From an uncultured Planctomycetia bacterium (GTDB taxonomy: Bacteria > Omnitrophota > Gorgyraeia > Duberdicusellales > 4484-171): a stretch of DNA of 64,000 nucleotides. This document shows, one piece after another, positions 1 through 64,000 of this stretch. Within the stretch, counting starts at the first letter, position 1. Each line of letters begins with the position of its first letter. The stretch is from positions 762 through 64,761 of the forward strand of contig CAZPYY010000001.1 of the NCBI GenBank assembly GCA_964590995.1, given 5' to 3'. The translations under genes and the position numbers were made by a program. The notes under the pieces were generated by a model. The model worked only from the letters and a program-made list of their open reading frames with translations. It searched no databases and had not been told where the DNA came from.

Positions 1-136
1 CCCCTTACTTGTAGCTCTCCTATAGCCTTATAACCGCTATCTAAACCCTTACACTCTTTCCAGAGCTCTTTTAAAGGGAGTTTAGTCTGATCAATATAGA
101 ATAACCGCTTGTTTTTAAACTTTATGGCCCGCATAT

Positions 137-892
137 TTATCCTTTCAAAATCTCAGGAAATAACTCCTTTATATTAAGTGAGACTGCTTCCTCTAACTCT
201 TCCTTACTAATCCCCTTAATCTCAGCTGCTATTTTATAAGTCTTATCAATATCTAAAGGCGTAGAGGGCTTACCTCCCGCCCGCATATAAGGAGAATCGG
301 TCTCAAGAATTAGCTTATCCAAAGGACAATTCTCTAAAGATTGGGTAATTTCCTCCCTTTTCCTTAAGATATTAAGAGAAAATGATACAAATCCTCTCCT
401 TTCAATGATCTTAGCTAAAAAATCCTGACCTGACGAGAAGCAATGAAACACTACCCGTTCATAGCTTGAGTAAAACTTATCTAAAATATCTAGAATCTTA
501 GTATCCTGCCAGCGATTATGTATCATAACCGGCAAACCCTTACTTTTAGCTAGCTCAATAAAGGCAGCTAAAATATCTTCTTGAGCTTGGGCAGAAAAGT
601 CAGCCTTATAATCTAAGCCAATCTCACCAATAGCTACTACCTTCTTATTGTGGTCAATGAGTTTCTCATAGTCTCTGACTACTGTCGGTGAGAAGCTCTT
701 CCCTGCGAAGGGATGAAATCCCAAGGCACTATATACAAAGTCATATTGGCTTGAAATCTCTAAAGAGACTTTGGAGCTATTTAAATCAACACTAGAGTCG
801 ATAAAACAGTAATTACTATTAGAAGATGAAATCACATCCTCTCTGGTAATTTTCGAGAGTGAATTAAGGTGGCAGTGTGAATCAATCAACAT
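137..892 (-). CDS. tatD: TatD-family metal-dependent hydrolase (DNase)
   Basis: 251-aa ORF; N-terminal DSHCHL and internal GEIGLDY motifs typical of TatD/YabD; 11-bp overlap with the upstream metG stop. Confidence 0.85.
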   Translation of the reverse strand: MLIDSHCHLNSLSKITREDVISSSNSNYCFIDSSVDLNSSKVSLEISSQYDFVYSALGFHPFAGKSFSPTVVRDYEKLIDHNKKVVAIGEIGLDYKADFSAQAQEDILAAFIELAKSKGLPVMIHNRWQDTKILDILDKFYSSYERVVFHCFSSGQDFLAKIIERRGFVSFSLNILRKREEITQSLENCPLDKLILETDSPYMRAGGKPSTPLDIDKTYKIAAEIKGISKEELEEAVSLNIKELFPEILKG

Positions 893-2432
893 CTATACGT
901 GGGAAAAGAGGTGATTGTTTTTTTATTGAAAAACTTAATTTTTTACTCCAGGAACTTTCTTTAAGGTAAAAAGACTCAAGTTTTACTCCTAGCTGTCGAT
1001 ATATTGACTCTGAGACCTTAGGCATAATCGGGTAAATATATAAAGCAACTATTCTGATTCCTTCACAGAGCCTGGCTAAGAAGTCTTTTATCTTATCTAT
1101 CTTCTTCTCTTTCCATAAAACCCAAGGCTTAGTATCTTCAATGTACTTATTCATCACCCGGATAAAGGCAAATATCTCTTCCAAGGCCAGAGAAAACCGG
1201 CTATTATCCATATGAGTAGTATAGTTCTTGGCTAAACTATCTAAGCTTTTGGTAAACTCTTTAGGGGCTTTAGAAGCTGAAGAGACTTTTGCTTCTAAAT
1301 ACTTCTCAGTCATATTCAGAGTCCTGAAGACTAAATTACCTAAATCATTAGCTAAGTCAGAGTTGGTTCTATTTACCAGAGCGCTCCAGGAAAAACTTCC
1401 ATCTAAACCAACCGGAACCTCCCTAAGGAGAAAATAACGAAAACCATCTACGGCTGCATCCTGATTACCACCTAAAGATGAGCTTAAGTTTGAGAGAAGC
1501 TCTAGAGGATTAACAATATTGCCCCGAGACTTAGACATCTTCTCTTCGTCCCTTCTCCACCAGCCATGGGCAAATACTATTTTTGGCGGTTCAATATCTA
1601 AAGCCTTTAACATTATCGGCCAGAATATAACATGGTGCCTTAAGATATCCTTACCAATAAAATGAATATCTGCTGGCCATAGTTTTTTAAACTTATTCTT
1701 CTTTAAGAAACAGCCAGCTGCGCTAATATAGTTAATCAGAGCATCAAACCAGACATAGACTACATAATTATCATCAAGAGGAAAATCTATTCCCCAGGAT
1801 ACCCTCTTCTTCGGCCTTGAAATACAAAGATCAGTCAAAGGATTATTATTTAAGAAGCCTAATACTTCGTTATAGCGTATCTTAGGCATAACAAAAGAAG
1901 GATTAGCTTTTAAATGATCTTTTAACCACTGCTCATACTTAGATAGCTTAAAGAAGTAATTCTCCTCTTCGATTTTCTCTACCTCCCGCTTACACTCTGG
2001 ACAGCCGCTGACTTCTTTAACCTGGCTCTCAGTCCAGAATGATTCACAAGGAACACAGTAGAAGGCCTTATACTTATCCTTATAAATATCTCCCTTCTTC
2101 TCTAAGGTAATTATAACTTTTTTTACAACCTCAATGTGATAATCATCAGTAGTACGGATAAAAGAATCATAAGAGATATTTAGCTTAGTCCATAGGTTTT
2201 TAAAACTTTCAGCCCCCTTATCAACAAAAGCCCTAACCTCACTCCTATCAGCTACAGCTGCCTGTTTTATCTTCGCACCATGTTCATCAGTGCCGGTAAG
2301 GAAGAAGACCACATCAGCCTTTGCCCGCTTATAACGAGCCATAGCATCAGCTATGATATTAGTATAGGCGTGGCCAATATGGGGGTCAGCATTTACATAA
2401 TAGAGGGGGGTAGTGAGATAAAACTTACACAT
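882..2432 (-). CDS. metG: methionyl-tRNA synthetase (short form, no C-terminal tRNA-binding extension)
   Basis: 516 aa; class I aaRS motifs PHIGHAYT (HIGH) and KMSKSRGN (KMSKS); zinc-knuckle CPxC pairs; metG-tatD adjacency as in Bacillus metS-yabD. Confidence 0.9.
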   Translation of the reverse strand: MCKFYLTTPLYYVNADPHIGHAYTNIIADAMARYKRAKADVVFFLTGTDEHGAKIKQAAVADRSEVRAFVDKGAESFKNLWTKLNISYDSFIRTTDDYHIEVVKKVIITLEKKGDIYKDKYKAFYCVPCESFWTESQVKEVSGCPECKREVEKIEEENYFFKLSKYEQWLKDHLKANPSFVMPKIRYNEVLGFLNNNPLTDLCISRPKKRVSWGIDFPLDDNYVVYVWFDALINYISAAGCFLKKNKFKKLWPADIHFIGKDILRHHVIFWPIMLKALDIEPPKIVFAHGWWRRDEEKMSKSRGNIVNPLELLSNLSSSLGGNQDAAVDGFRYFLLREVPVGLDGSFSWSALVNRTNSDLANDLGNLVFRTLNMTEKYLEAKVSSASKAPKEFTKSLDSLAKNYTTHMDNSRFSLALEEIFAFIRVMNKYIEDTKPWVLWKEKKIDKIKDFLARLCEGIRIVALYIYPIMPKVSESIYRQLGVKLESFYLKESSWSKKLSFSIKKQSPLFPRIDVD

Positions 2433-3219
2433 TATCTTTAAAGAAAACCTTCTCTACTCTACCGTCTTCTAACTCAACATAAGCAAGCCTTTTTAAGACA
2501 TTTACTGAGATAACCTTTCCCTTACCTTGGGCAGTCTCAAGAGTCTGCCCTTCTTTAGGCAGGCCTTTAGATAAATCCCGGTAGTTCTTATACTCATAAA
2601 AAAGACAGCACATTAACCGGCCGCAAATACCTGAGATCTTTCCCGAACTTAAAGGTAACTTCTGGGCCTTAGCCATCTTCATGCTTACTGGCTCAAAGTT
2701 CTTTAAAAATCTCATGCAGCATAATTTTTGTCCGCAGGGCCCGACTCCGCCAAAGAGACGAGCCTCATCCCGAACACCAATCTGGCGCATCTCGATACGA
2801 ATCTTAAATATCTTAGCTAATTCTTTAACTAACTCCCGAAAATCTACTCTTCCTTCAGAGGTAAAGTAAAAGACTATCTTCCTCTTATCAAATGAATACT
2901 CACTATCAACTAACTTCATAGCCAGCTTATACTCACGAACTTTACGGGCACATAGACGCATAGCATCTTTGGCTTCCTTCTCATTAGTCTTTATCTGCTT
3001 TAAGTCTTCGGGAGATAATTTACGGACTATATTCTTAATAGCTCTGTCTTTAGCATCAATCTTGGAGCAGAGGTTCACATCATTGACCTCAATAACCTCA
3101 CCATAGTCAACCCCACGGTCAGCCTCAACAAGAACATAGTCATGCACAACTATATCCTCAGTGACCTGATAGGTCATAAGTTGACCGGCTTCTCTTAATC
3201 TTACTAAAGCAACTCGCAT
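2425..3219 (-). CDS. yaaT: PSP1-domain protein (YaaT/RicT-like)
   Basis: 264 aa; paired Cys motifs CGQKLCC and CGRLMCC characteristic of the PSP1 C-terminal domain; lies between holB and metG as in Firmicutes. Confidence 0.7.
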   Translation of the reverse strand: MRVALVRLREAGQLMTYQVTEDIVVHDYVLVEADRGVDYGEVIEVNDVNLCSKIDAKDRAIKNIVRKLSPEDLKQIKTNEKEAKDAMRLCARKVREYKLAMKLVDSEYSFDKRKIVFYFTSEGRVDFRELVKELAKIFKIRIEMRQIGVRDEARLFGGVGPCGQKLCCMRFLKNFEPVSMKMAKAQKLPLSSGKISGICGRLMCCLFYEYKNYRDLSKGLPKEGQTLETAQGKGKVISVNVLKRLAYVELEDGRVEKVFFKDNV

Positions 3220-3222
3220 CTT

Positions 3223-3999
3223 CTATAGTTTTAAACGAATCAAATTAAGGGCTAGGTTCATATTTATACTCTTTGCTTCCCCGTAAATCTTTAAAATATC
3301 CTTCAAAATACTATCTATTTGGCTCACGCTGTACGAGCCTAAAATTATCTCACCTTCCCCGCTCTGAAGCAACTGATTATTTCTAAGGCCTGATTTAGAG
3401 ATTAAACCATCGCGTAAGACCATAATCAAAGCCCAAAGAAAGGAAGAAAACCTCTTGCGGTCGGTAAAACGCAGACCCTGGTGCCCCCTCAAAAAACTAA
3501 AAACACTAACTTCTAAGCTCTCATCAACCCCTTCTTCCCTGGAAGGTAAGAATATCCTGCGACAACGTGAGATTATTGTTGGCAGCAGGCCATCTAACTT
3601 AGAGGCTGAGATTGCTATAAAAGAATTCTTAGGCGGTTCCTCAAGAGTTTTAAGAAAAGCATTAGCTGCAGCCGGAGTTAGGGCTTGAGCATCCTTTATG
3701 ATCATGATCTTCCTTCTTAATCGGAAGCTCTTTAAGGAGAAGAAGCGCATCCCTTCTCTCACTTGTTCAATCTTTATTGAAAAACCATCAGGTTCAATGG
3801 TAAAAAGATCAGGATGATTGCCTTCTTCAATTCTCTTGCAATCCCAGCAGCTACCACAAAAATCTAATTCCTCGCTGCAGCTGATTAACTTAGCAACATC
3901 GACAATTACCTTATCATCCTCACCAACAAAAAGGTAAGATGTGCCGAGAAGCTCTCTTCTCTTTAAAATTTGAAAGTAATTTAAAATATCTTCTCTCAA
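3223..3999 (-). CDS. holB: DNA polymerase III delta-prime subunit
   Basis: 258 aa; zinc module CGSCWDC; HPDLF, AANAFLKTLEEPP and LPTIISRC motifs; degenerate Walker A as expected for delta-prime; 4-bp overlap with tmk. Confidence 0.8.
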   Translation of the reverse strand: MREDILNYFQILKRRELLGTSYLFVGEDDKVIVDVAKLISCSEELDFCGSCWDCKRIEEGNHPDLFTIEPDGFSIKIEQVREGMRFFSLKSFRLRRKIMIIKDAQALTPAAANAFLKTLEEPPKNSFIAISASKLDGLLPTIISRCRRIFLPSREEGVDESLEVSVFSFLRGHQGLRFTDRKRFSSFLWALIMVLRDGLISKSGLRNNQLLQSGEGEIILGSYSVSQIDSILKDILKIYGEAKSINMNLALNLIRLKL

Positions 4000-4607
4000 A
4001 ACACTCTCTTTAATTGTCTCTCGATGCGTTCATAGATTTGAGGCAGGCTGTCACAGGCATCAACTATTTTTACCCGGCGGGGATACTTTTTTGCCAATTG
4101 TAAGTACCCCCTGCGCAAGCGGTTATGAAAGCTCAGCGCTCTCGACTCAATACGGTCTTTACTCTTTAGCCTAGCTAAGCCCAATTTTGGCGGTGTATTA
4201 AGGACTAAAGTCAGGTTAGGAACTACACCTAATGAAAACATCTCAACTGAACTTTCAACAATCTTACCTAACCCTAAGGCAAAACCTTGATAGACAAGAG
4301 TTGAATCAAAGAAACGGTCACAAATAATAAAGTCGTATTTTTTAAGGTCTTCTCTTAACTTTTCTTCAATAAGTTGAGTCCGGGCAGCAAGATAAAGGAG
4401 TAACTCAGTATGAGCAGATAACTTTTTATTCTTCTTGTCGAGAAGGATCTTTCTTATCTTCTCACCGACCCTGGTTGAACCCGGCTCGCGGTATACCTTA
4501 AAAGAAGCTTTTCTCTTTCGCAAGAGCTTCTCAATAAACCTAATAACACTACTCTTACCACTACCCTCTAACCCTTCAATAGTGATAAAAAAACCCTTTT
4601 TCTTCAC
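3996..4607 (-). CDS. tmk: thymidylate kinase
   Basis: 203 aa; P-loop IEGLEGSGKSS; DRF motif; typical size. Confidence 0.9.
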   Translation of the reverse strand: MKKKGFFITIEGLEGSGKSSVIRFIEKLLRKRKASFKVYREPGSTRVGEKIRKILLDKKNKKLSAHTELLLYLAARTQLIEEKLREDLKKYDFIICDRFFDSTLVYQGFALGLGKIVESSVEMFSLGVVPNLTLVLNTPPKLGLARLKSKDRIESRALSFHNRLRRGYLQLAKKYPRRVKIVDACDSLPQIYERIERQLKRVF

Positions 4608-5998
4608 AGCTTCACCCTGTAAGTAGTTCCAGTATTAGTATCCTCTAAGATTATGCCCCGTTCTTCTAGTTTCTTTCTTATGTCATCAGCTTCTTGATAT
4701 TTTTTCTGCTGCTTATAGTTAGAACGCATCTTTATTAACTTCTCGATATCTTTTGCTGGCATCTCAGTAACCTCTACAGGTTTAAAGCTAATACCAAAAA
4801 TATCTAAAATCTCTTCAACTAATCCGCCAATACCGGCTAATTTAGCTTTCAAATCAGCTTCGGTATCTAGAATCTTATTACTAGCACTAATTATATCGAA
4901 TAAGACTGCCAGGCCCTTAGGCATATTAAAATCATCATCCATAGCCTCAATAAACTTATCCCTAAATCGCTTTAATAGCCTTTCAGTCTCCTTAGTTGCT
5001 TTAGCCTTCTTCATTGAGCCTATTCGATTCATAAATATCTGAATTCTCTCATAAGCCTTTTTTGCCTCTTTCATTTTCTGATCGGAGAAATCTACTGAGC
5101 TAGAGTAGTGAGCTTGAAGATAAAATATCTTTAAGATATCCGCTGAGTATTTACTTACTGCATCTTGAATTGTAACAAAGTTCCCTAAAGACTTAGCCAT
5201 CTTCTGGCTATTAATAGTTAAAAGGCCATGGTGTATCCAGTAATTAGCAAAAACTCTTTCAGTTAAGGCCTCAGCCTGGGCGCACTCATTCTCATGGTGA
5301 GGAAAGATTAAATCCCTTCCTCCGCCATGGATATCTAAGGTATCAGTCTTTAAATACTTCCGGCTCATGACTGAGCACTCGATATGCCAACCGGGCCTGC
5401 CCTTTCCCCAAGGACTCTCCCAAGAAGGTTCTCCTTCCTTAGCCGTCTTCCAGAGAGCAAAGTCTAAAGGATCTTCTTTAGCCTCACCCTTTGATATTCT
5501 TACACCCTCTTTCATCTTATCAATACTCTGCCCGGAGAGCTTACCGTAATCTTTAAGCTTTCTTACGCTAAAGTAAACTCCGCTCTCAGTAACATAAGCA
5601 TACTCTCTATCAATTAACTTCTCGATATACTTAATCATATCTCCTACATTCTCAGTAGCCCGGGGTTCTTTATCGGCTTTACTAATACCTAGAGCTTTTA
5701 AATCCTGATAGTAGCTATCGATATACTTATTAACTAACTCCTTCCAATCAACTCCTAACTCCTTAGCCCGATTTATAATCTTATCATCAATATCAGTGAT
5801 ATTTCTTATAAACTGGACCTTATAACCCCGATACTTTAAGTATCTTCTGATGACCTCAAAGACATAGAGGCTTCTGGCGTGGCCAATATGACAATCATCA
5901 TAGACAGTAATTCCACAAACATACATCTTTACCAGAGATTTTTCCTGAGGGGTAAAGAGGTCTTTGGTCTTGGTTAAGGAGTTATGAATCTTTAACAT
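4604..5998 (-). CDS. cysS: cysteinyl-tRNA synthetase
   Basis: 464 aa; HIGH-type CHIGHARS and KMSKS-type KMAKSLGN; zinc-binding Cys near the N-terminus; 4-bp overlap with tmk. Confidence 0.9.
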   Translation of the reverse strand: MLKIHNSLTKTKDLFTPQEKSLVKMYVCGITVYDDCHIGHARSLYVFEVIRRYLKYRGYKVQFIRNITDIDDKIINRAKELGVDWKELVNKYIDSYYQDLKALGISKADKEPRATENVGDMIKYIEKLIDREYAYVTESGVYFSVRKLKDYGKLSGQSIDKMKEGVRISKGEAKEDPLDFALWKTAKEGEPSWESPWGKGRPGWHIECSVMSRKYLKTDTLDIHGGGRDLIFPHHENECAQAEALTERVFANYWIHHGLLTINSQKMAKSLGNFVTIQDAVSKYSADILKIFYLQAHYSSSVDFSDQKMKEAKKAYERIQIFMNRIGSMKKAKATKETERLLKRFRDKFIEAMDDDFNMPKGLAVLFDIISASNKILDTEADLKAKLAGIGGLVEEILDIFGISFKPVEVTEMPAKDIEKLIKMRSNYKQQKKYQEADDIRKKLEERGIILEDTNTGTTYRVKL

Positions 5999-5999
5999 C

Positions 6000-6488
6000 C
6001 TATTTCTTCTTACGCTTCCTTAAGGAAACAAAAGCAAAACAACTAATACTATTCTTGTTACCGAGGATATTTAAACCCTCTTTAGACTTAAGTTTTACAT
6101 TTATCTTAGTAGTTGAGAGGAGTTTCTTCAAAGACTTAGCAATCTTCTCCTTAAAGGAGAAGAGCCGCGGCTTATCAGTAACAATAACAATATCTAAATT
6201 ACCAATAGTAAAGCTCTTCTTTACCTTCTTTATGGTAAAGTTTAAGATTTCCTTGCTGTCGATTCCTTTTGACCTCTTAACTTGCGGTGGAAAGTAATCG
6301 CCAATATCTCCTAAGCCAGCTGCCCCGCATAGAGCATCACTTACAGCATGCAGTACTACATCACCGTCAGAGACAGCGATTAAGCTGAAAGAAGAAGGAA
6401 TCTTAGCCCCACCTAGGATTAAATCCTTCTTCCTCTTGCTAAGCCGATGAACATCAAAACCTAAACCTACCTTATAGTCTTTCATCAC
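6000..6488 (-). CDS. ispF: 2-C-methyl-D-erythritol 2,4-cyclodiphosphate synthase
   Basis: 162 aa; GFDVHRL and HAVSDALCGAAGLGDIG motifs; overlaps ispD by 17 bp (separate genes, not fused). Confidence 0.85.
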   Translation of the reverse strand: MMKDYKVGLGFDVHRLSKRKKDLILGGAKIPSSFSLIAVSDGDVVLHAVSDALCGAAGLGDIGDYFPPQVKRSKGIDSKEILNFTIKKVKKSFTIGNLDIVIVTDKPRLFSFKEKIAKSLKKLLSTTKINVKLKSKEGLNILGNKNSISCFAFVSLRKRKKK

Positions 6489-7155
6489 TAATTATTTTAG
6501 CTAGCGCAAAATCTCTTGAATAAGTTATCTTAAAATTAAAGATATCCCCATAAATTACCTTTACTCTCTTACCCATAGCCTCTAGCATTTGGGCATCGTC
6601 CGTAGGCCCTGCCTTTGGCGGGGTAAACCTTCTCTTCTTGAACTTCTTGTAAGCTTGAAGAATTACCTTCCTTCTAAAACCTTGCGGGGTTTGGATAAGA
6701 TAAACATCTTCTCTGTTTAAAGTCTTCTTTACAAGGCCCTTCTTTACTAATTTAAGAGTATCCGGACACCTTAAGCCGCAAATTACTGCCGGATATTTTT
6801 TTAATTCCTTTAATATATCAAGGATTGTCTTCTTAGTTATAAAAGGCCTGGCAGCATCATGAATAAGAACATACTCTATATCCTTACTCAAAGCTGATAG
6901 ACCTTTAAATACTGAATCAGCTCTTTTGACTCCGCCTTCTACTAAGGTAATGAATTTAGCCTTAATATGCTCCTTAGATAAAGCAAAGTTAGATTTTCGT
7001 AAAACCAGCACAATTTCTTTTATTCCTTTTATACTCTTAAAAGTATTAAGAGATTTGCAGAAAAGAGGCTTCCCACCTAGCTTAAGAATAGCTTTATCTC
7101 CCTTAGCCAGCCTCTTACCCTTACCAGCTGAAACTATAACTACACCTGCTTTCAT
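6472..7155 (-). CDS. ispD: 2-C-methyl-D-erythritol 4-phosphate cytidylyltransferase
   Basis: 227 aa; N-terminal VIVSAGKGKRL nucleotide-binding motif; ispD-ispF arrangement. Confidence 0.85.
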   Translation of the reverse strand: MKAGVVIVSAGKGKRLAKGDKAILKLGGKPLFCKSLNTFKSIKGIKEIVLVLRKSNFALSKEHIKAKFITLVEGGVKRADSVFKGLSALSKDIEYVLIHDAARPFITKKTILDILKELKKYPAVICGLRCPDTLKLVKKGLVKKTLNREDVYLIQTPQGFRRKVILQAYKKFKKRRFTPPKAGPTDDAQMLEAMGKRVKVIYGDIFNFKITYSRDFALAKIISDERL

Positions 7156-7226
7156 TTAATCACCAATATGTGTAAAGTGTAATGAAATTCTTTAGATTAC
7201 ACATTAAAGATTAAACGTTACACATT
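7156..7226 (-). promoter_or_regulatory. AT-rich intergenic region with repeated TGTGTAA / TTACACA half-sites forming inverted repeats (candidate operator/promoter for ispDF-cysS)
   Basis: 'tgtgtaaagtgtaatg ... gattacacattaaag ... gttacacatt' - at least three copies of the 7-mer in both orientations within 70 bp. Confidence 0.3.
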
Positions 7227-8213
7227 CTATCCAGCTAGCTTTGTAAATACAATTCTGCCACTGGAACTCTGTAGCACTGAGGTAACTTCAACGTTAACGG
7301 TCTTACCTACCAAGCGCCGGGAATTCTCTACTACTACCATAGTACCGTCTTCTAAGTAACCTACGGCTTGGTTATGCTCTTTACCCTCTTTAATCAGCTT
7401 CAAAGAGAATCTCTGTCCGGCAATAAAGGTCGGCTTTAGAGCATTAGCAAGGTCATTAATATTTAAAACCTTTACCCCTTGAAGCTGGGCAATACGATTT
7501 AAATTATAATCCGTGGTCAAAACCTCAGCATCTGTAGTTTGAGCTAATTTTATAATCTTCTCATCAACACTCTTTACGCTATCAACATTCTGATCAGATA
7601 CTTCTACCTCGATTTTAGGCTCCTTCTTTAAAGAGTGAAGAATTTCAATTCCTCTCTTTCCCTTTTGACGCTTCATATGGTCAGTTGAGTCTGCTAAGGC
7701 GTGAAGCTCATTAAGAACAAACCTAGGAATAACAAATCTTGCCTCAATAAAGCCAGTTCTAACAATATCTAGAATTCTTCCATCAATAATACTGCTAGTA
7801 TCAACAACAATAGCTTCTTCTCTCTGGCTTTGGCGTTTAAATTTAACATAGGGAATTACCAAGCTAAATTCATCTTTACCTTTAACACCTAAAGTCATCC
7901 CAAGATATACAAATATAAAGGTAACAATTAGCTTAATATTCTGAATTATCTCAGCCGAAAAATCCTCAGGAAAGTGGAATTGATCCAAGGTCGCACTAAA
8001 TACCCAAGCAATTATAAGACCAAGGATTATCCCAAATACTGCACTGGAAAGTCCTTTTAAAGATGCCCGGCGGGTAAAAGTCTCAAAAGTAACGATAATT
8101 ACACCACCGATAAACCCTAAACCAGCATAGATAAGGGAATTTACTCCGCCTAAAGAATAACCTATCCCGGTAAAGATAAGGACAAAAAATATTCTTAAAA
8201 AAAATAAACCCAT
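7227..8213 (-). CDS. yacL: membrane-anchored PIN + TRAM domain protein (YacL-like)
   Basis: 328 aa; three N-terminal hydrophobic helices; PIN-like VVDTSSIIDGR..D region; C-terminal TRAM-like beta segment (GKTVNVEVTSVLQSSSGRIVF); sits between radA and ispD as yacL does in Bacillus. Confidence 0.65.
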   Translation of the reverse strand: MGLFFLRIFFVLIFTGIGYSLGGVNSLIYAGLGFIGGVIIVTFETFTRRASLKGLSSAVFGIILGLIIAWVFSATLDQFHFPEDFSAEIIQNIKLIVTFIFVYLGMTLGVKGKDEFSLVIPYVKFKRQSQREEAIVVDTSSIIDGRILDIVRTGFIEARFVIPRFVLNELHALADSTDHMKRQKGKRGIEILHSLKKEPKIEVEVSDQNVDSVKSVDEKIIKLAQTTDAEVLTTDYNLNRIAQLQGVKVLNINDLANALKPTFIAGQRFSLKLIKEGKEHNQAVGYLEDGTMVVVENSRRLVGKTVNVEVTSVLQSSSGRIVFTKLAG

Positions 8214-8318
8214 TGTAGAAACCTCCTTTAAAAAAATAATTAATAAATGATAATTGAAAAATAAGAATTCTTTTAACCTTAGTTATCAGTTATAACTTAT
8301 CGGTTACCTGCATCTTAT

Positions 8319-9656
8319 TTACTTAAACACATCCTTGACCACATCACCTAAAGCCGAAAACCCGCGGATCTTGAGGTTAAACTTCTTATCCACCTCCTTT
8401 AGATTTACCTCAGGGATTATGCAGTGTTTAAAATTAGCTCTCTCTACCTCCTTTAACCTTAAATTTATATTATTAACTCTTCTTAACTCTCCAGCTAAGC
8501 CGACTTCTCCGATAAAAACACTACTTGTAGGTATGTTTTTCTCCTTAAAACTGGAAATAATAGCCATAATCGCCCCTAAATCTGCTGCCGGATCACTTAT
8601 CTTTAAGCCACCAGCAACATTTAAGAAGACATCTTCGCTGGACAGAGAGAGTCTTACCCTCTTCTCAATTATAGCTACTAAAAGAGAGAAACGATTAAAA
8701 TCAAAACCCAGGCTTCTTCTGCGGGCTACTCCAAAGTTAGCTTTACTTACCAGAGATTGAAGCTCAATAAGCAAGGGCCGCAGCCCCTCAATAACACAGA
8801 TTACACAACTGCCCGAGAAAGACTGTTCGCGATGGGGAAGAAAGATATCATTTATCTTCTTAACTTCTTCCAGGCCGGTAGACTTCATCTCAAATACAGC
8901 GATATCACCGGTAGAACCAAACCTATTCTTTATTGACCGCAAAATTCGGTAGTTAGAGAGAAGCTCTCCTTCAAAATATAGGACACAATCTACAATATGC
9001 TCTAATAATTTTGGCCCGGCAATTGACCCCTCTTTAGTAACATGGCCGACCACAAAGATAACCACCCCTAAGGATTTGGCAATCTGGGTAAGGTAATCAG
9101 CACAACCCCTAACCTGGGAAATGCTGCCCTTGCTTCCTTCGCAAGCCAGAGTGTGGACTACCTGAATAGAATCTATTACTACGAATTTAAACTTCTCTTT
9201 TTTGATATACTCAAAGATATCTTCGACTCTATCTTCACTAACTATATAAATATTCTCTAATTGGCTCTTGCCTAGCCTTTTGGCCCGAAGCCCTATCTGC
9301 TGCGGAGACTCTTCGGCACTAGCATAAAGGGTTTTACCTTTTGAAGAGAGAGAAGAGCTAACCTCTAAAAGTAAGGTAGACTTACCTACTCCCGGAGCTC
9401 CACCAACAAGAATTATCTCTCCTTCAACTAAGCCGCCACCTAAGATTCGGTCAAACTCATCTAAACCGGTAGGTACTCTCCTGAAATCTTCTCCCCCGAT
9501 ATCCCCAAGAAGCTTAGGCGGGTTCTTCTCCTTTAATCGCTTCTTAGCGCCTTTTCGTTCTTCTACCTCTTTGGCAAAGGTCTCCCAACCTCCGCAGAGA
9601 GGGCACTTACCCAACCACTTAACTGACTTATAACCACATTCTGAACAACTAAACAT
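8319..9656 (-). CDS. radA: DNA repair protein RadA/Sms
   Basis: 445 aa; N-terminal C4 zinc finger CSECGYK..CPLCGGW; Walker A GGAPGVGKSTLLL; KNRFG motif; Lon-protease-like C-terminal domain. Confidence 0.9.
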   Translation of the reverse strand: MFSCSECGYKSVKWLGKCPLCGGWETFAKEVEERKGAKKRLKEKNPPKLLGDIGGEDFRRVPTGLDEFDRILGGGLVEGEIILVGGAPGVGKSTLLLEVSSSLSSKGKTLYASAEESPQQIGLRAKRLGKSQLENIYIVSEDRVEDIFEYIKKEKFKFVVIDSIQVVHTLACEGSKGSISQVRGCADYLTQIAKSLGVVIFVVGHVTKEGSIAGPKLLEHIVDCVLYFEGELLSNYRILRSIKNRFGSTGDIAVFEMKSTGLEEVKKINDIFLPHREQSFSGSCVICVIEGLRPLLIELQSLVSKANFGVARRRSLGFDFNRFSLLVAIIEKRVRLSLSSEDVFLNVAGGLKISDPAADLGAIMAIISSFKEKNIPTSSVFIGEVGLAGELRRVNNINLRLKEVERANFKHCIIPEVNLKEVDKKFNLKIRGFSALGDVVKDVFK

Positions 9657-9674
9657 TGTTTAAGCTAAATACTT

Positions 9675-9760
9675 TGACTAACTGGTAAATGGGCGAATGA
9701 GTTTATGGGTATATGAGATTTTATTTTCCCCTTTTGCTCATTCACTCTTATACCCATTTA
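9675..9760 (-). terminator. long imperfect hairpin downstream of mlaD (possible terminator/attenuator)
   Basis: inverted repeat gtaaatgggcgaatgag ... ctcattcactcttatacccatttac in the mlaD-radA intergenic region; no clear U-tract. Confidence 0.3.
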
Positions 9761-9772
9761 CTAATTGCGGGT

Positions 9773-10483
9773 TTAGGGTTTCCTTTTCTTTTTTGGCTTA
9801 TGCAATAGCTTCCAAGGATGTTCTTTTAAATCTGTAAGGAACTCCTCGGTCGTCTGATATAAAGAATCATCGTAAAGCAGGCGGCCGATTGTCCCCTGCT
9901 TACTCTTCATATCCTTGACTAACCCTTTTATATCTAAACTTATATCTTCTACGTTAGACAATATATTCTCTAGAGAAATTTTAATCTCACCTTCCTTCAC
10001 AAATTCGTCTATCTCCTTCATTGTTTTAGTAAAAGCAGTAAAGACCTGGAAGAGTGGCACTGGTGAAGTCCCCTCGATAATATCCCCTTCGTTTATATAA
10101 GCTGTTACTTCACCAGGAGGAGTAATCTCTAAATACTTTTCACCGAATAAACTTAAACTATTAACAAAATAATAGGAGCCCTTGGGGATTTTTATCCCCT
10201 TTTCTACCTTAGCATAGACATAAACCTTAGACTTAGCTTCCTCCCCTTTAATTACAACCTTTTTTACCTCTCCTACATCTACACCGCAGAAGCGGACCGG
10301 CGAAGATATACGCAGGCCTTCGGCAAAATCAAATTTAACAGTTATAACATAACTACCCTTAAAAACATTCACCTCCCGCATCGAAAGAAGGGTAATAAAA
10401 AATAGCCCGAAGGCAATCAAGAAAAAACTACCTAATTTTATATAAGCAAAACTTTTCTTCCTGTCCCATAGATTTATTGCCAT
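9773..10483 (-). CDS. mlaD: MlaD-like MCE-domain protein
   Basis: 236 aa; N-terminal TM anchor followed by an MCE domain (GLRISSPVRFCGVDVGEV); downstream of mlaE-mlaF. Confidence 0.75.
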   Translation of the reverse strand: MAINLWDRKKSFAYIKLGSFFLIAFGLFFITLLSMREVNVFKGSYVITVKFDFAEGLRISSPVRFCGVDVGEVKKVVIKGEEAKSKVYVYAKVEKGIKIPKGSYYFVNSLSLFGEKYLEITPPGEVTAYINEGDIIEGTSPVPLFQVFTAFTKTMKEIDEFVKEGEIKISLENILSNVEDISLDIKGLVKDMKSKQGTIGRLLYDDSLYQTTEEFLTDLKEHPWKLLHKPKKKRKP

Positions 10484-10496
10484 TCATACCCCCTCT

Positions 10497-11249
10497 TTAA
10501 ACTTCCATTTCCCTTATCGGGCCGCCGGAAGTTCCTTTTAAAAACTGAATTAGCCTCTCATCTTTGGATTTCTCTAAATTGTTTTTATCGCCCTCAAAGA
10601 TGATTTTTCCTCCTAATAAAAACGCTAAACGATCAGCAAGCCTTAAACCAACCTCTAAATCATGAGTTACTACTACTGAAGTAATAGCCAGACGCTGATG
10701 AAGATCTTCAATCAAATTTACTATTTTATCCACAGCAATAGGGTCAATTCCGGTAGTCGGCTCATCATAAATTATAATCTTGGGGTTGTAAATAATTGCC
10801 CTGGCTATAGCTACCCTTTTCTTCATCCCTCCGCTTAACTCATAGGGGTGCATATCCTCTATACCTTCTAAGCCGACCAGGGCTAAAGTCTCAGTTACTC
10901 TTTTCCTTATCTCAGATTTTTTTAGCTTTGTATGCTGATAAAAGAAGAAGCCGACATTCTCCTCTATGGTTAAGAAGTCAAAGAGAGCACTGCCTTGAAA
11001 AACCAGACCAAATTGTAATCTGACTTTTTCCAGCTTCTTCTTAGCTAACTGAGTAATATCTACGCCATCAATAGCAATAGTACCGGAATCAGGCCTTAGC
11101 AAGCCAAGGATGTTTTTAAGCAGGACTGTCTTCCCGGCACCACTGCGTCCAATCAACAGGTAGTTCTCACCCTTGTTTACCGTAAGGGTAACTCCTTTGA
11201 GAACATGCTTTTGACCAAAAGTCCTGTAAATGTTTCGTATCTTTATCAT
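10497..11249 (-). CDS. mlaF: MlaF-like ABC transporter ATP-binding protein
   Basis: Walker A GRSGAGKTVLLK, signature LSGGMKKRVAIARA, Walker B IIIYDEPTTGID. The ORF-track start at 11285 would overlap mlaE by 40 bp, whereas an internal ATG (MIKIRNI...) at 11249 gives a 4-bp ATGA overlap, so the start is called there. Confidence 0.85.
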   Translation of the reverse strand: MIKIRNIYRTFGQKHVLKGVTLTVNKGENYLLIGRSGAGKTVLLKNILGLLRPDSGTIAIDGVDITQLAKKKLEKVRLQFGLVFQGSALFDFLTIEENVGFFFYQHTKLKKSEIRKRVTETLALVGLEGIEDMHPYELSGGMKKRVAIARAIIYNPKIIIYDEPTTGIDPIAVDKIVNLIEDLHQRLAITSVVVTHDLEVGLRLADRLAFLLGGKIIFEGDKNNLEKSKDERLIQFLKGTSGGPIREMEV

Positions 11250-12010
11250 ACCCAAGTAAAGTAAAAAAGTGCCGTTAAAATACAATCAGTAATAATAATA
11301 AGCATAAAAGACCTTACTACTGAATGAGTCACTGAACGTGAAACATCAATAGATGAAAAAGGCCTAAATCCCTCATAGCAAGAGATAAAAGCAATCACAC
11401 TGCCAAAACAAATACTCTTAACAAGGCCGCTTAAGATATCTTTGAATCTTAAGGCATCAATGGTCATCCTAAAGTAAAGACCAGCCGGAATAGCAAATTT
11501 CGTTGACCCGACTACATACCCACCCACGATACCTAAAAAATCAGCATAGATAATTAAGACTGGCATACAAACAAGTAGGGCGATAAATTTTGGAACTACT
11601 AAGTAATCTATAGGCTCTACCCCTAATGCCTCTAAAGCATCTACCTGTTCACTGATCTTCATTGAACCAATGCCAGCAGTAATAGAAGCCCCGCTTCTAG
11701 CAGCTACAATCAAAGCACCGATTACCGGACCTAATTCTCTTACTAAAGAGAGAGCTACTAAGGAAGCGAGTTGGATTTCAGAACTAAATTGCTGTAATTG
11801 GTAGGCGGTTTGAAAAGCAATTATCATTCCGATGAAGAAAGCAATTAAGGAAACTAAGGGAAAACTATCAATACCAATGAAAATTACCTCTCGGACTAAG
11901 GACTTAAGATCTCTTTTCTTGGTAAATAGCCACCAGAAGATATTCTTTATAAAAAAGCTAATACTTCCTATATAATGGAATAATTCTCCTAACCCTCTAA
12001 TTAATCCCAT
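11246..12010 (-). CDS. mlaE: MlaE-like ABC transporter permease
   Basis: 254 aa polytopic membrane protein; conserved permease loop; operon position upstream of mlaF/mlaD. Confidence 0.8.
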   Translation of the reverse strand: MGLIRGLGELFHYIGSISFFIKNIFWWLFTKKRDLKSLVREVIFIGIDSFPLVSLIAFFIGMIIAFQTAYQLQQFSSEIQLASLVALSLVRELGPVIGALIVAARSGASITAGIGSMKISEQVDALEALGVEPIDYLVVPKFIALLVCMPVLIIYADFLGIVGGYVVGSTKFAIPAGLYFRMTIDALRFKDILSGLVKSICFGSVIAFISCYEGFRPFSSIDVSRSVTHSVVRSFMLIIITDCILTALFYFTWV

Positions 12011-12918
12011 CAGAAATCCCTTCTCTTCTCAAATCTCAAAGTAGTTCCTTCTTCCTCCATCTTCAATCTCAAAAACTTATCATCTTTCCAATTATAACGC
12101 AGCTCTGTCTGAGGCCCTGACCCCTCTTCTCCTCCATTAGTATTTACAAAGACACCAAACTTCTCATCAAGCTGCTTCTTAAGCCCTACGCTTTCATTAT
12201 CCCCGGAAAATAGCTGCCATTGATCAATAAAAACCTTCTGAGGGCTATATTCTGCTCCTGGTAGTATATTAGAGAAATCCCGCAGGTCCAATACTCCTTT
12301 GATTTCTACAACATTGCCATTCTTAAGAATAAGCTGGGAATCAGTAATATTTAGCACCGGTAGTCTTCCTAAGAAATCTATACGTAAGTAGGTAAATTCC
12401 TTACCCTTATACTTACCGCCATCTACCACCAAATAACCGCTGGTAAGAAAACTACTAATACCTCCCCAGGCTTTCACCTTTATCTTTACCTCACCCTCTA
12501 AGAATGAAGAGCTTTCCTCCCAGCTACCCTCAACATCAAAATTAAGCTCATTTTTGGCTGAGTCGATCTGGCCCCTACCTATAAATTGAGGTAGGTAGAT
12601 GTAAGGAATAAAGATGCTGTCTCCTCTTGAGACTAATCTCGTCCTTGCCCAGGGTATGCCTTTATCGGCAAAGGTAATGTTACTCCCCGCTGCTTCCAAT
12701 ATCAAAGAACCACCCTCTTCATCTAATGCAAAAATAAATTCGCCATTAACTTTACAACTCCCAAGATTAAAATCAACAAGCTTTACTTGATTTTTGATCA
12801 AGTCAATCTCGATTAAATCCTGTTGGCCGGATGCCTCCGCATCTGACCAAGATGCAAAGCTGCTTTCGCAAATTAGACAAAGAGCTACTAGGCAGATAAC
12901 AAGTAGAAGCCTTAGCAT
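12010..12918 (-). CDS. secreted protein of unknown function (signal peptide; co-transcribed with mlaEFD)
   Basis: 302 aa; N-terminal MLRLLLVICLVALCLICESSFA signal peptide; 7-bp overlap with the clpC stop and 1-bp overlap with the mlaE start. Confidence 0.45.
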   Translation of the reverse strand: MLRLLLVICLVALCLICESSFASWSDAEASGQQDLIEIDLIKNQVKLVDFNLGSCKVNGEFIFALDEEGGSLILEAAGSNITFADKGIPWARTRLVSRGDSIFIPYIYLPQFIGRGQIDSAKNELNFDVEGSWEESSSFLEGEVKIKVKAWGGISSFLTSGYLVVDGGKYKGKEFTYLRIDFLGRLPVLNITDSQLILKNGNVVEIKGVLDLRDFSNILPGAEYSPQKVFIDQWQLFSGDNESVGLKKQLDEKFGVFVNTNGGEEGSGPQTELRYNWKDDKFLRLKMEEEGTTLRFEKRRDF

Positions 12919-15365
12919 TCAAATTTCAATATCTCCCCTTTACGTGTTATCTTTATCTTTATAGTCTCGTCTTCTTTCTTCTCTTTTAACCTTTTAGTGA
13001 AACTTCCCTTTATTATATCCTCAGCTAAAGGATCTTCTAAGAACCTCTGGATAACTCTCTTTAAGGGCCGAGCTCCAAAAACTGGATCAAAACCCTTCTC
13101 AATAAAGAAATCCCTAGACTTAGGTGTTAGCTCCACTTGGAAACCCTGCTCAAGGAGCCGTTGGTTTACGTAGGAAATCTCAATATCTACTATCTTCTCT
13201 AAGTTCTTCTTGGTTAGGGCCTTAAACACAGTAATCTCGTCTAAACGGTTCAGAAACTCCGGCTTAAAGGTCTTTTTTACCTCTTCCATCAGTATATCCT
13301 TCATAGCATCATGGCTAATATCCTCACTGACTTCCTTAAACCCTAAAGACCCCTTCTTTCTTATGACTTCAGCTCCAACATTAGAAGTCATAATAAGAAT
13401 TGTATTGCGGAAATCAACTCTTCGGCCATAACTATCAGTAAGTCTCCCCTCTTCTAAAATCTGCAACAAGAGGTTAAAGACATCAGGGTGAGCCTTCTCA
13501 ATTTCATCCAGCAAGAGTACCGAATATGGCCGGCGCCTTACCCTCTCAGTTAATTGGCCGCCCTCTTCATAACCAACATATCCTGGAGGGGCACCGATTA
13601 AACGAGAAACATTAAATTTCTCCATATATTCACTCATATCTATTTGAATTAATGCTTCTTCATTGCCAAACATAAACTCAGCCAAAGCTCGAGCAAGTAA
13701 AGTCTTACCGACTCCTGTTGGCCCTAAAAACATAAATGAACCTATTGGCCGGCGGGGTTCTTTTATCCCAGCCCTGGCTCTTCTAACTGAACGAGCAATT
13801 GCTTCAATTGCTTCACTCTGGCCAACTACCCTTGAAATCAGCTCTTCTTCTATCTTCATCAGCTTAGCTGACTCTTTCTCTTCTAACCGGTAAATAGGTA
13901 CTCCGGTAATCTGAGATACTAATTGAGCAATCTCTTCTTCTCCTACCTCAGGAGTAATCTGGTCTCTCTTATTACCCCATTCTCTTCTTAAACCTTCGAG
14001 CTTAAGCCGCATGTTCTTCTCCTCATCTCTTAAGCGAGCAGCTTTCTCAAAGTCTTGTTGTTTTATCAAGGCTTCCTTCTCAATAACGATATTGGCTAAT
14101 TTTTCTTCTAACTCCTTTATTTCATTAGGAGCAGTCAGAACTGAGAGACGTGACCTTGCTCCAGCCTCATCAATTAAATCTATAGCTTTATCAGGAAGGA
14201 ATCTTCCCGAAATATACCTATCGGATAGCTTAGCCGCAGCTTGGAGTGTTTCATCAGCAAATTTTACCCGGTGATGTGCCTCATACTTATCTCTTAGGCC
14301 AATTAAAATCTTTACTGTCTCTTCAACCGTATTAGCTTCAACAAATATCGGCTGGAATCTCCTCTCTAAGGCTGAATCTTTCTCAATATGCTTTCTATAC
14401 TCATCAAGAGTAGTCGCTCCTACACATTGAATTTCACCGCGAGATAAGGCTGGCTTTAAGATATTCGAAGCATCAATTGCTCCTTCAGCAGCTCCGGCTC
14501 CTACTAAAGTATGCATCTCATCGATAAAGATGATAACATCTTTAGAACGCTTTATCTCTTCCATAACTGCTTTTATTCTCTCTTCGAATTGACCGCGGTA
14601 TTTTGTTCCGGCAATCATCAAAGCTAAATCCAAAACTACTATCCTCTTTCCTCTTAAAACCTCAGGCACATCGCCCTTAACTATATCCTGAGCTAACCCT
14701 TCAACTATAGCAGTCTTGCCTACACCGGCTTCTCCTAAAAGAACCGGGTTATTCTTGGTCCGCCGAGATAAGATTTGAATAACTCTTTCTATCTCAACCT
14801 TTCTTCCAATTACTGGATCAAGTTTTCCTTCTTTAGTTAATTTAGTTAAATCCCGGCCAAAAGAATCTAGAGCTGGGGTCTTTGAAGCGGTTTGATTATT
14901 ACTGCTTCCGGTAGGTTGAGGATGAGCGCTTCCGCCTAAGAGAGCAGATATCTCTTTTCTTATTCCCTTTAAATCTACTCCGGCTGAAAAGAGTACTTGG
15001 GAAGCAGCTCCCTCTTCTTCGCGTAATAGACCTAAGAGTATGTGCTCGGTTCCGATATAATTATGACCCAAGCCCCGCGCTTCCTCAGCAGCAAGTTCTA
15101 AAGCCTTTTTTGCCCGGGGAGTAAAGGGAATATCACCTAAGACTGAGCCTACGCTTCCGGCAGAAACCAGTTTCTCAATCTCAATCCTTAAACGCTCTAG
15201 GTCTACCCCTAAATTTTGCAAAACTGCACAAGCTACTCCTTCTCCTTCGCGAATTAAACCTAAAAGTATGTGCTCGGTTCCGATATAATCATGGTTAAAT
15301 CTTCGGGCCTCTTCCTTAGCTAAAACTAAAACTTTTCGCGCTCTTTCGGTAAATCGATTAAACAT
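12912..15365 (-). CDS. clpC: ATP-dependent Clp protease ATP-binding subunit ClpC
   Basis: 817 aa; two Clp_N repeats; AAA modules with Walker A GEAGVGKTAIVEG and GPTGVGKTLLARA; UVR-like coiled-coil linker between the AAA domains. Confidence 0.9.
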   Translation of the reverse strand: MFNRFTERARKVLVLAKEEARRFNHDYIGTEHILLGLIREGEGVACAVLQNLGVDLERLRIEIEKLVSAGSVGSVLGDIPFTPRAKKALELAAEEARGLGHNYIGTEHILLGLLREEEGAASQVLFSAGVDLKGIRKEISALLGGSAHPQPTGSSNNQTASKTPALDSFGRDLTKLTKEGKLDPVIGRKVEIERVIQILSRRTKNNPVLLGEAGVGKTAIVEGLAQDIVKGDVPEVLRGKRIVVLDLALMIAGTKYRGQFEERIKAVMEEIKRSKDVIIFIDEMHTLVGAGAAEGAIDASNILKPALSRGEIQCVGATTLDEYRKHIEKDSALERRFQPIFVEANTVEETVKILIGLRDKYEAHHRVKFADETLQAAAKLSDRYISGRFLPDKAIDLIDEAGARSRLSVLTAPNEIKELEEKLANIVIEKEALIKQQDFEKAARLRDEEKNMRLKLEGLRREWGNKRDQITPEVGEEEIAQLVSQITGVPIYRLEEKESAKLMKIEEELISRVVGQSEAIEAIARSVRRARAGIKEPRRPIGSFMFLGPTGVGKTLLARALAEFMFGNEEALIQIDMSEYMEKFNVSRLIGAPPGYVGYEEGGQLTERVRRRPYSVLLLDEIEKAHPDVFNLLLQILEEGRLTDSYGRRVDFRNTILIMTSNVGAEVIRKKGSLGFKEVSEDISHDAMKDILMEEVKKTFKPEFLNRLDEITVFKALTKKNLEKIVDIEISYVNQRLLEQGFQVELTPKSRDFFIEKGFDPVFGARPLKRVIQRFLEDPLAEDIIKGSFTKRLKEKKEDETIKIKITRKGEILKFEC

Positions 15366-16434
15366 CTTCTCCTCCTAACTTCTTCCTTAGAATTTCTGCT
15401 CTTATGTAGTCTCTTTCTCTCTCTTTTAGCGATTTTGACTCTATTTTTTGCAAATGTGCTGGTTGAATTATAATAAAAAGGCTGTTTATTACCTCTCGGC
15501 CCTTACCCTTAGAGGATAAATCTGTATTTTTAATTATACCTAAATCTAACCCTAAACACAAGATAGAAAGGTGGCTTAAAGCCTCTCGGCTACTAATCAA
15601 ACGGCTATTTCGCAAAATCCCTAAAGCCCTCCAGACACTATCCTCAAGACTTATCTTGTGTTTCTTAAGGAGGGTATTACGAGCATCGGTCTCTTGAGCT
15701 TTAACTTGATTTACTACCCCAATCAGATTATCAACCAGCTCTTTCTCGGAAAGGCCTAGGCTAACCTGATTAGAAATCTGGAAAAAGTTTCCGAGAGCTT
15801 GGGTTCCTTCGCCAAATAAACCCCGGGTAGTAAATGATATCCGAGTTAACAATTCTAATATCTTGTTTATCCGTTTAGTAAGAGCAAGTGCCGGCAGGTG
15901 TAACATGCATGATGCCCTTAGAGCCGTACCAACATTAGTAGGGCAAGCAGTTAAATAACCTAAATCCGATAAAAACGAAAACGAAATCTTCTTCTCTAAG
16001 TCCTTGTCAATCTCCTCTAATATCTGCCAACACTTCTTTAAATCAAAGCCTGAGAGTATAACTTGGGAGCGAAGATGATCCTCTTCATTGATCATAATTG
16101 AAATCTTCTCATCGCCCGATACGATCAAACCCTTCTCCTTGCTGGCAACAACATGCTCCTGACTTATTAAGTGCCGCTCAAGTAAAAACTGGCTATCCAA
16201 AGCACTCAACTCAGCCATATTCACAAAAGTGCTGTTTCTTAGCCTATTTATCTGAGGATAAGCTTCTCTTACCTTATCCAGGACCTCCTTTTTCTGAGCA
16301 CTACTTGCCCGAGAAGGAAAGGGTAAGTTGGCAATATTGCGAGCTAGACGGATTCGCGAGGAGAAGACTATCTCAGCCTCCGGCCCCTTGCCATTTAGCC
16401 AACTATCCTTGTTATTTAGAAAATACTCAAACAT
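15358..16434 (-). CDS. mcsB: protein arginine kinase McsB (ATP:guanido phosphotransferase family)
   Basis: 358 aa; phosphagen-kinase active-site motif LTACPTNVGTALRAS; overlaps the clpC start by 8 bp. Confidence 0.85.
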   Translation of the reverse strand: MFEYFLNNKDSWLNGKGPEAEIVFSSRIRLARNIANLPFPSRASSAQKKEVLDKVREAYPQINRLRNSTFVNMAELSALDSQFLLERHLISQEHVVASKEKGLIVSGDEKISIMINEEDHLRSQVILSGFDLKKCWQILEEIDKDLEKKISFSFLSDLGYLTACPTNVGTALRASCMLHLPALALTKRINKILELLTRISFTTRGLFGEGTQALGNFFQISNQVSLGLSEKELVDNLIGVVNQVKAQETDARNTLLKKHKISLEDSVWRALGILRNSRLISSREALSHLSILCLGLDLGIIKNTDLSSKGKGREVINSLFIIIQPAHLQKIESKSLKERERDYIRAEILRKKLGGEDV

Positions 16435-16437
16435 ATT

Positions 16438-16547
16438 AGAAAGTTATAAGTTGTAAGTCTTGAGTTTTAAGTTTTTTAGAAAATGTATAAATCATACGGC
16501 TAAGTTCCGCCTTCTTAACTTATAACTTAAAACTTATAACTTAAAAC
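16438..16547. repeat. AT-rich tandem/inverted repeat element (AGTT[A/T]TAAGTT units) forming a roughly 30-bp-arm hairpin in the mcsA-mcsB intergenic region
   Basis: left arm aagttataagttgtaagtcttgagttttaagtttt (16441-16475), right arm cttaacttataacttaaaacttataacttaaaact (16515-16547); the right arm is itself a direct repeat of aacttataacttaaa. Confidence 0.5.
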
Positions 16548-17038
16548 TATTTTTTCTTCTTCTCCAATCCCTTTATTTTATCCCTTAGCTTAGCAGCCTC
16601 CTCATACTCCTCAAGCTGGATAGCTCTGCGCAGACGCTGATGCAACTCAGCAACCTTTAGTTGACTGGAAGCCTTCTTATCTAAACTAGTTGGAGCCTTT
16701 CCGGTATGAGTAGTTGCGCTATGAATTTTTTTTAGCAAAGGCAGAAGAAATCTGCGAAAAGTTTCATAGCACTTTCCACAGCCTAATCTCCCTTTTTTCT
16801 TAAAATCCTCATAACTAAGACCACAAGAAGGACACCTTAATAAGCGGCGCTCTTGAGGTAGACCGCCTACCATATCAGCAAGGCTACCGAGAAAACCGGA
16901 TATGTTAAGATGCTTATCCAGCTCATTAGCCTTAGCCTGAGCACAAACCTGACAAATATGCATCTCAACAACCTTGTCGTTTATAATCTCAGTGAGATGA
17001 ACTGTAGCATTATTTTTATGGCAGATGTCACAAACCAT
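16547..17038 (-). CDS. mcsA: McsA-like zinc-finger/UVR-domain protein (activator of McsB)
   Basis: 163 aa; four CxxC pairs (CDICH, CQVCA, CPSCG, CGKCY); C-terminal UVR motif (IQLEEYEEAAKLRDKIKGLE); immediately upstream of mcsB-clpC. Confidence 0.75.
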   Translation of the reverse strand: MVCDICHKNNATVHLTEIINDKVVEMHICQVCAQAKANELDKHLNISGFLGSLADMVGGLPQERRLLRCPSCGLSYEDFKKKGRLGCGKCYETFRRFLLPLLKKIHSATTHTGKAPTSLDKKASSQLKVAELHQRLRRAIQLEEYEEAAKLRDKIKGLEKKKK

Positions 17039-17052
17039 ATTTCTGTCTCCTA

Positions 17053-17928
17053 TTAAAGAGTATACTTAACCCCCTTAGCCTTAGTAAGCTTTTTGAATTC
17101 CTTCATTATTGTCTTAGTAGTCTTACCAGGTTTAGCATCACCTATTGCCCGGCCATCAACCCTTACTACCGGAACAATTTCAGCTGCAGTTCCGGTTAAG
17201 AAACACTCATCGCTGATAAAGAGCTCGTGGCGAGTAAGCACATGCTCATGAGTAGGTATCTTCTTTTTTCTAGCAATATCTAATACCGTATCTCGAGTAA
17301 TACCCCTTAAGGTCCCCATACATTGAGGCGGAGTATAGAGCTCTCCCTTCTTAACTACGAAGATATTATCTCCGGTACACTCAGCAACATAACCTAAGTG
17401 ATCGAGCATTAAAGCTTCTTGGCAGCCGGAATTTATAGCCTCTATCTTAGCTAATATGTTGTTCAGATAGTTTAAGGATTTTATTTGAGGATTTAGAGCC
17501 TCACAGATATTCCTTATAGTCGGAACAGTAATTATCTCCATGCCTCTATCGTATAATTTTTTGGGATAAAAGGTTATTTTATCGGTAATTATAACTACTG
17601 TTTCATTACCTTTACACTTTCTAGGATCTAAGCCTAGATCACCTTGGCCTCGGGAGATTACTACCCGGATATAGGCATCTTTTAGACCGTTAGCTCTAAG
17701 AGTCTCGATCACAGCCCGGGTCATCTCCTTTTTAGAGAGAGGAACCTTTAACATAATTGAATGAGCTGATTCAAATAATCTATCAATATGCTCCTTTAGT
17801 TTAAAGACCAAAGAGCCATAAGAGCGTATTCCTTCGAATACACCATCTCCATATAAAAACCCGTGGTCAAACACTGAGACTTTTGCATCTTTTTTATCTA
17901 CCAGTTTTCCGTTCAAATAAACCTTCAT
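17053..17928 (-). CDS. ilvE: branched-chain amino acid aminotransferase (class IV PLP fold)
   Basis: 291 aa; ECTGDNIFVVKKGELYTPP motif typical of IlvE / class IV aminotransferases. Confidence 0.8.
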   Translation of the reverse strand: MKVYLNGKLVDKKDAKVSVFDHGFLYGDGVFEGIRSYGSLVFKLKEHIDRLFESAHSIMLKVPLSKKEMTRAVIETLRANGLKDAYIRVVISRGQGDLGLDPRKCKGNETVVIITDKITFYPKKLYDRGMEIITVPTIRNICEALNPQIKSLNYLNNILAKIEAINSGCQEALMLDHLGYVAECTGDNIFVVKKGELYTPPQCMGTLRGITRDTVLDIARKKKIPTHEHVLTRHELFISDECFLTGTAAEIVPVVRVDGRAIGDAKPGKTTKTIMKEFKKLTKAKGVKYTL

Positions 17929-17946
17929 CCATTACCTCCTACCGGT

Positions 17947-18624
17947 TTAGGATTCGCCTAAACCGAGCTCACCGTCTTTAATAAATAACCTATCCTTAGC
18001 GCACTTAGCTAACTCTAAATTATGAGTAACTAAGATTATTGTCTTATTCTTCTCTTTATTTAACTTACCTAATAGAGCAACTACCTTCTCTTGAGAGTCT
18101 TTATCTAGGTTGCCTGTAGGTTCATCACAGAGAATAACCTCAGGGTCATTAACCAAAGCCCGGGCAAAGGCCACCTTCTGCTTTTGCCCTCCGCTTAACT
18201 GCGAAGGAAAAGCCTTCTTCCTCTCCTCTATTCCTAAGTATTTTAACAAGTCTTCTATGGTTTTAAAAGAGTATTTTCGTCTATTTAAATCCAGGGCTAA
18301 AGTAATATTTTCAAGGATATTTAGCTCATCGATGAGGTGATAAAACTGAAAAACAAACCCAATATGCTTATTTCTCCATATTGAGAGCTCTTTATCCTTC
18401 ATTTTGTAGATATTTTTGCCCTTAAAAAGTACCTGACCTCTAGTAGGAGAGTCTAGACCGCCTAAGCTATGAAGCAAGGTAGACTTGCCTGCTCCGGAAG
18501 GGCCAACTATAGCCAGGTAATCTCCGGAATCAAGAGATAAAGAGAGCCCCTTTAAAGCCTGGATTCGCTCTTGGCCGCTACGATATTCTTTAGTTAAAGA
18601 ATTTACTTTAAATAACTCACTCAT
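17947..18624 (-). CDS. lolD: LolD/MacB-type ABC transporter ATP-binding protein
   Basis: 225 aa; Walker [13 protein letters not shown]; signature [15 protein letters not shown]; overlaps the FtsX-type permease gene. Confidence 0.75.
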
Positions 18625-19774
18625 AACGTAAAGCCTCGGAAGGCTGTAGCCTGGCTGCTCTCATTGCCGGGAGCAAGCTAAAGATAAAAGACAAAGCTAT
18701 CCCAACCAGAACAATTAAACTGATATCTCGATAATTTATTGCCATTGGCAAGTACTCAATGTAGTAAATCTCCTGGGGTAACTTTATAAAAGGAAACTTC
18801 TCTAAAGCAATACATAGGCCTAAACCTAAGACTGTTCCCGATAAGGTACCGATAAATCCTAAAAGTAGGCCTTGTAAACTAAATATTCTTGAAATCCTTT
18901 TGCGAGTAAAACCTAAAGATTTTAAAATTCCAATATCTTTAGTCTTCTCTACTACCCCTACAGTCAAAGTGGCAAAGATATTAAAAGCAGCAACTAAAAT
19001 TATTAAGCTTAAGATAATAAACATTACTAACTTCTCTAACTGCAAGGCTGAGAAGAAGACCTGATTAGATTCCATCCAGGTAGATACAAACACATCCTGG
19101 TTAAACTCAGCTAATATCTTCTCCTTTATTTGAGAAGCTTTATAGGGGTCGCTTATCCTGACCCCTAAGAAGAGAAGGTAATTAGAAGAGAGGCTCTTGG
19201 CTCGCTCTAAATCAGTGATAAGGTAATTGTTATCAATATCATAGAGGCCGACTTTGAAAGCTCCTCTTACAACTCCCCTCTGCAATTGCAGTTTTTTCTT
19301 CAAGGGATAGAACTCTATTCTGTCTAAGATAAAAAACCTTCTCTTTAATCCTTCACCAATAAAAAAGCCCTCGGAGGCTGTTTCTCTAGTAATGTATTGG
19401 TAGAGTATTTGTCTCTCTTCTTTGTCTTGGAAGTCAACTCCCTTAACTGCCAAAGGAAGAACTAGATTATCAAACTTAGCAAAGACTTGGGTCTGAAGCG
19501 ATATTGATGCAGCTTCTACATCTTCCCAAGTCTCTAACTCTTTTTCTATTTCCGGTAACTGCTCTTGATCTAAGCACTCTATAGTTAAATGCTGGTTAAA
19601 GCGCATTAACCTATCCATTAAATCCCGGTCAAAACCGTTCATTACCGAGATAACTACGATTAAAGTAGCTACACCGAGAGCTATCCCTAAGCAAGAGACA
19701 ATTCCGATAAAGGAAATATGCCTAGCTCTTCCGCGAAAAAGATAGCGCCGTGCCAAAAATAGTTCAGGTATCAT
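18617..19774 (-). CDS. LolC/LolE-type (FtsX/MacB family) permease
   Basis: 385 aa; N-terminal TM helix, large periplasmic domain, three C-terminal TM helices (FtsX fold); paired with the upstream ATPase. Confidence 0.7.
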   Translation of the reverse strand: MIPELFLARRYLFRGRARHISFIGIVSCLGIALGVATLIVVISVMNGFDRDLMDRLMRFNQHLTIECLDQEQLPEIEKELETWEDVEAASISLQTQVFAKFDNLVLPLAVKGVDFQDKEERQILYQYITRETASEGFFIGEGLKRRFFILDRIEFYPLKKKLQLQRGVVRGAFKVGLYDIDNNYLITDLERAKSLSSNYLLFLGVRISDPYKASQIKEKILAEFNQDVFVSTWMESNQVFFSALQLEKLVMFIILSLIILVAAFNIFATLTVGVVEKTKDIGILKSLGFTRKRISRIFSLQGLLLGFIGTLSGTVLGLGLCIALEKFPFIKLPQEIYYIEYLPMAINYRDISLIVLVGIALSFIFSLLPAMRAARLQPSEALRYE

Positions 19775-21188
19775 TAGGTAACGGTTTAAGGAGAGGAAAG
19801 AGAATTACGTCCCTTATCGAAGGTTGATTAAGCAGGAGCATTACCAGCCTATCCATGCCTATTCCCAAACCAGCAGCTGGAGGCATGCCATATTCTAAGC
19901 TAAGTAAGAAGTCATTATCGATCTTCTTGGGTAGCTCCTCTTCTACTTCTAATTGTTTATTAAAACGTGCTTTTTGCTCGAGGGGATCATTTAACTCTGA
20001 GTAGGCATTAGCGACCTCAAGCCCTCCAATAAATAATTCAAACCTCTCCACTATATAAGGATTATCTTTCTTCTGCTTAGCTAAAGGAGAAGTCCAGCTA
20101 AATTGATCAGTAATAAACGCTGGCTTACCTGCAGGATAGTTCTTCTCAATCAGCTCCTCAGTTATATTAAGAATTTGGCTGCGGCTTAGGCCTTTAGCTA
20201 ATTTTAGCTTCTTACTTATCTTATCCAACATTACATCCTGAGAGTCACTCATCCTTATACCAAATTCCTTATCGAAAAGCTTGGCAAAAGAAATCCTCTG
20301 CCAAGGTGGAGTAAGATCTATTTTTTTGCCTTGAAATTCTAAGATTGGCGAAGAGTTCATCTCTTGAGCCAGATGTAAGAATAAATCTTCACAGACCTTC
20401 ATCATATACTCATAATTCTCATAAGCGCAATATGCTTCAAGCATAGTAAATTCAGGATTATGCCGCCTAGAAACCCCTTCATTACGAAAACTTCTGTTTA
20501 TCTCATATACTTTTTCCAAACCTCCGACTAAAAGACGCTTTAAGTAAAGCTCGGGAGCAATTCTAAGATAAACATCGCTATTAGTAGTATTATGAAAGGT
20601 TGCAAAAGGCCGGCCAGCTGCCCCGCCGGCAATCCGATGCAACATTGGAGTCTCAACCTCCAAATACTTAAGACGGTCAAAGAAATCTCTAGTTAAAGAG
20701 ATTATCTTTGAACGCTTCATAAAAACTTCTTTAACTTCGGGGTTAGAGATTAAATCAAGATAGCGTTGACGATACCTTACCTCTACATCCTTTAGCCCAT
20801 GCCACTTCTCAGGTAGAGGTCTGAGAGCCTTAGCTAGAAGTTTTATTTCACTAACCAATAGTGTTGACTCATTGGTACGGGTAGTAAATAGCTTACCCTT
20901 AACGCCAATAATATCTCCGATATCCATTTCCTTGAAAAGCTGGAAAAGACCACCCAAAGTATTGACCTGGGCATAAATCTGTATTTTTCCGGTATGATCG
21001 CTGATATGAGCGAAACCGGATTTACCATGCTCACGCTTGGTAACCAGCCTTCCGGCAACTGAAACCTCTTTCTCCTTTTCAAAAGAATCTAAGATCTCCT
21101 TGATAGTCAAAGGCTTAGGAAAATCAGTCACCTTGAAAGGGGAACCAAACTTCTCGGAAATTTTCTTTAGTTTTTCTTCTGCTTCCAT
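19764..21188 (-). CDS. lysS: lysyl-tRNA synthetase (class II)
   Basis: 474 aa; N-terminal OB anticodon-binding domain; class II motifs (FRNEG, GLGIGMDRLVMLL); 11-bp overlap with the permease gene. Confidence 0.9.
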   Translation of the reverse strand: MEAEEKLKKISEKFGSPFKVTDFPKPLTIKEILDSFEKEKEVSVAGRLVTKREHGKSGFAHISDHTGKIQIYAQVNTLGGLFQLFKEMDIGDIIGVKGKLFTTRTNESTLLVSEIKLLAKALRPLPEKWHGLKDVEVRYRQRYLDLISNPEVKEVFMKRSKIISLTRDFFDRLKYLEVETPMLHRIAGGAAGRPFATFHNTTNSDVYLRIAPELYLKRLLVGGLEKVYEINRSFRNEGVSRRHNPEFTMLEAYCAYENYEYMMKVCEDLFLHLAQEMNSSPILEFQGKKIDLTPPWQRISFAKLFDKEFGIRMSDSQDVMLDKISKKLKLAKGLSRSQILNITEELIEKNYPAGKPAFITDQFSWTSPLAKQKKDNPYIVERFELFIGGLEVANAYSELNDPLEQKARFNKQLEVEEELPKKIDNDFLLSLEYGMPPAAGLGIGMDRLVMLLLNQPSIRDVILFPLLKPLPNDT

Positions 21189-21196
21189 AACTTATA

Positions 21197-21225
21197 GATT
21201 ATATATAATATATCTATTACTGTCA
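21197..21225 (-). promoter_or_regulatory. consensus sigma70-type promoter TTGACA-N17-TATAAT on the minus strand immediately upstream of lysS
   Basis: minus-strand reading 21225->21197 gives ttgaca gtaatagatatattata tataat; the -10 ends only 8 nt before the lysS ATG (21188), implying a near-leaderless transcript or an internal start. Confidence 0.4.
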
Positions 21226-21248
21226 AATTAAATCCCTGCTTACCCATA

Positions 21249-22160
21249 TTATTCTTTAAATAAATGACAATAAACAAAATGGCCGGGTTCGACCTCTTTT
21301 CTTACACATTCCTGCTTACATTCAGGTTTTTTGAATCGACAGCGCGAGAGAAAAGGACAACCGCCAAGGTGGTCAATACCCTCTTTTAAGTATTTTAGCT
21401 TCTGCTGAGAAGCTTCCTTTAGTAATTTAGTATAAGGATGAAGGGGATTATTATAGATCAAATCCCGGGGGCCATATTCGGTGATTTTGCCCCGGTACAT
21501 AATAAAACAGTAGCGGGATATCTTCTTTAATAATTTAAGGTTATGGGAGATAAACAGAAAAGTTACTTCTAACTCATTCTGCAACTTAATTAATAGCTTC
21601 ATAATTTTAGAAGCTGTTGTAACATCCAGGCTCGATGTCGGCTCATCAAGAATCACTAACCGCGGCCGGTTAATAAGACTGCGGGCAATACAGACCCTCT
21701 GAATTTGTCCGCCACTTAGCTGATGCGGTATTCTTTCCATTACATCTTCCTCTAATTCTACCTCTGCTAAAGCTTTTTTAATAAGCTCGCTGCTCTCAGA
21801 TTTCTTTATTTTTTTAAAGACCCTTAAAGCCTCATATAAAGAATAAAATATAGTATAGCGGGGATCAAGGCTGGCAAAAGGATTTTGAAAAACAATCTGG
21901 ATATTCTTTCGTACAACTTTCTGGTTTTCTTTTAAAGTTATATTCTTATCGTTAAAATAAATACTTCCTTCTTTAGGTTGATAGAACCCAAGAATAGTTT
22001 TGGCTAGGGTAGTCTTACCGCAGCCGCTCTCACCGGCCAAAGAAGTTACTAACCCCTTTTTTAAGAAGAGATCTACCCCATCTAAAGCCTTAATAGTCTT
22101 GCCCTTCTGCAAGAAATATACCTTTAGGTTTTTTGTACTTAGAATCTTATTATTTTCCAT
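21249..22160 (-). CDS. oppF: oligopeptide/dipeptide ABC transporter ATP-binding protein (OppF-like)
   Basis: 303 aa; Walker A GESGCGKTT; signature LSGGQIQRVCIARSL; C-terminal oligopeptide-transporter extension containing Cys residues. Confidence 0.8.
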   Translation of the reverse strand: MENNKILSTKNLKVYFLQKGKTIKALDGVDLFLKKGLVTSLAGESGCGKTTLAKTILGFYQPKEGSIYFNDKNITLKENQKVVRKNIQIVFQNPFASLDPRYTIFYSLYEALRVFKKIKKSESSELIKKALAEVELEEDVMERIPHQLSGGQIQRVCIARSLINRPRLVILDEPTSSLDVTTASKIMKLLIKLQNELEVTFLFISHNLKLLKKISRYCFIMYRGKITEYGPRDLIYNNPLHPYTKLLKEASQQKLKYLKEGIDHLGGCPFLSRCRFKKPECKQECVRKEVEPGHFVYCHLFKE

Positions 22161-22164
22161 TACT

Positions 22165-22950
22165 TTATCCTTCTAACTGAGAAAATGAGTCTAATAAACT
22201 TTTAGTATAATCATCTTCGGGGTTTGCAAATAACTCCTCGCTGCTCTTTATCTCTCTGGCCTGGCCCTGATAAAGAACTACCACCCGATCACATAAGGCC
22301 TTTACCAAATCAAGGTTGTGAGTGATAAAAATTATAGTTAGTTTAAGTTTATCTCTTAGCTCTTTAAACAAATGGATAATCTGGCTCTCAATAGTTACAT
22401 CCAAAGAGCTTGTCGGCTCATCAGCAATTAATAGAGTTGGTTTTAAAGCTATGGCTACGGCAATAGCTACTCTCTGCAATTGCCCGCCACTTAATTGATG
22501 GGGGTAACTCTTTAATATTCTCTCCGGTTCCCTCACTCTAGCTTTTTCCAAAGAATCAAAAATAATTTTATTTATCTGGCTCTTACTCTTTATATTTAAT
22601 TTGCTTTGCAGAATCTCTTGGAATTGATATTTTATACTTAAGACCGGATTAAAGGTACTGGCTGGCTCTTGAAAGATTAAGCCAATTTGATTTCCTCTTA
22701 AGATTTCTGATTCTCTCTCTTTTGCCTTAAAGATGTTTTTGTCTTTAAAGATTATCCGGCCTTGGCTTTTAGAATCAGGGGGAAGAAGATTTAAGATTGA
22801 AAGAGCAAGGGTGCTCTTTCCGCTGCCGGATTCACCGACTATACCTAGAATCTCACCCTCTTCAATTCCCCAGTTGGCCTTCTTTAAGGCATCGACGTAT
22901 TTAGCTCTGCTCCTATAAGAGACGCTTAAATCTTTTACCTCTAAAATCAT
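22165..22950 (-). CDS. oppD: oligopeptide/dipeptide ABC transporter ATP-binding protein (OppD-like)
   Basis: 261 aa; Walker A GESGSGKST; signature LSGGQLQRVAIAVAI. Confidence 0.8.
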   Translation of the reverse strand: MILEVKDLSVSYRSRAKYVDALKKANWGIEEGEILGIVGESGSGKSTLALSILNLLPPDSKSQGRIIFKDKNIFKAKERESEILRGNQIGLIFQEPASTFNPVLSIKYQFQEILQSKLNIKSKSQINKIIFDSLEKARVREPERILKSYPHQLSGGQLQRVAIAVAIALKPTLLIADEPTSSLDVTIESQIIHLFKELRDKLKLTIIFITHNLDLVKALCDRVVVLYQGQAREIKSSEELFANPEDDYTKSLLDSFSQLEG

Positions 22951-24002
22951 AGTATTCTTCTTTTGGGGTCCAAGATATCCCTTAGGGTATCTCCCAGCAT
23001 ATTAAAACAAATAACCGTAACTACGATAAATAATCCCGGAATTAAAATCCAGGGAAAGAGGCGAATATTTACTATGCCCATAGCTGAACTTAGTAGATTC
23101 CCCCAGCTTGCTTCTGGCTCCTGAATTCCTAAACCAATAAGGCTTAAACCGGCCTCACCTAAGATATAAGCTGGGATACGCAAGACTATAGCTACTAAAG
23201 CATAAGAGAGAGTATGGGGAAGAATATGGCGGATAATTATTTTAAAGTGACTAAGGCCCATTGCTTTGGCAGCATAAACATATTCATTCTCACGCAAGGA
23301 TATAGCCATACCGCGGATAATACGAGCAGTAGCCGCCCAGCCAATAAACGAAAGGATAACTATAATTAAAATATAGACTTGGGTCGAAGTTAAATTAGGA
23401 GGAAATGAGGCCCGTAGAGCTAACATAAGATAAAAAGAAGGGATCATCATTACCATCTCACAAATACGCATAGTAAAGTTATCTACTCTTCCTCCAAAGT
23501 ATCCGGATAGACCTCCGATGATTAAACCAATGAATAAAGATATGGCCGCACCAATTAATCCTATCGAGAGTGAAATTCTTCCTCCATAAAGAATACGGGT
23601 GAAGATATCCCGCCCTTTTAAATCTGCTCCTAGAAGATAAATTTTGCCTTCCCCTACACCGAATAAATGCCGATCACTCTCCCAGAGTCCTAAAAACTTA
23701 TACTTAAACCCCTTAGTAAAGAACTTAATCGGGTAAATTTTACTCTTATCTTCCTGATAAATTCTCTGATAGTACTCATTAATCTCATAGGTCTGTCCAT
23801 AAATGAAGGGCCTGAATTGTTTCTCCTCAAGGTTTAGGAAATGTATCTTTGTCGGCGGTGTATAGGAGTGCAGGATATCATCGTCATCGTAGGCATAAGG
23901 AGCAAAGAAAGGAGCAAAAATCACTGAAAAATAAAGCAAAATCAAGACAAAAAAGGCTATCCGGCCCAGTTTATTCTTGATAATTTCTTTTAAAATCCTC
24001 AT
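22947..24002 (-). CDS. oppC: oligopeptide ABC transporter permease (OppC-like)
   Basis: 351 aa polytopic; N-terminal extension typical of OppC/DppC; 4-bp overlap with oppD. Confidence 0.8.
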   Translation of the reverse strand: MRILKEIIKNKLGRIAFFVLILLYFSVIFAPFFAPYAYDDDDILHSYTPPTKIHFLNLEEKQFRPFIYGQTYEINEYYQRIYQEDKSKIYPIKFFTKGFKYKFLGLWESDRHLFGVGEGKIYLLGADLKGRDIFTRILYGGRISLSIGLIGAAISLFIGLIIGGLSGYFGGRVDNFTMRICEMVMMIPSFYLMLALRASFPPNLTSTQVYILIIVILSFIGWAATARIIRGMAISLRENEYVYAAKAMGLSHFKIIIRHILPHTLSYALVAIVLRIPAYILGEAGLSLIGLGIQEPEASWGNLLSSAMGIVNIRLFPWILIPGLFIVVTVICFNMLGDTLRDILDPKRRIL

Positions 24003-24005
24003 AGT

Positions 24006-24986
24006 TTAAGTCTTCTCGTATCTTATTCTCGGGTCAAAGTAAGCTAGAAGAATATCGGCAACTAAATTACCTAAGATAAGTAAAGCTCCTCCGGCTAAAA
24101 CTGAACCCATAACTAAATATATATCTTGGGAACGTACAGCCTCTAAGGTTACTACCCCTAAACCTGGCCAGCCAATAATAATCTCAACCAAAGCAGCGCC
24201 ACTTAAAAGAGCTGAGAATTGATAACCAAAAATAGTGATCATCGGGTTTAGAGCATTCTTTAAGGCGTGAACATAAAGAATTCTCACCTTAGGAAGCCCT
24301 CTAGCTTTTGCTCCTAAGATATAAGGAGAACCTAAGACCTCCAGGAGATTTGCCCTCATTATTCTCTGGAGAACACAAATACTTCCCAATGAGAGAACTA
24401 GGGTAGGGATGATTAGGTGCTTTCCAATATCAATTATCTTATTGAGAAGGCTGAATTCCTCGAATCTTATCGAGCGCATCCCTCCTAGAGGAAGCCAGCC
24501 GGTAAAAGTAGCCAGATAGAGAAATATAAAGGCCAAAAAGAAAGAAGGAGCAGATATACCCAAATAAGAAGTAAAAGATAAAAACCGATCAGTAAATTTA
24601 TTTCGCTTTAGGGCAGCAATTACCCCTAGGGGAATAACAAATATCCAGGTAAAGATAAGTGATGATAATGAGAGTATAAAGGTATTAAAGAGGCGGGATG
24701 AGACAACATCAAAGACTTTAGCCTTAAAAGAAAACGAATAGCCAAAATCCCCTTTTAGGATATTTTTTAACCATACAAAGTATTGGACCATGAGAGGCTT
24801 ATCAAGATGGAATTTTTGCTCATATAGCTCAATGGCATCTTGGGAAACTTGGGGATTTAGCCTTAATTTGTCTAAGAAATCTCCGGGGGCAATCTGAATA
24901 AAAAGAAATGTAAGGAAGGTTATTCCTAAGAGTAAGGGCAAAGAAAAAACTAGTCGCTTTAAGATAAAACGGCCCATAAAAAACAA
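24006..24986 (-). CDS. oppB: oligopeptide ABC transporter permease (OppB-like)
   Basis: 326 aa polytopic with ABC-permease EAA-type loop; first gene of a BCDF operon. No OppA-like binding-protein gene is adjacent. Confidence 0.8.
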   Translation of the reverse strand: MFFMGRFILKRLVFSLPLLLGITFLTFLFIQIAPGDFLDKLRLNPQVSQDAIELYEQKFHLDKPLMVQYFVWLKNILKGDFGYSFSFKAKVFDVVSSRLFNTFILSLSSLIFTWIFVIPLGVIAALKRNKFTDRFLSFTSYLGISAPSFFLAFIFLYLATFTGWLPLGGMRSIRFEEFSLLNKIIDIGKHLIIPTLVLSLGSICVLQRIMRANLLEVLGSPYILGAKARGLPKVRILYVHALKNALNPMITIFGYQFSALLSGAALVEIIIGWPGLGVVTLEAVRSQDIYLVMGSVLAGGALLILGNLVADILLAYFDPRIRYEKT

Positions 24987-25072
24987 CAGAACTCTTTAAT
25001 CTATGTAATCTTTTCTAAAATCTGAGTAATCAACGGTCTCTGGTACACCTTTAGAAGTCTTTCGGAGACCGT

Positions 25073-25375
25073 TTATATAACCACTACTAGAGGGAAGATC
25101 GCCGGTTTATGAAACTCTACTCCTGCTTGCCACTCATCAGGGGTTTTACTGCACCAGCGTACAATCCCTTTCAATAGCAGAGATTTATCTGTCTTAGTAC
25201 AAAGGTTTATGCGTAAATGGGTACCTTTAGGTAAGTTTTCGGCACTAGCTAACCCTGCTCCGGCTGCACCTATGTCATGGCATTTGATTCCCATAGGTGT
25301 ATTAGTGTTACCCACACATGAGCCTAAAACAGCGCAAGGATACCTTTCGAATGTTCTTCTTTCTCTAACCATCAA
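25073..25375 (-). CDS. PilZ-domain protein (putative c-di-GMP receptor)
   Basis: 100 aa; RRTFER (RxxxR) and DIGAAGAG (D.S..G-like) PilZ motifs. Confidence 0.55.
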   Translation of the reverse strand: MMVRERRTFERYPCAVLGSCVGNTNTPMGIKCHDIGAAGAGLASAENLPKGTHLRINLCTKTDKSLLLKGIVRWCSKTPDEWQAGVEFHKPAIFPLVVVI

Positions 25376-25451
25376 ATACCACCTCTCTTATTTTATCACA
25401 GTTCATCTTTTTTTCTACCCCTTATTGAGGTTTAATCTCTAATCTCTTCAC

Positions 25452-25480
25452 TGGCAAGATAAAATTTAGCTATCTTGCCA
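25452..25480. other. perfect 10-bp inverted repeat with 9-nt spacer (tggcaagata-aaatttagc-tatcttgcca) overlapping the stop codon of the PilZ gene
   Basis: seen directly; followed on the + strand by a T-rich run (aaattttctttctc); function (terminator or protein-binding palindrome) undetermined. Confidence 0.35.
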
Positions 25481-25873
25481 CCAAATTTTCTTTCTCAGCT
25501 GGTCACCGAAGTTACTATCGAGGTATGAAATAATTCTTGCTCTATCTATATCCCTTATCTTGGTAAATAAAATACCGCAAGAAGGAGTAGTTTCTGTTCG
25601 TTTTGTCCAAACTACCTTACCTAAAGCATCAATCTCACTGGGCTCCCCGGGAATATGAATAGTTAACTTTACCTCCTCTCCGGCCAAAGGAACGCTTGGC
25701 GAACTTATCCTAGCTCCTCTTAAACTTAAATCCAGTAGCCTTGCTTCCCAGACTTTATTGGAATTTACAAAGGTATAATCCAGAGGTATATCTACTTCCC
25801 AACGATGCCCCATTCTTGTCTGTTCTCCTCTCTCCTCTCCTCTTTCTTCCCTTCTCTCTTCCATCTCCCTCAC
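25466..25873 (-). CDS. PilZ-domain protein (putative c-di-GMP receptor)
   Basis: 135 aa; N-terminal EERREERGEERGE repeat (encoded by a CT-rich microsatellite) supplying RxxxR motifs; DLSLRGARI (D.S..G) motif; the true start may be the internal Met at MGHRWEV. Confidence 0.6.
   Translation of the reverse strand: MREMEERREERGEERGEQTRMGHRWEVDIPLDYTFVNSNKVWEARLLDLSLRGARISSPSVPLAGEEVKLTIHIPGEPSEIDALGKVVWTKRTETTPSCGILFTKIRDIDRARIISYLDSNFGDQLRKKIWWQDS
25815..25870. repeat. CT-rich (CTCTCC)n-like microsatellite inside the 5' end of the PilZ gene
   Basis: 'ctctcctctctcctctcctctttcttcccttctctcttcc' encodes the Glu/Arg repeat; potential slippage-prone tract. Confidence 0.4.
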
Positions 25874-25901
25874 CTCTCACTTGCCCGGTTGAGGACTGTC
25901 C

Positions 25902-26417
25902 TCAACCGCTCTTCTGCCCACCCCGGGGGTGTACATTTTTGGTTTCTTTTAAAAATACACGCCCAGCTCTAGAGATGTTAAGCATATGAATTATGTAGAT
26001 GCGGATAGCTAATACTATCAATATTGTAATGCCTGTATGCGCCCACAAGCCAAACCATGAATCGGTTACTAGAAGTTTCTTTACTGAGATTGAGTATATT
26101 GGCCACCAAATATTTATTATAGGTATAGTAAATAAATTCCACCAAGCTAAAATAATAGCTAATGTTCTAGCGAAATTAAATCTTAATAGAAGCAGAAGAA
26201 TTCCGATAAAGAAAGTAATTACACTTAGCATCGCTAAATAATTACGATAAGCATCTAAAAGGAAATAGATTTCTGAAGGTGTAGACTCCATTGTAGTTAC
26301 TCCTATGAGTAATTCCCAAACACCTGAAATTAAGTGGAAAATTGCTATTGCTACAACATGACAATTTGCCCGGTTTTTTGATAATTGTTTTGTCATCTTC
26401 TTTTTCTTTTTATTCAT
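25902..26417 (-). CDS. small integral membrane protein (4 predicted TM helices), translationally coupled to the giant gene
   Basis: 171 aa; poly-Lys N-terminus; four hydrophobic helices; GGAGGG Shine-Dalgarno sits in the 15-bp gap after the giant ORF stop (26433). Confidence 0.5.
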   Translation of the reverse strand: MNKKKKKMTKQLSKNRANCHVVAIAIFHLISGVWELLIGVTTMESTPSEIYFLLDAYRNYLAMLSVITFFIGILLLLLRFNFARTLAIILAWWNLFTIPIINIWWPIYSISVKKLLVTDSWFGLWAHTGITILIVLAIRIYIIHMLNISRAGRVFLKETKNVHPRGGQKSG

Positions 26418-26432
26418 GCGACCCTCCTCAAA

Positions 26433-26760
26433 TTAATATTTAGGTATCGACGGTATATGTATCGGTGGTGGAGTATACACTGGCGGCATATCAATATTCA
26501 CAGGGAATTGCGGCTTAAATGGGTCTCTGTAATTAGGTGTCGGCGGTATATACACTGGTGGTGGATTATATACCGGCGGCGTATAATGATTATTCATCAT
26601 CTGCTGATATACCGGATTCGTTTTTATCTCCGGCGGAGGGTTGTAAATTCTGTTTATGTTTGGAAATTGGCGCATAGTGTTAGGGCCACGGTAATTCCTA
26701 ATAGTATCTATTAGCGGTGTTTTTGGTACATTAAACTGTTGTAAATCCCGCTGAAGCTGT
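26433..26760 (-). repeat. coding low-complexity Pro/Tyr-rich tail (PPVY/NPPP repeats) at the C-terminus of the giant protein
   Basis: protein ends ...YTPPVYNPPPVYIPPTPNYRDPFKPQFPVNIDMPPVYTPPPIHIPSIPKY; DNA shows reiterated ggcggtata[tc]ac units. Confidence 0.7.
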
Positions 26761-29700
26761 TGCTGATAATTAGGTATAATTCCCACTGGTGTCTGTGGTA
26801 TAAGTGGTTCTCTGTAGCGCTCAAAAGGAGTTTCTCCCATAATATGTTTTTGTCGCCAAGTATCAGACATGCTTGGGGTAAGCATATTGGGTCGAATATG
26901 ATAATTTGGCTGTGTAGAATCATAACCTTTGGTATGAGCTTTCCACACTCCGGGAGCAGCAACGCCTTCAAAATTATATATACCTGGCCAATTTCCTCCC
27001 CTAGGGAAATAATGCCATTTAGATACATCCTGGTCTCTAATCATTATATCTAAATTCGGCATATTTAAATTAGGGTGAATTTCATGAATTTTATGCGAAA
27101 TTACTAAAGGATCATTGTAAGTAAGGTGTGCTCCAGCAATATCTTTAAAGTCATTTATACGATAAGGGTATATTGAATCATAACGATTAATACCAAAAGC
27201 TTTAAAGCCAAAGGCATTATAAACAGGATCCCCTTGCAAAGCTATATTCTCCCACTTTTGGTCCAAACTTGAAAAATCACGCCAGGAAGGAGACCCAAGA
27301 CTTACGAGATGAACTCTGTGTTCATCAAAAAGCTGGCGCACACGCGGATCTAAATCCGGAGAAAGGAATCTTTCTCCTACCAAATTCCCACCGCTGTACA
27401 TCACTGCCATTATTCTGCCTTTTTCTCCTACTATATCTTTAGCCTTTAGCATTGTACCGTCTAATCTTAGCTGAGCATCTAGAATATCCTTACCTGGATT
27501 CCGTATATCTCCGCTAAAAATATTTCCAGTCCAAGAATGTTCAATAACTTTTATTCCACTCAGCTTTAGAATTCTTATAAAAGGCCGATTTCCAGTAACA
27601 TCTACATTTAAATCTCTACGGTTGTAAGGATTAAACCCCAGTAAAGAATCATCAACACCAGGAATAACTATCGCAACATCTATTTTTGGTATATTTTGAT
27701 TTATCTGGGGCCTTACTGATTCTGCTAATAATGGTTCAATGGTCTTTAAGGAAAGCGCTGCAATTGCACGATTCCAAGTATCAGGTTCCTGTTTTAAAGC
27801 GTCTGCCAAAGGATTCACTAACTGAGGATTTTCATGCACTCTAACTCCTAAATTAGCTATTGCGCTTCTACGCACAAATACGGAATCATCTTTTAATGCC
27901 GGAGTAAGTAAATTATCTACAGAAGGTTGCTCTAACCTCCCTATAGCATCAACTGCTACGCTCCTTATCTGCCAAGATTTATCATCGAGAAGCGGTTTGA
28001 TGTCGTTAGCTATATTAGGATATTGAGTAATTTTGCTTCCTAAGCCTTGCACTGCAATACTGCGTATTGTGTTATCACGCACTGTATCCAAAGCAATGGA
28101 AGTTAAGGGTGCTAGGGTAGCCGGTGAGTTAATTCGGCCTAAGGCTAAGGCTGAAGCCCGGCCTAAGCCTAAATTATCGCTATGTAAATTATCTTTGATT
28201 GCTTCTATAGCTTCAGGCTTATTAATATTCCCCCAGCCAAGGCCAAGGGTAGCTGCTGAACGGACTAAGGGGTCAGGATCTATCTTAGCTATCTTAATAA
28301 AAGACTTACTTACGGCAGGCATATCCGTTACTTTCCCACTTAAACCTTCTACTGCTGCTAAACGTACCTTTTGGCTATCGTCTTCTAAATAAGGTATTAC
28401 CTCTTTCAAAGGAGCATCGGGAACTTTAGCAAATGACTGGATAGCCGTAGCGCGGATAATCGCATTATCTTCCTTAATTATCCGGCTTAATTCAGTAAGC
28501 GCCCTCTTGTCCTCAGTAAGCCCTAAGGAAAATACTGCTACTTGTTTAGTAGGAATATCCGGACTATTCAGATAAGGCTTTATCATATCTACTGCATATC
28601 CACTCTTTGATTGGCCTAAATTTAATAAAATTCTCTTCTGAAAATCTGGATTATTACTCTTCTTTAATATCTCTTCAATGGGCTCTTTCAACTGAGGATA
28701 ATCTTCAATATGAGGAGATAAAGCAATCGCTGTTGCCTGTTGTATTCCTACTTCTTTATCGTTTAGCATCCTGGTTATCGCAGCTATTGCTTGTGGTTCT
28801 TTACTTCCTCTTAAACTATTTACGCAAGCTAACTTTACATTATTATCCCTCGCTTTATTTAAAAGCTCAATAGTTAAATCGGTTATCTGGGAATTTTCTT
28901 TTATTTTGTCAGAAAGTACTGCTATAGCTGCTGAGCGAACTAAAGGGTCGGGGTCAGTTTTGACAATTTCGATAAATGAATCCTTGATTTGTGGTATATC
29001 TGCCACTTTGCCACTTAAAGCATTTATGGTTGTCAAACGTACAATTTTACTCTCATCATACAAATAAGGCTTCAAATTCACAATTGGCGCCTCCGGAATT
29101 TGAACAAATGAATGTATGGCTATGGCGCGGATAAGCTCAGTGTTTTCCATAATAGTCCGGATAAGCTCGGCAAGCGCTCTTTGATCTTTGGTAAAACCTA
29201 AAGATAAAACTGCTGTTTGTTTAATGGAAATATCCGGGCTATCCAGATAAGGCTTTATCATATCAACAGCATACTTGCTCTTTACCTGAGCCAAACCAGC
29301 TAAAATTCTTTTTTTGGTATCTTTATCTTTCCCTTTTAATGCCTCATCAAGAAACTTTCTTAATTGAGGGTAATCATCTACATAGTTTATCAAAGCAATA
29401 ACTACCTCGGGCGGAATCGAAGGAGAAATATCACAAAGTTTCTGATACAACGGCTCAATTAGCTCCGGATGCTTCTTTAAATTATTAAGGTATACTAAAA
29501 CAGCTGTATACCCTATCTCTACCTTGGGATTCACAAGTACATATTGGACATCCTGACCTGAAGAATAATATGACTGACTTCCATCGGACCAAACACATTT
29601 TCCTGTAGTCATTATACTTTTAGAATGATATCTATTATGTTTTTTCAAATGATATTTTACAGGGCCGTTAACATCTTCCTCGCGCAAAATTTTACCGATC

Positions 29701-32700
29701 AAATCAATTATTTTAGGATTATCATCTATCCTGTCAGAAAGTGCCAGCATAGCCGCTACCCGCACGCTAACTTCTTCATCCTTATTGGAAACAAACTCAA
29801 ACAATAAATCTGTAACTTCTTGTTCTTTAAACTGTACTAAAGAAGATATTATTTTACAACGCGTTCCTGAAACATAATCTTTTGCTGCCTTGATTAATAC
29901 AGGCAAAACCTCTCTACCTCCGATACGCCCTAAAGCAAATATTACATTTGATTGAAATTCTTTATATTCAGCCTTTTCTAACAGCTCAATTAAGTATGAA
30001 GTTGCTTTTGAACCACCCAATTTACTTAACGCCACAATTGCTTCTTCCATTACATTAATATCTCTGCCTTTTAAGTTTGAATCATACTTTTTCGGATTTG
30101 AGATAATATCAATAAGATATTTTACTGCCTGGGGACTTCCTAGCTGTGCTAAAGAGAAAACAGTTAAAACAAATACTCGTTCTCTTATCTCCTCTGTAGT
30201 CCACTTATTTGGTAAAAGTAGCCTCAAAATGAACTCATGTTTAAATTCATCTGCATTGTAATCCCCCTTGAGGGCTTTCATTAATGTATCTTTGGCCAAA
30301 GAATCGCCTAAACATGCTAATACCCTTGCAGCATAGAAGGGGGTCCGAAAATTATCACTCTTTAAGGCCCTTAAATACCCTCCGTACAACTCCTCATGAG
30401 TCACTCCCAACTTAATCAAAACATCTCCTGGAGGATAAAATAACTTAGGTTCTACAATATATAAATTATGCTGCCCGGCAGCCCCGGTTGTCATCTGTAT
30501 ATAGCCATCCACTAATCCTTTCTTTATCTCGTTAGTCATCTCAGGTGCACGAAATAGTTTAGGGCTTTGGGTGGATACACACCAATAGTAAATTAAAGCA
30601 TTACCATAATTTTTACGTTTAAGTGCTCTCTCTGCTATCTTAATCTGTTTATGCGTGAAAGCTCCAGAGCCTGGGGTAGCACACCCACTGTGAAAAACCA
30701 AACTTAATAAAAGCAATATAATTATAGCCTTACCAAGAAATGATTTTACCTTGTTTAGGCGAATCCCTGCCTTGCCGGCAGGCAGGCTAAACACCTCCCG
30801 GTTGAGGACTGTCCTCAACCGCTCTTTAAGGCTTTTGCCTGTTATATTTTCTTCCCCTACCGGAGAGCTGGTCGACTCAAACTTAATCTTAAATACTTCT
30901 ATTTGAAGCCCTAATATCATATCCTGCTGTCCAGCAGGGCTGTAAGCAGGAATGATGCCAAGTTTCCTATCCTCAGCAGCCGTAACTAAAACCAAGGCTG
31001 CCGGATTTCTTATTTTTAGTGCCTCAGCAAAGTTTTTTGTTTTTTTGCGTATTACTTTCTCATAATCTCTATACTCTATAGAAGGATCATAATCATCTAT
31101 GGAAGAGTAATAATCAAACTCGATAACTGTTACTAAATTACGCGGAAAGGGCAACACAGAAAGGTTGTATTGATCTACTACTCTATCTCCGATATAGTCA
31201 TCGCAATAGTACCCTGGTATAGAAGGCGTAATCCACCAGGGCTCAATGGCTAATCCTCTCTCAACAAGGTAAGGTACCCAATTATTATTCTTAAGCATAC
31301 CCGAATAAACCCAATTATCCGAATGCTCGTCGCCATAGAAAAGAGAAAAAGGTGCTTTAAGAATTCCGCGAGCAACCAGTCTTTCTAACCATCTAATACC
31401 TGGAGCGTGTATCCGGCAAAGAGCGACAGGACAATCCAGCAATAAAGAAACTCCCTCTGATATTTTAATTGGGCTGGAGCTAAAGGATAAAGTTTGATGG
31501 TTTTGAGGATTATCAAGAACTGTGGATTTCTTAGCTTTAGAAGAAAGGGCAGGCGAAGAGGCCCCACCAGCCACGGAAGAGGTAACCTCTTCTTGAGTTT
31601 TAACCTGCCCTTTTATATTATTATACCTTTTTAAATTACCAAGGGAGAGAATTTTCTTAAATATTTTTTTTGTGTTATATATGATTTTAATTTTTTCTTT
31701 GGATATCTTGAAGAAGGTAAATATTTTAAATGACTTCCTAATCGGTGGTGCGTGTGATTTAAAATTTAATATATAAAACTGCACTGGGGAGCTGGAGGAA
31801 TTTTCTTGCTGATCTAGCATTCCTGGAACTTTTGTCAAGGCGATAATTAAGCGGATAATCCTGGAGTTTCTGGCAATCATCTCATCCCGGCTTAACCATA
31901 TGGGAATTCCTAAGTTATTGAATATAGAGCTAAGGAAAAAACTTTGATTGAAACCTTCTCCTTCCTTAATAAAATTAAGTATGTCTTTTTCCGAAAGCCT
32001 TCCTATTTCCTGGGAAATGCTTTCTAACTGAGATGTATAATGGAATAGAGGTTGAGGGATGAATATGTTAATTGTGTCAGTCAATTCCAAAGCCACTTCG
32101 TTATGCATACATCTTATAGCAAAAGTAATTGGTTTTTCAATGGCCGGCAATCTACTCATTGTCTGGTATACCCCATCAAAGATACCGAGTACAACCTGAC
32201 TGTTTGCCGGGCTCACCTTTACAGGTTGATCTTTAACTATTTTATATATACCTTCATCAATATCCTCTCCAGTTAAAAACAGGGCCCTTTCCGCCACCTC
32301 TTTACGCAAGTAAAATTCTGCCTTGCCCCTGCGTTGTTTATCCTCCAGCATAAGCCTAAAATATGGCTCATCATGCGTATTGACCAACTTAAGCGAAATG
32401 GAATAAGAGGATGATTGAATCGGCGAGCTGGAATCACCATTTTTTAACTGTTTTGCAGAACCAATAATCCTATCTTTTAACCTATTACTTAGTTGTTTCA
32501 TGAACTCTTCGCTTGTTTTTATATCAACTGTCAATGCCTGAATAACTTTAGGGTCAACCTCTGTATGTTTTACCAAGGCTTCTATTAAATAATCTAAGAG
32601 ATAATTTAGTATCTGAGAAAATACTTCTTTTTTGAACTTTACATCATGCATATCCTGCAAAGATAATAAAAGACGCTTGATTGTTTCCTTTATGTCCTTG

Positions 32701-35700
32701 GGCACACTGCTATCTGCTTCTCTGATAACCTTATCTATTTCTTCTAAGCTCAATAATTTAAATACATCTTGAAGAGAAATCTTCTCTTTTATGTGAATAT
32801 CTCCCTCATCAATAAGGCCATGTTGAATCGCAACACTAACTAAAATGAAAATTACTGCCACCTTTGTGCCGTCTCTTAGTTCGCTTCTCCACTTAAGTGA
32901 ATCAACCTTAAATATGTCTAAAGTCGTTTCATCTCCTACAACAAAATATAGCGTTTTTTCATCTTTGTTGTATCGAATCGCCACAATTGGATTGCCAGAC
33001 CAAATTGCCTGTTCAAAAGGTTGATTATCTTGAGTTAGGTACTGCAAAAGTGTAGTGCCATCTTTTGCTTCTAACTGCATTTTCTCAATAAATCTTCCTT
33101 GATCCATCTTATTCTTAACAAAATACAAACCTCCCCCATCCTCGCTAACTTGGAAAGTAAAGACCATATCTGGCGACTGTAAGTGTATAATACCCTCCTC
33201 TGTACTTGTAGGATCTATAATCTCAACAAAACCTGCTTCTTTTAACATTTTTAAATAGTCTCTCTTTGTTTGCTGCTCTTCCGCGCTTACCGGCGAGCTG
33301 GAAATTGAAGAACTGCTAGTGAGGAAACGCGGTAAAATATCTGCTAACGAAACATTCTCAATGTTTTTGACATCTCTCAATATCCTTTTAAGTTCTTCGG
33401 CGCCATCTCTTCCTCTTCGAAAACTGGTCCAGATCACAGCCTCCCAAAATATAGGGTCAGGCTTTCTCTCTAAAAATTCTACAAAATTTTTAAGGCTACC
33501 TTGATCCCAACTAATAACTGCTAGATGTCCTAATCCATGGTATCCTTCACCAATCATAGTTTTTATCCTGTCAAATAGAAGTTGGATTGCCTCTTTACCA
33601 AAATTATTTTTAAGCCTCCCTAAAAATAAACTGGCCTCTAGAACGAGACTCTGAACATGAAAGTCTTTGGAATGATCATGTAGTAGTATTACAAAGTTGA
33701 CATCTCTATGAGAAAGTATTTCTTTTAGTCCTGCCAATTCTAAGGAACCTGCTTTGAACTTCTTTATATCAATAGCTCCCTCATTAACAAGTTCTCTGAC
33801 TTTTTCTTCAATATTGTTAACAGCGGAATTGGATTCCTTTATAGGCGAGCTGGAGCCAACAAACGAAGGATAAAGGAAAGAAGAAGCTGCCTTTTCATTT
33901 ATCAACATAGAATTAAGCTCCGAAATAAGGTTGTCTACTATAAAATCGATAAATTCTTCAATGGCATGTTCCAGCGACTCGGCGACTGTGGTAAATGCGG
34001 GATTAACATTTTTATCTCTTAGGATCTTAATTGTCTTTCTTATATCCTCTATTATTTTTTCATTTATTATCTTTTCTATCTCTTCAGCAGGAGTGTCAAT
34101 AATGTTAAGAAATTCATAATGGGCGGTTATCTTATGAAACTTATCACCTATACAGGCAAAGAAATCAGCGTCAAAATCTAAAAATATAGGCCTTGTTTCA
34201 TCTTTAAAATCAGGAAGGCCATCCAGATGCACAACATGCATCTTGACTTTCCTTAGTCTTATCAATTCTGCCCCTTGCGGTATACGCAAGTTCCCATCTG
34301 CCTGAGGATGCTCACGGCCAAAATAGCAGTATTTACGCCCATCTTTTAGCTTAAACATAGCTGCATACACACCAAATTCTTCGTCGATACCTAATGCATA
34401 TCCTTGGGGATATACCTGCCATATTTCATCAATCAAATCATATAAAACACCTGCGAAAATATAGCAGTCTTCAGCGTAAGTAATACTTTTTGCTTCTTTA
34501 ACGGTCTTGGGTTGCGGTAAAATACGCAGAGGCGCGCCAGCATCTTCATGGGCGTCAATATGAATAAGTATTGCCCCCATAATACCTTTAAGAATCCGCA
34601 ACATTTCCCAATATTTATAAGCTTCGCCATGGTATTTTATCCTGGCGAATTTATTTTTAAGGGCGTTATTTACCGGCGAGCTGGAAGAATCTTCTCCTCT
34701 TATCCAACTTTTTAGTTCTTCTTTTGAAACTTTACCATAAAGTTCTTTTATCGAGCTTATTTGCTGTAATATAACTGAAGGATCGATGCCCTTCTCATTT
34801 TTAAGGAGGACAACTCCGGGGTATCGTGTCAATTGCGCTTCTCTACCTTCCTGTTTAAGTAAAGCGCACACTCTTCTTTCATGAGATGGTACCGTGCGAA
34901 AAACAAGCCATTCTTCAATCGGGCTACTCGAGACGCAATTCCTCAGGCTTTGTACTTTCGAGGCCGAATTACACTCATTGCCAGCAACTGGCGAATCATA
35001 ACCAAAGGCCGCAAGAGAGCTGGAAGAAGCATTGGGAGCTTCGGGCTGGTACAATTCCGGAAAGAATTCTTTGAGCTTGCCGGAGAATTCCTGATGCATT
35101 AATTGCAGGAATTCCGCAAGCTCATATCTGGAATAGGTTCTGCCTAGTTTATATAACTCTAAGCGCAGACTAGTAAGTTCGTCTATTTCCTCCAGCATCC
35201 TGTCATTGACCAGGGCGTTAAGGAAGCTGAAACGCAAGGAACGTGCGTAATTCATAGTATAAGGAATATTATTTGTCACCCAGAGCGCTTTGTAAAGTTC
35301 AACCGGATGCTCCAGAAGCATTTCGAAAAAAGTAGTTTTGTTAAGCCCTGTTTGGTCGAATCCCTCGTGATTGATGTTTGAAATTGCCTTCATTATCCGG
35401 TTAATCCACAAATTATTACGCCACAACCTGCTAAATGTACCTCTGAAGTCTTGGGGAATCTTATCAAGGTCCGGCCTAAATAGGAATGCTGTCGCTAATA
35501 CATCAAATTTACCTTGAACGAACCTTTTGTTAATTCTAGCACCGCGTAAGTAAGGGTTAGACAACGGTCCCGCCTCCTGCGGAAGCCTTAATACCTTAAG
35601 GTCCATCAAATCTTCTATATGCACACTTTCTGCGACAATAAATATTGCCTCTTTATCATCATAAGGATAAAATTCGATGTCCCCAACTCTTTTTCTATAA

Positions 35701-38700
35701 AGAATATCACCCTCTGTTACGCCTTCGGCATCTTCAATGGAAATAGCCCGGTCCCGCCATCCTTCAAAATGCTCAATTGTCGCCATTTCTTCTTCTGTCC
35801 TGATATCGGCTTTAGGCCAATCCGGATGGCCCAAAATAATCTTTCTCATATCAAACAACAGATCCGGTAAAAAAGAAATAATGGCTGTTGTATTCTTTAA
35901 GTTAAATGTGATATTCTCAACGCTACAGCCCGAGAATATCTTGGCCAACAACTCCCGCCAAGTCTGGCAAAGATTAAAGGTAAGGGCCTTGTTGCCAATC
36001 AGGTTATTTGCCCGTTTAAGCAAGCTGGTAAGTAAATCCTGAGTGGCGGAATCAAGTGCATACCCGGCCAATAAATCCTCGTGGGTTAACCTCTCAAACG
36101 CCGGCGCCGAGGAAGCACCAGAATCACCTTTCGTAGGCGAGCTGGAAGAATCAGCTCTTAGCTCGTAGCTGGTAGCTAGTAGCTGAAAACTATCCGCTAC
36201 AGGCGATGAGCTATTATCTAGCAGTGAGCTGGAGCGGGGGGAAACGAAAGACGAGGTATGAGAGACGAGGGATGAAGACGCGATACGCGAATCTTCCCCC
36301 GGTGAGGCGGCGGAGACGTTAGAGTAATGGTTACTACCCTTACGATTAATATACTGAATCATATCTTTCGCCCATGAGAATATTCTAATGAACAATAGTG
36401 GCTGCTCAGACTCTTTAGTTATCATATTAATAAGAGGTTTATTATCAAGGCATACTCGCACCAAGGCCTGATGTGTTCTTACCAGTTCATAGATAGTGCT
36501 TTTAAATTTTTCACTTCTGACATATGCCTCTTTAGCAAAGATTGTTTTTTTAGGACCTTTTTTTCGTTCTCTGTATTCATCTTTATAAATCCACTCAAGT
36601 GGCAGATACATTTCTGCCCAATTTCCTTTAGCTAAACGCTGTAAATTTTGCATTGTAAAACCAATCTTAGTGATTATGCAATTATCTAAATGCCCGCCGG
36701 CAATGATTAATCTTTGTCCCTTAGATAAATCAACCCTCCAATCTTTTACATGAATAAGGTTAACATTAGGCAATCTTGATTTTAGATAAGAATATCTTTC
36801 CTTAATAGGCATAATGCTGAAATATTGAATATTTGGGAAGTGGTATTGAGCGGAAATTGAATCGGTACGCTTTGTAGCGAAAGAATTGGGTTCTTCACCT
36901 ACCGGCGAGCTGGAGTCAATTGCTCCTTCCTCTCTCAAAGTGTTGACTACGCTATACAACCATGAGTTGATGACGAATAGTCTTGCAATAATACTTGCGA
37001 TATCATTTTCACAATCATATCTTCTAAAGTAATCTTTCAACAATCCCTCTATTTTGGCGCGTTCAATGGCTGTATCGATGACTGTTATTTCTTCGGCCGG
37101 TATGGTCTGTTTAGGATATTCTTTAAGCGAAATCTTATAACTATAAGCAGGTTTTCTTGTAACTTTTTCCCTGTCTTCTTCATCTAGCGCTTGCCTGGAG
37201 AAGATAGCGATAGAGCGTTTCTCCAGTGCAAGTTCTGATTGCGGATACTTTCCGACAAAAACTAATTTGTCTACTAATTTTCTTAATACTTCGTAGTTTT
37301 CCAGCATAAACTCTGATGTAGATAGACCTTCTTTAAAATTAAGTACGCTAAATTGTAAGTTGCCATCCTTATCAGCCGTTAGCCCGTTCTCCATGACCTC
37401 TCTCCTTGCCGATCTGGAGATATTTACCCATAGCGTTGGATGGAATAGCCTTCTCCCACATTGTTCAATCACAAACCTCAATCGCCTCTCAATGAAGTGC
37501 GGTATGTTTTCGTGTGATTTATAACTCTTTATCTCATCGGGTGGCGTACTAAGAATATCTTCTTTAGCTAAGAAGTCATGCATTCTTACTATATTTTTTG
37601 CGCGCGGGAGATTGAACTTCGTAGTTGCGCCAATTATATAGATAAAAGAGGCTGCTCTCTGGATGGGGTCACTAGTATAAATTCCAAAATACGGATTGCT
37701 TGATATGAGGATATGTTCTTCGTAGTCATAATTTATAACTGCGGCTAAGAATCTTTCAAACGGAGCAACGGGCAACAGTCCTTTTCTTGCCATCCCTTCC
37801 AAATGATCTGCCATTTCAGCAAAACCATTATCTCTCAGATACTTAATTGCCATCTGTAGGTCTTCATCTTTCGGCCCTTTTCTATGCAACTGGTCAAACT
37901 CCTTACCAATACCTTCCAAAATACCCTCCAAATCTCTGCCGATTTCTTTTCTAGCCGGCCTTGGGATGCCTGGCATCGCTCTGACTATATCCTCTCCCTG
38001 CCCGTCCGGCAAGCGGGTCCCTTCGGCGGAGGAGGAAGAGGAGGAATTATTTGTCTTTGCAATTTCCTTCAGCACATTCAAAATCTCCTGCCGCAGCGAT
38101 GTGCGACTAAGTTTATTGTCTATGGCGGGCGAGCTGGAAGATTTTCCTTTCAAATCCAGAATCTCCCGTAAAAGATTCCTTTTAACCTGTGCATACAGTT
38201 CCAGTAATACTGGTGCTGTGCACAGCTTCTTGGAACCCCTGTGTATCAAAGATTCCTCAAAGTCAGGGATATCTTTTTTATGAAGGGCATGTGTGGGATT
38301 TAGAAATGCAGACATTAAGAATGTCTTGTTATTTATTCCAGAAAAATAACGTACCAAATGCGAAAGTACTGATTGATCACTCACTAATATTATATCTGCC
38401 TGCTCTACCGCGTCTGCTCTAACAATCTCTATATTATGGAATTTATAAAACCGAGCAAGCCTCTCTCGCATAGCCACATAACCCCGGCAGTAAGAAATAA
38501 TTTTAGTAATAAACTTACAGGAAGACTTTTCTGCTCTAAGCGTTGTACCCGCAGAGAATATTTCTATGCCCATTCTATCCAATGGATCTTGGAGCACTAA
38601 TTCAAGCAATGGACTGCGAAAGACATTAACAGTACATACAACACGAATGCGCTTAATTTGTTTAATTCCTCTGGCTATAAAGATATTCTCGACTGAACGC

Positions 38701-41700
38701 TTAAGCGGCGATGAAGAAGCGGCTTCGCGGACAAATACTTCCAAATAAGCATTTTCTGTCTCAAATGATGTCTCCTGAAGATTAACGGAAAATATTTCCT
38801 TGCCTACAACCCTGAAACCCTGAGATTCTAATAAATCAACGCTTTTGCGGAAGAAAGGCTTGACCACAATCAGGGTATCAGCTTTGATTTTCTTTGATAT
38901 CTGTTTAGAGTTTATTACTTCTAACAATTCTATTAACACCTCATGCTCTGGATTAACCAATAAAATATGGCTCAAGCTATGGCCGGGAATAAATTTTATT
39001 ATATTTGTATCTGTCCTGACAACCGCCAGGTTGTCCAGGTCGACTCTTTGCGCGGCAAGCAAACCCTTTTCCCACATCTGCGCCCACATTATATAAATAT
39101 AATCCAGCGAAAAATATGATTCGTAGATATCCGTGGCAATAACTCCTACATCAGGATTCCTTTCGGCAATAGTTTTTGCGGTTTTGGCTGTTCCACAGCC
39201 AATCTCTAGAATAATCCCCTTACCGCGAAATCCCTCAACAACAAAGTTAACTTTTGTAATATTCTGCCTACTGTTTTTCTTCTGCCTCAAATAACCTTGC
39301 AATCCCGCATATTCAGCGGAAATTGAATCAGTAAACTTTGTAGTGAGAGAATTAGGTTCTTTGCCCACCGGCGAACTGGCCTCAAAAAGCGCCTGGCCCC
39401 TTGAGGCGGTAGTTTTGTAGTCTGGAGTTATATCAGTGACGCAGGGATGAAAAGGCTGTTTAGGAGTTTGAGCTTCGGGTTTCCCTAAAAACATATAGCC
39501 TCTCAGCGCACTTTTCAACATAACTGTCTTAACTTGTGATAGTTCCTGCATTATTTCTGGTATGCACTCTTTGGCCGCATCTATCATAGTTGGAAAAATA
39601 TTACATATTATAAAGCCTCTTTCGGAAAGCAATCCTGCTAAATCAACAATATGGTTTGTAAATTTTCCTTCCCTCACTAAATGGTATAAGCCTAAATAAC
39701 TGTAAATAATATCTAATGTTATAGGACCGATAAATCTTTGAATGTTTTCTACTAGATTCTCGACTACGCCAACAATAAACAGAATATTATCGGGTATCTC
39801 TTTTTTTGCTATAGATAGGCTATATGTATCGCTGAAGGCAATAATAAAGACATTATTGATTCCTTTGTCGTTCAACCATTGGGCCAACTCTATTGGAGCT
39901 GTCAAATCTCCTGCCCCCCAATCTAGTACAAATACTGGTTTGGATGGCTTAGATTTAGCTATCTTAACTATCCAATCATCACGTAATGACCAACCGAGCA
40001 TATAGTTAGAAAAGTCATAATCTATAACTTGAAAAGGAGTGTCGAAGGCCCTCCACCCCCCCTCTTTCACCCACACCCATAGCTCACCACTGGAACTTAT
40101 GCGCACCCTTGGCGTCTTTTTCGCTGTTAAAAGCTTCTCTATCTCTTCCTGAGGCAAGTCTGGTTCAAACACGATACGCCTATTAGCCTTAAATCTAGCC
40201 CACGCTTCGTCTAAACTGAGAAGTGAAGACGAAGCACATTTTTCTGTCGCTATTGCCAGTTTAGCCGCCAAATGAAGTTTTTTAATGGCAGAAGACGCAC
40301 CTCGTTTACTCCTTTTTTTTGTCTCTCCATAATCCTGGTCGCCAGGACGTATTCGTAGCGCGCTCCATGTCGCCACATTTTCATTTTCACCGACTCTCAC
40401 GCAATTGGGCTCAATTTCAAAACCAGAGTGCTGGATAAACTCCTGATGCGCTTTAACAACTTCTTTCTCCTGCCATAAGTCAATTGCGTAATACTTATAA
40501 TGGCCGCCGGCAATAAATAACTGTATTTCGGGTATAAGCCTCAATAGATACATGCTGCTCATGTTGGTTACATCGTACTCATCTTCCCATTCGCCAATAT
40601 TTGAGAACACGGCAATCTTACGGCCCCTGCGGTTAATGATTTTAGCGCATGAGCCGAGAAAGTCCTTATCGGAAATATCGCCCAGATGAGACCGGTAGTC
40701 TTTTCCTTCCGCAAACCCATTGAGCCTCAGCTGTGTTCCAGCCTGTTTAAGTCTTTCCGGAAAGAGCTCTATGATATCGGCAAATTTCAATCCGAGCTTA
40801 AAGCCCGCAAGCGTCAAAATAGCGTCTCCTGCACCGACATCTATACCGTCATAACCATCCAAGCCTCGCTCCATCATATGAATAATCATAGCTGTCGTGT
40901 TTGCCGCGTATCCTTTCTGCGCTAAATCTTTTTGGCTGAGGCTGTTGACTAATATAACATTGGCGCTTAACTCTTTTTTTAGGATTTGGTCTAACCTTTC
41001 ATAACAATAACTATCCATAAAAAATAAATAAGCGATACGGATAACGATAATTTTTTGTTCTCCGCGAACCTCAATCAGGCCGTCTTCTCTATAAAACCTC
41101 TTCTCCCCATAAATATAGTAAGGCTGCCATTTACTAAACCCATCCCATCGCCGTAACACAAGATTTAGCTGTTCGGCAATTTTTTGGCTCAATTGTTCTG
41201 CGTAAGCCTCATCGAACCTTTCGGCTTCTTTATCTGCGGGCGAGCTGGAGAGAAGACTGCCCAGAGAAAACCCTCCTTTTAGACGCCCGAGCTCGCCACC
41301 ATCGTATCGGAATGGATAGAACTCTCCGGTTGTGCTACTCAATTTAACATTTCCACACCATTGTTCACCTCTTGCATGCCAAAGTAATGGTATATTTTCT
41401 TCTTCTAAGGCCGCCAATATAGCTTGTGCATTTTCTTCATTCGAAATCTCAATTTCCTCAATATGCTCCGGTGATACCTCAGGTTGCACCAATATTGCCC
41501 GCAAGATTTCTTTCTGTATAAACGGAAGGGGTGTCAGAATTCTTAAAACCTCCTGGATGCATCCTTGAGCAACGCTCGCAGGTGAGAGGAAAGTATATTG
41601 ATAGGTCTGGGAAGCTTTCAGATGAGCCAAGACAAAGACTTTTCTGTTGATATCAAAAAGAATGAGATAATTACAGTCTATTGCTCCCTCTGATTCTAAC

Positions 41701-44700
41701 TCTCTCTTGCTTCTGTCGCCTCGGACAAGGATTCCGAATTCATCGCGCCGTAATATTGCGGCGGGGCCTTTGGGGTCAATTAGACAATCAACTGAATTTC
41801 CTGAGATTCTTAATCGATATTTTACCGCAGTAATCTTTTTTACATCATCCACAGGCGAGCTGGAGAAAACTGAGTCATTGTTATACGCGGCAATTAATCC
41901 TCGAATTACATCTACCACATCTTCATCTTCTGAGGCCTTTGGCTCACCAAACAAGTCTACGAATATATCCAGACCAAATTCATCAACTATATCACTAAGA
42001 TTTAACTTAACTATGTCTATGATCTTTTCTCGATAGATATTTAATCCGAGATTGCTTGATTTCAATATATCCCGTAAAGACAAGAGCCGCTGAAGCACTT
42101 CTTTCTTAAAATCCTTCCTTCGTTTACTGAATAATTTTAAGAAAATATCCTCTATCTGATGAGAGGTCCGTTCTTTTCTTAAATAGTTTATGAGTAAACG
42201 TAACCCTGATACACTAGCAATATCGCGGGCAGTATCTAATTCCTTTTGTTTAAGTTCAGGGATCATTCTCCACAATTCCTGCTTCACCTTATTTATTCTG
42301 GTAAGAGCACGGCCGGGAGAGCGGCTAAGTCCATAAACCCATAAGTTGCGAATGCGCTGTTTTATCGAACTTTTATAGTAGTTATAGATTTCATAATCAT
42401 CATCCAATAAACTTAATTCATAATCGCTGAGTGGCCCCCAAAAAGAAGAAACATACCGCTTTTCTGACTTTCTAAACCAAAGGGCGAATTCCTCGTCTAA
42501 GTCGGATTCTAAAGAAGTACACCTGATGACCAAACCGTCTTTGATAATAATCCTTACTCTCTCATTAGGATGCCTGCGAAATCTCGCCCATGACCTTATT
42601 CTTGCTCGCCTTAAGCCATTGACTAAAGGTCTGGCACCGCCCAAACGAAGACTTCCGTTGCTGTCTAAAAAACCGTAGGTAGTAACATCTTTAAGTTTAG
42701 CGAATTTCTCCGGCCTTATTCTCCCCCTATAAACATCGATAACCCTCCCTGTTTTATTATCTATAATAGGGAAAAATTCAAACATTGAACAATCATTCAA
42801 AAAGAATATTCTCATAGGCATCCCATTATAGATTTCCAGCTCATACTCTGTATTGCAATAGCCTTTAAATTGAAACGGGCCCATTTTCTTTCCCAAACTT
42901 ACCCGCGCCCTGCTATTGGTTTTACCCCTTACTACTATATGCCCAAACTGCACTCTCTTTTTGTATCGAAGAGGGAGGTCTTCCTTATTTATATAAACCT
43001 GACCGGTCAATTTACCCTCAAAAGAATGAGCAAGAATCTGACGCCACATACCTTTTCTTATTTTTAGGTCCCTATCAGTCTCTGAGGCGATACCGCCTTT
43101 GCTTTCAGGCCTTAGTTGCTTCTGCATCGCAATTATTGTTTTATTCTCTGGGCCTCGAGCCTTAAAATCATCTACAGTGCAAATAGGACCGTTTCGTAAC
43201 TCATTTACATCCACAGGCGAGCTGGAGGAAACTGTATATCTCAACAACGTATCATAGCTCTGCAGTAACGCTGTTTTTGCCTTTTTTTCTACGTCCCCAT
43301 CCCATGCTCGGCAAGGCCTTAGGCTTTGGGCGATTTCATCGCAATAAAATGGCAATATATCTTGAGCGGATTTCAAGAATAACCCTCCAAAAGTAAATTG
43401 TCTGCCTGGGTCAAAATTCTTTATGCGCTGATTATCAATACCGTAATTGAACGCCTTTAATATATCGATGCTTATAAATCCTTGAGAAAGTATATCTCCG
43501 ATAGCCCCAATGAATTTCATAGCCAGGGGCTTTCTCTCGGCTAAGGGATAAGAGGTTAATTCGCTCTCTAATTCTGCAACTTTCTGCTGAATCACTATAT
43601 CAAAACCGGCTAAGCGTGTTAGTTGTGTATTTACCAAACGGTCTGCATACATACTCTGGGCATTGCGATAACTATTTCTTATTGGTCGGGCCCAATGCTT
43701 CTTTATCGGCTTCACAACGATTTTCTTACCTATATATACACGCGCTGTATGTTTAAACTTAGGATTATACAGGACACCGAATCCCAATTCTCTCATCCAG
43801 TCTGTAACATCTAAAATTGAAGCTTTCGTTGTATCTCTCTGAGTACTACATAGTTGTTTTATTAGTCTCATTTCTTCGCTGAGAAAACATTTTGCTACAG
43901 GCGAGGAGGAAGTTCTTTCCTCAACATCTTCTTTATTCTTATTGCTTTTATAGTCTTCTTTAATTAAATGGTCAAATAAAAGATTCAAGAAAGTCCATGC
44001 GCCCCAACCTAATACAATCTTTACTACGCCCCAATTGAAATTCATTACTATCTTTCCTGCGCCTACCATTAGAAAAGATGCTATTGCGGCAAAAACAGAA
44101 AAGAAACCATTAAATCCAAAAAAATCTTTAATAAAAATCTTTAATGGTACGCTAGCTTGAGTTTTTAACCTATTGCTTCTAGCAGTATCAGCAAGATATA
44201 AAGAAACGGCTATTGCGATGCAGCCTAATATTAAAGAATATCTCAGAATCTCGCCAGACAACACATTTCCCACAGGCGAGCTGGAGTGGACTCGATAAAA
44301 ACTGTTTTTAGGAAACACATAGTTATACATTCCCTGAATTCCGCCACTTAAGCGCTCAGAATATGGGAAACAATTAGGAAAACATTCTGCCATTGTGTCA
44401 GCAGCGTGAGTTGTTTCATCAATTATAAGATAACCTAATGGTTTCAGTAGTTCTTTGGCTTTATCTAGCCATTCTTTCGGCCTGCCAAAAATCCTTCTTC
44501 CACCTACAAAATCAATGAATGTCACAAGGTCGAAACTGTGTGGTTTTAAACCATATTGCTTGATATCAAAAACGCCTATTTCGCTATGGACGAACCTAAT
44601 CTTAAGGTCTAATATTAAGTCCTGTTTCTTTAAACTATTGGAAATAGCTATTGCGTACGCTTCAACGAGCTGAGTTTTGCCCTCATCTACATCTACGAAA

Positions 44701-47700
44701 GTAATATCCTTACCCACTAATGTCAGCAAATGGGGAAAGATCAATAATCCATCTCCGACTACCATAATCTTCTCGATACGAGGCTCCAAGGATGGATCTA
44801 AGATAAGAGAAACTAATTTTTTCGAATAGTATAAATCTTTTTCAAAACCTTCTTGATATTTTTTCATAAAGAATGTATATGCTTCTCCCAGAGTCATATT
44901 CCGTTGCATCGGAGAACTGGAAGAAATAATTCCATTAAGGACTTTGAGCGAGGAATTACTTTGAGCAAACCCGGCATAAGCAGAAAGGCCCCAGTGCCTG
45001 AACAACTCTTTTCGTCCCGGGCATTTATTCTTCACGCCCGCGCAGTCAAGGTCACAATTGAAACATTCAATAGGCTCCTTTGCTATCGGGCCCAACCCCT
45101 CAACAGTCTCATACCTGCGAAGCATAATTCCTTCTTTGGGTTTTATGCCGCGAATAGCTTGACCGTCAGGAAGGATAGAGTACTTAACGAACTTATCGAT
45201 ATCTTCATTCGAAAGTTTGTCACCAGCCTCTATACGGCCTGAAGGGTAAAATAGACCCTTTTCTCCCAACTGCCAAAATCTTCCGCAGTTCTTTATGGAT
45301 TTTTTCTCAAACTCTATTAAATAAAGCATCTTCTTTGACTCAAGGACTTCCAGTATATCCTGGCACAAATTGGTAGGATCACTAATGCGTCTAAATAAAA
45401 ATACTTTATATTTACTGGGAAGTAAATTCTCTTGTGCCAATTTAATAATATGCGCTATATGCTCAGCATATTTCTTAATCCCCAATCTGCGCATCCAGGC
45501 ATTCGGAGCAATGCTCAAAGTCAAGCTTACGACTACACCTCCTCTTTTTAGTGCTTTTATAAAGGCGCGCTCAGCCACAGAGCCGCGCTCAAATCCAGAG
45601 GTATGAACCTCGCCTACAGGAGACAGCTTCAAGATATTACTACTGTCTTTATCATAAACAAAGTCATAGTAGTCTCTGAAATAATCTCCCCTGAAAAGCT
45701 GAACAAAGTTAAAGCGGACACTGCTTTTCCTAAGAATAAACTCTAACTGCTCAAGCCATATCCAGGGAAAAGGGCTTACCCGAATAGTGGTTGCGCCGTC
45801 ACAATGGTCGCACTGGGTAGAACATCCCCAGGTAGCTATGGCAGGGGCTCCTTGGTTTCTGAATGAGAGTTTGTAGTCCTCTTTTCTTCTTCCCTCAAAT
45901 AAAGGAATAAACCAATCAGAGGCAGGCTCTATAAGTGCGTTAAGATTTGCGATTTGGGTTTCGATATCGGCTTTATTATGTTGCTTTTTTATTGATTTTA
46001 TGCGTCCTCTCCCTATTTTTGATAGTGGCACTTGATAATGCTCAATCATCTCTATCCTTGCCTTAATCGCCGCTTTAATAAAAGATAAATAATCAACAAA
46101 TTCCTGGGGATTCTCCTCCCTACGCAGGCCTCTTTGGATAGCAGCATTTGTGGCAGCGGCTTCCTTTATAAACTCCTGATATTCGAATATCTGTTTCTCC
46201 CAATCCAAATATAAATAAGAATAATTACCTCTCTGGCATTGTTTTAGTCTCCATCTTGCCATCTCTTCCAATGGCAAAGATTGTCGTACGGAACGTTTCC
46301 CGCCGTCTTGATCAACTACGCTTGATGAGGATGAAGAATCCTTATTTTTTTTGCGAGCGGGCCTATACCTAAAGGCCATGGATTCGTAAGTCGTATGCGG
46401 CTCTTGCTTCAAGGGCACAGAATCAACATCACTGAGACCAGATAACAAACTCTTGCTTTTGCCTGCTGGTTCTGTCTCTCGGGCAGGAAAATCCCTGTAC
46501 CCAAGTAATGCTAATATCTCACTCATATCATCGGGATGCAGATTCATCGTGCCGTTTGGAATATGCTCAGGAAAACTTACCTCTATCTTGCTGCCGTTCC
46601 TTCTTCTGATATCATCGGCAAAGAAATCAGCCAACAGATTAATAAGCTGCTGACGCGGAGCCTTCAAGTTTCCGTTAAGAGACATAAAATCAAGTTGAAA
46701 ACAATGGGAATGTTTTATGCGTATCCCGCCGCCGGGGATTTCTTCCAATAAAGGGTACATCGCGCGATAGACAACTTCCGTATAGAATTGCGAGATGTTT
46801 TCAATTTCGTCTAAAACGCCGAAAGCGCTTAACTCTTCTCTCTCTCCATCAAGAAGTTTCAGATAGATTTTTGTGCCCTCATTTTCCTTTATCTCTTTGG
46901 CAATATCACAAAGAAGTTCAAAGGGCCTTGTATGAAGGCGCCACTTAGCCTGAAAAATAATGGAGCTATAAACCGGACTGCTGCTTGTCTCTGAAGCAGC
47001 ATGTCCTGAAACAAAGCTATCGTCTAAAGAATATAATAATCCTGCTCCTGACTGCCAAAATGCGTCAAAACCATCAAGGCGCAAATCACAAAAAATGCCG
47101 CGCTTTCTTAGTTGACATAGCAACTCATGCGTTAAATAACCCCGGACAGTCAAAAGAGTACCGGCAGGGCTAATACAATCTGTGATGCGGCCGATAACCT
47201 CCGGTATATCTATCCTATTACTATTGATAATTGATGAATAATTAGTTAATACAAGGTGATTAAATTGTTTATTTTGCGGGAATGATATCTTATCAACAGA
47301 TGCCTGTCTAAAAGTTACCTTACCTCCTGACTCTCTAATCTCTTTTTGGAATATACAGCCAAGCATCATAAGCTCCTGCGATAGCCGTCCATCCTTATCG
47401 CTATCTACCACCGTAACCTGCATACCCATGAGAGCATCAGCCAAAAACAACATATTTCTTCTGTTAGCAAGATGCAGTGAATGATGATTGCATAGATTGT
47501 CTTCCTCTTTTTGAGCCATTATTTCAAAGAGTAATGCTGTTCGTTTGCGGATTATTGCGCGGTATCTACCCTCAATATAAACCGGCTGATCGGCGAGAAT
47601 AACATCTAATATGCTGTCGGCGTAATCATAAGGCTTATAAGAAATAATCGAACTTGATGATAAAACCGGACCTGAAGGCCTGAAGAAATGCCCTGATGTT

Positions 47701-50700
47701 CCGTCTGGCTCAAAGCCTAGCTGCCGGCCATACTCTATCCAGGCATCAAAAGCTCCCCTGGTCTTTCCGCGGTATTGGGGAATTATTAAGATATCATTAT
47801 TTTCACCGAAATTAGCAACAAATTCTGAGAATAAGATCCTACCTAACCGTTTATCACATAATTTCTTATCCCGCTCGATTGTATGAATAAATAGGTATTT
47901 TAAACCGAGCTCTTGTTCTTCATAAGCCAATAATATCGCCAGAGGCTCATAGGGGCTGCCGATATAATAAAGAATAACCGGTTTTCGTAGTAGAAACTTC
48001 CACCTGATGTGCTTCCGGTCATCATCTGTCATGACGAACTTTCTATCTCCGGTTTCTTCCCAGGCCCGCAATACAGCTATAACCTGATTCTTCTTTGTTA
48101 CGGTAACTATCGGTAAATGAGCACCGCTCTCATACAACTTTATCCCTGAAGAAGCGGTGTCTATACCAATCAGCTTTTTAATAAATTCATCAATAAATTC
48201 TTCATATTTTTCTTCGCCCAAATCATATTTTTCTAAAATCTCATGCATTCTTTCTTTCAATGATTCAATACGCCTAAAGTCTTCTGTGGAACCAGATAAG
48301 TCCAAGAATAAATCCCGATATTCTCTCTTTTCCCGATCAGCCAATTGCTCCCAGAGCTCATCAAGTATGGATAATACCTTATTCTTCTTGCCGTCTACGG
48401 AAGGAATATTATTGAATACGTTGATATAGCCTAAAGCGCGCCGCACAATATCATCCATGCCAGCATCTTTGCCTAAGCTATTTTTCGCTGCCTCAAACAT
48501 AATCCCGGCATAAAAATCTCCCTTAAGATGAAGCTTTCCGATAGGCTCAAATTTAAAACCGTACTGCACTTCTATCTCTAACAGAGCCTGTTCGAATATA
48601 CCATTATCTTGTTCAACTGTTATATATTCAGCGGCGGAAGATTTAGCGCTCCTGACCTGCTCTTTACCCAGATTAAACATTTCATACTTGAAGTTAGCTG
48701 CAGTCTCTCCCCAGACGGCTGATAAATCGCTGTTGCGAAATGCATCAAGACCCCAGCGCTTAGTTAACATCAGGGTAAATACGGCTTCGGAGATATATAC
48801 AAAGGCGTCGTCCGCTATCGTTACAATTTTATGTTGTGGTAATATATTGAAAATATATTGCGAAACCAAAGCGGATATTATAGCCGGGTTAAGCCGGCGG
48901 CTGAGGAATAAAACAACCAAGCCCCCTCGGTCACTTAAAACGCCTAATAGTTCTCCGGCTAAAGAAGACAAAACCAGGTCTCTTCTGTCAAAATCATCTA
49001 AAACGCTGCCTAAGGTATAAGGTTTAACTATAATTTGACTTGCCAGTAGTTCTCTTTCGTTTACTGATAGGTTTTTTCCAAAAACGTCAAGTACAAACAC
49101 AGAATCTTCTAAAATATACGTTTTCTGCTGAGAGCTGAATTCCTTATCTACAGCAAAATAGATACAGTTTAATGTGTAAGAATCAATCTTTTGTTTTCCA
49201 GCAATTTCAGGAAATCTTTCCAGGTCATAAATAATTGCTTCCGCTATCTGCCCGCTATGTAGATATAGTGTATGAAACTCATCCGGTTCAAGATCGCCAG
49301 CGCCAAACAACAATTTACCGAATGAATCAATGAATTCTTCGAGGTTAAAAGATACACGCTTAGTTGCTGTCTCAATATCGATATTTCCGTTAATAATTAA
49401 GCCTTTGCTGTTTCGGTAGTCATTACCACCTTTGATGGACGACGAAGATTGGCAATGGTTTTCGTCTTTCTTCTTGAAAGTGATATTTCGTGACCTGGTC
49501 TCTCCGGCTATATTCTTATAAATAACTCTGAAAATCTGCTTGGGGAGATTCATAATCTCTTCATGAAGAATACGATAACGCTCGGTATTTTCATAAATCA
49601 TTATATGTCTCTTAAATTCATCATTATCCTTAAACAATTCAAGATAATGTTTTTGAGTCTCACCGTAGCGCTTCTTAAACCAGTTCGCCAGATGCCTTTT
49701 GCCGCCTTTTCCGTCCGGCATCCAGTGTTTTGGCCTGCCTAAATCATCAGTAGTCAATACGTGGAGCTCATTTTTACTCCTGGCGCATTTCATTAAGTAT
49801 TTACCTTCCCGGGTATTATCACCGGCATATTCGATTTCGATTCTATTTTTTGTTATAAAAAGCATAATTCCAAAGATATCCTGGATGAATTGGGCAATAT
49901 CTTCTCTTAACTTATGAGGGACACATTGCCTAAAATAATACTGTTTAGGGGTAAAAGTTATAAGGTGAAGTAAGTATCGCTTTGCGCCGCGAATATCATT
50001 GTCGCTAATGAATTGATTGACTGTCAGGGATCTTTGGAGGGCTCCTAAGCTGTCATAATCAGGCCTAAACTCAAGGAGGGCTTCCACAAATTCAATCACT
50101 TGGGGATAAGGAAGCTGAAGTTTAATCTTCACCAGTAGCGGAGGCACTCTCACTCTACGGATATAGTAAATATCATGGTATTTAATGATTTTCTCGGTCA
50201 ATTTTAATTTCTTATTCTTAAGCAACCATTCTCCAAACCCACTATCAGCATCAAGCATAGCATAATCTCTGCTGCTAAGAGTAACTCTTGGTTTCTTGGG
50301 TGAAATCTTCCTTCTGTGATCATCTAACTTTTTAGCGGCAATACGCTCAATGCTGCCCCGTTGACCCTTTAGGGTATTGAGCCTCTCACCCAAGGCTTTT
50401 CTAACTGACTGCGATCTTTTAACAACATTTAAATTCCCCTGTTTGAGAAGTTCTTTAATCTCTTTTAATCCGGGAATTACCCTCTTTACCTTTGTGTCAT
50501 CAGTTTGCCTGCCTTGCGCTGTGGTGATAATTATTGACTTGCCAATCTTAGGCCTGGCAATTATACTGTCTATAAGATCTATAACAGCTGATATTTCTTT
50601 ATCAACCTCGCCAAAGAACAATTGTATCTGCTGGCGGGGACGAGACTTTTTTAACTGGCGTATTCTTTCAATGATATCGTCCATGTCCTTTATACATTCA

Positions 50701-53700
50701 ATAATTATACCTATCTCCTCATTTATATCTTCCACTTTATGAAATTCCTGCCTCAACTCATCAGGCAGCAACGCGATATCTTTTTCTTTCAAATCCAATA
50801 AGGCAATAAAGTCTTTATACCTGCTTAGAGAACCGCCTTGATTACTTACCGAAGAAGAAATGGAAGAACTGCTTTCATTATTCTCATTCAATCGCCGTGC
50901 ATTTCCTTTAAGCCTATCAAGATGGTCTTTTGCACCGCCAAGCTCAAGGCCGTAATATTTCCTTAATACTTCCAGCGTTTGCCCCGCATCACGAATAACC
51001 CTTGCCCTATCATCACACTTGTTTAAGGTCATTTCTATGTATGACATGAAATCTCTCTCTATCCTATCTTCCAGCCATGTTTTAAACCTCTGCAATGCCC
51101 CCCGCTGGTATGACCTCTGATCCTTTCTTCCTTCAAAAAACCGGTTGATAGTCACTTCGCTAAAACCAAAAATGGAAGCAAGGACTAAATAACTCACCTC
51201 ATCAAACAATCTCATCTTTACGAACTCAACCATATCACTCTCGGTTAAATTATCGAAGCGAAGCGAGCTGGCGCGCCGCAGAATTACTTCCATTACTTCA
51301 TTTTTTGTGTCTTCTAACTCTCCGCATAAATATCTAAACCCTGAAGTTAAGTAAAACTGAACAACTAAGCTTATCAGCTTATCGTATACCCCGGACTCCT
51401 TAGCGTTACCGGCAAACTCAAGTGCAGCCACGCGCAGCTGCTTGGTAAGATTACTGCGCGACATCCCCAACATATTGGCTATTTCTTGACGGGTATGGTC
51501 AGGATACTTATGTATTGCCTCAATAATTCTCTTTCTTTTCCAGGCATGCTTTGATGTCATATCCCAATTTTTAAGCACTGTTTTTACTAACCTGCGGACA
51601 GGCTGATGATTTGAATCCAGAGCGAATCTCATCATATCTTCAGAGATTTTCCGAGTAAGTTTTGCCCGCAAAGCCTGCTTAAGCGTATCGGGTGCAGCCC
51701 TATAAAGCCGCCTATAGGCCCCTCTGGTTATCTTTGGTTGAGTCCATCTTCCTAAAAGAACCCTTGTTATATAAGAAGGATGGACTTGATGCTGTTTTGC
51801 CAGAACCTCATCAAGCGCTTGCACTGAGATTGCTTTGTTGCGTTGCGCATAGAGAAGAACTTCTGTCTCCCGGTCGTCCAAAACCATATCACGGCGCGCC
51901 TGGCGTATTAAGGCGTCAAGTTCTCGCTCAAGCGCGTTCATTAAGTGCAGGAACCATTTTCTTTGAGGAGACAACCGTGGTGTGTAAGTATTCTTTTCTA
52001 TCGGGGATGAAGCTCCTACAACAGGAAACCCCGCCTGAATAGCAAGAGCTATGTTATTGCTACGGCTTTTCGCTTTAACTGAGTTAATCGAAGAACTGGA
52101 ATGCCTGTCTAAATCTTCTTCTCTCATGCCCATAAGCTGGCAAGCTAGACATATCTGGGCTGATTTTTTTATGTGCTCTCTGGCCTTTGTAAATGCATCT
52201 CCTGCGGCAACAAAGCTTAATCGCTTAACAACAAGCTCAAATGGATAATCATATTCCCACATTGAATAAAACCGTATCATATCTTTTAACGAGGGGAAAT
52301 AATTCCTTTCTTCTAAATCCAGAAATTTAGCTACCAAATTGTCCTCTATCATTACAAACCGTATATCCGAAAGCATAATATCACTCACCACTAGACCTTT
52401 ATATTTACCCAGACTGAAACTCTCCAGCCAAGCCCTGATTAAACTCGTGGCTTCCAAAGACTGTAATCTTATTTCAATATCGGCCTCTTTGACTCCTCTA
52501 TCCCTCAAAATACTCTCCATATCTTCCCTGGTAAATTCCTCGATAACTTCCTCTATATAAACCGCTTTTGCCCTTTCAAAAGAAATATATTCAAAAGGCT
52601 GGGGAACAGGCGAGTACTCCTGAAACCTGTCATAAAAGTGGCTGGCAATCTCAAACCTTTCTTCTACGCCATAACGAATGCCTGTTTCACCGGAAAGTAT
52701 CTTCACAATTACCTCGCCATACTCAGGGTGCCGGGCAAGATATACAGAGGCGTTCTTACCCTGATGACCCGTCATGTGGGATATATCGATACCTTTTTCT
52801 TCTTTCAATTTACCCAATATAATCTTCTCTATTTCCGAAACGTAACCAATGCTGCTGCTTGAGCTGAGACCATGCGAGAAAGTAGCGGTTACCGGCGAAA
52901 GCGCTTTCAGATTAGTCAAAAAATAATAAAGTTTTGGTTCTCCTGCTGAATTAATAACTGAGCTATTTAGCTGCCGTGCTTGAGCCCTATGATGCGTACC
53001 GGTCGCAATTGGGCTGCTGGAGTCAACATTTTTCTTTGCAGCAGCACGCTCTAAAATAATTCTTTTCGCCTCTTCAATAGAATCAGTTACCTGATAAAGC
53101 GATACATCATCAGCATTAACCGCTTTTAAAGGAATCATTACCGCGCGAATCCAATCATCCAACTCACCCCAGAACTCACGCCCTATAAGAATAATTGGCA
53201 CTGGCTTAATCTTGCCAGTTTGGATAAGACAGAGCGTCTCAAAAAGCATATCAAGGGTATCAATACCTCCGGGAAAGAATATTAAACCTAAACTGCTGTG
53301 TCGTTGCATAGCAGTTTTTAACGCAATATGACTCTGAAAACAAAAGCCTCTATCGCCGGGTAGCTGTCTCCTGATATGTTTTCCTTCATACATCGTAATA
53401 AACCACCCCATTTCTAAATTAGCTTTTTGCTCCAAATGCTGATATGCCTTGCCTATTGCTTTCGCTATACTTTCTTCACCGCGACGCATGATTAAAATAC
53501 GTTCATTATTAAGCGAAATAGATAGCTCATGCGCCATCAGCGAGAATTTACTGGTAGTATCAACCAATCTGCCACCAAGAATAGAAACAGCAGGACCTAA
53601 GCGGCTCAATATGCGCGTGGCTCTGAACAACTCGCTGATAAAAACTCTGATATCAATGCCTCGCGGCTCAATCTGTCTGACTCTCAAATATGCGTCAAGA

Positions 53701-56700
53701 TGTTGATAAGCTTCCTTCTCTGTATGTTTAAGATGAACCAGTAATGCTTTTGGCGAAGGCATTAATCCTAACGCATGTGCTCTGTAGAGAAATTGCATAA
53801 ATCGATCATAGAAATCTTCATTAATTAAAACCAGTGGCTTTTGATTTCCAGAATTTCTTAGATTAAACGAAAGAAGCTCACCAATCTCATCCAGGGTACC
53901 AAACCCACCAGGAAAGGCTGACCCACCCAGACTCTTAAAAATAAACATTGCTTTACGTGTGAAAAAATAGTTAAAAATATTCGTTATGTCTTGATATTTA
54001 TTCGATAGTTGTTCATGAGGAAGATTGATACATAAACCAACTGAATTAATAAACTCACGCAAATTCTTATCAACGCTAAGCGCACCTTCGTTTGCTGCGC
54101 GCATAATCCCCGGACCGCCACCAGTAACTACCGAATATCCACCCCGCACTGCTCTCTTACCAAAACGAACAGCTTCTTTATAAAAATGATGGTGGGACTT
54201 GAATCGTGCCGAGCCAAAAGCAAAGAGAGCTGGCCCTAATTCTATGAGCGCACTCTTAGACGCTAGCCATTCATTGATAGTTTGTTCAAAGAATCTCTCT
54301 GAAAGTATGTTGTCGCCTCTTTTATTCCTACTGGATACCGGGCTGCTGGCCTTGTTCTGATTCAACAAGAACATTGAACTGGAAGATTTCTTTTTCCTTC
54401 TTGAACTCTTTTTCTTCTTTTGTGATTTCGCGGAAACAAGATCATGCGTTAATACACGGGAAATATCAATTTCGTTTTTATCGACTCCTTTGGCTTTAAC
54501 TGACCCGCGTATGACACCGTAATGAATAATCTTAATCACTTTTGCGAATGCTCTCTCAAAAGAATAAGAAAAATCCTCTGGCTCTACGGTAAACGCCGCT
54601 GCCAGCATCTTTGCCAGGAACAAGTTACTGTCTTTTATCTCGACAGTAGTCATTACCCTTAATATCTGCTTTAATCTCATTAAAGCAAATTCATTAGTAG
54701 AAAATACTCTTACAACTTCATCTTTTATCCTATCAACATACAATCTTCCTATTTGGCTATCATCTAAACTATCAAGATATTCGTCAAAACCAAGAAGGTA
54801 ATGCCCTAAATGATAAGGAGGTTGATCAGGATACCTTTTACGTACATCTTCCTTTAGAAATTTAATTATTTCTTCTCGTGGTAAGCCTTGAGCTAGCAAT
54901 TCAATAAGCTGGTTAAACGAAGACAAGAAAGCTCCACCGTCGTTTTCATCTTGTAACTTGCCCGCAAACGGGCTGCTGGAATGGTTAAAATAATTATTGC
55001 AACACCTGAGAGCATCATTAAAAATTTCCGCGATGATGTGGTGGGAAAAGTGTTCTCTGCCTATTCTTATATTATGCTCTATTATTCTCTTTCTAAAATC
55101 GGCATCATCAATTATCCTCACCATAAGCATGATAGCTTTCTTTGAAACTGTATCAGTATGAGAGAAAAATGATTTTCTATCAATCAGCGGCAGTTTAATT
55201 ACCTCATCTTCATCAATTTCCATGGTTTCTATAGCCCATAACCCTTTCGCACGTATATCAATTACCCACACCGGGTGAGGATAAACAACAAATGGCCTCT
55301 GATAATAAGCAGCCTCTATCTTAGCATTGCAAAAACCCTCTTGATACGATGGTATTATTATAAGGTCAGCTGCTTCATGTACCTCCCGCAGGCTAAAAGG
55401 TCCAAAGGTTCCCTCAACAGACATTACAAGATTGACCCTCTTCTCTTTGGCAAAACGCTCTAACAGTAACATATAACCTATACCTTCGTCTGTCGCCGGA
55501 TGGGTAATAATGAGGTGCATTCGCCGGTGCGGATATTGCTGCTGCAATTGAGCGGCAATCTCAATGGCCAGTTCTAAATTCTTGCGCCTAATAATTCTAA
55601 GCGGCGCGATCAACAATATGTCATCGGGATGAATATTATGAAATGCCCTGAATGCCTCTCCTGACCTTCTGTTCATGTGCGGTAAATTCTCGAAATCCCT
55701 TGCGTTAGGAGCTATGGCTACCCGCGTATCATATTTATTAAACATCGTTAACTCCTGATACGAATTAATAACTACCGTATAGAGGTCTTCGATCCCGCCA
55801 TAACTTCTACCACCCGCGATCTTATTCAGCCGCCCTGTGACCTTCTCGTTATCGGTCTCGTATTGCTCACGTTCCCACCAGTAATCATGATTGTGGGTAA
55901 TGGTAAAAATAGTCTTATCTTTCATTTCATGTTTTAATTCATTCATAATCTCAACCACCGCGAGCGACAATGCAATATTTACCGGAAGCGACAACACATT
56001 CTCCGGAATGACAAAATCTATGTCATTAGATATAATGAATTTCTTCAATCTTGACTTTATACAATCTTTTAAAAGATGGAATTTATCGATTACCTCATCA
56101 AGTTCCTGATTGAGCTTTCTCTGTTCAGTTTCTTCCTCAATGCTAAGGCCTTCTCTTTTCTGTTTCTCCTCAAGCTTATCTAACTGCTTAGCCAGACTGA
56201 ACAATTGTCCTGTTAATTCTTCAATCTCTTTATTCTTAAAATGGCAGAGAGAATCAACACTCATCCCATCAGCAATATCACTAACGCCGTCAACCTCACC
56301 GGCATAGAAATATACCTCTGCCCCACCCTTCTTGCACACCTTTGCCCACTCTATTAATTCATAGGTAACGCCGTCGCGCGCTTTCTTGCTTATGCGAAAC
56401 GATAAAAACAAAAATCTTTTACCGGCAGCCAGGCTCCTAAGTTGTTTAAATATTTCGCCTTTTTTACCTAATAACTCAAGAGTTGAAATAGCCTTATCAG
56501 CGTTAGTTTGCGGCTCTTCTATAGCCGAACTGCTGGATTCTTCACCATTGTGCTCTCTTATTAATGTTGTTGCAATCGGGCTGCTGGAATCTTTGTCCGG
56601 GCTAGGTAATGTCTTTAATCTCTGCTCTATATCCTCTAATTGTTCATCTAGCCAAAGATGAAAATTATACGAATTAGTGAATTCATCAATAAAATCAAAT

Positions 56701-59700
56701 GCCTTGATAATCAACTCTTTTATTAACTCCAATCTATTCTCATCGGCATCGTTTAAAGTAATATTAAAGAAAGGCTTACTTATGGGCATTTTTGTTTCTT
56801 TTGCTATTAATGCTGAATGCAAATCTTGTAACTTCTTGCCGTCTTCCAAGATCTTATGTTTCTCGCCCGTTAATCTAAATCTACCTTTTGGAAAATCCCG
56901 GAAGGCAAGGATGATCGGCCAAGTTTTTAAGTCTAATTTAAATAAGTCTTTTAACCAAACAACAAGATCAACAATACAAGCAGTTGACCTAATATGGATT
57001 CCCCGATGATCCTGTAGTTGGACTACAAAAGTGATGGAAGTCTTCTTAATTGACGAGCTACAGAGAGTAAAAAGGGACCTGGCCCCTTTTATGTTATTTC
57101 TTAATGACTCTTTAAATAATCCTCTAGTCCACTGTAAGGTATCTTGATCGTTAATTTGTACTGGACTTGCGCAATGTTTCTCATCAATAGTAGTTATATC
57201 CACAGGCAAGCTGACGCGAAGGGATGCTGGATCTATGCGTATGCCTCTGGGCCCTTTTCCTTTATGGACCGCGGCTGCAAAGTATGCGCCTCGGACCTTA
57301 ATCAAATACACAGTGCCAGAGTCACCGCCGACAGGTTTGGCCCCTAACGCCACTATTATATCTTTTTTTATAAAAACCGTATATCCGCTAGATACCGTAT
57401 CGTTATAGCCGCTCACCAGAGTAATAAACAGTCCTTCGTCTAACTCGGATGCTATGGGAACCGGCAGAAGAGCTCCTCCGCGTACTGCTTTTTTCTCAAT
57501 TACAAGCATGGCCAGGTCAACATTTGGATCTCGCCAGATTACCCCTGCCTTACCTATCAATTCATCAGTGTTAGTTCTAAGTATAACCTTATCTCTTTCT
57601 TTAACCACATGGGCACAAGTTAAAAGGATGTAGGCATCTTTTGTCTGTTTCCATACAAAGGCGCTCCCTAAACGGGCAATCTTAACAATCCTTCGAGAAA
57701 ATGCTCCTTTTTCTCTATCCTGGGCAACCTTTTTTTCTAGATTTTGCCTTGCTAATTCTGTCTCAGGAGCTGCTAAAGCTAAAGCTATTTCTTTCACATC
57801 GTCTCGGGGGGTGATTGTTCTTAAGATAAAGTCGATATAATACCTTTTTTCTCTTCTTTGTTCAACGGTTGCCGTAAGGGATTTCAGAGCTAAAGCTATT
57901 TCTTTCACATCATCGCGGGGGGCAATTGTTCTTAAGATAAAGTGCATAGAATAACCTTTGATTGCCCGGATAAGTAAGTCCAATTCCTCAGCTGCATCAG
58001 CTATTCTTTCAGCTGTTGCTTTGAGATCAAGGTTATCTTCAGCAACAATTGCTTTAAGCATAAAACCGACGCAGTAAGCTGGTATTCCTCTTTGGGCCAA
58101 GGTGTTAGTGCAAAAGTTAAGAGCTAAAGCTACTTCTTGAGTGTCATTTCGAGCAGCGATTGCCTTCTGAATAAAGTTAATAGTATGCTTGTCTATTCCT
58201 GTTTGCCATAAGGTAAGTTCAAATTGTCTATTCTCTGCTAAAACAGGTGAAGAGGCAAGCCATCCATTTTGAATATTTTTGTGCAAACTTATCTCTTTGA
58301 ACCTCTGGCCTAACTCAGGCAGGGTGATATCCAGCTCGCCCCGGATAAGTTTGAATGCCTGTTCATATTGTCTGGCGACTCGAATAATACTTATTTTGTC
58401 ATGGCTTATTTCATAGGCAGCCTGCATCATTTCCAGCCACTTAGTGTTATTGTTTTCTTTATGGGCATAATACAGCTTAGCTGCTTCTTGCAGATACTTT
58501 CCGAGAAGTTCCTGGGATTTGCTGAAATAAAAATCGACAATCTTCCTTTTTTCTTCGTATTCGTCTCCTAATTCAAAATGGTGCACGATTTGTTCAAAAG
58601 TATAATCTGTACCGGCAAAAACATCCATCAACCAGCCATTCACCCCATGTTCAATGTATTCAGCCGCACAGCCAGTTTTTGTGGCGATATTTAAGTGGCC
58701 ATTAACGGCTGCTCTTCCATCAGACGTTCCGCCAGCCTCACGGGTTGAGCGCGGCATGCTATTCCATACATCGCAGGCCTGGGTAGCGACTTTCATAATC
58801 TCAGTTCCCGAACCATCGACAAAGATAAATTTGCCTTTCATATCCTCTCTATCAGCCATTATCTTAAACCAGTCTACCCAATCCTTGCCGGCTGCATCGC
58901 GACCCACTCCGCCCATGAAGAAATTCCCCGCCAGGCCATAAGAATCACCCCATGGAGTCGGATACAATTTATCTCTCTCGCCTACAACCCAGGGAAGAAG
59001 GTCAAACAATATGCGCTGCTCTTTATACTCAACAAACCTGCGCACCAGACCAAACAAAGGCCTATCTTGATATTCGAATCCATAACCCTTTGTTGCCTCT
59101 ATGGTCTTGTTAAGCTGCGTTTTCATAGAACAACCTATCTCGTAAAGCACCTTCCCTGTAATTTGCTCTCCAGCTAACTCAAGTTCAAGAAGCTTTTGGC
59201 CCTTCCACTGCTCCGGACAAGAGCCGTTGGTGATCGCTATAACCTTATCAGTATTATCAGGCACAATGATCAGCTTGGTAGTCTCAGCATGCTCTTGTGA
59301 TACAGCATTGATAACTTTGACTCTTGAGTTTTCTGCCAGCCGCCTGGTCAAATTCACTCTACCGTCTCTTACTATATCTTCCGGAACCAAGTCAGGGCCG
59401 ATATTTTCTCTCAACCACCAGGCATCAGAATAAATCCCTAGCGCGGCAGTTTCCGGAGTATGAGTTGTGAAAAGGACTTGCGTATTCGCAAAGATGCTTT
59501 GCTCGCCCTTTTCTCTAAACTGGTCATTATCGAAATATCTAATATCATTCATCATTGCCTGAAGCAGAAAGAAAGTCTGAGCTTCGTTGCAACGTAAGAT
59601 GTCCGGAGCAATCCCAATTTGCTTAAAAAACTCAACATACGCCCGTCCTAAGAAAGCCATTTGTCGCACCTTTCCCGGCTCTCTAGGATAAAGCCCATAG

Positions 59701-62700
59701 AAGATTTCCGGCTGGCGCACCTGTAACACCGGAATATTTTGCACTAATGCTATATACATCCGGGCATTGTAATCAAAACCCCTAAAATTAACATTAAATC
59801 GGAACGCCTCTTTCCCTGTTTCCTTAGAACCTAACGGCCTTAGGCCTTCAATATTATTCCAATCAATCCCTATATAGCGCTTGCCATCATCATGCTTATC
59901 CACATAGTGCTCATACAACGGCATAAACCCGACAGCTCGCAGGCCAATAAGGCCAAATCCTATAAAGGTTTCACCTGAGAGAAAACCCAAGCCACCAGAA
60001 GCCTGCGCCTGTTGGGCAGTTTGGTCTTTGACCACATCTAAAAATGCCTCCATCGTCGCATCAAGGACAAACGGCCCCTGCCTTAAATATTGCTTCAAGC
60101 CTTCAATATCAGTTATCGGGCTGCTGGATTGCTTACCCAAAATATGCTGATCATTTTCCCAATCTTTAAGTATTCCCTTTAATGGTTGTGGATAATGTGT
60201 ACAATCTATATCAAGCCCGAGCATCTGGCCATAGATAAGGGTAAATTTAAAGGCCGCGGTACGCACATCGACAACTGGCAGCATGCGGGTAGCATTATAC
60301 ATAATATCCAGCACTCCCTCGGGACATTGCTGCATATATTTCATAACCAGCTCAGCCCAGGGCCTGTTAGGAAACCTATCATGGTCTTCTAAGTCTTTTG
60401 TAGTCACGCTCTTATCCAAATGATAGTGGTAGGCATAAATACGTGCCGAGGCATCTTCAAGACATGCCTGAAGATATCTGGGCGAAAAAGACTCAAATAG
60501 ATAGCCATTTCCTGTCAGAGGGTCGTAAAACTTTTTCCCGGTTTTCTCCTCCCATACCGGTATCCATACGTTTAGAATCTGCTGAGGGGGAGCGCCGGTA
60601 TAGCTGGAAACAAGAATTGCCGCGGTTATCATAAATTTTTTATCGGCCATACCTGCGGCTTCGCGCGGCGGTATAGACCATTGGGCTGCTACGCTGGTTG
60701 CGCGAATAGCCGGAATCGAAACAGGAACATTCCAGGGGCCAAATAAGAATTTCCCTTTAAGTTTTCGCGAGTATGCTGTCATCTGATAACTCCATGTCAG
60801 ACCTAACGTATCATCCTGGTGGGCCTTGCCCGCCATATATACGTTAAATCCAAGACCACCACCAAAGCTACTTTCGCTCTTCTGAGGATTTTCGCAAACA
60901 TAGTCTAATCCACTTAAGGTGGTATGTTTGAAACTCCTGCCGGGCATCAGGGTAATAAATTTAATCCACTTATAATCACAGATGCGCCGGGCCTGAATAA
61001 GTAAAGGCCTGATTTTCTCAAAAACAACGCCCCACCAGTCTTTAAGCAGTCTGATAAAGCGCTCGGCCGCCCTTTGTTTCGCCTCCCATAATTCATATTT
61101 GTCTAGTCTCTTCTGTCCCATAGACTCTAATTGTTCGGGAAGCATCCAGAAAAACGGCCAAATAGAGTCTTCGATATAGAAATACTTTTCTTTAAATCGG
61201 CCGAAACGTACCTCGTCAGCCGCCATCACCTCTTCGTGTTCAACCCCCACTGTGCCAATACATCGTGCTTGCTCACTTATGAAGTACCAGGGATCATATC
61301 TTCCGCTCTGCTGGGTTATTTCCCCGAGTATCTGCCCATCCCACCCCGTTGTATTCATTACCATAGCCGTATCACTAAATACCGGAAAGGCGGCAAGTTG
61401 CACTGTATGACAAAACGCCATAATACTTTCTTTTGTCCTCTGCAGAACACTGATATCTTTAAACTCATGATGATAGAAGATGTCAGGAACACCGGTTGCG
61501 GCAAAGGCCTCGTGCACCTGTAAAATATCAAGCTCAATTCCTAGCGCCTCAAAGGTCTTGAATGTTGCTCGGCTATAATAAATTGCCTGGGCCAACCGGG
61601 ATTCGCTGTCAGGATATTGCGGATACAATTCTCCAGCAACGTCATCAGTTAGATGAATCAAGAGTACAACCGCATCGCCGGGTGAGCCTTTCACCTTTAA
61701 GCGCCATGCCTCAACTTTGGTTTTTATCCTTTTGTTGTATAGAGGAAATTCTACTTCTATTGCCTGATCAAGGCTATAGCTCTCGATATCATCAGAATGA
61801 AGCAGGTCATCCCAATCTAAAACAACATTGTTAAGCTCAGGGGTCTTAACTGGATTTGTCCACGAAATGACCTCTTTCATGCCGCCTAGATCACCTTTAT
61901 CGCAAGAACGATTAATAACTTCGGCCAAAACCGCAAAATCTTCTTGGTTATCCCCTGTTTCTTCTTCAACGATAAGCACCTTTCGCCCCGATTCAAGCGG
62001 AAGCAGGGACTGCATATCCCCGCTATTCAAAATAACCACCTGGGTTACGTAATTAAGGGCCTGGGAAATATCGTCATCAGGATGTAAGCCTTCGGAAATT
62101 ACCAGTTTCTTTCCTGACATTGAATCAGGAACTAAATAGCCGTCAATCAATCCTCGAATATTATGCGCCAATTCATCAGAGCTAATATGCTCTTCAACTT
62201 CATAAAGACGAAATACCGCATGCTTCATTGACTGCTGTACGCCTCGGAGGTATTTAGGTACAGAAAAGAAGTATGTCCCTCCGTTGGCAGGTAATCCCCG
62301 CATAAATCCTCCGTTTAAAATACCTAAACCTCCGCCCATTGCCCCTTCAAGGCCATACTGAGACATAGTTGCCTCTGCGCACATCACCCCAATCTTTTTA
62401 TTTTGTAATTCCTGGGCAACAGGATAAACAAAAGGCTGGTCAGAGATATTCCGCGGTTTAATCTTTTTCTTCACTTTATATATTCTTCTCTGAAGCGTCA
62501 GCTGTTTATCTCCCTTTCTGATTATTAGTTCAACCTCTATATTCTCCCGGCCAAAACGCGGGTCCAAATGATAAGAATAAATACGCATATTAGCATCTCT
62601 TACCTCCACTTCTGCTCTATCATTTAAGTCTACCTCAAAGCTTAATTGGCCATCAGTCTTAAACTGCAAGTAAAAATTCAGTCCTTCTCTAGCTTTTATC

Positions 62701-64000: not shown

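Follow-up and report, generated by a model that had tools for sequence, protein, structure and literature searches.

Giant genes make up 5–10% of the roughly 1.2-Mb genomes of Omnitrophota, and the question that each of them raises is whether it acts as one protein or many. We approached it through a 64,000-nt stretch of DNA (the window), more than half of which is a single open reading frame. The genes neighboring this frame encode proteins with 95–98% identity to those of Omnitrophota MAGs, with 78–90% nucleotide identity across 11 kb of synteny; an OppB-like permease among them shows 98% identity to its counterparts in Omnitrophota MAGs and 95% to that of Ca. Susulua stagnicola, a member of Velamenicoccia, family 4484-171 (Seymour 2023). 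Judged by these identities, the source is an uncultivated member of Omnitrophota, class Velamenicoccia, family 4484-171, close to Ca. Susulua, which bears out the phylum proposed in the initial annotation. Downstream of the giant lie a gene for a small membrane protein, a pair of PilZ genes and an Opp-type ABC transporter; the small membrane protein was recovered from same-species contigs only and is absent from L012.

26433..63998, minus strand: last 37.6 kb of the giant ORF, 12,521 codons and the stop, with the 5′ end outside the window
25902..26417, minus strand: 171-aa protein with about four hydrophobic segments, beginning 15 nt past the giant's stop
25073..25873, minus strand: two PilZ-domain genes just downstream of the giant, found likewise behind giants with SSP-type junctions at four other loci

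The open frame lies on the minus strand, a correction to the earlier reading, and runs for 12,521 sense codons from position 63998 down to 26436, with its stop codon at 26433–26435. It continues past the window's right edge, so that the 5′ part of the gene is absent, as had been recognized; the 12,518 aa first listed reflects an ORF lister that starts at the first TTG and stands as a lower bound for a far larger gene. All other ORFs between 26.5 and 64 kb are of at most 130 aa, again as first described, and the longest stop-free stretch in the other frames of the region is 162 codons. The window has a GC content of 0.40, with values of 0.37–0.46 along the giant gene, not the approximately 35% initially given. 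A codon-usage log-odds score trained on the 28 ordinary genes of the window favored the open frame in 25 of 25 consecutive 500-codon segments; as the score is positive in every segment, the whole stretch resembles native coding DNA, and the claim that it is coding and not a product of chance holds. Proteins encoded next to the giant gene have exact matches in 16–21 contigs of independent JGI and ENA assemblies, and L001 and L003 are 99.98% identical to the window. Samples with this organism include JGI 3300009431 and 3300013117. On other contigs, the same gene is called as products of 25,848, 25,853, 27,770, and 30,257 aa, the longest being that on Ga0171658_1000072, truncated at contig base 3. 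Since the called starts fall at contig bases 1–3, the true gene exceeds 30,257 codons and 90 kb. The window carries the 3′ end of this real gene. A query of the 400 aa at the start of the window ORF had no match among metagenome contigs; the window has no tRNAs and no Rfam matches at the gathering threshold.

The window part of the protein comprises about 33 protein-sized modules and about 10 different supported Pfam families, in agreement with the initial picture of many different enzyme-like modules in one ORF. Of these families, HEAT alone occurs in repeats, all of them in the last module, and 20 modules have no family. Compared against itself, the protein shows repetition in the HEAT block, in two helical repeats and at the junctions, and nowhere else; there are two hydrophobic regions only. 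The modules on which the argument draws are as follows.

60117..63539, minus strand: M02 (aa 154–1294), large, distant paralog of M03, GT-B-like (blastp against M03, 23% identity, E 9e-14)
58245..60116, minus strand: M03 (aa 1295–1918), glycogen-synthase-like GT-B glycosyltransferase, GT5 (Glyco_transf_5 26.6 bits, above cut-off)
56526..58244, minus strand: M04 (aa 1919–2491), helical repeats, then S1C protease, then HPr-like domain
57174..57701, minus strand: HtrA-like (S1C) serine protease domain of M04, triad H2130, D2161, S2227 (Trypsin_2 28.8 bits)
56583..57068, minus strand: HPr-like domain (GIHIRST) of M04 (35% identity to P0026 771–930)
54969..56525, minus strand: M05 (aa 2492–3010), GT1/GT4 glycosyltransferase (Glycos_transf_1 32.2 bits), with homologous modules in P0030 and P0020
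52851..54338, minus strand: M07 (aa 3221–3716), tandem LOG or 'lysine decarboxylase' domains in a single module (PF03641 115.6 bits, 2 stretches)
50862..52001, minus strand: M09 (aa 4000–4379), predicted HTH DNA-binding module (HTH_24 23.8 bits, above cut-off; Sigma70_r4 below)
44910..46319, minus strand: M14 (aa 5894–6363), radical-SAM-like (Radical_SAM E 0.03; CX3CX2C at aa 6059)
44274..44909, minus strand: M15 (aa 6364–6575), SAM methyltransferase cassette (weak Pfam; 36% identity to a methyltransferase cassette that is duplicated in P0005)
43899..44273, minus strand: M16 (aa 6576–6700), small membrane module with 2–3 hydrophobic helices, flanked by junctions on both sides
38706..39368, minus strand: M21 (aa 8211–8431), SAM methyltransferase (Methyltransf_4 26.9 bits, above cut-off)
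38028..38705, minus strand: M22 (aa 8432–8657), LMW-PTP-like (LMWPc 21.4 bits, cut-off 23.2; CX5R-S at aa 8455), with a homolog in P0020
33291..33842, minus strand: M28 (aa 10053–10236), 34% identity (E 1e-20) to P0005 1411–1585, junction-bounded in both giants
26436..30860, minus strand: M33 (aa 11047–12521), terminal module with signal-peptide-like segment, HEAT repeats, unknown domain and Pro/Tyr-rich tail
30681..30749, minus strand: signal-peptide or lipobox-like segment KSFLGKAIIILLLLSLVFHSGC, 37 aa past junction 11043, hydropathy 2.23
27729..30431, minus strand: HEAT-repeat region (HEAT_2 242 bits, 9 stretches)
26436..26801, minus strand: Pro/Tyr-rich C-terminal tail with internal repeat, read directly from the sequence

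These scores uphold the GT4 module, the tandem LOG, the HEAT repeats and the S1 protease named initially, the last also through the HtrA-like fold of its model, and the membrane-spanning segments and the Pro/Tyr-rich tail are seen directly in the sequence. Pfam supports M03 as GT5/GT-B, with additional weak GT1 and Phosphorylase matches; the two GT35-like modules first proposed found no support, the Phosphorylase match reaching just 14.5–16.4 bits and M02 returning nothing from Pfam or from a PDB sequence search at E up to 1. The supposed sigma-4 HTH pair is retained as an HTH, with sigma-70 region 4 at sub-threshold level; of at least five claimed methyltransferases, one lies above the Pfam threshold and three are weak; and the radical SAM and LMW-PTP-like calls stand at motif level. 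The kinase-like region (M08) and the arginase-like module (M27) found no support, their PDB sequence searches being empty at E up to 1, nor did a C39-like module in any test run. The C-terminal domain of M04, which we tentatively take to be HPr-like from the resemblance of its GIHIRST motif, has its P0026 homolog as a separate module. A degenerate junction, CASPV (aa 2277–2281), separates it from the protease in a low-confidence linker, and residues 186–202 of the M04 model have pLDDT below 50. The signal-peptide-like segment (aa 11084–11106) ends in SGC, its lipobox is atypical at position −3, and all nine HEAT_2 stretches lie C-terminal to it.

The gene is not of a new kind: it belongs to the published multi-enzyme ('Archaeovorin-type') giants, and the novelty first implied was too high, as multi-enzyme Omnitrophota giants of up to 85,804 and 147,155 aa had already been described. 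The Archaeovorin type sequence is a 39,678-aa protein of Velamenicoccus archaeovorus (West-Roberts et al. 2023, bioRxiv 10.1101/2023.11.21.568195). The window gene shares with this type its phylum and class, a length of more than 30,000 aa, transmembrane segments, fast divergence between relatives, a mostly unannotated length, and a content of GT5, GT1, methyltransferases, radical-SAM (a weak match), LOG ('Lysine_decarbox'), peptidase and HEAT repeats. HEAT, the most frequent domain of the type and predicted there to be extracytoplasmic, corresponds to the nine stretches past the signal-peptide-like segment. Of the glycosyltransferase, methyltransferase, peptidase, SAM, glycosyl hydrolase and NUDIX content of the type, the first four are present (radical-SAM weakly), whereas glycoside hydrolase and NUDIX domains were not found in the 12.5k aa inside the window, over half of the gene lying outside. 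The embedded peptidase is an HtrA-like S1C enzyme, in contrast to C39 or S8 in the type, whose numerous transmembrane regions compare with two hydrophobic regions in the window part; the N-terminal C39/S8 peptidase and SecA-DEAD of the type would fall within the at least 18,000 N-terminal codons beyond the window. The 'multi-enzyme metabolic cluster' class (Nielsen & Lui 2026, bioRxiv 10.64898/2026.06.07.730766) is likewise tiled by many Pfam families, none dominant, and shares the sugar-metabolism (PF08323, PF00534) and methyltransferase/radical-SAM content of its modules 1 and 2, internal HEAT scaffolding and family-level unique sequence. That collection, however, is mostly from Gorgyraeia, whereas the window gene is from Velamenicoccia family 4484-171, and its flanks are rich in T2SS/T4P and GH2, unlike the flank described above. 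The catalogue of Nielsen & Lui counts 5,761 ORFs of at least 10,000 aa. NRPS/PKS megasynthases and repeat adhesins (RTX, Ig, cadherin) are also very long modular bacterial ORFs. The former were rejected, as condensation, adenylation, thiolation or carrier, KS, AT, and ACP families were found in no module (Pfam, E up to 0.1), and the latter because no dominant tandem repeat exists beyond the HEAT block and the modules are unrelated stand-alone enzyme types.

What marks off the modules is a short junction with the consensus [S/A]-S-S-P-[V/I]. In the window giant, SSP[VI] occurs 23 times against 0.34 expected, and SSP[VIAFL] 28 times against 0.85, with patterns picked post hoc from the data, so that the P values quoted here are inflated while the excess remains very large. 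The module borders comprise 30 [S/A/T]SSP and 10 SSSS[VILMAF] sites, in three regional variants along the gene, and no junction copy falls inside a Pfam envelope. Conservation is limited to five positions, and the flanks carry no information.

63537..63551, minus strand: SSSPV (aa 150), TCC AGC AGC CCG GTG
60114..60128, minus strand: SSSPI (aa 1291), TCC AGC AGC CCG
58242..58256, minus strand: ASSPV (aa 1915)
56574..56588, minus strand: SSSPI (aa 2471), TCC AGC AGC CCG
54966..54980, minus strand: SSSPF (aa 3007), TCC AGC AGC CCG
54336..54350, minus strand: ASSPV (aa 3217), GCC AGC AGC CCG
53007..53021, minus strand: SSSPI (aa 3660), TCC AGC AGC CCA
46320..52850, minus strand: middle block (aa 3717–5893) with Pro-less junctions, six SSSS[I/V] at aa 3713, 3967, 4376, 4851, 5447, 5890, mixed codons
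51999..52013, minus strand: ASSPI (aa 3996)
46971..46985, minus strand: SSSPV (aa 5672)
44907..44921, minus strand: SSSPM (aa 6360)
44271..44285, minus strand: SSSPV (aa 6572), TCC AGC TCG CCT
43896..43910, minus strand: SSSPV (aa 6697)
43212..43226, minus strand: SSSPV (aa 6925), TCC AGC TCG CCT
41850..41864, minus strand: SSSPV (aa 7379), TCC AGC TCG CCT
41235..41249, minus strand: SSSPA (aa 7584), TCC AGC TCG CCC
39366..39380, minus strand: ASSPV (aa 8207), then a 20-aa leader common to junction 9029
38703..38717, minus strand: SSSPL (aa 8428)
38124..38138, minus strand: SSSPA (aa 8621), TCC AGC TCG CCC
36900..36914, minus strand: SSSPV (aa 9029), TCC AGC TCG CCG
36198..36212, minus strand: SSSPV (aa 9263)
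36132..36146, minus strand: SSSPT (aa 9285), TCC AGC TCG CCT
34917..34931, minus strand: SSSPI (aa 9690)
34671..34685, minus strand: SSSPV (aa 9772), TCC AGC TCG CCG
33840..33854, minus strand: SSSPI (aa 10049), TCC AGC TCG CCT
33288..33302, minus strand: SSSPV (aa 10233), TCC AGC TCG CCG
32418..32432, minus strand: SSSPI (aa 10523), TCC AGC TCG CCG
31782..31796, minus strand: SSSPV (aa 10735), TCC AGC TCC CCA
31548..31562, minus strand: ASSPA (aa 10813)
31467..31481, minus strand: SSSPI (aa 10840)
30858..30872, minus strand: TSSPV (aa 11043), the last junction, ahead of the HEAT module (predicted exported)

The SSP motif recurs in giants without detectable similarity to the window protein (L012, L022, L030, P0003, P0005, P0016, P0025, P0026). 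Others have alternative, equally over-represented junctions, namely SGGH (P0020, P0024, P0030), DGG (L016) and GR[SG][LM]P (P0028); the junction motifs of unrelated giants include SGGH, KDGG and EGRSLPNP. The junction motif and the cassette borders are undescribed in West-Roberts et al. 2023 and have no mention in the literature that could be searched; junctions, linkers and cleavage are likewise not mentioned in the text of Nielsen & Lui 2026.

At the nucleotide level, the usual junction coding in the window gene is TCC AGC TCG/AGC CCK. The pair AGC-(TCG|AGC) occupies 17 of the 30 SSP sites against 2.1 expected from gene-wide usage (P about 1e-12, subject to the inflation noted above), and the bias recurs in L012, L022, and L030. 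TCG is the rarest Ser codon of the window gene. The Ala and Thr variants keep xCC as first codon (GCC, ACC), the 8-mer AGCTCGCC is essentially restricted to the coding strand of giant ORFs, and all junction copies stand in one reading frame, though the 12-mer is stop-free in three. The dominant version differs between giants: TCC AGC TCG CCK and TCC AGC AGC CCG in the window, GCC TCC TCG CCG in L211, and TCC AGT CCG GTT in L213. In the SGGH-type giant L212, the junction is kept as protein while its codons vary freely. A scan of a sequence collection with the 14-mer TCCAGCTCGCCGGT gave at least 120 single, apparently chance matches in viral contigs, which we judged uninformative. TCCAGCAGCC matches the 16S 530-loop region over 9 nt, which we take to be coincidence.

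Comparison across giants indicates what the junctions delimit. In L211, a 679-nt copy with 93% identity extends from exactly xASSPVG to just before the next xSSPL, the copies lying 6.6 kb apart, and in L213, a copy at 85% identity stops directly past GASSSPVK. Homologs of M28, M15, M05, M22, and the HPr-like unit occur in other giants beside different neighbors, and are junction-bounded wherever both flanking junctions could be read; in SGGH-type giants, the GT1 cassette sits between SGG-type junctions. M21 and M24 have in common the junction and the following 20–23 aa only. At the syntenic locus of close relatives, the flanks are 89–90% identical and the giants share no blastp match. Cassettes are thus duplicated, moved and exchanged as junction-to-junction units, and the gene therefore acts like a single-frame operon rebuilt by in-frame cassette shuffling. 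Codon uniformity is not what selection on the protein for a cleavage site predicts, and the codon pattern points at least partly to copying at the DNA level; the best explanation of the uniformity, if a partial one, is that it arose incidentally as cassettes were copied across the junction.

Whether the chain is also cut at the junctions is a finely balanced matter, and the reading that we prefer, at a little under even confidence, is a polyprotein. One translated chain would be cut at each junction, co- or post-translationally, so that enzymes for the cytoplasm, a membrane protein and a HEAT (lipo)protein for export are released in fixed order. The HTH, radical-SAM and SAM-dependent modules point to the cytoplasm, and the last module starts with a signal-peptide-like segment 37 aa past its junction. 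By eye, P0005 has signal-peptide-like segments immediately after junctions; hydrophobic segments right after junctions number 3 of 6 against 16% expected (P = 0.06), which is suggestive at most. Cutting would also allow a gene of more than 30,000 codons to tolerate ribosome drop-off, because completed modules would survive. Cleavage by an embedded peptidase has been proposed for such giants, with cleavage points stated to be unknown (West-Roberts et al. 2023), although the reading of Seymour et al. is independent of cleavage into separate products and was counted against cutting.

The prime candidate for the cutting enzyme would be the embedded HtrA-like protease of M04. Its AF2 model (pLDDT 87.7) has HtrA2, HtrA1, MucD, and DegS as top Foldseek matches (probability 1.0, TM about 0.55–0.6), and its H2130-D2161-S2227 triad is kept across the family. 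HtrA proteases prefer an aliphatic P1, and A-A-P-V is an elastase substrate; the aliphatic fifth residue after Pro (V/I; L/A in relatives) suits the P1/P2 of an S1 protease, which is what makes this enzyme the candidate. With HtrA/DegP/DegS (MEROPS S1C), it shares the fold and the H-D-S triad, but Pfam finds no PDZ domain in M04 or elsewhere in the window protein, and with an HPr-like domain instead, it is HtrA-like in fold and not a canonical HtrA. It differs further in the helical repeats of about 35 aa that precede it, in being embedded in a giant ORF, and in belonging to a small separate family of 40 members among 1.84 billion representative proteins. About half of these are in long polypeptides or contig-cut fragments, the remainder being proteins of about 460–720 aa; standalone members of about 500–700 aa carry N-terminal signal peptides (P0006, P0009, P0013, P0014, P0017, P0022). 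As the family occurs in giants with SSP, SGGH, and EGRSLPNP junctions alike as well as in such signal-peptide-bearing proteins, it may instead be an exported effector and not a processing enzyme. Anecdotally, sequences of the family read GP-x-G in SSP-type giants and GG-x-G in SGGH-type ones. The protease module had no match among genome contigs, and none in a word-indexed protein database that did not return the query itself and seems to hold no giants.

In one ORF for many unrelated proteins, an embedded chymotrypsin-fold serine protease with an intact site, a short lineage-specific consensus at borders, and an internal signal-peptide-like segment ahead of an exported part, the window gene is akin to viral polyproteins (flavivirus, pestivirus, picornavirus-like). 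It differs in being cellular, about ten times longer, built of metabolic and regulatory modules, and homologous only in the protease fold, with cleavage predicted only; by this analogy, the likeness is one of possible working, not of membership. More broadly, and tentatively, the multi-enzyme giants of Omnitrophota and similar bacteria may be true cellular polyproteins with a lineage-specific junction code (SSSP[V/I/L], LTSKSGGH, KDGG, EGRSLPNP..GG), in which the motif serves as both protease recognition site and in-frame cassette joint. The reader of such a code would be the co-evolving HtrA-like family, which is almost confined to these genes, or C39 for the GG types; the motifs other than SSP (SGGH, KDGG, EGRSLPNP..GG) may have readers of their own, either co-evolved proteases or different ones such as C39.

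The main rival, a real possibility if on balance a doubtful one, is that the protein is never cut. It would form a single chain anchored in the membrane and serve as the multi-enzyme scaffold or cell 'coat' that has been proposed for V. archaeovorus; the junction would be a short, tolerated linker and a joint for in-frame recombination, much as same-phase introns are in exon shuffling. The motif would owe its apparent conservation to the copying and recombination of cassettes across it, and would have no processing role. Much of the evidence above fits this: the dominant codon version is specific to each SSP-type giant, three regional variants occur within the window gene, duplications start and end at junctions, M21 and M24 share the junction and next residues only, entirely different giants occupy the syntenic locus, and the cited literature regards the protein as surface-associated. 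Yet the SGGH junction of L212, kept as protein with free codons, implies a protein-level reader at least there, and an inert linker needs no strict five-residue consensus across lineages as synonymous-saturated as L022 and L030, whose housekeeping genes are 65–70% nucleotide-identical. DNA-binding HTH and radical-SAM modules fit awkwardly into a chain of over 30,000 aa that is anchored in the membrane, and identity of 11–14 nt is short for RecA-dependent recombination.

That the junction is mainly a nucleic-acid- or decoding-level signal strikes us as unlikely. Possible forms are a programmed ribosome pause at AGC-UCG-CCG, each module folding before the next emerges, a StopGo-like peptide-bond skip before Pro, or a processivity-factor site on mRNA or non-template DNA. 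The departure of SSP-site codons from gene-wide usage and its repetition in three other giants speak for such a signal, as do the retained xCC, the confinement of AGCTCGCC to giants and the rarity of TCG. A pure DNA or RNA signal, however, has no need of a single reading frame for every copy; codon versions differ among giants, SGGH junctions lack codon conservation, the SSSS[IV] sites of the middle block have mixed codons, junction flanks have neither structure nor conservation, and the Rfam search was empty. Skipping of the 2A type requires a long conserved upstream peptide and is not known in bacteria. Specific candidates were rejected individually: a Chi-like or ops/RfaH-like site (one frame only, absent from 26 kb of ordinary genes, giant-specific codon version), a transposon target-site duplication (no terminal repeats or flanking conservation), RecA-driven gene conversion (identity tracts of just 11–14 nt) and an mRNA hairpin (motif not self-complementary). 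Finally, although every long contig starts within the giant gene and no assembly has it complete, an artefact (a chimeric assembly, an array of decaying pseudogenes, or separate genes that lost their stops to sequencing error) is scarcely credible given 99.98% identical sequence from independent samples and assemblers, 12,521 stop-free codons against at most 162 in other frames, a native coding signature in each 500-codon block, intact catalytic motifs, and a gene class documented by long-read complete genomes.

The lack of known cleavage points has blocked the splitting of giants for analysis (West-Roberts et al. 2023). A junction that recurs across lineages supplies concrete predicted borders, candidate points of cutting or shuffling, usable for computational splitting before structure prediction, for N-termini searches and for two-module reporters. 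Junction-bounded duplications and wholly replaced giants between 89%-identical flanks suggest evolution by cassette shuffling. The junction code, if true, would explain how genes of 90–440 kb are usefully expressed despite ribosome drop-off, and why totally different giants stand at the same locus in neighboring species. If cleavage is confirmed, a cellular organism would here be using polyprotein expression of the kind known from viruses.

The giant ORF comprises 12,521 sense codons on the minus strand, from 63998 down to 26436, and ends in a stop codon at 26433–26435. The initial annotation had described a single giant frame of at least 12,518 aa, an ORF-lister figure counted from the first TTG only, and the frame itself was confirmed: the longest stop-free run in any other frame over this span is 162 codons, and no other ORF within it exceeds 130 aa, as had been stated. 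The GC content, put at about 35%, measures 0.40. Scored by codon-usage log-odds trained on the window's 28 ordinary genes, the open frame was preferred in 25 of 25 consecutive 500-codon blocks and therefore carries a native coding signature along the whole stretch. Exact copies of two neighboring proteins were recovered from 16–21 contigs of independent JGI and ENA assemblies, and two long contigs (L001 and L003) match the window at 99.98% identity.

Because the open frame runs off the right window edge, the 5′ end of the gene is absent from the window, in agreement with the truncation originally proposed. On four long contigs (L001, L002, L003 and L006), the giant is called at 25,848, 25,853, 27,770 and 30,257 aa, with its first base, by arithmetic, at contig position 1–3 in every case; since all four calls begin at a contig edge, the gene exceeds 90 kb. 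Its start is not contained in any assembly reached. These four are JGI contigs of 82–290 kb, each starting inside the giant, 25,848–30,257 codons upstream of the stop, and two of the starts lie at most five codons apart. Such repeated assembly breaks suggest an upstream repeat or a strain-variable segment.

An origin scan with the OppB-like permease against one genome per GTDB species returned top matches almost only from Omnitrophota MAGs, the best at 98% (TPA MAGs mislabelled 'uncultured Planctomycetia') and 95% (Ca. Susulua stagnicola). The latter belongs to class Velamenicoccia, order Duberdicusellales, family 4484-171, and has a genome of ~1.1–1.3 Mb (Seymour et al. 2023), of which the giant would take up at least 7%. 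The scan and this classification uphold the suggested Omnitrophota origin, and the overall reading of a multi-enzyme giant from this phylum was essentially right. Giant ORFs are a published hallmark of the group: ORFs >20 kb occur in 77 of 116 Velamenicoccia genomes (Seymour et al. 2023); 46 genes exceed 90 kb and the longest product reaches 85,804 aa, with the multi-enzyme type named 'Archaeovorins' and rich in HEAT repeats, GT5/GT1 glycosyltransferases, methyltransferases, peptidases and Lysine_decarbox (LOG) domains (West-Roberts et al. 2023); and proteins of up to 147,155 aa include a 'multi-enzyme metabolic cluster' class (Nielsen & Lui 2026). The window giant belongs to this known class, and its size will not surprise the specialist. 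The text of Nielsen & Lui (2026) makes no mention of cleavage, linkers, junctions, motifs or polyproteins, and bacterial giant genes are absent from the 12 best-ranked of 1,918 papers on polyproteins; Kizina et al. (2022) might still mention the motif.

Reading the translation, we found the same short peptide wherever modules meet. SSP[VIAFL] occurs in 28 copies against 0.85 expected and SSP[VI] in 23 against 0.34; counting Pro-less SSSS[VILMAF], there are ~40 junction sites, spaced 80–1,140 aa apart. Only five positions, [S/A]-S-S-P-[V/I], are informative, the flanks carrying no information at either the protein or the DNA level, and no copy lies inside a Pfam envelope. SSP is found 30 times in the 12,521 aa of the giant versus three times in 8,560 aa of ordinary genes. 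The junction is also conserved as DNA: the exact 11-mer TCCAGCTCGCC is present at eleven sites and TCCAGCAGCCC at five, all on the coding strand and in one frame, 17 of the 30 SSP sites are coded AGC-(TCG|AGC) where 2.1 would be expected, and the Ala variants retain GCC as the first codon. One exact reverse-complement copy of TCCAGCTCGCC also lies inside the giant (58330–58340, plus strand; chance expectation ~0.03), where it encodes G-E-L-D near aa 1886, 25 residues upstream of the junction at 1915. The junction variants are arranged regionally along the minus strand, and the gene looks as if it had been assembled from, or expanded within, three blocks:

aa 150–3660 (nt 53007–63551): TCC AGC AGC CCG
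aa 3713–5890 (nt 46320–52850): SSSS[I/V], Pro-less, mixed codons
aa 6360–11043 (nt 30858–44921): TCC AGC TCG CCK (K, G or T)

Splitting at the junctions yields protein-sized modules, numbered from the N-terminus, with the following Pfam matches:

M03: GT5, 26.6 bits
M04: Trypsin_2, 28.8 bits
M05: GT1, 32.2 bits
M07: two LOG domains, 115.6 bits
M09: HTH_24, 23.8 bits, with Sigma70_r4 sub-threshold
M21: Methyltransf_4, 26.9 bits
M15 and M20: weaker methyltransferase matches, below threshold
Last module: HEAT_2, 242 bits

Several modules named in the initial annotation thus have Pfam support, namely the GT4-type (as GT1), S1 protease, tandem LOG and HEAT modules. The sigma-4 HTH call stands as an HTH, its sigma component remaining below threshold, and among the methyltransferases only M21 passes. 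The radical SAM and LMW-PTP-like modules match weakly (E 0.03; 21.4 bits against a cut-off of 23.2) and retain their catalytic motifs, CX3CX2C at aa 6059 and CX5R-S at aa 8455. Searches of Pfam and of PDB sequences lent no support to the kinase-like, arginase-like, C39-like or GT35 calls. For ~20 of 33 modules no family is detectable; M02 (1,141 aa), which matches no family, is distantly paralogous to M03 (23% identity, E 9e-14). Hydrophobic segments are few, comprising a small membrane module (aa 6576–6700) and a signal-peptide-like segment ending in SGC (aa 11084–11106). The tandem LOG pair is uninterrupted by a junction, as predicted from the fact that LOG enzymes function as dimers.

Junctions also delimit what is copied and shared. 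In another giant locus, L211, a duplicated module (679 nt, 93% identity, 6.6 kb from its twin) begins its similarity exactly at xASSPVG and loses it just before the next xSSPL; in L213, a copy with 85% identity ends right after GASSSPVK. Homologues of M28, M15, M05, M22 and the HPr-like unit lie beside different neighbors in other giants. M28 has a junction at either end both in the window and in P0005, a relative of the M04 protease module; the HPr-like unit of another such relative, P0026, is flanked by SSP junctions on both sides, and the GT1 cassette of the SGGH-type giants P0030 and P0020 lies between SGG-type junctions. Since duplications and homologies end at junctions, the junction-to-junction module is the unit of duplication and exchange. 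Two otherwise unrelated modules have in common only the junction and the next 20–23 residues (VGKEPNSLTTKFTDSISAEY and VGEEPNSFATKRTDSISAQY; 83% nucleotide identity), a stretch that may have been left behind by recombination or may function as a small peptide:

M21 (38706–39380, minus strand): shared leader at aa 8207–8230
M24 (36135–36914, minus strand): shared leader at aa 9029–9052

Five GTDB relatives (L012, L016, L019, L022 and L030) share the downstream synteny together with a giant stop-free ORF leaving the upstream locus end. L012 is 89–90% identical to the window at the nucleotide level over 11 kb of housekeeping genes, and this similarity ends at ~25,850. The comparison with related MAGs yielded giants at the same locus but no detectable similarity to the window giant: none of the five pieces gave a blastp match to the 12.5k-aa protein at 1e-5, and their Pfam content differs (HATPase_c; GT1; HEAT, HAD and methyltransferase; NTP_transferase, radical SAM and Pkinase). 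In these relatives the locus is conserved and the giant replaced, making this a hypervariable site that holds a giant gene every time. L012, L022 and L030 share the junction of the window giant, as [S/T/A][S/A]SP[V/A/E], placed between Pfam domains and preferentially coded AGC TCG CCG.

An exhaustive HMMER search of 1.84 billion representative proteins with the protease module recovered only 40 relatives, many of them fragments of other giants. SSP[VIL] junctions are present in P0003, P0005 (19 copies), P0016, P0025, P0026 and P0035, LTS[K/F]SGGH in P0020, P0024 and P0030, EGR[S/G][L/M]PNP..GG.E(V)TEPAP in P0028, and [K/N]DGG in L016; all of these motifs are over-represented ~14- to 400-fold. 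The GG-containing junctions resemble the double-glycine sites of C39 peptidases. Comparing the DNA of three giants (L211–L213), we found that one codon version predominates in each SSP-type giant and is particular to it ((A/C)CC GCC TCC TCG CCG in L211; TCC AGT CCG GTT in L213), and that the SGGH-type L212 keeps its junction as amino acids only. Junction type is a property of the gene or lineage rather than of the cassette.

The 29 window genes all lie on the same strand and are tightly packed. Downstream of the giant, on the minus strand, are:

25902–26417: 171-aa protein with about four hydrophobic segments, starting 15 nt past the giant stop
25073–25873: two PilZ genes
Further downstream: Opp-type ABC transporter; aminoacyl-tRNA synthetase; FtsX/MacB pair
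Further downstream: McsA, McsB, ClpC; MlaEFD; RadA; IspD, IspF; CysRS, Tmk, HolB

The 171-aa protein has no Pfam match and is seen in same-species contigs only, being absent from L012. PilZ-domain genes of the c-di-GMP-binding type directly follow SSP-type giants in five loci, with two genes each in the window (25073–25873), L012 (9203–9908) and L211 (11427–12189), and one or more tblastn matches in both L022 (8943–9212) and L030 (9632–9916); none was detected behind the giants of L016 and L019, both without the SSP junction. At 12912–17038, a McsA-like gene with a UVR domain, McsB (ATP:guanido phosphotransferase) and ClpC are arranged as an operon beside the MlaEFD genes of this Omnitrophota genome; protein quality control by arginine phosphorylation, for which these genes stand, is known chiefly from Firmicutes. 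Past its giant and PilZ pair, L211 (GCA_043802125.1, 12320–21400) encodes GH94 (cellobiose-phosphorylase type), a sugar-binding protein, ABC permeases, an MFS transporter and GH2, in agreement with the carbohydrate-uptake context reported for other giants. Judged by this locus, the TPA MAGs L011, L012, L013 and others (CAYVYJ01, CAZVQU01, CAZWIR01), which bear the title 'uncultured Planctomycetia bacterium', belong to the Omnitrophota (OppB 96–98% identical, full synteny). L016 (JAIWAR010000005.1), labelled 'Methanosarcinales archaeon', has housekeeping genes 78–84% nucleotide-identical to the window, and the junctions of its giant ORF are of the KDGG type. Misbinning of an Omnitrophota contig into an archaeal MAG is the probable explanation, which is of interest since Methanosaeta is attacked by V. 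archaeovorus.

The cassette architecture and its junction are established, and two layers of constraint are visible at the junctions. The protein-level layer is common to all junction types and is the sole layer in SGGH-type genes; the uniform junction DNA seen inside any one SSP-type gene is most simply explained by the copying of cassettes through the junction. We tentatively favor, at somewhat under an even chance, proteolytic processing as the reader of the protein-level constraint: a protease would process the giant chain at its junctions, and finished modules would be released from a translation lasting tens of minutes, itself a benefit that argues for this reading. It is further favored by a strict consensus that differs between lineages, by proteases embedded in the giants, and by the coexistence of necessarily cytoplasmic modules (HTH, radical SAM and SAM enzymes) with an export-like terminal (lipo)protein start.

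M04, composed of helical repeats, an HtrA-like protease and an HPr-like domain, is a candidate processing enzyme because Ser-Ser-Pro-Val/Ile agrees with Ala-Ala-Pro-Val, the classical substrate of S1 elastases, as well as with the Val, Ile, Leu or Ala that HtrA proteases prefer at P1. Its H-D-S triad is conserved across the family; the AF2 model of aa 2080–2300 is confident (pLDDT 87.7, pTM 0.83), with the degenerate junction CASPV in a disordered stretch, and Foldseek matched it to HtrA2, HtrA1, MucD, HhoA and DegS (probability 1.0, TM ~0.55–0.6). M04 has no PDZ domain. Its candidacy is weakened because giants of each of the three junction types contain the family, several members of which are separate proteins with signal peptides.

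The main rival, which we consider only somewhat less likely, is an uncut chain whose junctions serve as linkers and recombination joints and nothing more. It is improbable that the junction is a signal at the decoding or nucleic-acid level, given that the reading frame of the junction is constant, its codon versions are gene-specific and some variants lack codon conservation. An artefact can in practice be excluded. What the present analysis adds to the known class of giants is the junction code and the cassette behavior, with which the question 'one protein or many, and cut where?' becomes directly testable.

What the first reader, a model, noticed from the sequence alone, without database searches (positions are those of the whole stretch)
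30860..63551. About 31 'SSSP[V/I]' module-junction motifs encoded by a nucleotide-conserved GC-rich 11-13-mer in two position-specific variants
Nearly every module boundary in the giant protein is marked by Ser-Ser-Ser-Pro-(Val/Ile/Ala/Phe/Met), for example SSSPVDLVN, SSSPITDIEG, SSSPIATT, SSSPFAGK, SSSPIATG, SSSPVYSS, SSSPMQRN, SSSPVGNV, SSSPVAKC, SSSPVDVN, SSSPVDDV, SSSPADKE, ASSPVGKE, SSSPAIDN, SSSPVGEE, SSSPIEEW, SSSPVNNA, SSSPIKES, SSSPVSAE, SSSPIQSS, SSSSPVQF, SFSSSPIKI and TSSPVGEE. The conservation holds at the DNA level: in the C-terminal half (30.8-47 kb) the motif is almost always TCC-AGC-TCG-CC(G/T)-GT, which reads ACCGGCGAGCTGGA on the + strand. In the N-terminal third (53-63.6 kb) it is TCC-AGC-AGC-CCG-(A/G)T, which reads (C/T)CGGGCTGCTGGA on the + strand. 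These GC-rich Ser/Pro codons are atypical for a 35%-GC genome, so the conservation cannot be explained by amino-acid selection alone. Only a few copies have drifted to AT-rich synonymous codons (e.g. tct tca cct gtt at 58241). Possible explanations are: (a) a recombination or module-shuffling hotspot through which cassettes were serially inserted, with the two variants marking two assembly phases or two fused progenitor genes; (b) an RNA-level signal; or (c) a conserved processing or glycosylation site. The protein carries its own S1 and C39-like proteases, so autoproteolytic polyprotein maturation at SSSP|V is conceivable. I am not aware of a described system with this signature.
Basis: seen in the sequence. 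Interest (0 to 1): 0.85.

Follow-up and report, generated by a model that had tools for sequence, protein, structure and literature searches.

The report
Junction motif joining giant-protein modules
A 12,518-residue protein of an uncultured Omnitrophota bacterium is made of about 30 unrelated, complete enzymes joined end to end by the same five-residue joint (Ser-Ser-Ser-Pro-Val/Ile/Leu); related bacteria have reshuffled whole modules exactly at this joint, and it may mark where the giant protein is cut into pieces.

Summary
The giant ORF (26433-63989, minus strand) has 31 [S/A]SSP[V/I/L] sites: 24 SSSP against 0.17 expected. Sixteen are exact 11-mers, all on the coding strand and in one frame. 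Eleven are TCCAGCTCGCC (32.4-44.3 kb) and five are TCCAGCAGCCC (53.0-63.6 kb). The 26 kb of ordinary genes has none.

The gene belongs to the Omnitrophota 'multi-enzyme' giant proteins. The motif sits where whole stand-alone proteins would start and end, and no domain hit crosses it.

Four other Omnitrophota giants use the same joint with the same codon consensus, TCC-AGY-TCG-CCG. In two relatives that are 80-90% identical, 11 of 15 rearrangement breakpoints fall on the joint, and homology switches inside its TTCGCCG core.

Other lineages use other joints: GARLA, RSEMR, RAETR, GASLG, NHGMSQGE. Nucleotide homogeneity ranges from near-perfect to codon class only.

So the peptide is under selection, and the joint copies share descent and recombine. 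No separate DNA or RNA signal is needed.

The likeliest role is a protease processing site. This is inferred, not shown. Supporting points are Tat signal peptides directly after joints in two other lineages and an in-cis trypsin-like module with an intact triad.

I found no description of this motif in the giant-gene papers searched.

The parts
26433..63989 (-). Giant ORF, 12,518 aa. A TTG directly follows a TAG, and the first ATG is codon 71. About 32 segments are joined by 31 junctions. The C-terminal 1,477 aa are HEAT repeats plus a Pro-rich tail.
63537..63551 (-). Junction, aa 147 SSSPV, TCC AGC AGC CCG GTG (exact AGC-type)
63435..63449 (-). Possible degenerate junction, aa 181 AASPI, GCT GCT AGC CCT ATT (weakest candidate; may be chance)
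60114..60128 (-). Junction, aa 1288 SSSPI, TCC AGC AGC CCG ATA (exact AGC-type)
58242..58256 (-). Degenerate junction, aa 1912 ASSPV, GCC TCT TCA CCT GTT
56574..56588 (-). Junction, aa 2468 SSSPI, TCC AGC AGC CCG ATT (exact AGC-type)
54966..54980 (-). Junction, aa 3004 SSSPF, TCC AGC AGC CCG TTT (exact AGC-type)
54336..54350 (-). Junction, aa 3214 ASSPV, GCC AGC AGC CCG GTA (AGC-type, one mismatch)
53007..53021 (-). Junction, aa 3657 SSSPI, TCC AGC AGC CCA ATT (exact AGC-type)
51999..52013 (-). Degenerate junction, aa 3993 ASSPI, GCT TCA TCC CCG ATA
46971..46985 (-). Degenerate junction, aa 5669 SSSPV, AGC AGC AGT CCG GTT (third Ser is AGY class)
44907..44921 (-). Junction, aa 6357 SSSPM, TCC AGT TCT CCG ATG. 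It is the N-terminal boundary of the methyltransferase module used for the cross-lineage comparison.
44271..44285 (-). Junction, aa 6569 SSSPV, TCC AGC TCG CCT GTG (exact TCG-type). It is the C-terminal boundary of the methyltransferase module and is followed by a hydrophobic segment.
43896..43910 (-). Degenerate junction, aa 6694 SSSPV, TCC TCC TCG CCT GTA
43212..43226 (-). Junction, aa 6922 SSSPV (exact TCG-type)
41850..41864 (-). Junction, aa 7376 SSSPV (exact TCG-type); 27 nt are 96% identical to the copy at 43208-43234
41235..41249 (-). Junction, aa 7581 SSSPA (exact TCG-type)
39366..39380 (-). Junction, aa 8204 ASSPV, GCC AGT TCG CCG GTG
38703..38717 (-). Degenerate junction, aa 8425 SSSPL, TCT TCA TCG CCG CTT (peptide kept, 3 nt changed)
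38124..38138 (-). Junction, aa 8618 SSSPA (exact TCG-type)
36900..36914 (-). Junction, aa 9026 SSSPV (exact TCG-type)
36198..36212 (-). Degenerate junction, aa 9260 SSSPV, AGC TCA TCG CCT GTA
36132..36146 (-). Junction, aa 9282 SSSPT (exact TCG-type)
34917..34931 (-). Degenerate junction, aa 9687 SSSPI, TCG AGT AGC CCG ATT (AGY class at the third Ser)
34671..34685 (-). Junction, aa 9769 SSSPV (exact TCG-type)
33840..33854 (-). Junction, aa 10046 SSSPI (exact TCG-type)
33288..33302 (-). Junction, aa 10230 SSSPV (exact TCG-type)
32418..32432 (-). Junction, aa 10520 SSSPI (exact TCG-type)
31782..31796 (-). Junction, aa 10732 SSSPV, TCC AGC TCC CCA GTG (one mismatch)
31548..31562 (-). Degenerate junction, aa 10810 ASSPA, GCC TCT TCG CCT GCC
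31467..31481 (-). Degenerate junction, aa 10837 SSSPI, AGC TCC AGC CCA ATT
30858..30872 (-). Last junction, aa 11040 TSSPV, ACC AGC TCT CCG GTA
56586..58244 (-). Module aa 1916-2468 holding a trypsin/HtrA-like serine protease core (aa ~2100-2235): His2127 (TCAHVV), Asp2158 (VDLAML), Ser2224 (GGDSGT). It is the candidate processing protease.
44283..44906 (-). Methyltransferase-like module aa 6362-6569. The same module in other giants is flanked by each lineage's own junction peptide. Stand-alone homologues of 217-287 aa start and end where the junctions lie.
58330..58340 (+). Single inverted exact copy of the junction core TCCAGCTCGCC. It is read in the gene as R-G-E-L-D and lies 87 nt upstream of the degenerate junction at aa 1912.

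Best explanation
The SSSP[V/I/L] motif is the joint peptide of an Omnitrophota 'multi-enzyme' giant protein. The ORF is an end-to-end fusion of about 30 unrelated, complete proteins, and every fusion point carries the same five-residue joint.

Shown:
1. The joints lie where stand-alone homologues begin and end, and no domain hit crosses one.
2. The peptide is under purifying selection. Copies that have drifted by 3-4 nucleotides still encode [S/A]SSP, and other genomes keep the peptide.
3. The copies descend from one another rather than arising independently. The Ser codon-class pattern TCN-AGY-TCN cannot change by a single synonymous mutation, and it is shared within the gene and across four genomes. 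A second class with AGY at the third Ser marks the N-terminal part here and a separate upstream ORF in a relative.
4. Whole modules are moved, inserted or lost by recombination inside the joint's short nucleotide core.
5. Other giant-protein lineages have the same architecture with different joint peptides.

Inferred:
- The near-identity of the 11-mers in this gene reflects recent or frequent recombination among joints, that is, concerted evolution in two pools. It does not reflect a separate DNA or RNA signal.
- The peptide is conserved because it is a recognition site at which a protease cuts the giant chain into its component proteins. The candidate protease is the trypsin/HtrA-like module encoded in the same ORF, or a trans-acting enzyme.
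- The aliphatic residue after Pro may be P1. Joints of all lineages fit x-[A/S]-x-[L/V/I/M/T].
For: Enrichment and frame:
- 24 SSSP against 0.17 expected.
- 16 exact 11-mers, all on the coding strand and in frame 0. There are none in 26 kb of neighbouring genes here, and none in the ~41 kb of flanks held for six related loci (the one apparent flank copy, in L012, lies in the giant ORF's own frame).
- The ordinary genes have 0 SSSP in 8,297 aa.

Joints are module ends:
- All Pfam and NCBIfam hits in the window protein lie between consecutive joints. Two NCBIfam models fit almost whole between consecutive joints: NF041101 positions 14-429 of 431 at aa 2539-2992, between joints at 2468 and 3004, and TIGR00730 positions 5-176 of 178.
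- The same holds for six domains of P0003.
- Stand-alone homologues of the methyltransferase module (217-287 aa) end at N-x-L-Y-R-V plus 0-20 residues (0-6 in five of the eight aligned), where giants carry SSSP, GARLA or RAETR. They start where the upstream joint lies.

Same joint elsewhere:
- P0002 has 17 SSSP (0.09 expected), P0003 has 14, P0005 has 7, P0009 has SSP[LIV], and P0007 has [S/A]ASPLA x22.
- The shared codon consensus is TCC-AGY-TCG-CCG. TCG at the Ser before Pro occurs in 16/31, 11/19, 11/24, 7/10 and 25/31 joints, against 8-16% background.
- The class pattern TCN-AGY-TCN occurs in 13/18 C-terminal joints (P = 6e-8).

Shuffling:
- 11/15 breakpoints lie within 8 aa of a joint (P = 6e-11), and the nucleotide switch is inside TTCGCCG.

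Peptide selected, not nucleotides:
- Orthologous joint Ser codons differ in 8/44 cases against 20/146 in the flanks.
- GASLG joints have free third positions, but Ser is always AGY. RAETR joints always use CGN for Arg.

Other joints:
- GARLA x22, RSEMR x11, RAETR x9, NHGMSQGE x12, MKQGTGE x5 and GASLG x6. Each flanks the same module.

Processing:
- Canonical Tat signal peptides lie 3-15 residues after joints in P0029 (x3) and P0038 (x1). That is 4/209 joints against 3/2600 random positions, P = 1e-4.
- The protease triad is intact.
- West-Roberts et al. suspect cleavage but state that information on cleavage points is lacking.
Against: Cleavage has not been observed, and nothing here tests it directly.

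P0002, P0003, P0005 and P0007 show no protease domain in their precomputed Pfam lists, so a cis protease is not general.

The trypsin-like match is below Pfam's gathering score (25.0 against 27.6), and the structure prediction failed (pLDDT 35).

The joint peptides of different lineages are chemically diverse (SSSPV, RSEMR, NHGMSQGE). That would need proteases of different specificity.

The Tat-signal evidence comes from other lineages, not from this gene. It could also be a relic of recent fusion.

The shared G/C-ending codon consensus (TCC AGC TCG CCG; AAC CAC GGC ATG TCG CAG GGG in L011) across genomes whose shared modules are only 30-45% identical is not fully explained by descent plus drift. 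Weak nucleotide-level selection or GC-biased conversion is not excluded.

The synonymous-rate test had low power: overall, 18% of codons differed.

No close orthologue of this particular gene was available.
Confidence: 0.55

Rival explanations
1. The joint is an uncleaved inter-module linker. The giant protein works as one chain, a scaffold of enzymes. The joint peptide is simply inherited with each fusion point and kept because it is a harmless short hinge.
For: - Ser and Pro are typical linker residues.
- Most relatives show no protease domain.
- Descent of the copies would by itself give some similarity.
- Peptides from a giant ORF of a related organism were detected in proteomics without any report of processing.
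Against: - A hinge needs no fixed sequence. Here five residues carry all the information and nothing outside them does.
- Copies that drifted by 3-4 nt still keep the peptide.
- Other lineages use joints that are not linker-like (RSEMR, RAETR, GARLA, NHGMSQGE).
- Tat signal peptides directly after joints make sense only with a free N-terminus.
Confidence: 0.25
2. The nucleotide sequence is itself the selected element: an in-frame recombination site for a dedicated cassette-exchange system (an 'in-frame integron'). On this view the peptide is only its translation.
For: - 16 identical 11-mers in one orientation.
- Breakpoints lie exactly inside the core.
- Nucleotide-homogeneous joints in other lineages (L010, L011).
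- Joint codons are G/C-ending, as expected at conversion hot spots.
Against: - No recombinase or integrase in the 26 kb next to the gene or in the flanks of related loci.
- No conserved flanks or inverted-repeat arms around the 11-14 nt core.
- All copies are in one reading frame, and degenerate copies change mostly at synonymous sites.
- GASLG joints are free at third positions.
- Orthologous joints drift like their flanks.
Confidence: 0.1
3. The motif is a translational or RNA-level signal: for example a ribosome pause at rare TCG-CCG codons to let each module fold, an RNase processing site, or a peptide-bond-skipping site.
For: - TCG is the rarest Ser codon (10-11%) yet dominates the position before Pro.
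- The L011 joint contains a Shine-Dalgarno-like GGGGGAGGA.
Against: - The codon preference is not universal: L013 is free at third positions, and the N-terminal variant uses the common AGC.
- A pause that helps folding should lie 30-40 codons downstream of a domain end, not on it (general knowledge of the ribosomal exit tunnel).
- No conserved flanking structure and no Rfam family.
- RNA cleavage would leave pieces without stop codons or ribosome-binding sites.
Confidence: 0.05
4. The motif is a post-translational modification site: O-glycosylation or proline-directed phosphorylation of the Ser cluster.
For: A Ser cluster followed by Pro resembles the low-complexity acceptor regions of bacterial O-glycosylation (my own knowledge, not tested). 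The protein carries glycosyltransferase modules.
Against: - Joints of other lineages with the same architecture have no Ser or Thr (GARLA, AELR).
- The modules are cytoplasmic-type enzymes, and the window protein has only four hydrophobic segments.
- Nothing explains why a modification site should sit exactly at every module end.
Confidence: 0.05

Closest known systems
Omnitrophota giant proteins, 'multi-enzyme metabolic cluster' class (West-Roberts et al. 2023, bioRxiv 10.1101/2023.11.21.568195; Nielsen & Lui 2026, bioRxiv 10.64898/2026.06.07.730766)
   Same: Same phylum: all named MetRS relatives are Omnitrophota. Same architecture: many different enzyme domains tile one ORF, including methyltransferases, GT1/GT5, phosphorylase, LOG and HEAT.
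   Different: Neither paper mentions a recurring junction motif. Full-text searches for SSSP, linker, motif, junction and polyprotein (and, in the 2026 preprint, cleav) found nothing relevant. West-Roberts et al. write that missing information on cleavage points prevented splitting the proteins. The junction, its codon-level descent and the shuffling at it are additions.
Viral polyproteins with short protease cleavage motifs (e.g. picornavirus 3C Q|G, coronavirus Mpro LQ|S/A/G)
   Same: One ORF encodes several complete proteins. A 4-6-residue consensus sits at every boundary with no conserved flanks. The motifs are lineage-specific, and a chymotrypsin-fold protease is encoded in the same chain.
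   Different: This is a cellular chromosome gene among housekeeping genes, ten times longer. Cleavage is not demonstrated. The boundary motif is also homogeneous at nucleotide level and serves as a recombination breakpoint, which viral sites are not known to do.
Integron cassette arrays (attC sites)
   Same: Unrelated cassettes in one orientation are separated by a recurring site at which cassettes are exchanged.
   Different: No integrase nearby. The site is 11-14 nt without the palindromic attC structure. It lies inside an ORF, always in frame, and its translation is under selection.
Inter-module linkers and docking regions of NRPS/PKS megasynthases
   Same: Giant modular bacterial proteins whose modules can be exchanged at linker regions.
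   Different: NRPS/PKS modules are paralogous and cooperate on one product, and their linkers are longer and variable. Here the modules are unrelated whole enzymes, there is no internal paralogy at E <= 1e-8, and the joint is a fixed pentapeptide.
Gingipain-type bacterial polyproteins (RgpA/Kgp of Porphyromonas gingivalis), from my own knowledge
   Same: A bacterial precursor is cut at defined residues into catalytic and adhesin parts by its own protease.
   Different: Those precursors have few parts, the parts are related in function, and the sites are simple Arg/Lys bonds. There is no recurring nucleotide-level joint.

Membership tests
Omnitrophota multi-enzyme giant proteins | Encoded in an Omnitrophota genome | tested here: met
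   MetRS of the window is 58-76% identical to proteins that NCBI names Candidatus Omnitrophota/Omnitrophica, and no named hit is from another phylum. The giant's own relatives are Omnitrophota MAG proteins.
Omnitrophota multi-enzyme giant proteins | A very long ORF tiled by many different enzyme domains, with no single repeat dominating | tested here: met
   12,518 aa. Domains found: GT5/phosphorylase, trypsin-like, GT1 (full-length mannosylglucosylglycerate-synthase-like), LOG, several methyltransferases and an arginase-like domain. HEAT repeats occur only at the C-terminus. No internal paralogy at E <= 1e-8.
Protease-processed polyprotein | Segments correspond to complete, independently viable proteins | tested here: met
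   Stand-alone homologues of 217-287 aa match one inter-junction segment end to end. Full-length NCBIfam models fit between junctions. In P0005 the cytidylate kinase P-loop starts right after SSSP.
Protease-processed polyprotein | A short conserved motif at every boundary | tested here: met
   31 sites, with all information confined to five residues. Equivalent motifs occur in other lineages.
Protease-processed polyprotein | A cognate protease | tested here: inconclusive
   The trypsin/HtrA-like module has His2127, Asp2158 and Ser2224. It is below the Pfam gathering score, and the structure model was unusable. No protease domain is listed for P0002, P0003, P0005 or P0007.
Protease-processed polyprotein | Cleavage at the motif actually occurs | not testable with these tools
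   This needs proteomics or expression experiments. The only indirect support is Tat signal peptides directly after junctions in P0029 and P0038.
Integron-like cassette array | A tyrosine recombinase (IntI) next to the array | tested here: not met
   Pfam on the 26 ORFs downstream of the giant gene found only housekeeping, transporter and PilZ genes. The upstream side is outside the window.
Integron-like cassette array | Recombination sites with an imperfect palindromic (attC-like) structure | tested here: not met
   Only 11-14 nt are conserved, with no conserved flanks or arms.
Genome-wide oriented short motifs (Chi sites, DNA uptake sequences) | Occurrence throughout the genome, in genes of all kinds and in any frame | tested here: not met
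   0 copies in 26.4 kb of other genes here, and 0 in the ~41 kb of flanks held for six related loci (the one apparent L012 flank copy is in the giant ORF's frame). All 16 exact copies are in one frame of one gene.
   No C39 hit at E <= 0.01: Pfam over the whole protein, NCBIfam over its first 10,000 residues.

The most novel reading that the evidence does not exclude
Omnitrophota giant ORFs of the multi-enzyme class are true cellular polyproteins. They are operon-sized sets of complete proteins, including Tat-exported ones, translated as one chain and cut at lineage-specific joint peptides. The short nucleotide core of the same joint is the substrate for in-frame exchange of whole-protein cassettes within and between giant genes. 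One 12-15-nt element would then be both the processing signal and the recombination joint of a modular gene-assembly system not described in cellular organisms.
Probability: 0.3. Interest if true: 0.95.

Novelty: new variant of a known kind. Interest (0 to 1): 0.8.

Why it matters
Giant genes of Omnitrophota are among the longest known. Whether their products act as one chain or are cut up is an open question. The main study says it could not be addressed because no cleavage points were known.

The junction motif gives exact, testable candidate cut sites: 31 in this gene, with equivalent motifs in other lineages. These allow:
- a targeted search of metaproteomes for neo-termini;
- a principled way to split giant proteins for structure prediction and annotation;
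- a simple k-mer test to recognise this class of protein.

The codon-class argument and the breakpoints at nucleotide resolution also show how such genes are built and rebuilt: whole proteins are exchanged at a short in-frame joint. That is a mode of gene evolution of general interest.

Tried and rejected
**Searches that returned little**
- The genome-contig scan with a 1,200-aa piece found one distant, non-giant locus, L001.
- The metagenome scan with the methyltransferase-module alignment gave three loci. One (L004) duplicates L003. L005 and L006 have paralogous repeats but no clean junction.
- The search for homologous proteins with the small alignment returned a single protein because of the word filter.
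- No DNA was available for P0029, the GARLA lineage.
- No close orthologue of this gene's C-terminal 5,000 aa exists in the protein collection. The best non-self hit is 32-42% identical over 3-7% of the query. The synonymous-site test therefore had to use another species pair.

**Checks that came back negative**
- The AlphaFold2 model of the protease core from a single sequence was unusable (pLDDT 34.7).
- Rfam and Tandem Repeats Finder gave nothing relevant.
- Literature searches for SSSPV/SSSPI/SSSPL, and for Omnitroph* with polyprotein, found nothing relevant.

**Ideas considered and dropped**
- Internal translation starts. The residue after Pro is often encoded by GTA, GTT or GCN, which are not start codons, and there is no ribosome-binding site.
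- Serine-driven self-cleavage. Some lineages' junctions have no Ser or Thr.
- A codon-pair bias for Ser-Pro. It is absent outside the motif.
- Stop-codon reassignment. TCG and AGC are used normally elsewhere.
- An assembly artefact. An 11-14-nt repeat is too short to mis-join contigs, and L003 and L004 are independent assemblies with the same joints.

Full report
**1. What is in the window**

All ORFs of at least 150 codons lie on the minus strand. The last one, 26433-63989, is a single open frame of 12,518 codons.

The 26 kb downstream of the giant gene is an ordinary chromosomal neighbourhood. It holds two PilZ genes, an oligopeptide-type ABC transporter, AspRS/LysRS, a Lol-like transporter, ClpC-McsB-McsA, the Mla system, RadA, IspD/IspF, CysRS, Tmk, HolB, MetRS and TatD. 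There is no recombinase or mobile-element gene.

The MetRS is 58-76% identical to proteins that NCBI names Candidatus Omnitrophota, and no other phylum appears among the named hits. The contig comes from a metagenome assembly (ERZ23499038).

The giant protein carries a glycogen-synthase/phosphorylase-like region, a trypsin/HtrA-like protease, a full-length GT1 enzyme, a LOG-family domain, several methyltransferases, an arginase-like domain and ten HEAT_2 repeats at the C-terminus. That places it in the 'multi-enzyme metabolic cluster' class of Omnitrophota giant proteins described by Nielsen & Lui.

**2.

- The protein has 30 SSP and 24 SSSP, where composition predicts 2.4 and 0.17. SSSP is its most over-represented tetrapeptide.
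- With a slightly wider pattern there are 31 sites from 63551 down to 30858.
- At DNA level, TCCAGCTCGCC occurs 11 times between 32.4 and 44.3 kb. TCCAGCAGCCC occurs 5 times between 53.0 and 63.6 kb.
- All 16 exact copies are on the coding strand and in frame 0. Shuffled sequence gives no exact copy. The other 26.4 kb of the window has none.
- An unbiased repeat search lists this motif as the largest direct-repeat family of the gene.
- Codon choice is specific to the motif: TCC 19/24 (background 13%), AGC 18/24 (20%), TCG 14/24 (10%). Eighteen SSS runs not followed by Pro, and 33 Ser-Pro pairs outside the motif, show no bias.
- Flanks are unrelated. Across 95 sites in four proteins, all information sits in positions -3 to +1: [S/A]-S-S-P-[V/L/I].

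**3. The motif marks the ends of whole proteins**

Every Pfam or NCBIfam hit in the window protein lies between two consecutive junctions. Two models fit almost from first to last position: NF041101 positions 14-429 of 431 between the junctions at aa 2468 and 3004, and TIGR00730 positions 5-176 of 178. Six domains of the relative P0003 behave the same way.

A methyltransferase-like module (aa 6362-6569) was used as a probe against 1.84 billion representative proteins. It found 77 proteins: many giants and eight stand-alone proteins of 217-287 aa.

In the alignment, the stand-alone proteins end at N-x-L-Y-R-V plus 0-20 residues (0-6 in five of the eight), exactly where the giants carry their junction. 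Their N-termini align with the residues just after the upstream junction. The giant ORF is therefore a chain of complete proteins. The segments are not paralogues of one another: there are no internal matches at E <= 1e-8.

**4. The same junction in other genomes, and other junctions in other lineages**

The C-terminal 5,000 residues found six other giant proteins (4,282-6,608 aa), five of them named Omnitrophota by NCBI.
- P0002 has 17 SSSP (0.09 expected), P0003 has 14 and P0005 has 7.
- P0007 uses [S/A]ASPLA 22 times.
- P0004 and P0006 lack the motif.

Three of these genes, like the window gene, are followed by PilZ and ABC-transporter genes.

Among giants that hold the methyltransferase module, other lineages have other recurring peptides at 200-500-residue spacing: GARLA (22 copies), RSEMR (11), RAETR (9), NHGMSQGE (12), [S/A]ELR (12), GASLG (6) and MKQGTGE (5). 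The shared module is flanked by whichever peptide its host protein uses. Fifteen of 37 such giants of at least 2,000 aa have a clearly over-represented 4-mer.

The peptides share a loose pattern, x-[A/S]-x-[L/V/I/M/T]-x.

**5. What the nucleotides say**

Across five genomes the SSSP-type junction has the consensus TCC-AGY-TCG-CCG. The rare TCG fills the position before Pro in 35-81% of copies, against 8-16% background.

Serine has two codon classes, TCN and AGY, that cannot interconvert by one synonymous change. So the class pattern records ancestry. TCN-AGY-TCN occurs in 13 of 18 C-terminal SSSP junctions here (14.6% expected, P = 6e-8) and dominates in L004, L007 and L008.

Junctions with AGY at the third Ser cluster in three places: the N-terminal third of this gene, the upstream 2,986-aa ORF of L003, and the N-terminal 1,000 residues of P0002. 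The junction copies are therefore related by descent, in two old pools.

Third positions tell a graded story:
- almost invariant here and in L011 (AAC CAC GGC ATG TCG CAG GGG);
- partly free in L010, L012, L004 and L007;
- free in L013, where GASLG keeps only the AGY class of its Ser.

Between L007 and L004, which differ at 18% of codons for conserved residues, junction Ser codons differ in 8 of 44 cases and flanking Ser codons in 20 of 146. I see no extra constraint on the nucleotides. The constraint is on the peptide: copies here that differ from the consensus by 3-4 nt still encode [S/A]SSP.

**6. Modules move at the junction**

P0002 and P0003 (with its upstream ORF) are 80-90% identical but not collinear. 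Of 15 internal ends of the matching blocks, 11 lie within 8 residues of a junction in P0002, where 6.3% is expected (P = 6e-11).

At one breakpoint L004 reads ...GCCAGTTCGCCG|GCGGAACAA.... Its left side matches one P0002 junction up to TTCGCCG, and its right side matches another P0002 junction from TTCGCCG onward. Exchange therefore happens inside the shared 7-nt core.

Homologous modules at 37-45% identity sit between junctions in quite different neighbourhoods in the window protein, P0003, P0007 and others. Frequent exchange among junctions would also homogenise them. That is my explanation for the 16 identical 11-mers here. It is an inference.

**7. What the peptide is for**

A plain hinge would not need a fixed pentapeptide, and RSEMR or GARLA do not look like hinges. 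A modification site on Ser does not fit lineages whose junction has no Ser or Thr.

The reading that fits best is a protease recognition site, as in viral polyproteins. There, each lineage has its own short motif and no conserved flanks.

Two observations point that way.
- The window protein has a trypsin/HtrA-like module with His2127, Asp2158 and Ser2224 in the usual order and motifs. HtrA-family enzymes prefer aliphatic P1 residues (my own knowledge), which matches the V/I/L after Pro.
- In P0029 and P0038, four junctions are followed within 3-15 residues by canonical twin-arginine signal peptides (for example RAETR-SLNRRMFLKAVTAAAVGVAA). That is 4 of 209 junctions against 3 of 2,600 random positions (P = 1e-4). 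A Tat signal is expected to work only at a free N-terminus.

Against this reading:
- no cleavage has been seen;
- most relatives show no protease domain;
- the protease match is weak and its model failed;
- the Tat evidence is from other lineages.

I put the full model at about 0.55. The junction and shuffling parts are shown, and the processing part is inferred.

**8. Known or new**

[quoted passage not shown] Neither that paper, nor Nielsen & Lui, nor Seymour et al. mentions a recurring junction, linker or motif. Full-text searches for the peptide found nothing relevant.

The giant-gene class is known. What appears undescribed is the junction peptide, its lineage-specific forms, its descent shown by codon classes, and module exchange at it. 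I rate it a new variant of a known kind: polyprotein-like joint motifs, found here in a cellular giant gene.

**9. Limits**

- No close orthologue of this gene was available.
- The rate test has low power.
- The G/C-ending codon consensus shared by distant genomes is not fully explained.
- Only 20-30 kb around each related gene could be read, so a distant recombinase or protease cannot be excluded.

Noticed in passing
window 58330-58340 (+ strand): One exact inverted copy of the junction core TCCAGCTCGCC lies inside the giant gene. It is read as R-G-E-L-D, 87 nt upstream (in gene direction) of the degenerate junction at aa 1912. About 0.01 such copies are expected by chance. It could be the trace of an inversion between junctions.
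   Followed up: partly
window 57777-58193: A 72-nt unit is present three times (88% and 63% identity to the first copy). It encodes 'DDVKEIALALK'-type repeats just N-terminal to the trypsin-like core.
   Followed up: no
window 36844-36919 and 39310-39385: 76 nt are 83% identical. They are the starts of two paralogous modules (SSSPVG[E/K]EPNS...TDSISA[Q/E]Y). This is the only clear case where similarity extends beyond the junction.
   Followed up: partly
window 24006-26417; L007 19683-23854; L009 15598-19869; L011 17113-19224: In four genomes the giant gene is followed by one or two PilZ-domain genes and then ABC-transporter genes. The position is conserved even though the module content of the giant gene differs.
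   Followed up: partly
P0029 residues 1762, 2182 and 3573; P0038 residue 533 (proteins): Canonical twin-arginine (Tat) signal peptides lie directly after junction peptides inside giant proteins of other lineages. Several junctions are also followed by hydrophobic, signal-anchor-like segments, including window aa 6573-6600.
   Followed up: yes
L011 3001-16989 (CP070807.1, a complete 1.82-Mb genome): The NHGMSQGED junction is about 30 residues long and is itself flanked on both sides by x-S-S-P / T-S-P. Its DNA contains a Shine-Dalgarno-like GGGGGAGGA. It may be a short spacer module set between two SSP-type joints.
   Followed up: partly
L003 59-9019 and 8962-21806: In this relative the giant gene is called as two overlapping ORFs (2,986 and 4,282+ aa). 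AGY-type junctions are in the first and TCN-type in the second. I could not tell whether the split is real or a frameshift in the assembly.
   Followed up: no
window 12912-17038: There is a ClpC - McsB (ATP:guanido phosphotransferase) - McsA-like (UVR motif) gene set. This is the arginine-phosphorylation protein-degradation system best known from Firmicutes.
   Followed up: no
window 26433-30857 (aa 11045-12518): The C-terminal 1,477 residues have no junction. They consist of ten HEAT_2 repeats with 55-227-nt internal DNA repeats, followed by a proline-rich tail (PPVYxPPP).
   Followed up: no
window 46986-51998 (aa 3998-5668): This is a 1,671-residue stretch without any junction and with almost no domain hits. 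It separates the AGC-type and TCG-type parts of the gene. In-frame near-matches such as ASSLR (51272) may be decayed junctions.
   Followed up: no

Follow-up and report, generated by a model that had tools for sequence, protein, structure and literature searches.

A lipoprotein-signal-like segment inside a giant bacterial open reading frame that may mark a site of export and cleavage

It is a standing question whether the giant proteins of bacteria function as a single chain or are processed into fragments, and missing cleavage-point information blocked the giant-protein analysis of West-Roberts et al. 2023 (bioRxiv 10.1101/2023.11.21.568195). The locus described here raises this question at a single position: in the 64,000-nucleotide stretch of DNA that was analysed (the window), a segment resembling a lipoprotein signal lies deep inside one giant open reading frame (ORF) and may, judging from its sequence, be a point at which the chain is cleaved. 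The ORF and the features upstream of the segment are as follows (residues are numbered within the in-window part):

26433 to 64000, minus strand: C-terminal part of the giant ORF, at least 12,518 codons, open to the window edge
about 43959 to 44264, minus strand: transmembrane (TM) cluster, residues 6576-6677, with two strong segments (6576-6604 and 6623-6651) and a weaker third
30819 to 31526, minus strand: lineage-specific insert of about 236 amino acids (aa), residues ~10822-11057, between a conserved SSVAGGASSPA motif and the junction
30858 to 30872, minus strand: last copy of the [S/A/T]SSP[V/I] motif (TSSPV, ACCAGCTCTCCGGTA), 37 residues ahead of the n-region

No stop codon is found in the giant-ORF frame from 26433 to the window edge. 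On public contigs the gene is called at 25,848-30,257 aa, the longest of these calls, from contig Ga0171658_1000072, reaching at least 30,257 aa; every call begins at contig base 2-3 and is therefore incomplete. The preliminary description had put the segment at a depth of ~11,200 residues. The segment is indeed deep, but it occupies residues 11,077-11,103 of the in-window part, and the whole gene is longer. That description also had the segment and the TM helices divide the protein by four membrane crossings, with a middle part of ~1,150 aa that included a C39-like peptidase. Hydrophobic segments are present at these places, but the position of the TM helices (residues 6576-6677) gives a middle part of ~4,400 aa, the core of the segment is short for a membrane crossing, and no Pfam match to a C39 peptidase at E≤1 was found between the TM cluster and the segment (residues 6701-11080). 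No SecA DEAD-like, C39 or S8 domain was found in the window's 12,518 aa, the N-terminal half or more of the gene lying outside the window. The [S/A/T]SSP[V/I] motif punctuates the giant ORF, and the ~236-aa insert is absent from the related loci L011/P0004 and L008. For the 209-aa domain directly upstream of the segment, neither homologues nor a PDB sequence match were found, and its single-sequence AlphaFold model (pLDDT 35) was unusable.

The segment itself (residues 11077-11103; 30761-30681, minus strand) is part of a translation that reads ...REVFSLPAGKAGIRLNKVKSFLGKAIIILLLLSLVFHSGCATPG... and is composed of three parts:

30729 to 30761, minus strand: basic n-region RLNKVKSFLGK, residues 11077-11087, net charge +4
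30693 to 30728, minus strand: hydrophobic h-region AIIILLLLSLVF, 12 residues, 11088-11099
30681 to 30692, minus strand: lipobox-like HSGC, residues 11100-11103, with the Cys codon at 30683-30681

The n-region, h-region and SGC that had been reported in a continuous ORF are thus all present, with no stop in frame. The stretch before Cys11103 is uncharged for 15 residues, and the segment gives the most hydrophobic 19-mer of the window (Kyte-Doolittle 2.23; 12,518 codons scanned). In the window's giant ORF, the segment is the sole match to a loose n-h-[AGS]C pattern, for which residue shuffles give 0.12 matches per protein. A stable TM helix would usually be longer than this 12-residue core. The Cys codon falls just outside the end coordinate that the preliminary description had given for the segment.

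These features are those of Sec/SPII lipoprotein signals (the pathway of Lgt, LspA, Lnt and Lol sorting), which have a basic n-region, a short h-region, a small residue at -1 and an invariant Cys at +1. The h-region of such signals is uncharged over ~7-22 residues, and the Cys lies within about 15-35 residues of the initiator. The segment differs from them in two respects. Firstly, it lies inside an ORF of >30,000 codons, with >28,000 residues of the called ORF ahead of it, and its Cys would be residue 38 only if a putative start at GTG 30794 (discussed below) is used. Secondly, the canonical lipobox [LVI][ASTVI][GAS]C is fitted by Gly at -1 and Ser at -2 but not by His at -3, and no strict PROSITE-type lipobox pattern matches the segment; at this position Leu, Val or Ile is replaced by His, Asn or Tyr here and in relatives, which speaks against a lipoprotein-signal reading.

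Relatives for comparison were collected by an exhaustive HMMER search. In 12 of them, an n-h-[S/N][G/S/A]-Cys arrangement is kept in register before the same TPR/HEAT module (common motif ...GVTxEELYxGYLRALxxxxFxxxFYAAR...), nearly always internally, at positions from 69 to 2650. Identity in the adjoining domain is roughly 22-36% among these sequences, and the core is 12-13 residues long. The n-region charge ranges from +3 to +6 and the uncharged run from 14 to 19 residues; -1 is always G, S or A, -3 is atypical (H/N/Y/S), and the canonical lipobox fits ~4 of 13 relatives. The Cys is kept in 12 of the 14 aligned relatives, P0043 and P0067 having a hydrophobic segment that lacks it, which is a further point against a lipoprotein signal. 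No relative that keeps both flanks and lacks the segment was found. In the comparison with L011, nucleotide identity stays at 83-93% as far as the Cys codon and falls to 40-60% directly after it, and the segment is the best-conserved stretch of the N-terminal half of the module. A word-indexed protein search with a 700-aa junction query, against an index that lacks the giant itself, gave only two weak HEAT matches; scans of genomes and metagenomes gave one related species (L007/L008) plus two weak HEAT loci.

The arrangement also recurs. Among the 152 HMMER relatives scanned for internal sites, 21 internal n-h-[AGS]C sites were found, compared with 0.4 in shuffles; [AGS]C follows the n- and h-regions in 21 of 142 segments against 1.18 predicted from composition, an 18-fold enrichment. 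Several relatives carry two or three sites each, every one ahead of HEAT/TPR modules, and a TM helix with a basic loop often precedes the site, in a stop-transfer/start-transfer layout. In the 22 sites measured, the uncharged run is 14-24 residues (mostly 15-19, median 16), and the median distance from the last charge to the Cys is 16 residues versus 20 for other hydrophobic runs.

Two stand-alone homologues of the module bear ordinary lipoprotein signals at a true N-terminus, such homologues having been a suggestion of the preliminary description. P0007 carries MRILVSIILIASIFLAAGC (FLAAGC) and is a separate gene directly after an oppC-like gene, and P0050 carries FLNIGC, with Asn at -3 as at many internal sites. 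Together with the boundary-type palindromes described below, they support the link that had been drawn from the segment to a gene boundary and to independent lipoprotein genes. The module was probably, on these comparisons, once a separate lipoprotein gene, as it still is in some lineages, and is here in frame with the giant gene.

Retention of the signal features and Cys in register in 12 relatives, the conservation of the segment relative to L011 and the 21 recurrences (where ~1 is expected) indicate a selected, working signal rather than the "fossil" N-terminus originally suggested. An inert relic, left by a gene fusion and without a targeting role, would leave the module cytoplasmic. Although a gene-boundary-like context and the existence of stand-alone homologues would suit such a relic, we consider it very improbable: features including the Cys are conserved over deep divergence and are recurrent, and conservation is higher in the segment than in the mature domain next to it. 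Recent loss of a stop codon, the route proposed for the fusion, is also unlikely because fused ORFs occur in distant relatives.

We put at about even the chance that the segment is a working internal Sec/SPII lipoprotein-type signal, which would direct export of the C-terminal HEAT/esterase-like module, with lipidation by Lgt and cleavage by LspA coming next. An uncleaved signal-anchor would likewise start translocation while leaving the module covalently tied to the giant, with the Cys lipidated or not. Like the type II (start-transfer) helices of polytopic proteins, the segment is internal and positive-inside and would start export of a downstream domain; as a hydrophobic segment with positive-inside charge it is the strongest in the window, giant Omnitrophota proteins have been described as multi-TM, and the lipobox is non-canonical at -3. 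Such helices differ, however, from a core of 12-13 residues, too short for a stable helix, that is followed by a conserved [S/N][G/S/A]-Cys; an anchor needs neither the small residue nor the Cys, yet the pair is enriched 18-fold, and the stand-alone homologues use real lipoprotein signals. On balance, an uncleaved anchor seems unlikely.

At the nucleotide level, the segment is preceded by 70 nt that resemble a gene boundary. They contain two palindromes, HP1 and HP2, which have counterparts elsewhere in the window:

30799 to 30821, minus strand: HP1, CGGTTGAGGACAGTCCTCAACCG, an 11-bp perfect stem with a TGA in the +1 frame inside
25886 to 25908, minus strand: a further, identical HP1, located at a genuine boundary between genes
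30752 to 30793, minus strand: HP2, TGTTTAG...CTAAACA, with a nested 21-nt hairpin (CCTGCC GGCAA GGCAGG, 30782-30766)
17944 to 17964, minus strand: HP2-like palindrome GGTTTAGGCGAATCCTAAACC; the TAA stop of a LolD-like gene falls within it, and GGAGG and the ATG of the following gene come after it
30792 to 30799, minus strand: Shine-Dalgarno (SD)-like GGGAGG (30799-30794) and, overlapping it, an in-frame GTG (30794-30792) that lies 37 codons ahead of the Cys

HP1 is part of a 30-nt repeat (30826-30797) identical to 25913-25884. The copy at 25886-25908 holds the TGA stop (25904-25902) of a 171-aa ORF and is followed by the SD and start of the first PilZ gene. The HP1 family has two copies in the window and three in L011, with four stem pairs altered at both positions and pairing in 97.5% of cells. 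The stem of HP2 is conserved in L011 and L008, while the loops differ. HP1 and HP2 resemble the REP/BIME repetitive extragenic palindromes of enterobacteria: they are short GC-rich palindromes present in several copies at gene ends, with compensatory stem changes and, in one of them, a nested insertion. Unlike REP/BIME elements, HP1 and HP2 are here part of a translated open reading frame. The interval 25500-31500 gave no Rfam match at E≤1.

This context bears on the possibility of a nested gene, in which initiation at GTG 30794 (ATG in L008) would yield a lipoprotein precursor with a 37-residue signal, with or without read-through from upstream, and the hairpins together with GGGAGG would represent an intercistronic region that has been kept. 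The preliminary description had found no nearby start codon or Shine-Dalgarno sequence; GGGAGG and the in-frame GTG are in fact present, and a relative has ATG. The codon aligned to GTG 30794 is ATG in L008 and CTG in L011, and the aligned position -30/-31 is ATG, GTG or CTG in the window, L008, L011, L014, L015 and L016, which leaves room for separate initiation and counts against a signal that works only internally. A nested gene is further favoured by the membership of HP1 and HP2 in palindrome families that mark true gene boundaries, with an SD and a start downstream, by the ORFs of L011 and L013, which begin ≤112 codons upstream of the segment, and by L012, a stand-alone gene; the ORFs of L014-L016 and L008 are open upstream to the contig edge. 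However, GGGAG directly adjoins the GTG, where the window's real genes leave a spacer of 5-8 nt; the aligned codon is only CTG in L011, and no SD precedes the ATG in L008, L014 or L015. Many internal sites (e.g., P0040, P0038 and P0044) have no candidate start, Met in the range where an initiator would lie is only weakly above chance, and no promoter-like site was seen upstream of the junction on the minus strand. We regard a nested gene as distinctly unlikely.

For a sequencing or assembly error that lost a stop or shifted the frame between two genes speaks the TGA in the +1 frame inside HP1, which comes just after an AAAA run. Such an error is effectively refuted, since the 401-nt junction is identical, with the frame open, in six independent assemblies (JGI, ENA); the frame also stays open across the equivalent junction of L007/L008 and of fragments from other lineages. 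Two other candidates were rejected: an intrinsic terminator, as no T-run follows HP1 or HP2, and a programmed frameshift onto the TGA in HP1, as the window and L011 have no slippery site in common. The candidate slip sites are CTT AAA GAG in the window and AAA AAA GAG with a 2-nt spacer in L011; besides the +1 TGA, nearby -1 stops exist, and a frameshift reading is weakened because off-frame stops are expected in AT-rich DNA.

Downstream of the Cys, the layout of the module is a TPR-like N-domain, HEAT_2 repeats (about 29990-27810), an alpha/beta-hydrolase-like domain and a proline-rich tail:

26436 to 30683, minus strand: putative mature module, Cys11103-Tyr12518, 1,416 aa counting the Cys
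27021 to 27683, minus strand: confident core of a predicted cutinase/esterase-like alpha/beta-hydrolase fold
26436 to 26792, minus strand: proline-rich C-terminal tail (PPVYNPPPVYIPP...)

The hydrolase-like domain gave no Pfam match, and a PDB sequence search with the C-terminal domain returned chance matches only. Its predicted model has a pLDDT of 63.6 overall and >85 in the core, and its best PDB structural matches are cutinases, lipases and esterases (E ~1e-3, TM-score 0.28-0.45). Ser116, Asp160/171 and His205 (modelled-segment numbering) are invariant in 12 sequences; the context of Ser116 is YSGGN here and HSAGN or DSAGN in relatives. With its predicted cutinase/lipase-like fold, its invariant Ser, Asp and His and its Pro-rich tail, the module would make plausible exported cargo.

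For the internal Sec/SPII signal, we infer export, lipidation and cleavage of the module in the following order. Once the ribosome has come close to the ORF's end, the n-region with its basic residues would stay cytoplasmic and the 12-residue core would enter the translocon N-in/C-out; a methyltransferase-like match upstream of the segment, weak and below the Pfam cutoff, fits this orientation. The segment would in this way probably send the last 1,415 residues (the TPR/HEAT solenoid, the cutinase-like esterase domain and the Pro-rich tail) across the membrane. Lgt would then modify Cys11103 with diacylglyceryl and LspA would cut between Gly11102 and Cys11103, freeing the C-terminal module as a separate lipoprotein and leaving the signal as a membrane tail of the upstream giant. 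The conserved, recurrent internal lipobox thereby gives an exact predicted cut site, Gly11102|Cys11103, and a predicted product, a lipoprotein of ~1,416 aa with an esterase-like domain. We are aware of no natural case in bacteria of LspA cutting internally, and no description of an internal bacterial lipobox, or of a lipobox in Omnitrophota giants, was found in the literature searched. If LspA does process internal sites, the accepted substrate range of the lipoprotein pathway would be wider.

A parallel exists in viral polyproteins (the flavi-, pesti- and bunyavirus glycoprotein precursors cut by host signal peptidase), in which an internal hydrophobic signal restarts translocation and defines the cut. 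There the signal often lies behind a stop-transfer helix, a layout shared by the TM-loop-signal units of L008, P0008, P0010 and P0040. In contrast to the viral case, the gene here is a cellular bacterial one, and cutting is predicted to fall to signal peptidase II, once the Cys is lipidated, in place of signal peptidase I. The locus also resembles the "Archaeovorin"-type giants of Omnitrophota (West-Roberts et al. 2023), with which it shares an ORF of >30,000 aa, HEAT_2 and Lysine_decarbox domains, TM helices and small pilZ genes directly downstream; the papers on these proposed cleavage by C39/S8 peptidases, described the points of cleavage as not known and mentioned no lipobox.

More generally, and with rather more doubt, the giant proteins of this PVC/Omnitrophota group could be poly-lipoprotein precursors, in which internal signals restart export and serve as Lgt/LspA sites, so that one ORF would give several separately anchored products. 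If true, this would be a cellular counterpart of viral-polyprotein processing by signal peptidase and would pinpoint, for the first time, concrete sites of cleavage in giant bacterial proteins. The n-h-[AGS]C pattern is a simple sequence rule for finding further sites. Internal signals may have been systematically overlooked, since a 2026 survey deliberately discarded internal signal-peptide calls as chunking artefacts.

Against the Sec/SPII reading, neither lgt nor lspA was seen within the 64-kb window. In its favour, LolCE-like and LolD-like genes (matches below NCBIfam cutoffs) and MlaFED are located 7-17 kb downstream. Two PilZ genes come after the 171-aa ORF downstream of the giant ORF.

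The giant minus-strand ORF extends from position 26433 to the window edge, comprises 12,518 codons from its first TTG and is still open at base 64000. Its residues 11077-11103 read RLNKVKSFLGK-AIIILLLLSLVF-HSGC in minus-strand translation:

30761-30729, minus strand, n-region RLNKVKSFLGK
30728-30693, minus strand, h-region AIIILLLLSLVF
30692-30681, minus strand, lipobox-like end HSGC

In the window's part of the giant protein, this segment is the top 19-mer by hydrophobicity (Kyte-Doolittle 2.23) and the sole match to a loose n-h-[AGS]C pattern (0.12 per protein in residue shuffles). The signal architecture named in the preliminary description is present as n-region, h-region and SGC, but a strict lipobox pattern finds no match at the segment because of the His at -3. 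The locus was found in six independent public assemblies (99.96-99.99% identity); a 401-nt junction is identical in 6/6 of them and its frame is open. The segment is real and conserved, the probability of an artefact being negligible, and to our knowledge none at such a position has been described before.

Gene calls for the giant on those public contigs range from 25,848 to 30,257 aa. Every call starts at contig base 2-3, and the true gene therefore exceeds 30,257 aa, placing the segment more than 28,800 residues in instead of the earlier figure of about 11,200. The transmembrane (TM) cluster at 43,960-44,265 corresponds to residues 6576-6677, so the "middle part" between it and the segment is approximately 4,400 aa, not 1,150 aa. 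The best Pfam match in this interval is methyltransferase-like and under Pfam's cutoff; the C39-like peptidase formerly placed here has no Pfam match, even at E<=1. For the 209-aa stretch directly upstream of the junction, no homologues and no PDB sequence match were found, and a single-sequence model was unusable.

An exhaustive HMMER search using the last 1,200 aa gave 68 matches below 1e-30. Genome and metagenome scans found one related species, the closest other, represented by loci L007 (labelled "uncultured Planctomycetia bacterium") and L008, which are 99.6% identical to each other. Its ORF is open 2.8 kb upstream, MFRPGLNQTKSFLRKGIIILFLLGLSLYSGC stands ahead of the C-terminal module, and the HEAT part is 56-58% identical to that of the window. 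The junction served as a BLAST query, and 13 junctions were aligned with MAFFT. A common layout recurs ahead of the same downstream domain and in register with it: first a basic stretch, then a hydrophobic core (usually 12-13 residues, up to 18), [S/N/T][G/S/A] and Cys.

Lipoboxes of related proteins (Cys position / protein length)
P0004, LNSGC, 131 / 1090
P0044, FNSSC, 474 / 1255
P0038, FSSGC, 1073 / 2287
P0008, FSSGC, 1380 / 2609
P0036, SNNGC, 529 / 1555
P0045, FNSGC, 983 / 1711
P0006, LISAC, 299 / 1449
P0041, GNNGC, 2650 / 3691
P0015, LLTSC, 101 / 1324
P0048, VNNGC, 146 / 1231
P0014, NMVGC, 69 / 1186

The ORFs of L014, L015 and L016 are open up to the contig edge and are therefore fragments of longer genes. 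Stand-alone homologues, which the preliminary description had proposed looking for, use similar signals N-terminally: P0007 is a separate 723-aa gene directly 3' of an oppC-like gene (start MRILVSIILIASIFLAAGC), and the N-terminus of P0050 is MKKNILILIIFGLGIFLNIGC. The case named there as refuting, both flanks kept and the segment gone, was not found among the relatives compared. In P0043 and P0067 the hydrophobic segment is present and the Cys is not. The ORF starts only 112 codons ahead of the signal in L011 and at most 105 codons ahead in L013. In L011 (1-3365, a 59% identical relative) this ORF begins at an ATG preceded by AT-rich, non-coding-looking DNA with stops in all frames. It retains SAASPV, YILNFKSHAPPI and SSVAGGASSPA, motifs from the penultimate region of the giant, and is thus a giant that has been truncated or else an artefact of the contig end.

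Relatives preserve the order of the giant gene, a small ORF and then a pair of pilZ genes, a synteny reported for Omnitrophota giant genes (West-Roberts et al. 2023, bioRxiv 10.1101/2023.11.21.568195). The small ORF (171 aa, 25902-26417, minus strand) encodes a conserved small membrane protein (MTKQL..HVV.I.IFHLISG.W) without a family match; a homologue also follows the L008 giant ORF, at L008 6200-6690.

Recurrence was counted under a stricter definition in 152 relatives (255,000 residues): A, G or S before Cys, 13 uncharged residues before Cys, a 10-mer with mean hydropathy >=2.2 and a net charge >=+2 upstream. Internal sites numbered 21, versus 0.4 (sd 0.6) in shuffles. Because shuffling destroys hydrophobic clustering, a second control was run, in which 21/142 n+h segments carried [AGS]C at an eligible position versus 1.18 predicted by composition. 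The distance from the last charged residue to Cys has a median of 16 residues, versus 20 for other hydrophobic runs. Four proteins have two or three internal sites each, with HEAT or TPR modules downstream:

P0008, Cys 930, 1380
P0010, Cys 1219, 1526
P0040, Cys 2116, 2866, 4242
P0045, Cys 728, 983

The P0040 units are near-repeats (YVLAKVFRLRK...). For roughly one site in two, a TM-like helix 45-60 residues ahead of Cys is followed by a basic loop, a stop-transfer/start-transfer order as in polyproteins.

The segment's layout is similar to that of internal signal peptides in viral polyproteins. The chance that it functions as a lipoprotein signal peptide does is about even, although it lacks two of the defining features, the N-terminal position and the canonical -3 residue. 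An internalised lipoprotein signal was reportedly the subject of an old E. coli experiment by Coleman, Inukai and Inouye in 1985. The host gene agrees with Omnitrophota giant genes in its size, its HEAT_2 and Lysine_decarbox domains and the pilZ genes that follow it; the two preprints on giant genes of this type make no mention of lipoboxes. Internal signal-peptide calls were removed as artefacts in a 2026 survey of giant genes, and the cleavage points of giant proteins are stated as unknown (West-Roberts et al. 2023, bioRxiv 10.1101/2023.11.21.568195). The best-supported reading, at about even odds in our estimate, is a working internal lipoprotein-type signal: it would send the last 1,415 residues across the membrane and would then itself be lipidated by Lgt and cut by LspA. 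What the comparisons show is the segment's conservation, its recurrence, the length of its core and the use of similar signals at the N-terminus of stand-alone homologues; export, lipidation and cleavage are inferred. That the segment is an uncleaved anchor we consider unlikely.

Contrary to the preliminary description, a Shine-Dalgarno (SD)-like GGGAGG (30799-30794) and an in-frame GTG (30794-30792) do lie nearby, 37 codons upstream of Cys. Internal initiation at this GTG, which may coexist with a working signal, is doubtful: in its favour, ATG, GTG or CTG occurs at aligned position -30 in six lineages, but the GGGAG-GTG spacing is zero and many sites have no SD or no start codon at all. Together with two palindromes, these elements follow one another in the order HP1, GGGAGG, GTG, HP2:

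30821-30799, minus strand, HP1, perfect 11-bp palindrome directly upstream of the segment
30793-30752, minus strand, HP2, TGTTTAG...CTAAACA with a nested 21-nt hairpin

A 30-nt repeat enclosing HP1 has an identical copy at 25913-25884. The palindrome of that copy (25886-25908) contains the stop codon of the 171-aa ORF, a TGA, and is followed by an SD and the first pilZ start; in the giant gene the corresponding TGA is in the +1 frame. At the homologous place in L011, two HP1 base pairs are changed on both sides (GGAC/GTCC to GATC/GATC), altering the encoded peptide from TV to SD, and two further HP1-family copies (4966-4986, 5044-5064) lie upstream of its pilZ gene. Among the five copies of the family, both-side changes are seen in 4/10 pairs and 97.5% of cells pair. 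The HP2 stem is kept in L011 and L008, with different loops. An HP2-like palindrome at 17964-17944 contains the TAA stop of a LolD-like gene, and GGAGG and the ATG of the next gene follow.

In appearance the junction is one of this genome's gene boundaries, yet it is read through in frame. Its 121 nt fold far better than shuffled versions (z = -4.4), which is not true of the L008 junction, and no Rfam family matches. The window and L011 have 83-93% nucleotide identity over the stretch that starts at HP1 and ends at the Cys codon, and 40-60% directly beyond it. The lengths of HP1 (30 nt) and the nested hairpin (21 nt) are both multiples of three. Deeper relatives have the fused layout and an SSSP[V/I] motif 20-25 residues before the core, with the palindromes absent. 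HP1 and HP2 may be left over from an intergenic spacer, or may have been inserted later into a linker that tolerates them. That the segment is an inert relic is very unlikely. Elsewhere, at 25886-25908, 17944-17964 and the two L011 sites, the short, GC-rich palindromes of both families mark gene ends precisely: the stop codon of the gene upstream falls in the stem, and an SD and the start of the next gene come after it. Their stems vary between copies by compensatory changes, and they resemble REP elements as punctuation of operons.

The Cys is followed by a helical TPR-like domain, eleven HEAT_2 matches and an unannotated domain without a Pfam match (26700-27740, minus strand, residues 12084-12430). 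An AlphaFold model of the latter (12-sequence alignment, core pLDDT >85) best matches cutinases, lipases and esterases, weakly (E about 1e-3). Ser, Asp and His are invariant, the Ser lying in YSGGN (HSAGN or DSAGN in relatives), and the domain is predicted to be a cutinase/lipase-like alpha/beta hydrolase. Other features are:

26792-26436, minus strand, proline-rich tail, C-terminal end of the module
17947-19774 and 9773-12010, minus strand, LolCE-/LolD-like genes and MlaF/MlaE/MlaD cluster, downstream of the giant gene and co-oriented with it

A predicted lipid-anchored esterase with a solenoid arm and Pro-rich spacer would fit an extracytoplasmic location. The LolCE-like and LolD-like proteins have Lol families as best NCBIfam matches, under curated cutoffs; these and MlaFED point to a diderm envelope, so that an outer membrane and lipoprotein sorting are probable in this organism.

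The peptide motif [S/A/T]SSP[V/I/..] occurs in approximately 30 copies in the giant ORF (63551-30858, minus strand, residues 147-11044), spaced 100-1,200 residues apart; exact SSSP[VI] is seen 18 times versus about 0.03 expected by our own estimate from residue frequencies. Its DNA is nearly constant (TCCAGCAGCCCG in the first part of the ORF, TCCAGCTCGCCGGT in the second), GC-rich within an AT-rich gene and always in the same frame, and its Ser codons are minor ones elsewhere in the gene. The nucleotide motif CCAGCTCGCCGGT is also present in distant relatives (L013:3090; L014:429, 1503; L015:242, 3461, 7901). This points to a constraint acting on the DNA or RNA, or to a site where modules meet or processing occurs. 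An insert of approximately 236 aa (30819-31526, minus strand, residues about 10822-11057), with no homologues and no usable model, is missing from L011/P0004 between the same conserved flanks (SSVAGGASSPA ... ERLRxxLNRExF). It holds SSSPI near its start and TSSPV near its end, which suggests that modules are gained or lost at such motifs.

Follow-up and report, generated by a model that had tools for sequence, protein, structure and literature searches.

The giant reading frame and its modules

The window, by which is meant the whole 64,000-nt stretch of contig CAZPYY010000001.1 that was analysed, supplies all coordinates used here, and the coding strand of the giant ORF is the minus strand. 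The ORF occupies 26433-63989 as a single reading frame of at least 12,518 aa, with a mean GC content of 0.407 (sd 0.051 in 150-nt windows) and values of.49/.36/.38 at the first, second and third codon positions. Pfam domains found in it include phosphorylase/GT5, Trypsin_2, GT1, LOG, HTH, methyltransferases and HEAT, and the best named matches of the LysRS were to Ca. Susulua stagnicola and Omnitrophota MAGs. With more than 10 kaa and many unrelated Pfam domains it is an Omnitrophota multi-enzyme giant gene, and it resembles the Archaeovorin-type genes in being over 12.5 kaa long and tiled by unrelated enzyme and regulator domains together with HEAT repeats. Some of its modules have stand-alone homologues, an example being P0017, a 251-aa protein that has a signal peptide of its own.

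Cleavage of Omnitrophota giant proteins into smaller products has been suspected (West-Roberts et al. 2023, bioRxiv 10.1101/2023.11.21.568195; Nielsen & Lui 2026, bioRxiv 10.64898/2026.06.07.730766), and one of these two papers states that the cleavage points are unknown. The words linker, SSSP, polyprotein, fusion and intergenic are absent from the text of both, and neither paper describes fixed-codon junctions or a conserved nucleic-acid element in frame. Apart from the border carrying that element, the module borders (~45) are uniform SSS[PS][VI] junctions with fixed codons, the consensus being TCC AGC TCG CCN GTN, which is translated as SSSP[V/I]. Translation starts inside the ORF at the codon following SSSP were considered and rejected, GTG or ATG being present there in only 8/30 junctions.

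The AT-rich stretch

The original prediction drew attention to a linker of ~20% GC, rich in Lys, Ile and Phe and lying between two SSSP junctions, and as a description this was fully borne out. Between the SSSSP (31785-31799) and SSSP (31470-31481) junctions the GC content falls to 0.20-0.23 across 31600-31750 (0.20-0.21 in 100-nt windows of 31600-31749, 0.22 for 31593-31742 and 0.275 for the entire 31590-31800), the lowest 150-nt value within the giant ORF and one that matches the true intergenic spacers of the window (0.21-0.24). Codon-position periodicity is lost, the linker having GC1/2/3 values of.20/.21/.30 against those of the gene given above. There are no in-frame stops, where shuffles of the linker lead to an expectation of 5.7 (P(0) = 0.002); the other two coding-strand frames contain 3 and 10 and those of the opposite strand 4, 2 and 9. 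An antisense gene at the linker was rejected, every opposite-strand frame being closed in the window.

The encoded peptide (aa 10731-10800 of the giant ORF, minus strand) is extreme in composition. Its F+Y+N+K+I fraction of 0.63 is the maximum of the protein over 61-aa windows (mean 0.28, sd 0.06) and its net charge of +15 is the highest among all such windows. Comparison of the linker with Pfam and NCBIfam profiles gave no match at E ≤ 10, and an AF2 model contained one long helix (aa 10764-10800, pLDDT 70-86) but no compact fold (overall pLDDT 61, pTM 0.27). The Lys/Ile/Phe-rich peptide is probably a side effect of the translation of A/T-rich spacer DNA.

Parts of the proposed boundary cassette

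The AT-rich stretch would form part of a cassette of ~250 nt (31544-31799) that is best described as an SSSP junction, Block A, a variable spacer, an invariant A/T box (TATAATAATATAAAA) and a conserved ~70-nt stem-loop with an invariant tip. The cassette and the features associated with it are as follows.

31785-31799, minus strand: 5' SSSSP junction (TCC TCC AGC TCC CCA), left border of the cassette
31747-31772, minus strand: Block A, ATATTAAATTTTAAATCACACGCACC, translated as ILNFKSHAP, single copy in the window
31627-31746, minus strand: variable ultra-AT-rich spacer with the Lys/Ile/Phe-rich run, GC 0.20-0.23
31602-31626, minus strand: Block B, GTATAATAATATAAAAGGGCAGGTT, translated as RYNNIKGQV, containing the TATAAT/TAATAT boxes and the 5' stem arm
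31544-31613, minus strand: stem-loop of ~70 nt, with outer stem AAAGGGCAGG/CCTGCCCTTT and inner stem GAAGAGG/CCTCTTC, then a U-rich tail
31562-31584, minus strand: apical tip, TACCTCTTCCGTGGCTGGTGGGG, translated as TSSVAGG, identical in the five full copies while flanking stem positions vary
31548-31562, minus strand: junction-like ASSPA (GCC TCT TCG CCT GCC), 3' arm of the stems
31470-31547, minus strand: inter-junction tail ending in the SSSP junction (31470-31481), 93 nt shorter than in locus L004
30761-30850, minus strand: related structured leader within the ORF, immediately upstream of the HEAT-repeat module, with hairpin CGGTTGAGGACTGTCCTCAACCG at 30799-30821
30681-30752, minus strand: internal signal peptide of lipoprotein type, KVKSFLGKAIIILLLLSLVFHSGC, opening the HEAT-repeat distal module (read by eye)
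54375-54425, minus strand: second site named in the original prediction, SQKKKKSSRRKKKSSSS, purine-rich and outside the element, followed by two junction copies 13 aa apart

The last of these, the poly-Lys patch at 54.4 kb, had been put forward as a feature similar to the AT-rich linker. The comparison fails, as the patch has a GC content of 0.31-0.34 and carries no promoter-like or conserved element; it is a different, ordinary feature.

Homologous copies and nucleotide constraint

An exhaustive HMMER search against 1.84 billion proteins recovered the linker from P0010, which is also a giant protein (67% identity), and from P0020. P0022 came from a profile search, and loci L003, L004 and L006 from pattern scans for more copies. 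A first metagenome scan with the GC-rich block and two scans of viral contigs found nothing. Five or more further giant-gene loci of related Omnitrophota MAGs (L001, L002, L003/L006, L004 and L008) carry homologous copies in frame; the known copies number five or six, with three from fairly close relatives, and neither the window nor any locus has more than one. The modules upstream of the element differ in every locus, and even relatives with 95-97% identity do not share the order and content of their modules. The linker frame is open along the full length of contigs L003 and L004. In three loci whose 3' end is complete, 1,200-1,700 aa separate the element from the stop. In L002 the element is the first feature to follow an AT-rich intergenic region of 530 nt, the ORF beginning 43 codons upstream of Block A.

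If the linker marked an old gene boundary, orthologues split at this point might have been anticipated. None were found: the linker is read through in L001, L003/L006 and L004, and only in L002 does an ORF start nearby. L008 was rejected as an example of a split gene, since its ORF frames overlap at the breaks, which are probably frameshifts. An exact 22-mer match in L005 was treated as due to chance because the contig is unrelated and AT-rich and has no similarity in the flanks. L009-L012, the syntenic loci of the LysRS relatives, had unrelated content, with the element not within reach. The possibility of a MITE or transposon remnant was also dismissed, the element being single copy with no terminal inverted repeats or target duplications and only short repeats at chance level.

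Conservation is concentrated in invariant blocks, of 25 and 23 nt in all copies and of 26 nt in three. Block A is identical at the nucleotide level in the window, L001 and L002 and has one change in L008; it is absent from L004, and in L003 only AATTTTAAA is recognisable. Block B is identical in the window, L001, L002, L003/L006 and L004, and in L008 as far as the end of the contig. The homology of L001 and L008 to the window starts at the SSSSP junction (TCCAGCTCGCCGGTG). In the comparison with L003/L006 the neighbouring HEAT module has 65% nucleotide identity, with the same codon used at 64% of conserved residues, whereas 15/15 codons of Block B plus the tip are identical (0.64^15 ~ 0.001); by simple arithmetic 47 identical nt against a 65% baseline have a probability of ~1e-9. 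There are no synonymous changes in Block B, and the six codons just upstream, LGNLKR, differ between the window and L003 by 4 synonymous and no non-synonymous changes. Relative to L001 the opp genes are 87-91% identical and the blocks 100% identical. These alignments show that constraint on the nucleotides of the conserved blocks exceeds what the encoded peptide alone would need. Indels among the copies are of 63, 6, 3 and 93 nt, all of them divisible by three, and with the frame staying open it follows from the copies compared that ribosomes must read through the cassette.

The variable parts present a different picture. The spacer between Blocks A and B is ~120 nt long in the window, and the distance from the end of the PP codons to TATAAT is ~111 nt compared with 48 nt in L001/L002, a difference of 21 codons. 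The window and its close relative L004 have the spacer in common only over 31700-31627. This shared part diverges ~3x faster than the module next to it (7/72 differences, compared with 20/612), with changes between the two too few for dN/dS to tell linker from module. The AT-rich spacer, the fastest-diverging part of the element, appears weakly constrained, and was apparently lengthened by 21 codons in the lineage of the window and L004. A degenerate tandem copy of the downstream half, as the source of the extra 63 nt, received weak support (P = 0.15 when the two halves were compared with each other and 0.0135 in the comparison with L001) and was not accepted. In the inter-junction tail L004 has 150 nt, including two extra hairpins (translated as ERLRSDLNR and FRIRLN), where the window has 57 nt.

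Stem-loop and related hairpins

The stem-loop at 31544-31613 has perfect 10-nt arms and a minimum free energy of -33.5 kcal/mol (z = -2.9), and ranks as the 6th most structured 90-mer of the entire minus strand. A consensus fold of five sequences has 24 pairs, 2 of them compensatory (AU->GC) and both in the single lineage of L003; 94% of cells are paired compared with 40-58% in slid controls, a result equalled by 25/500 shuffles. ASSPA corresponds to VPSPA in L003, which keeps the pairing, and to ASSSV in L002, which has lost the outer stem. Rfam 15 covariance models gave no match at E ≤ 1 in 30500-33000 and none at the gathering score window-wide, and ARAGORN found no tRNA or tmRNA in the window.

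The most structured 90-mer of the minus strand is the leader at 30761-30850 (z = -4.5; the fold of 30720-30880 has z = -4.8). Its hairpin at 30799-30821 is identical to 25886-25908, which overlaps the stop codon of an ordinary gene, and in L001, L002 and L004 the same hairpin directly follows the element. HEAT_2 repeats lie downstream of the internal signal peptide at 30681-30752, the homologue of which in L003/L006 (MFRPGLNQTKSFLRKGIIILFLLGLSLYSGC) begins with ATG ~75 codons past the element, as read by eye.

The G+C-rich stem, A-tract flank and U-rich tail (UUUCUUCU in the window, U7 in L003) are reminiscent of a rho-independent terminator or attenuator, and a terminator-like call was made on the coding strand in L006, with none on the coding strand of the window. 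The hairpin differs from ordinary terminators in its ~70-nt length, internal helices and sequence-invariant tip; moreover, the element lies inside an ORF needing further transcription and its outer stem is absent in L002. A slippery frameshift site at A_AAA_GGG was rejected, the frame being mismatched and the -1 frame meeting TAA (by eye). AAAGG(G)CAGG was likewise rejected as a recurring general signal, there being only 3 coding-strand matches and no pattern.

Promoter-like sequences

The promoter-like string reported in the original prediction (aaaaaGGTATAATaatataaaaGGGcagg, 31633-31604, coding strand) is present, and is part of the invariant Block B, but its standing as a promoter is less certain. 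TATAAT at 31620-31625 is kept in all copies and matches the -10 hexamer, although in DNA as AT-rich as this its occurrence by chance is not surprising. A sigma-70 scan found no -35 partner and made no call at the element, either in the window or in L002; promoter-like matches in the region are as numerous as expected from shuffles. A -35-like TTGG[T/C]A occurs at 16 nt in three lineages: as TTGGTA-16-TAATAT in the window (8/12 by eye, with no call from the scan) and as TTGGCA-16-TAATAT in L006, which the scan did call on the coding strand. No -35 was seen in L001 or L002 in the alignment of copies. An antisense promoter-like match at 31593-31621 was discarded, not being conserved in L001 (by eye).

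The arrangement is similar to that of internal sigma-70 promoters with 5' stem-loop stabilisers in that an invariant TATAAT/TAATAT within A/T-rich DNA precedes the base of a stable stem-loop by ~7 nt, upstream of a distal coding block. It departs from them in that the entire candidate promoter region is translated and stop-free, and in having no call above chance.

Relic, peptide, mobile cassette or signal

The linker had been interpreted as the remains of a spacer between ancestral genes fused by loss of stop codons. What stands of this is the intergenic-like GC content, the lost periodicity and the adjoining signals of intergenic type, to which can be added the hairpin shared with the end of an ordinary gene, the internal signal peptide and the modules with stand-alone homologues. 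The relic itself does not stand, the element being conserved. Conservation of the linkers among homologues had been named as the observation that would speak against it, and such conservation is found in sequence, since in-frame copies occur in five loci with differing upstream modules and three nucleotide-invariant blocks, but not in length. The junctions of the giant ORF are also uniform with fixed codons and not heterogeneous ex-spacers, which argues against a simple stop-loss operon fusion. Linkers of fused ('Rosetta stone') genes that arose from former intergenic DNA are private to a lineage and decaying. The present linker resembles them in being spacer-like, of low complexity and translated between modules with stand-alone homologues, but the element is common to at least six loci, has invariant nucleotide blocks and is found with different upstream partners. 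A neutral relic, in which the fused spacer would be functionless sequence that happens to be translated and its promoter-like strings fossils, would fit the GC content of true spacers, the vanished periodicity, the rapid evolution of the AT-rich part (pN/pS 0.57 on 7 changes, indistinguishable from neutral) and the lack of a domain match or compact fold. It does not fit the presence of the same element, in frame, in five or more further loci whose upstream modules differ, blocks that show no synonymous change beside a module of only 65% identity, the absence of stops when 5.7 would be expected, the lack of an orthologue split at the linker, or the uniform junctions at every other border. For Blocks A and B this reading is largely refuted, and as a whole it is very improbable.

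Selection might instead act on the peptide, with ILNFKSHAPP, YNNIKGQV and TSSVAGG/ASSP serving as a processing or docking signal, for example for a double-glycine-type cleavage that releases distal proteins, and the basic stretch forming an amphipathic helix with affinity for membrane or nucleic acid. In favour are the frame, which is always kept, the synonymous-only changes in LGNLKR, the long helix of the AF2 model, the Trypsin_2 module in the same ORF and the cleavage into smaller products suspected in the literature (10.1101/2023.11.21.568195; 10.64898/2026.06.07.730766). Against this, the absence of synonymous change in 15 codons is left unexplained, as are compensatory changes that alter residues (QEEV/ASS -> LEGS/VPS) yet keep base pairs; the AF2 confidence is low (pLDDT 61, pTM 0.27), there is no Pfam or NCBIfam match even at E = 10, and the basic helix region coincides with just that part which L001 and L002 do not conserve. 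VAGG with a small residue after it resembles the end of Nif11/NHLP-type leaders, a lead in favour of this reading, the likeness lying in the conserved ...E-E-x-T-S-S-V-A-G-G then A/S. The motif here is, however, internal and not N-terminal and has no NCBIfam or Pfam match, and the Pfam scan of the giant ORF contained no Peptidase_C39 domain. Overall we regard a peptide function as unlikely. A selfish or hitch-hiking cassette, a shuffled module spread by recombination at junction DNA, would make near-identity a mark of recent spread and not of function. It is suggested by the junction DNA on the left border and junction-like ASSPA on the right, by homology in L001 and L008 that begins exactly at the junction, and by a module order and content that vary between 95-97% identical relatives, with a different context in every locus. 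The changes relative to L003 nevertheless form a mosaic (4 in 18 nt, 0 in 24, many, 0 in 23), which points to long-term constraint and not to recent transfer; there is a single copy per locus without terminal inverted repeats or target duplications, the left junction is missing in L003, and the L004 breakpoint falls within the spacer. Such a cassette is distinctly unlikely.

We tentatively favour, with a little less than even confidence, a conserved single-copy boundary cassette that is kept in frame and carries a DNA or RNA signal, the preferred mechanism being an internal promoter with a 5' leader hairpin. The element is conserved in frame across related giant genes and is therefore probably a DNA or mRNA signal that is translated as a side effect. 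The constraint would reflect a signal of the type usually found between genes, kept free of stops so that the giant ORF continues. TATAAT/TAATAT would act as the -10, with the weak -35 in three lineages, and a candidate transcript may begin at the foot of the stem-loop, supplying the distal modules, here one module of unknown kind and the HEAT-repeat lipoprotein, with their own stabilised mRNA. The internal transcription start is a possible and favoured candidate. Within the same explanation the hairpin could alternatively be a partial terminator, an attenuator or an RNA-processing site, controlling how much proximal product is made relative to distal. The peptide rich in Lys, Ile and Phe would then be a by-product of spacer DNA that gained 21 codons in the lineage of the window and L004. 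A peptide function could equally account for the invariant tip and for LGNLKR having synonymous changes only.

A broader proposal is that the giant ORFs are "stop-less operons", in which cassettes are joined in frame and working boundary signals are kept stop-free, the element at 31.6 kb being one live boundary. The signals retained would be promoters, leader and terminator-like hairpins and signal peptides; distal modules could have their own transcript, and the junctions might serve as points of recombination and/or cleavage. We consider this generalisation rather improbable.

Implications for giant genes

At issue for Omnitrophota giant genes is whether each yields one transcript and protein or is cut into parts, and where. 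The element and the fixed-codon SSSP junctions surrounding it provide concrete conserved coordinates for that question. Should the element prove inert it would be a modest curiosity, a conserved low-complexity linker. If it is a live internal promoter or attenuator, regulatory signals of the kind found between genes can persist within a continuous reading frame, and both the annotation of giant genes and the view of their origin, by cassette assembly as against stop-loss fusion, would change.

The giant gene and its surroundings

The window covers part of a bacterial chromosome; ordinary genes and a single giant ORF, which probably extends past the window edge, lie there on the same strand. 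Among named relatives, the LysRS of the window is closest to Candidatus Susulua stagnicola (88%) and to many Omnitrophota MAGs, and the giant gene is therefore placed in a known class, the Omnitrophota giant multi-enzyme genes.

Features of the window
1-26.4 kb, minus strand: ordinary genes (MetRS, RadA, ClpC, McsB, LysRS, opp ABC transporter)
17943-17965: related hairpin, at the end of another gene
25886-25908: hairpin copy, over the TGA stop of an ordinary 171-aa ORF
26433-63989, minus strand: giant ORF, 12,518 aa
30681-30752: lipoprotein-type signal peptide predicted by eye, aa 11080-11103, KVKSFLGKAIIILLLLSLVFHSGC
30799-30821: hairpin copy inside the giant ORF, translated ERLRTVLNR
44282, 43223, 41861, 36911, 33851 and 32429, minus strand: example junctions of the giant ORF

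Pfam matches in the giant ORF comprise phosphorylase/GT5-like, Trypsin_2, GT1, two LOG, HTH, methyltransferase and HEAT-repeat regions, the bulk of the protein having no Pfam match. The Trypsin_2 module, a trypsin-like serine peptidase with a GDSG motif (~57320-57670, aa 2108-2224), is a candidate protease for self-processing at the junctions. No ORF of at least 150 aa is listed in the 915 nt at 24987-25901, where synteny with loci L001 and L007 points to two small PilZ-domain genes.

Within the giant ORF about 45 module borders are marked by the junction SSS[PS][VI]. Its codons are nearly fixed (TCC 19/24, AGC 18/24, TCG or AGC 21/24, CCG or CCT 19/24), whereas all six Ser codons are in use across the gene; the junction DNA is TCCAGCAGCCCG in the first third of the ORF and TCCAGCTCGCC[T/G]GT in the remainder. 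Homology blocks shared with other giant proteins have both their starts and their ends within a few residues of junctions, and relatives that are 95-97% identical nonetheless carry different modules. This gives the giant ORF the look of cassettes arrayed in frame, the junctions being candidate recombination and/or cleavage sites, and neither fixed-codon junctions nor a cassette array is mentioned in two Omnitrophota giant-gene papers (West-Roberts et al. 2023; Nielsen & Lui 2026). Junction copies also occur in clusters of two or three, 7-22 aa apart (36143-36290 and 54347-54390, e.g. SSSLLDNSSSPVADSFQLLATSYELRADSSSSPT), which may be scars left by module loss. SSSP junctions are absent from the giant ORF (2,064 aa) of a more distant relative, L003/L006; SDNGG/TDNGG recurs at the apparent borders of that ORF and may be the junction motif of another lineage.

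Homologous copies of the element

The AT-rich linker was originally suggested to be the relic of a spacer between separate genes fused by loss of stop codons. That it is a relic private to this gene is overturned because homologous in-frame copies exist in other loci; it belongs to a conserved cassette with differing partners, and the uniform junctions at the remaining borders also speak against a relic. When aa 10048-11247 were searched exhaustively with HMMER, the linker turned up at residues 2743-2810 of the giant protein P0010 (4,224 aa, encoded by L001; 67% identity) and also in P0020, a fragment of 109 aa, with P0022 added by profile search. Exact-pattern scans found it in MAG contigs L003 and L004 and in metagenome contig L006, whose sequence is that of L003. 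L001 shares synteny with the window (giant gene, PilZ genes, oppBCDF; opp genes 87-91% identical in nucleotides), L004 is closely related (95-97% identity) and L003/L006 is distant (HEAT module 54% amino acid and 65% nucleotide identity). The element is in frame within a long ORF in each of these homologous loci, and its frame is open from contig end to contig end in L003 and L004.

No orthologue split at the linker was found among the loci compared, L008 and L009-L012 included. In L001 (1-260) the 4,224-aa ORF opens right at a junction (…AGC TCC AGC TCG CCG GTG), its earliest possible start codon being the GTG that follows SSSP; upstream, all frames contain stops and there are direct repeats of GGGAACCGTTTTCACC. 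L008, which is closely related to L001, has its giant gene broken up into three ORFs (4564-6029) with frame overlaps of 34 and ~58 nt, and these breaks are probably frameshifts, from assembly error or real decay, rather than clean gene borders. In the loci L009-L012, which are syntenic with window 19-27 kb, a hypervariable site lies upstream of orf171/PilZ/opp: in Ca. Susulua-like genomes it is occupied by small individual genes, with the nearest 10 kb free of any giant gene, and another relative, L012, has a 16,417-aa gene whose final 1,515 aa are unrelated to those of the window.

Codon-level alignment of the copies defined the parts of the element.

Parts of the element, in order
Left junction
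Block A, ATATTAAATTTTAAATCACACGCACC: identical in the window, L001 and L002; one change in L008; absent from L004
Variable spacer
Block B, GTATAATAATATAAAAGGGCAGGTT: identical across all copies
Stem-loop, tip TACCTCTTCCGTGGCTGGTGGGG: tip identical across all copies
ASSPA, junction-like: supplies the 3' arms of the stems

Between the last of the PP codons and TATAAT the spacer measures ~111 nt in the window against 48 nt in L001/L002, and the ultra-AT-rich run is this longer, lineage-specific form of it. L004 shares only the distal 74 nt of the spacer with the window; the two differ at 7/72 sites in the spacer, 20/612 in the adjacent module and 1/90 in Block B and the hairpin. The extra 21 codons may conceivably derive from a degenerate tandem copy of the downstream half.

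Downstream of the element one or two more hairpins, translated ERLRLSLNR and FRIRLN, follow directly in L001, L002 and L004, with a compensatory change in L004 (GAGG/CCTC to GAGA/TCTC). They are not present directly after the element in the window, which is 93 nt shorter there. The first of them, CGGTTGAGGACTGTCCTCAACCG, has two nucleotide-identical copies elsewhere in the window; it is a recurrent hairpin of gene ends and, within the giant gene, is translated through in frame. The most structured spot of the entire strand, 30761-30850, is followed at once by the putative signal peptide and then the HEAT module, ~11,000 residues into the ORF; in L003/L006 a homologous putative signal peptide, also recognised by eye, opens with ATG ~75 codons past the element. 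With hairpins, signal peptide and the start of the HEAT module together, the region therefore reads like gene boundaries kept open.

Constraint and interpretation

The peptide (aa 10731-10800) does lie between two junctions (31785-31799 and 31470-31481), and the original prediction was right about its composition: GC is 0.20-0.21 in 31600-31749, the minimum of the ORF (mean 0.407, sd 0.051). Its likeness to intergenic DNA is also upheld, as GC equals that of true spacers in the window (0.21-0.24) and is flat by codon position (.20/.21/.30 vs.49/.36/.38 gene-wide). The encoded peptide has the highest F/Y/N/K/I fraction (0.63 vs 0.28 +/- 0.06) and is the most basic (net charge +15) of the protein's 61-aa windows. 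A poly-Lys patch at 54375-54425 had been called similar and shares none of the element's features. Neutrality of the stretch is one rival explanation. There are no stops in the coding frame, 5.7 being expected from composition-matched shuffles (P(0) = 0.002), and 2-10 in each of the five other frames. The frame is under selection: stops are absent, indels between copies (63, 6, 3 and 93 nt) are in frame, and LGNLKR shows only synonymous changes (four, with no non-synonymous, window vs L003). A second constraint seems to coexist with it, on the nucleotides of Block B and the tip, which look conserved past the needs of the encoded peptide: against L003, 15/15 codons are identical, the expectation being 64% (~0.001), and 47 nt are identical against a 65% baseline. 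Two stem pairs are altered on both sides (AU to GC), so that amino acids change and pairing is kept. With a z-score of -2.9, the stem-loop ranks sixth of all minus-strand 90-mers, and its pairing across copies is 94% vs 40-58% in slid controls, a value matched by 5% of shuffles (five sequences); the outer stem is missing in L002.

Only five or six copies of the element are known, and the taxon labels of the small contigs disagree (Planctomycetia, Aminicenantes, Omnitrophica). The upstream neighbour module is a different one in each locus, and the window's module preceding the element is followed by something else in the database protein P0007. Another rival is a shuffled cassette that spread recently. 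Alternatively the signal may be in the peptide, as a VAGG|A-type cleavage site, which we take to resemble the double-glycine cleavage motif. AF2 gives a single helix only, in the non-conserved basic part of the linker, and the element matches no Rfam family, tRNA, Pfam or NCBIfam profile.

The favoured interpretation is that the element acts as a nucleic-acid signal that is translated through. Its likeliest form would be an internal promoter from which a transcript starts at the base of the stem-loop, the alternative form being an attenuator or a processing hairpin. The predicted TATAAT string is present, no -35 partner was located, and promoter-like matches across the region are at chance level; internal initiation here is conceivable, as originally suggested. 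To function, the predicted internal signal peptide would first need cleavage or internal initiation.
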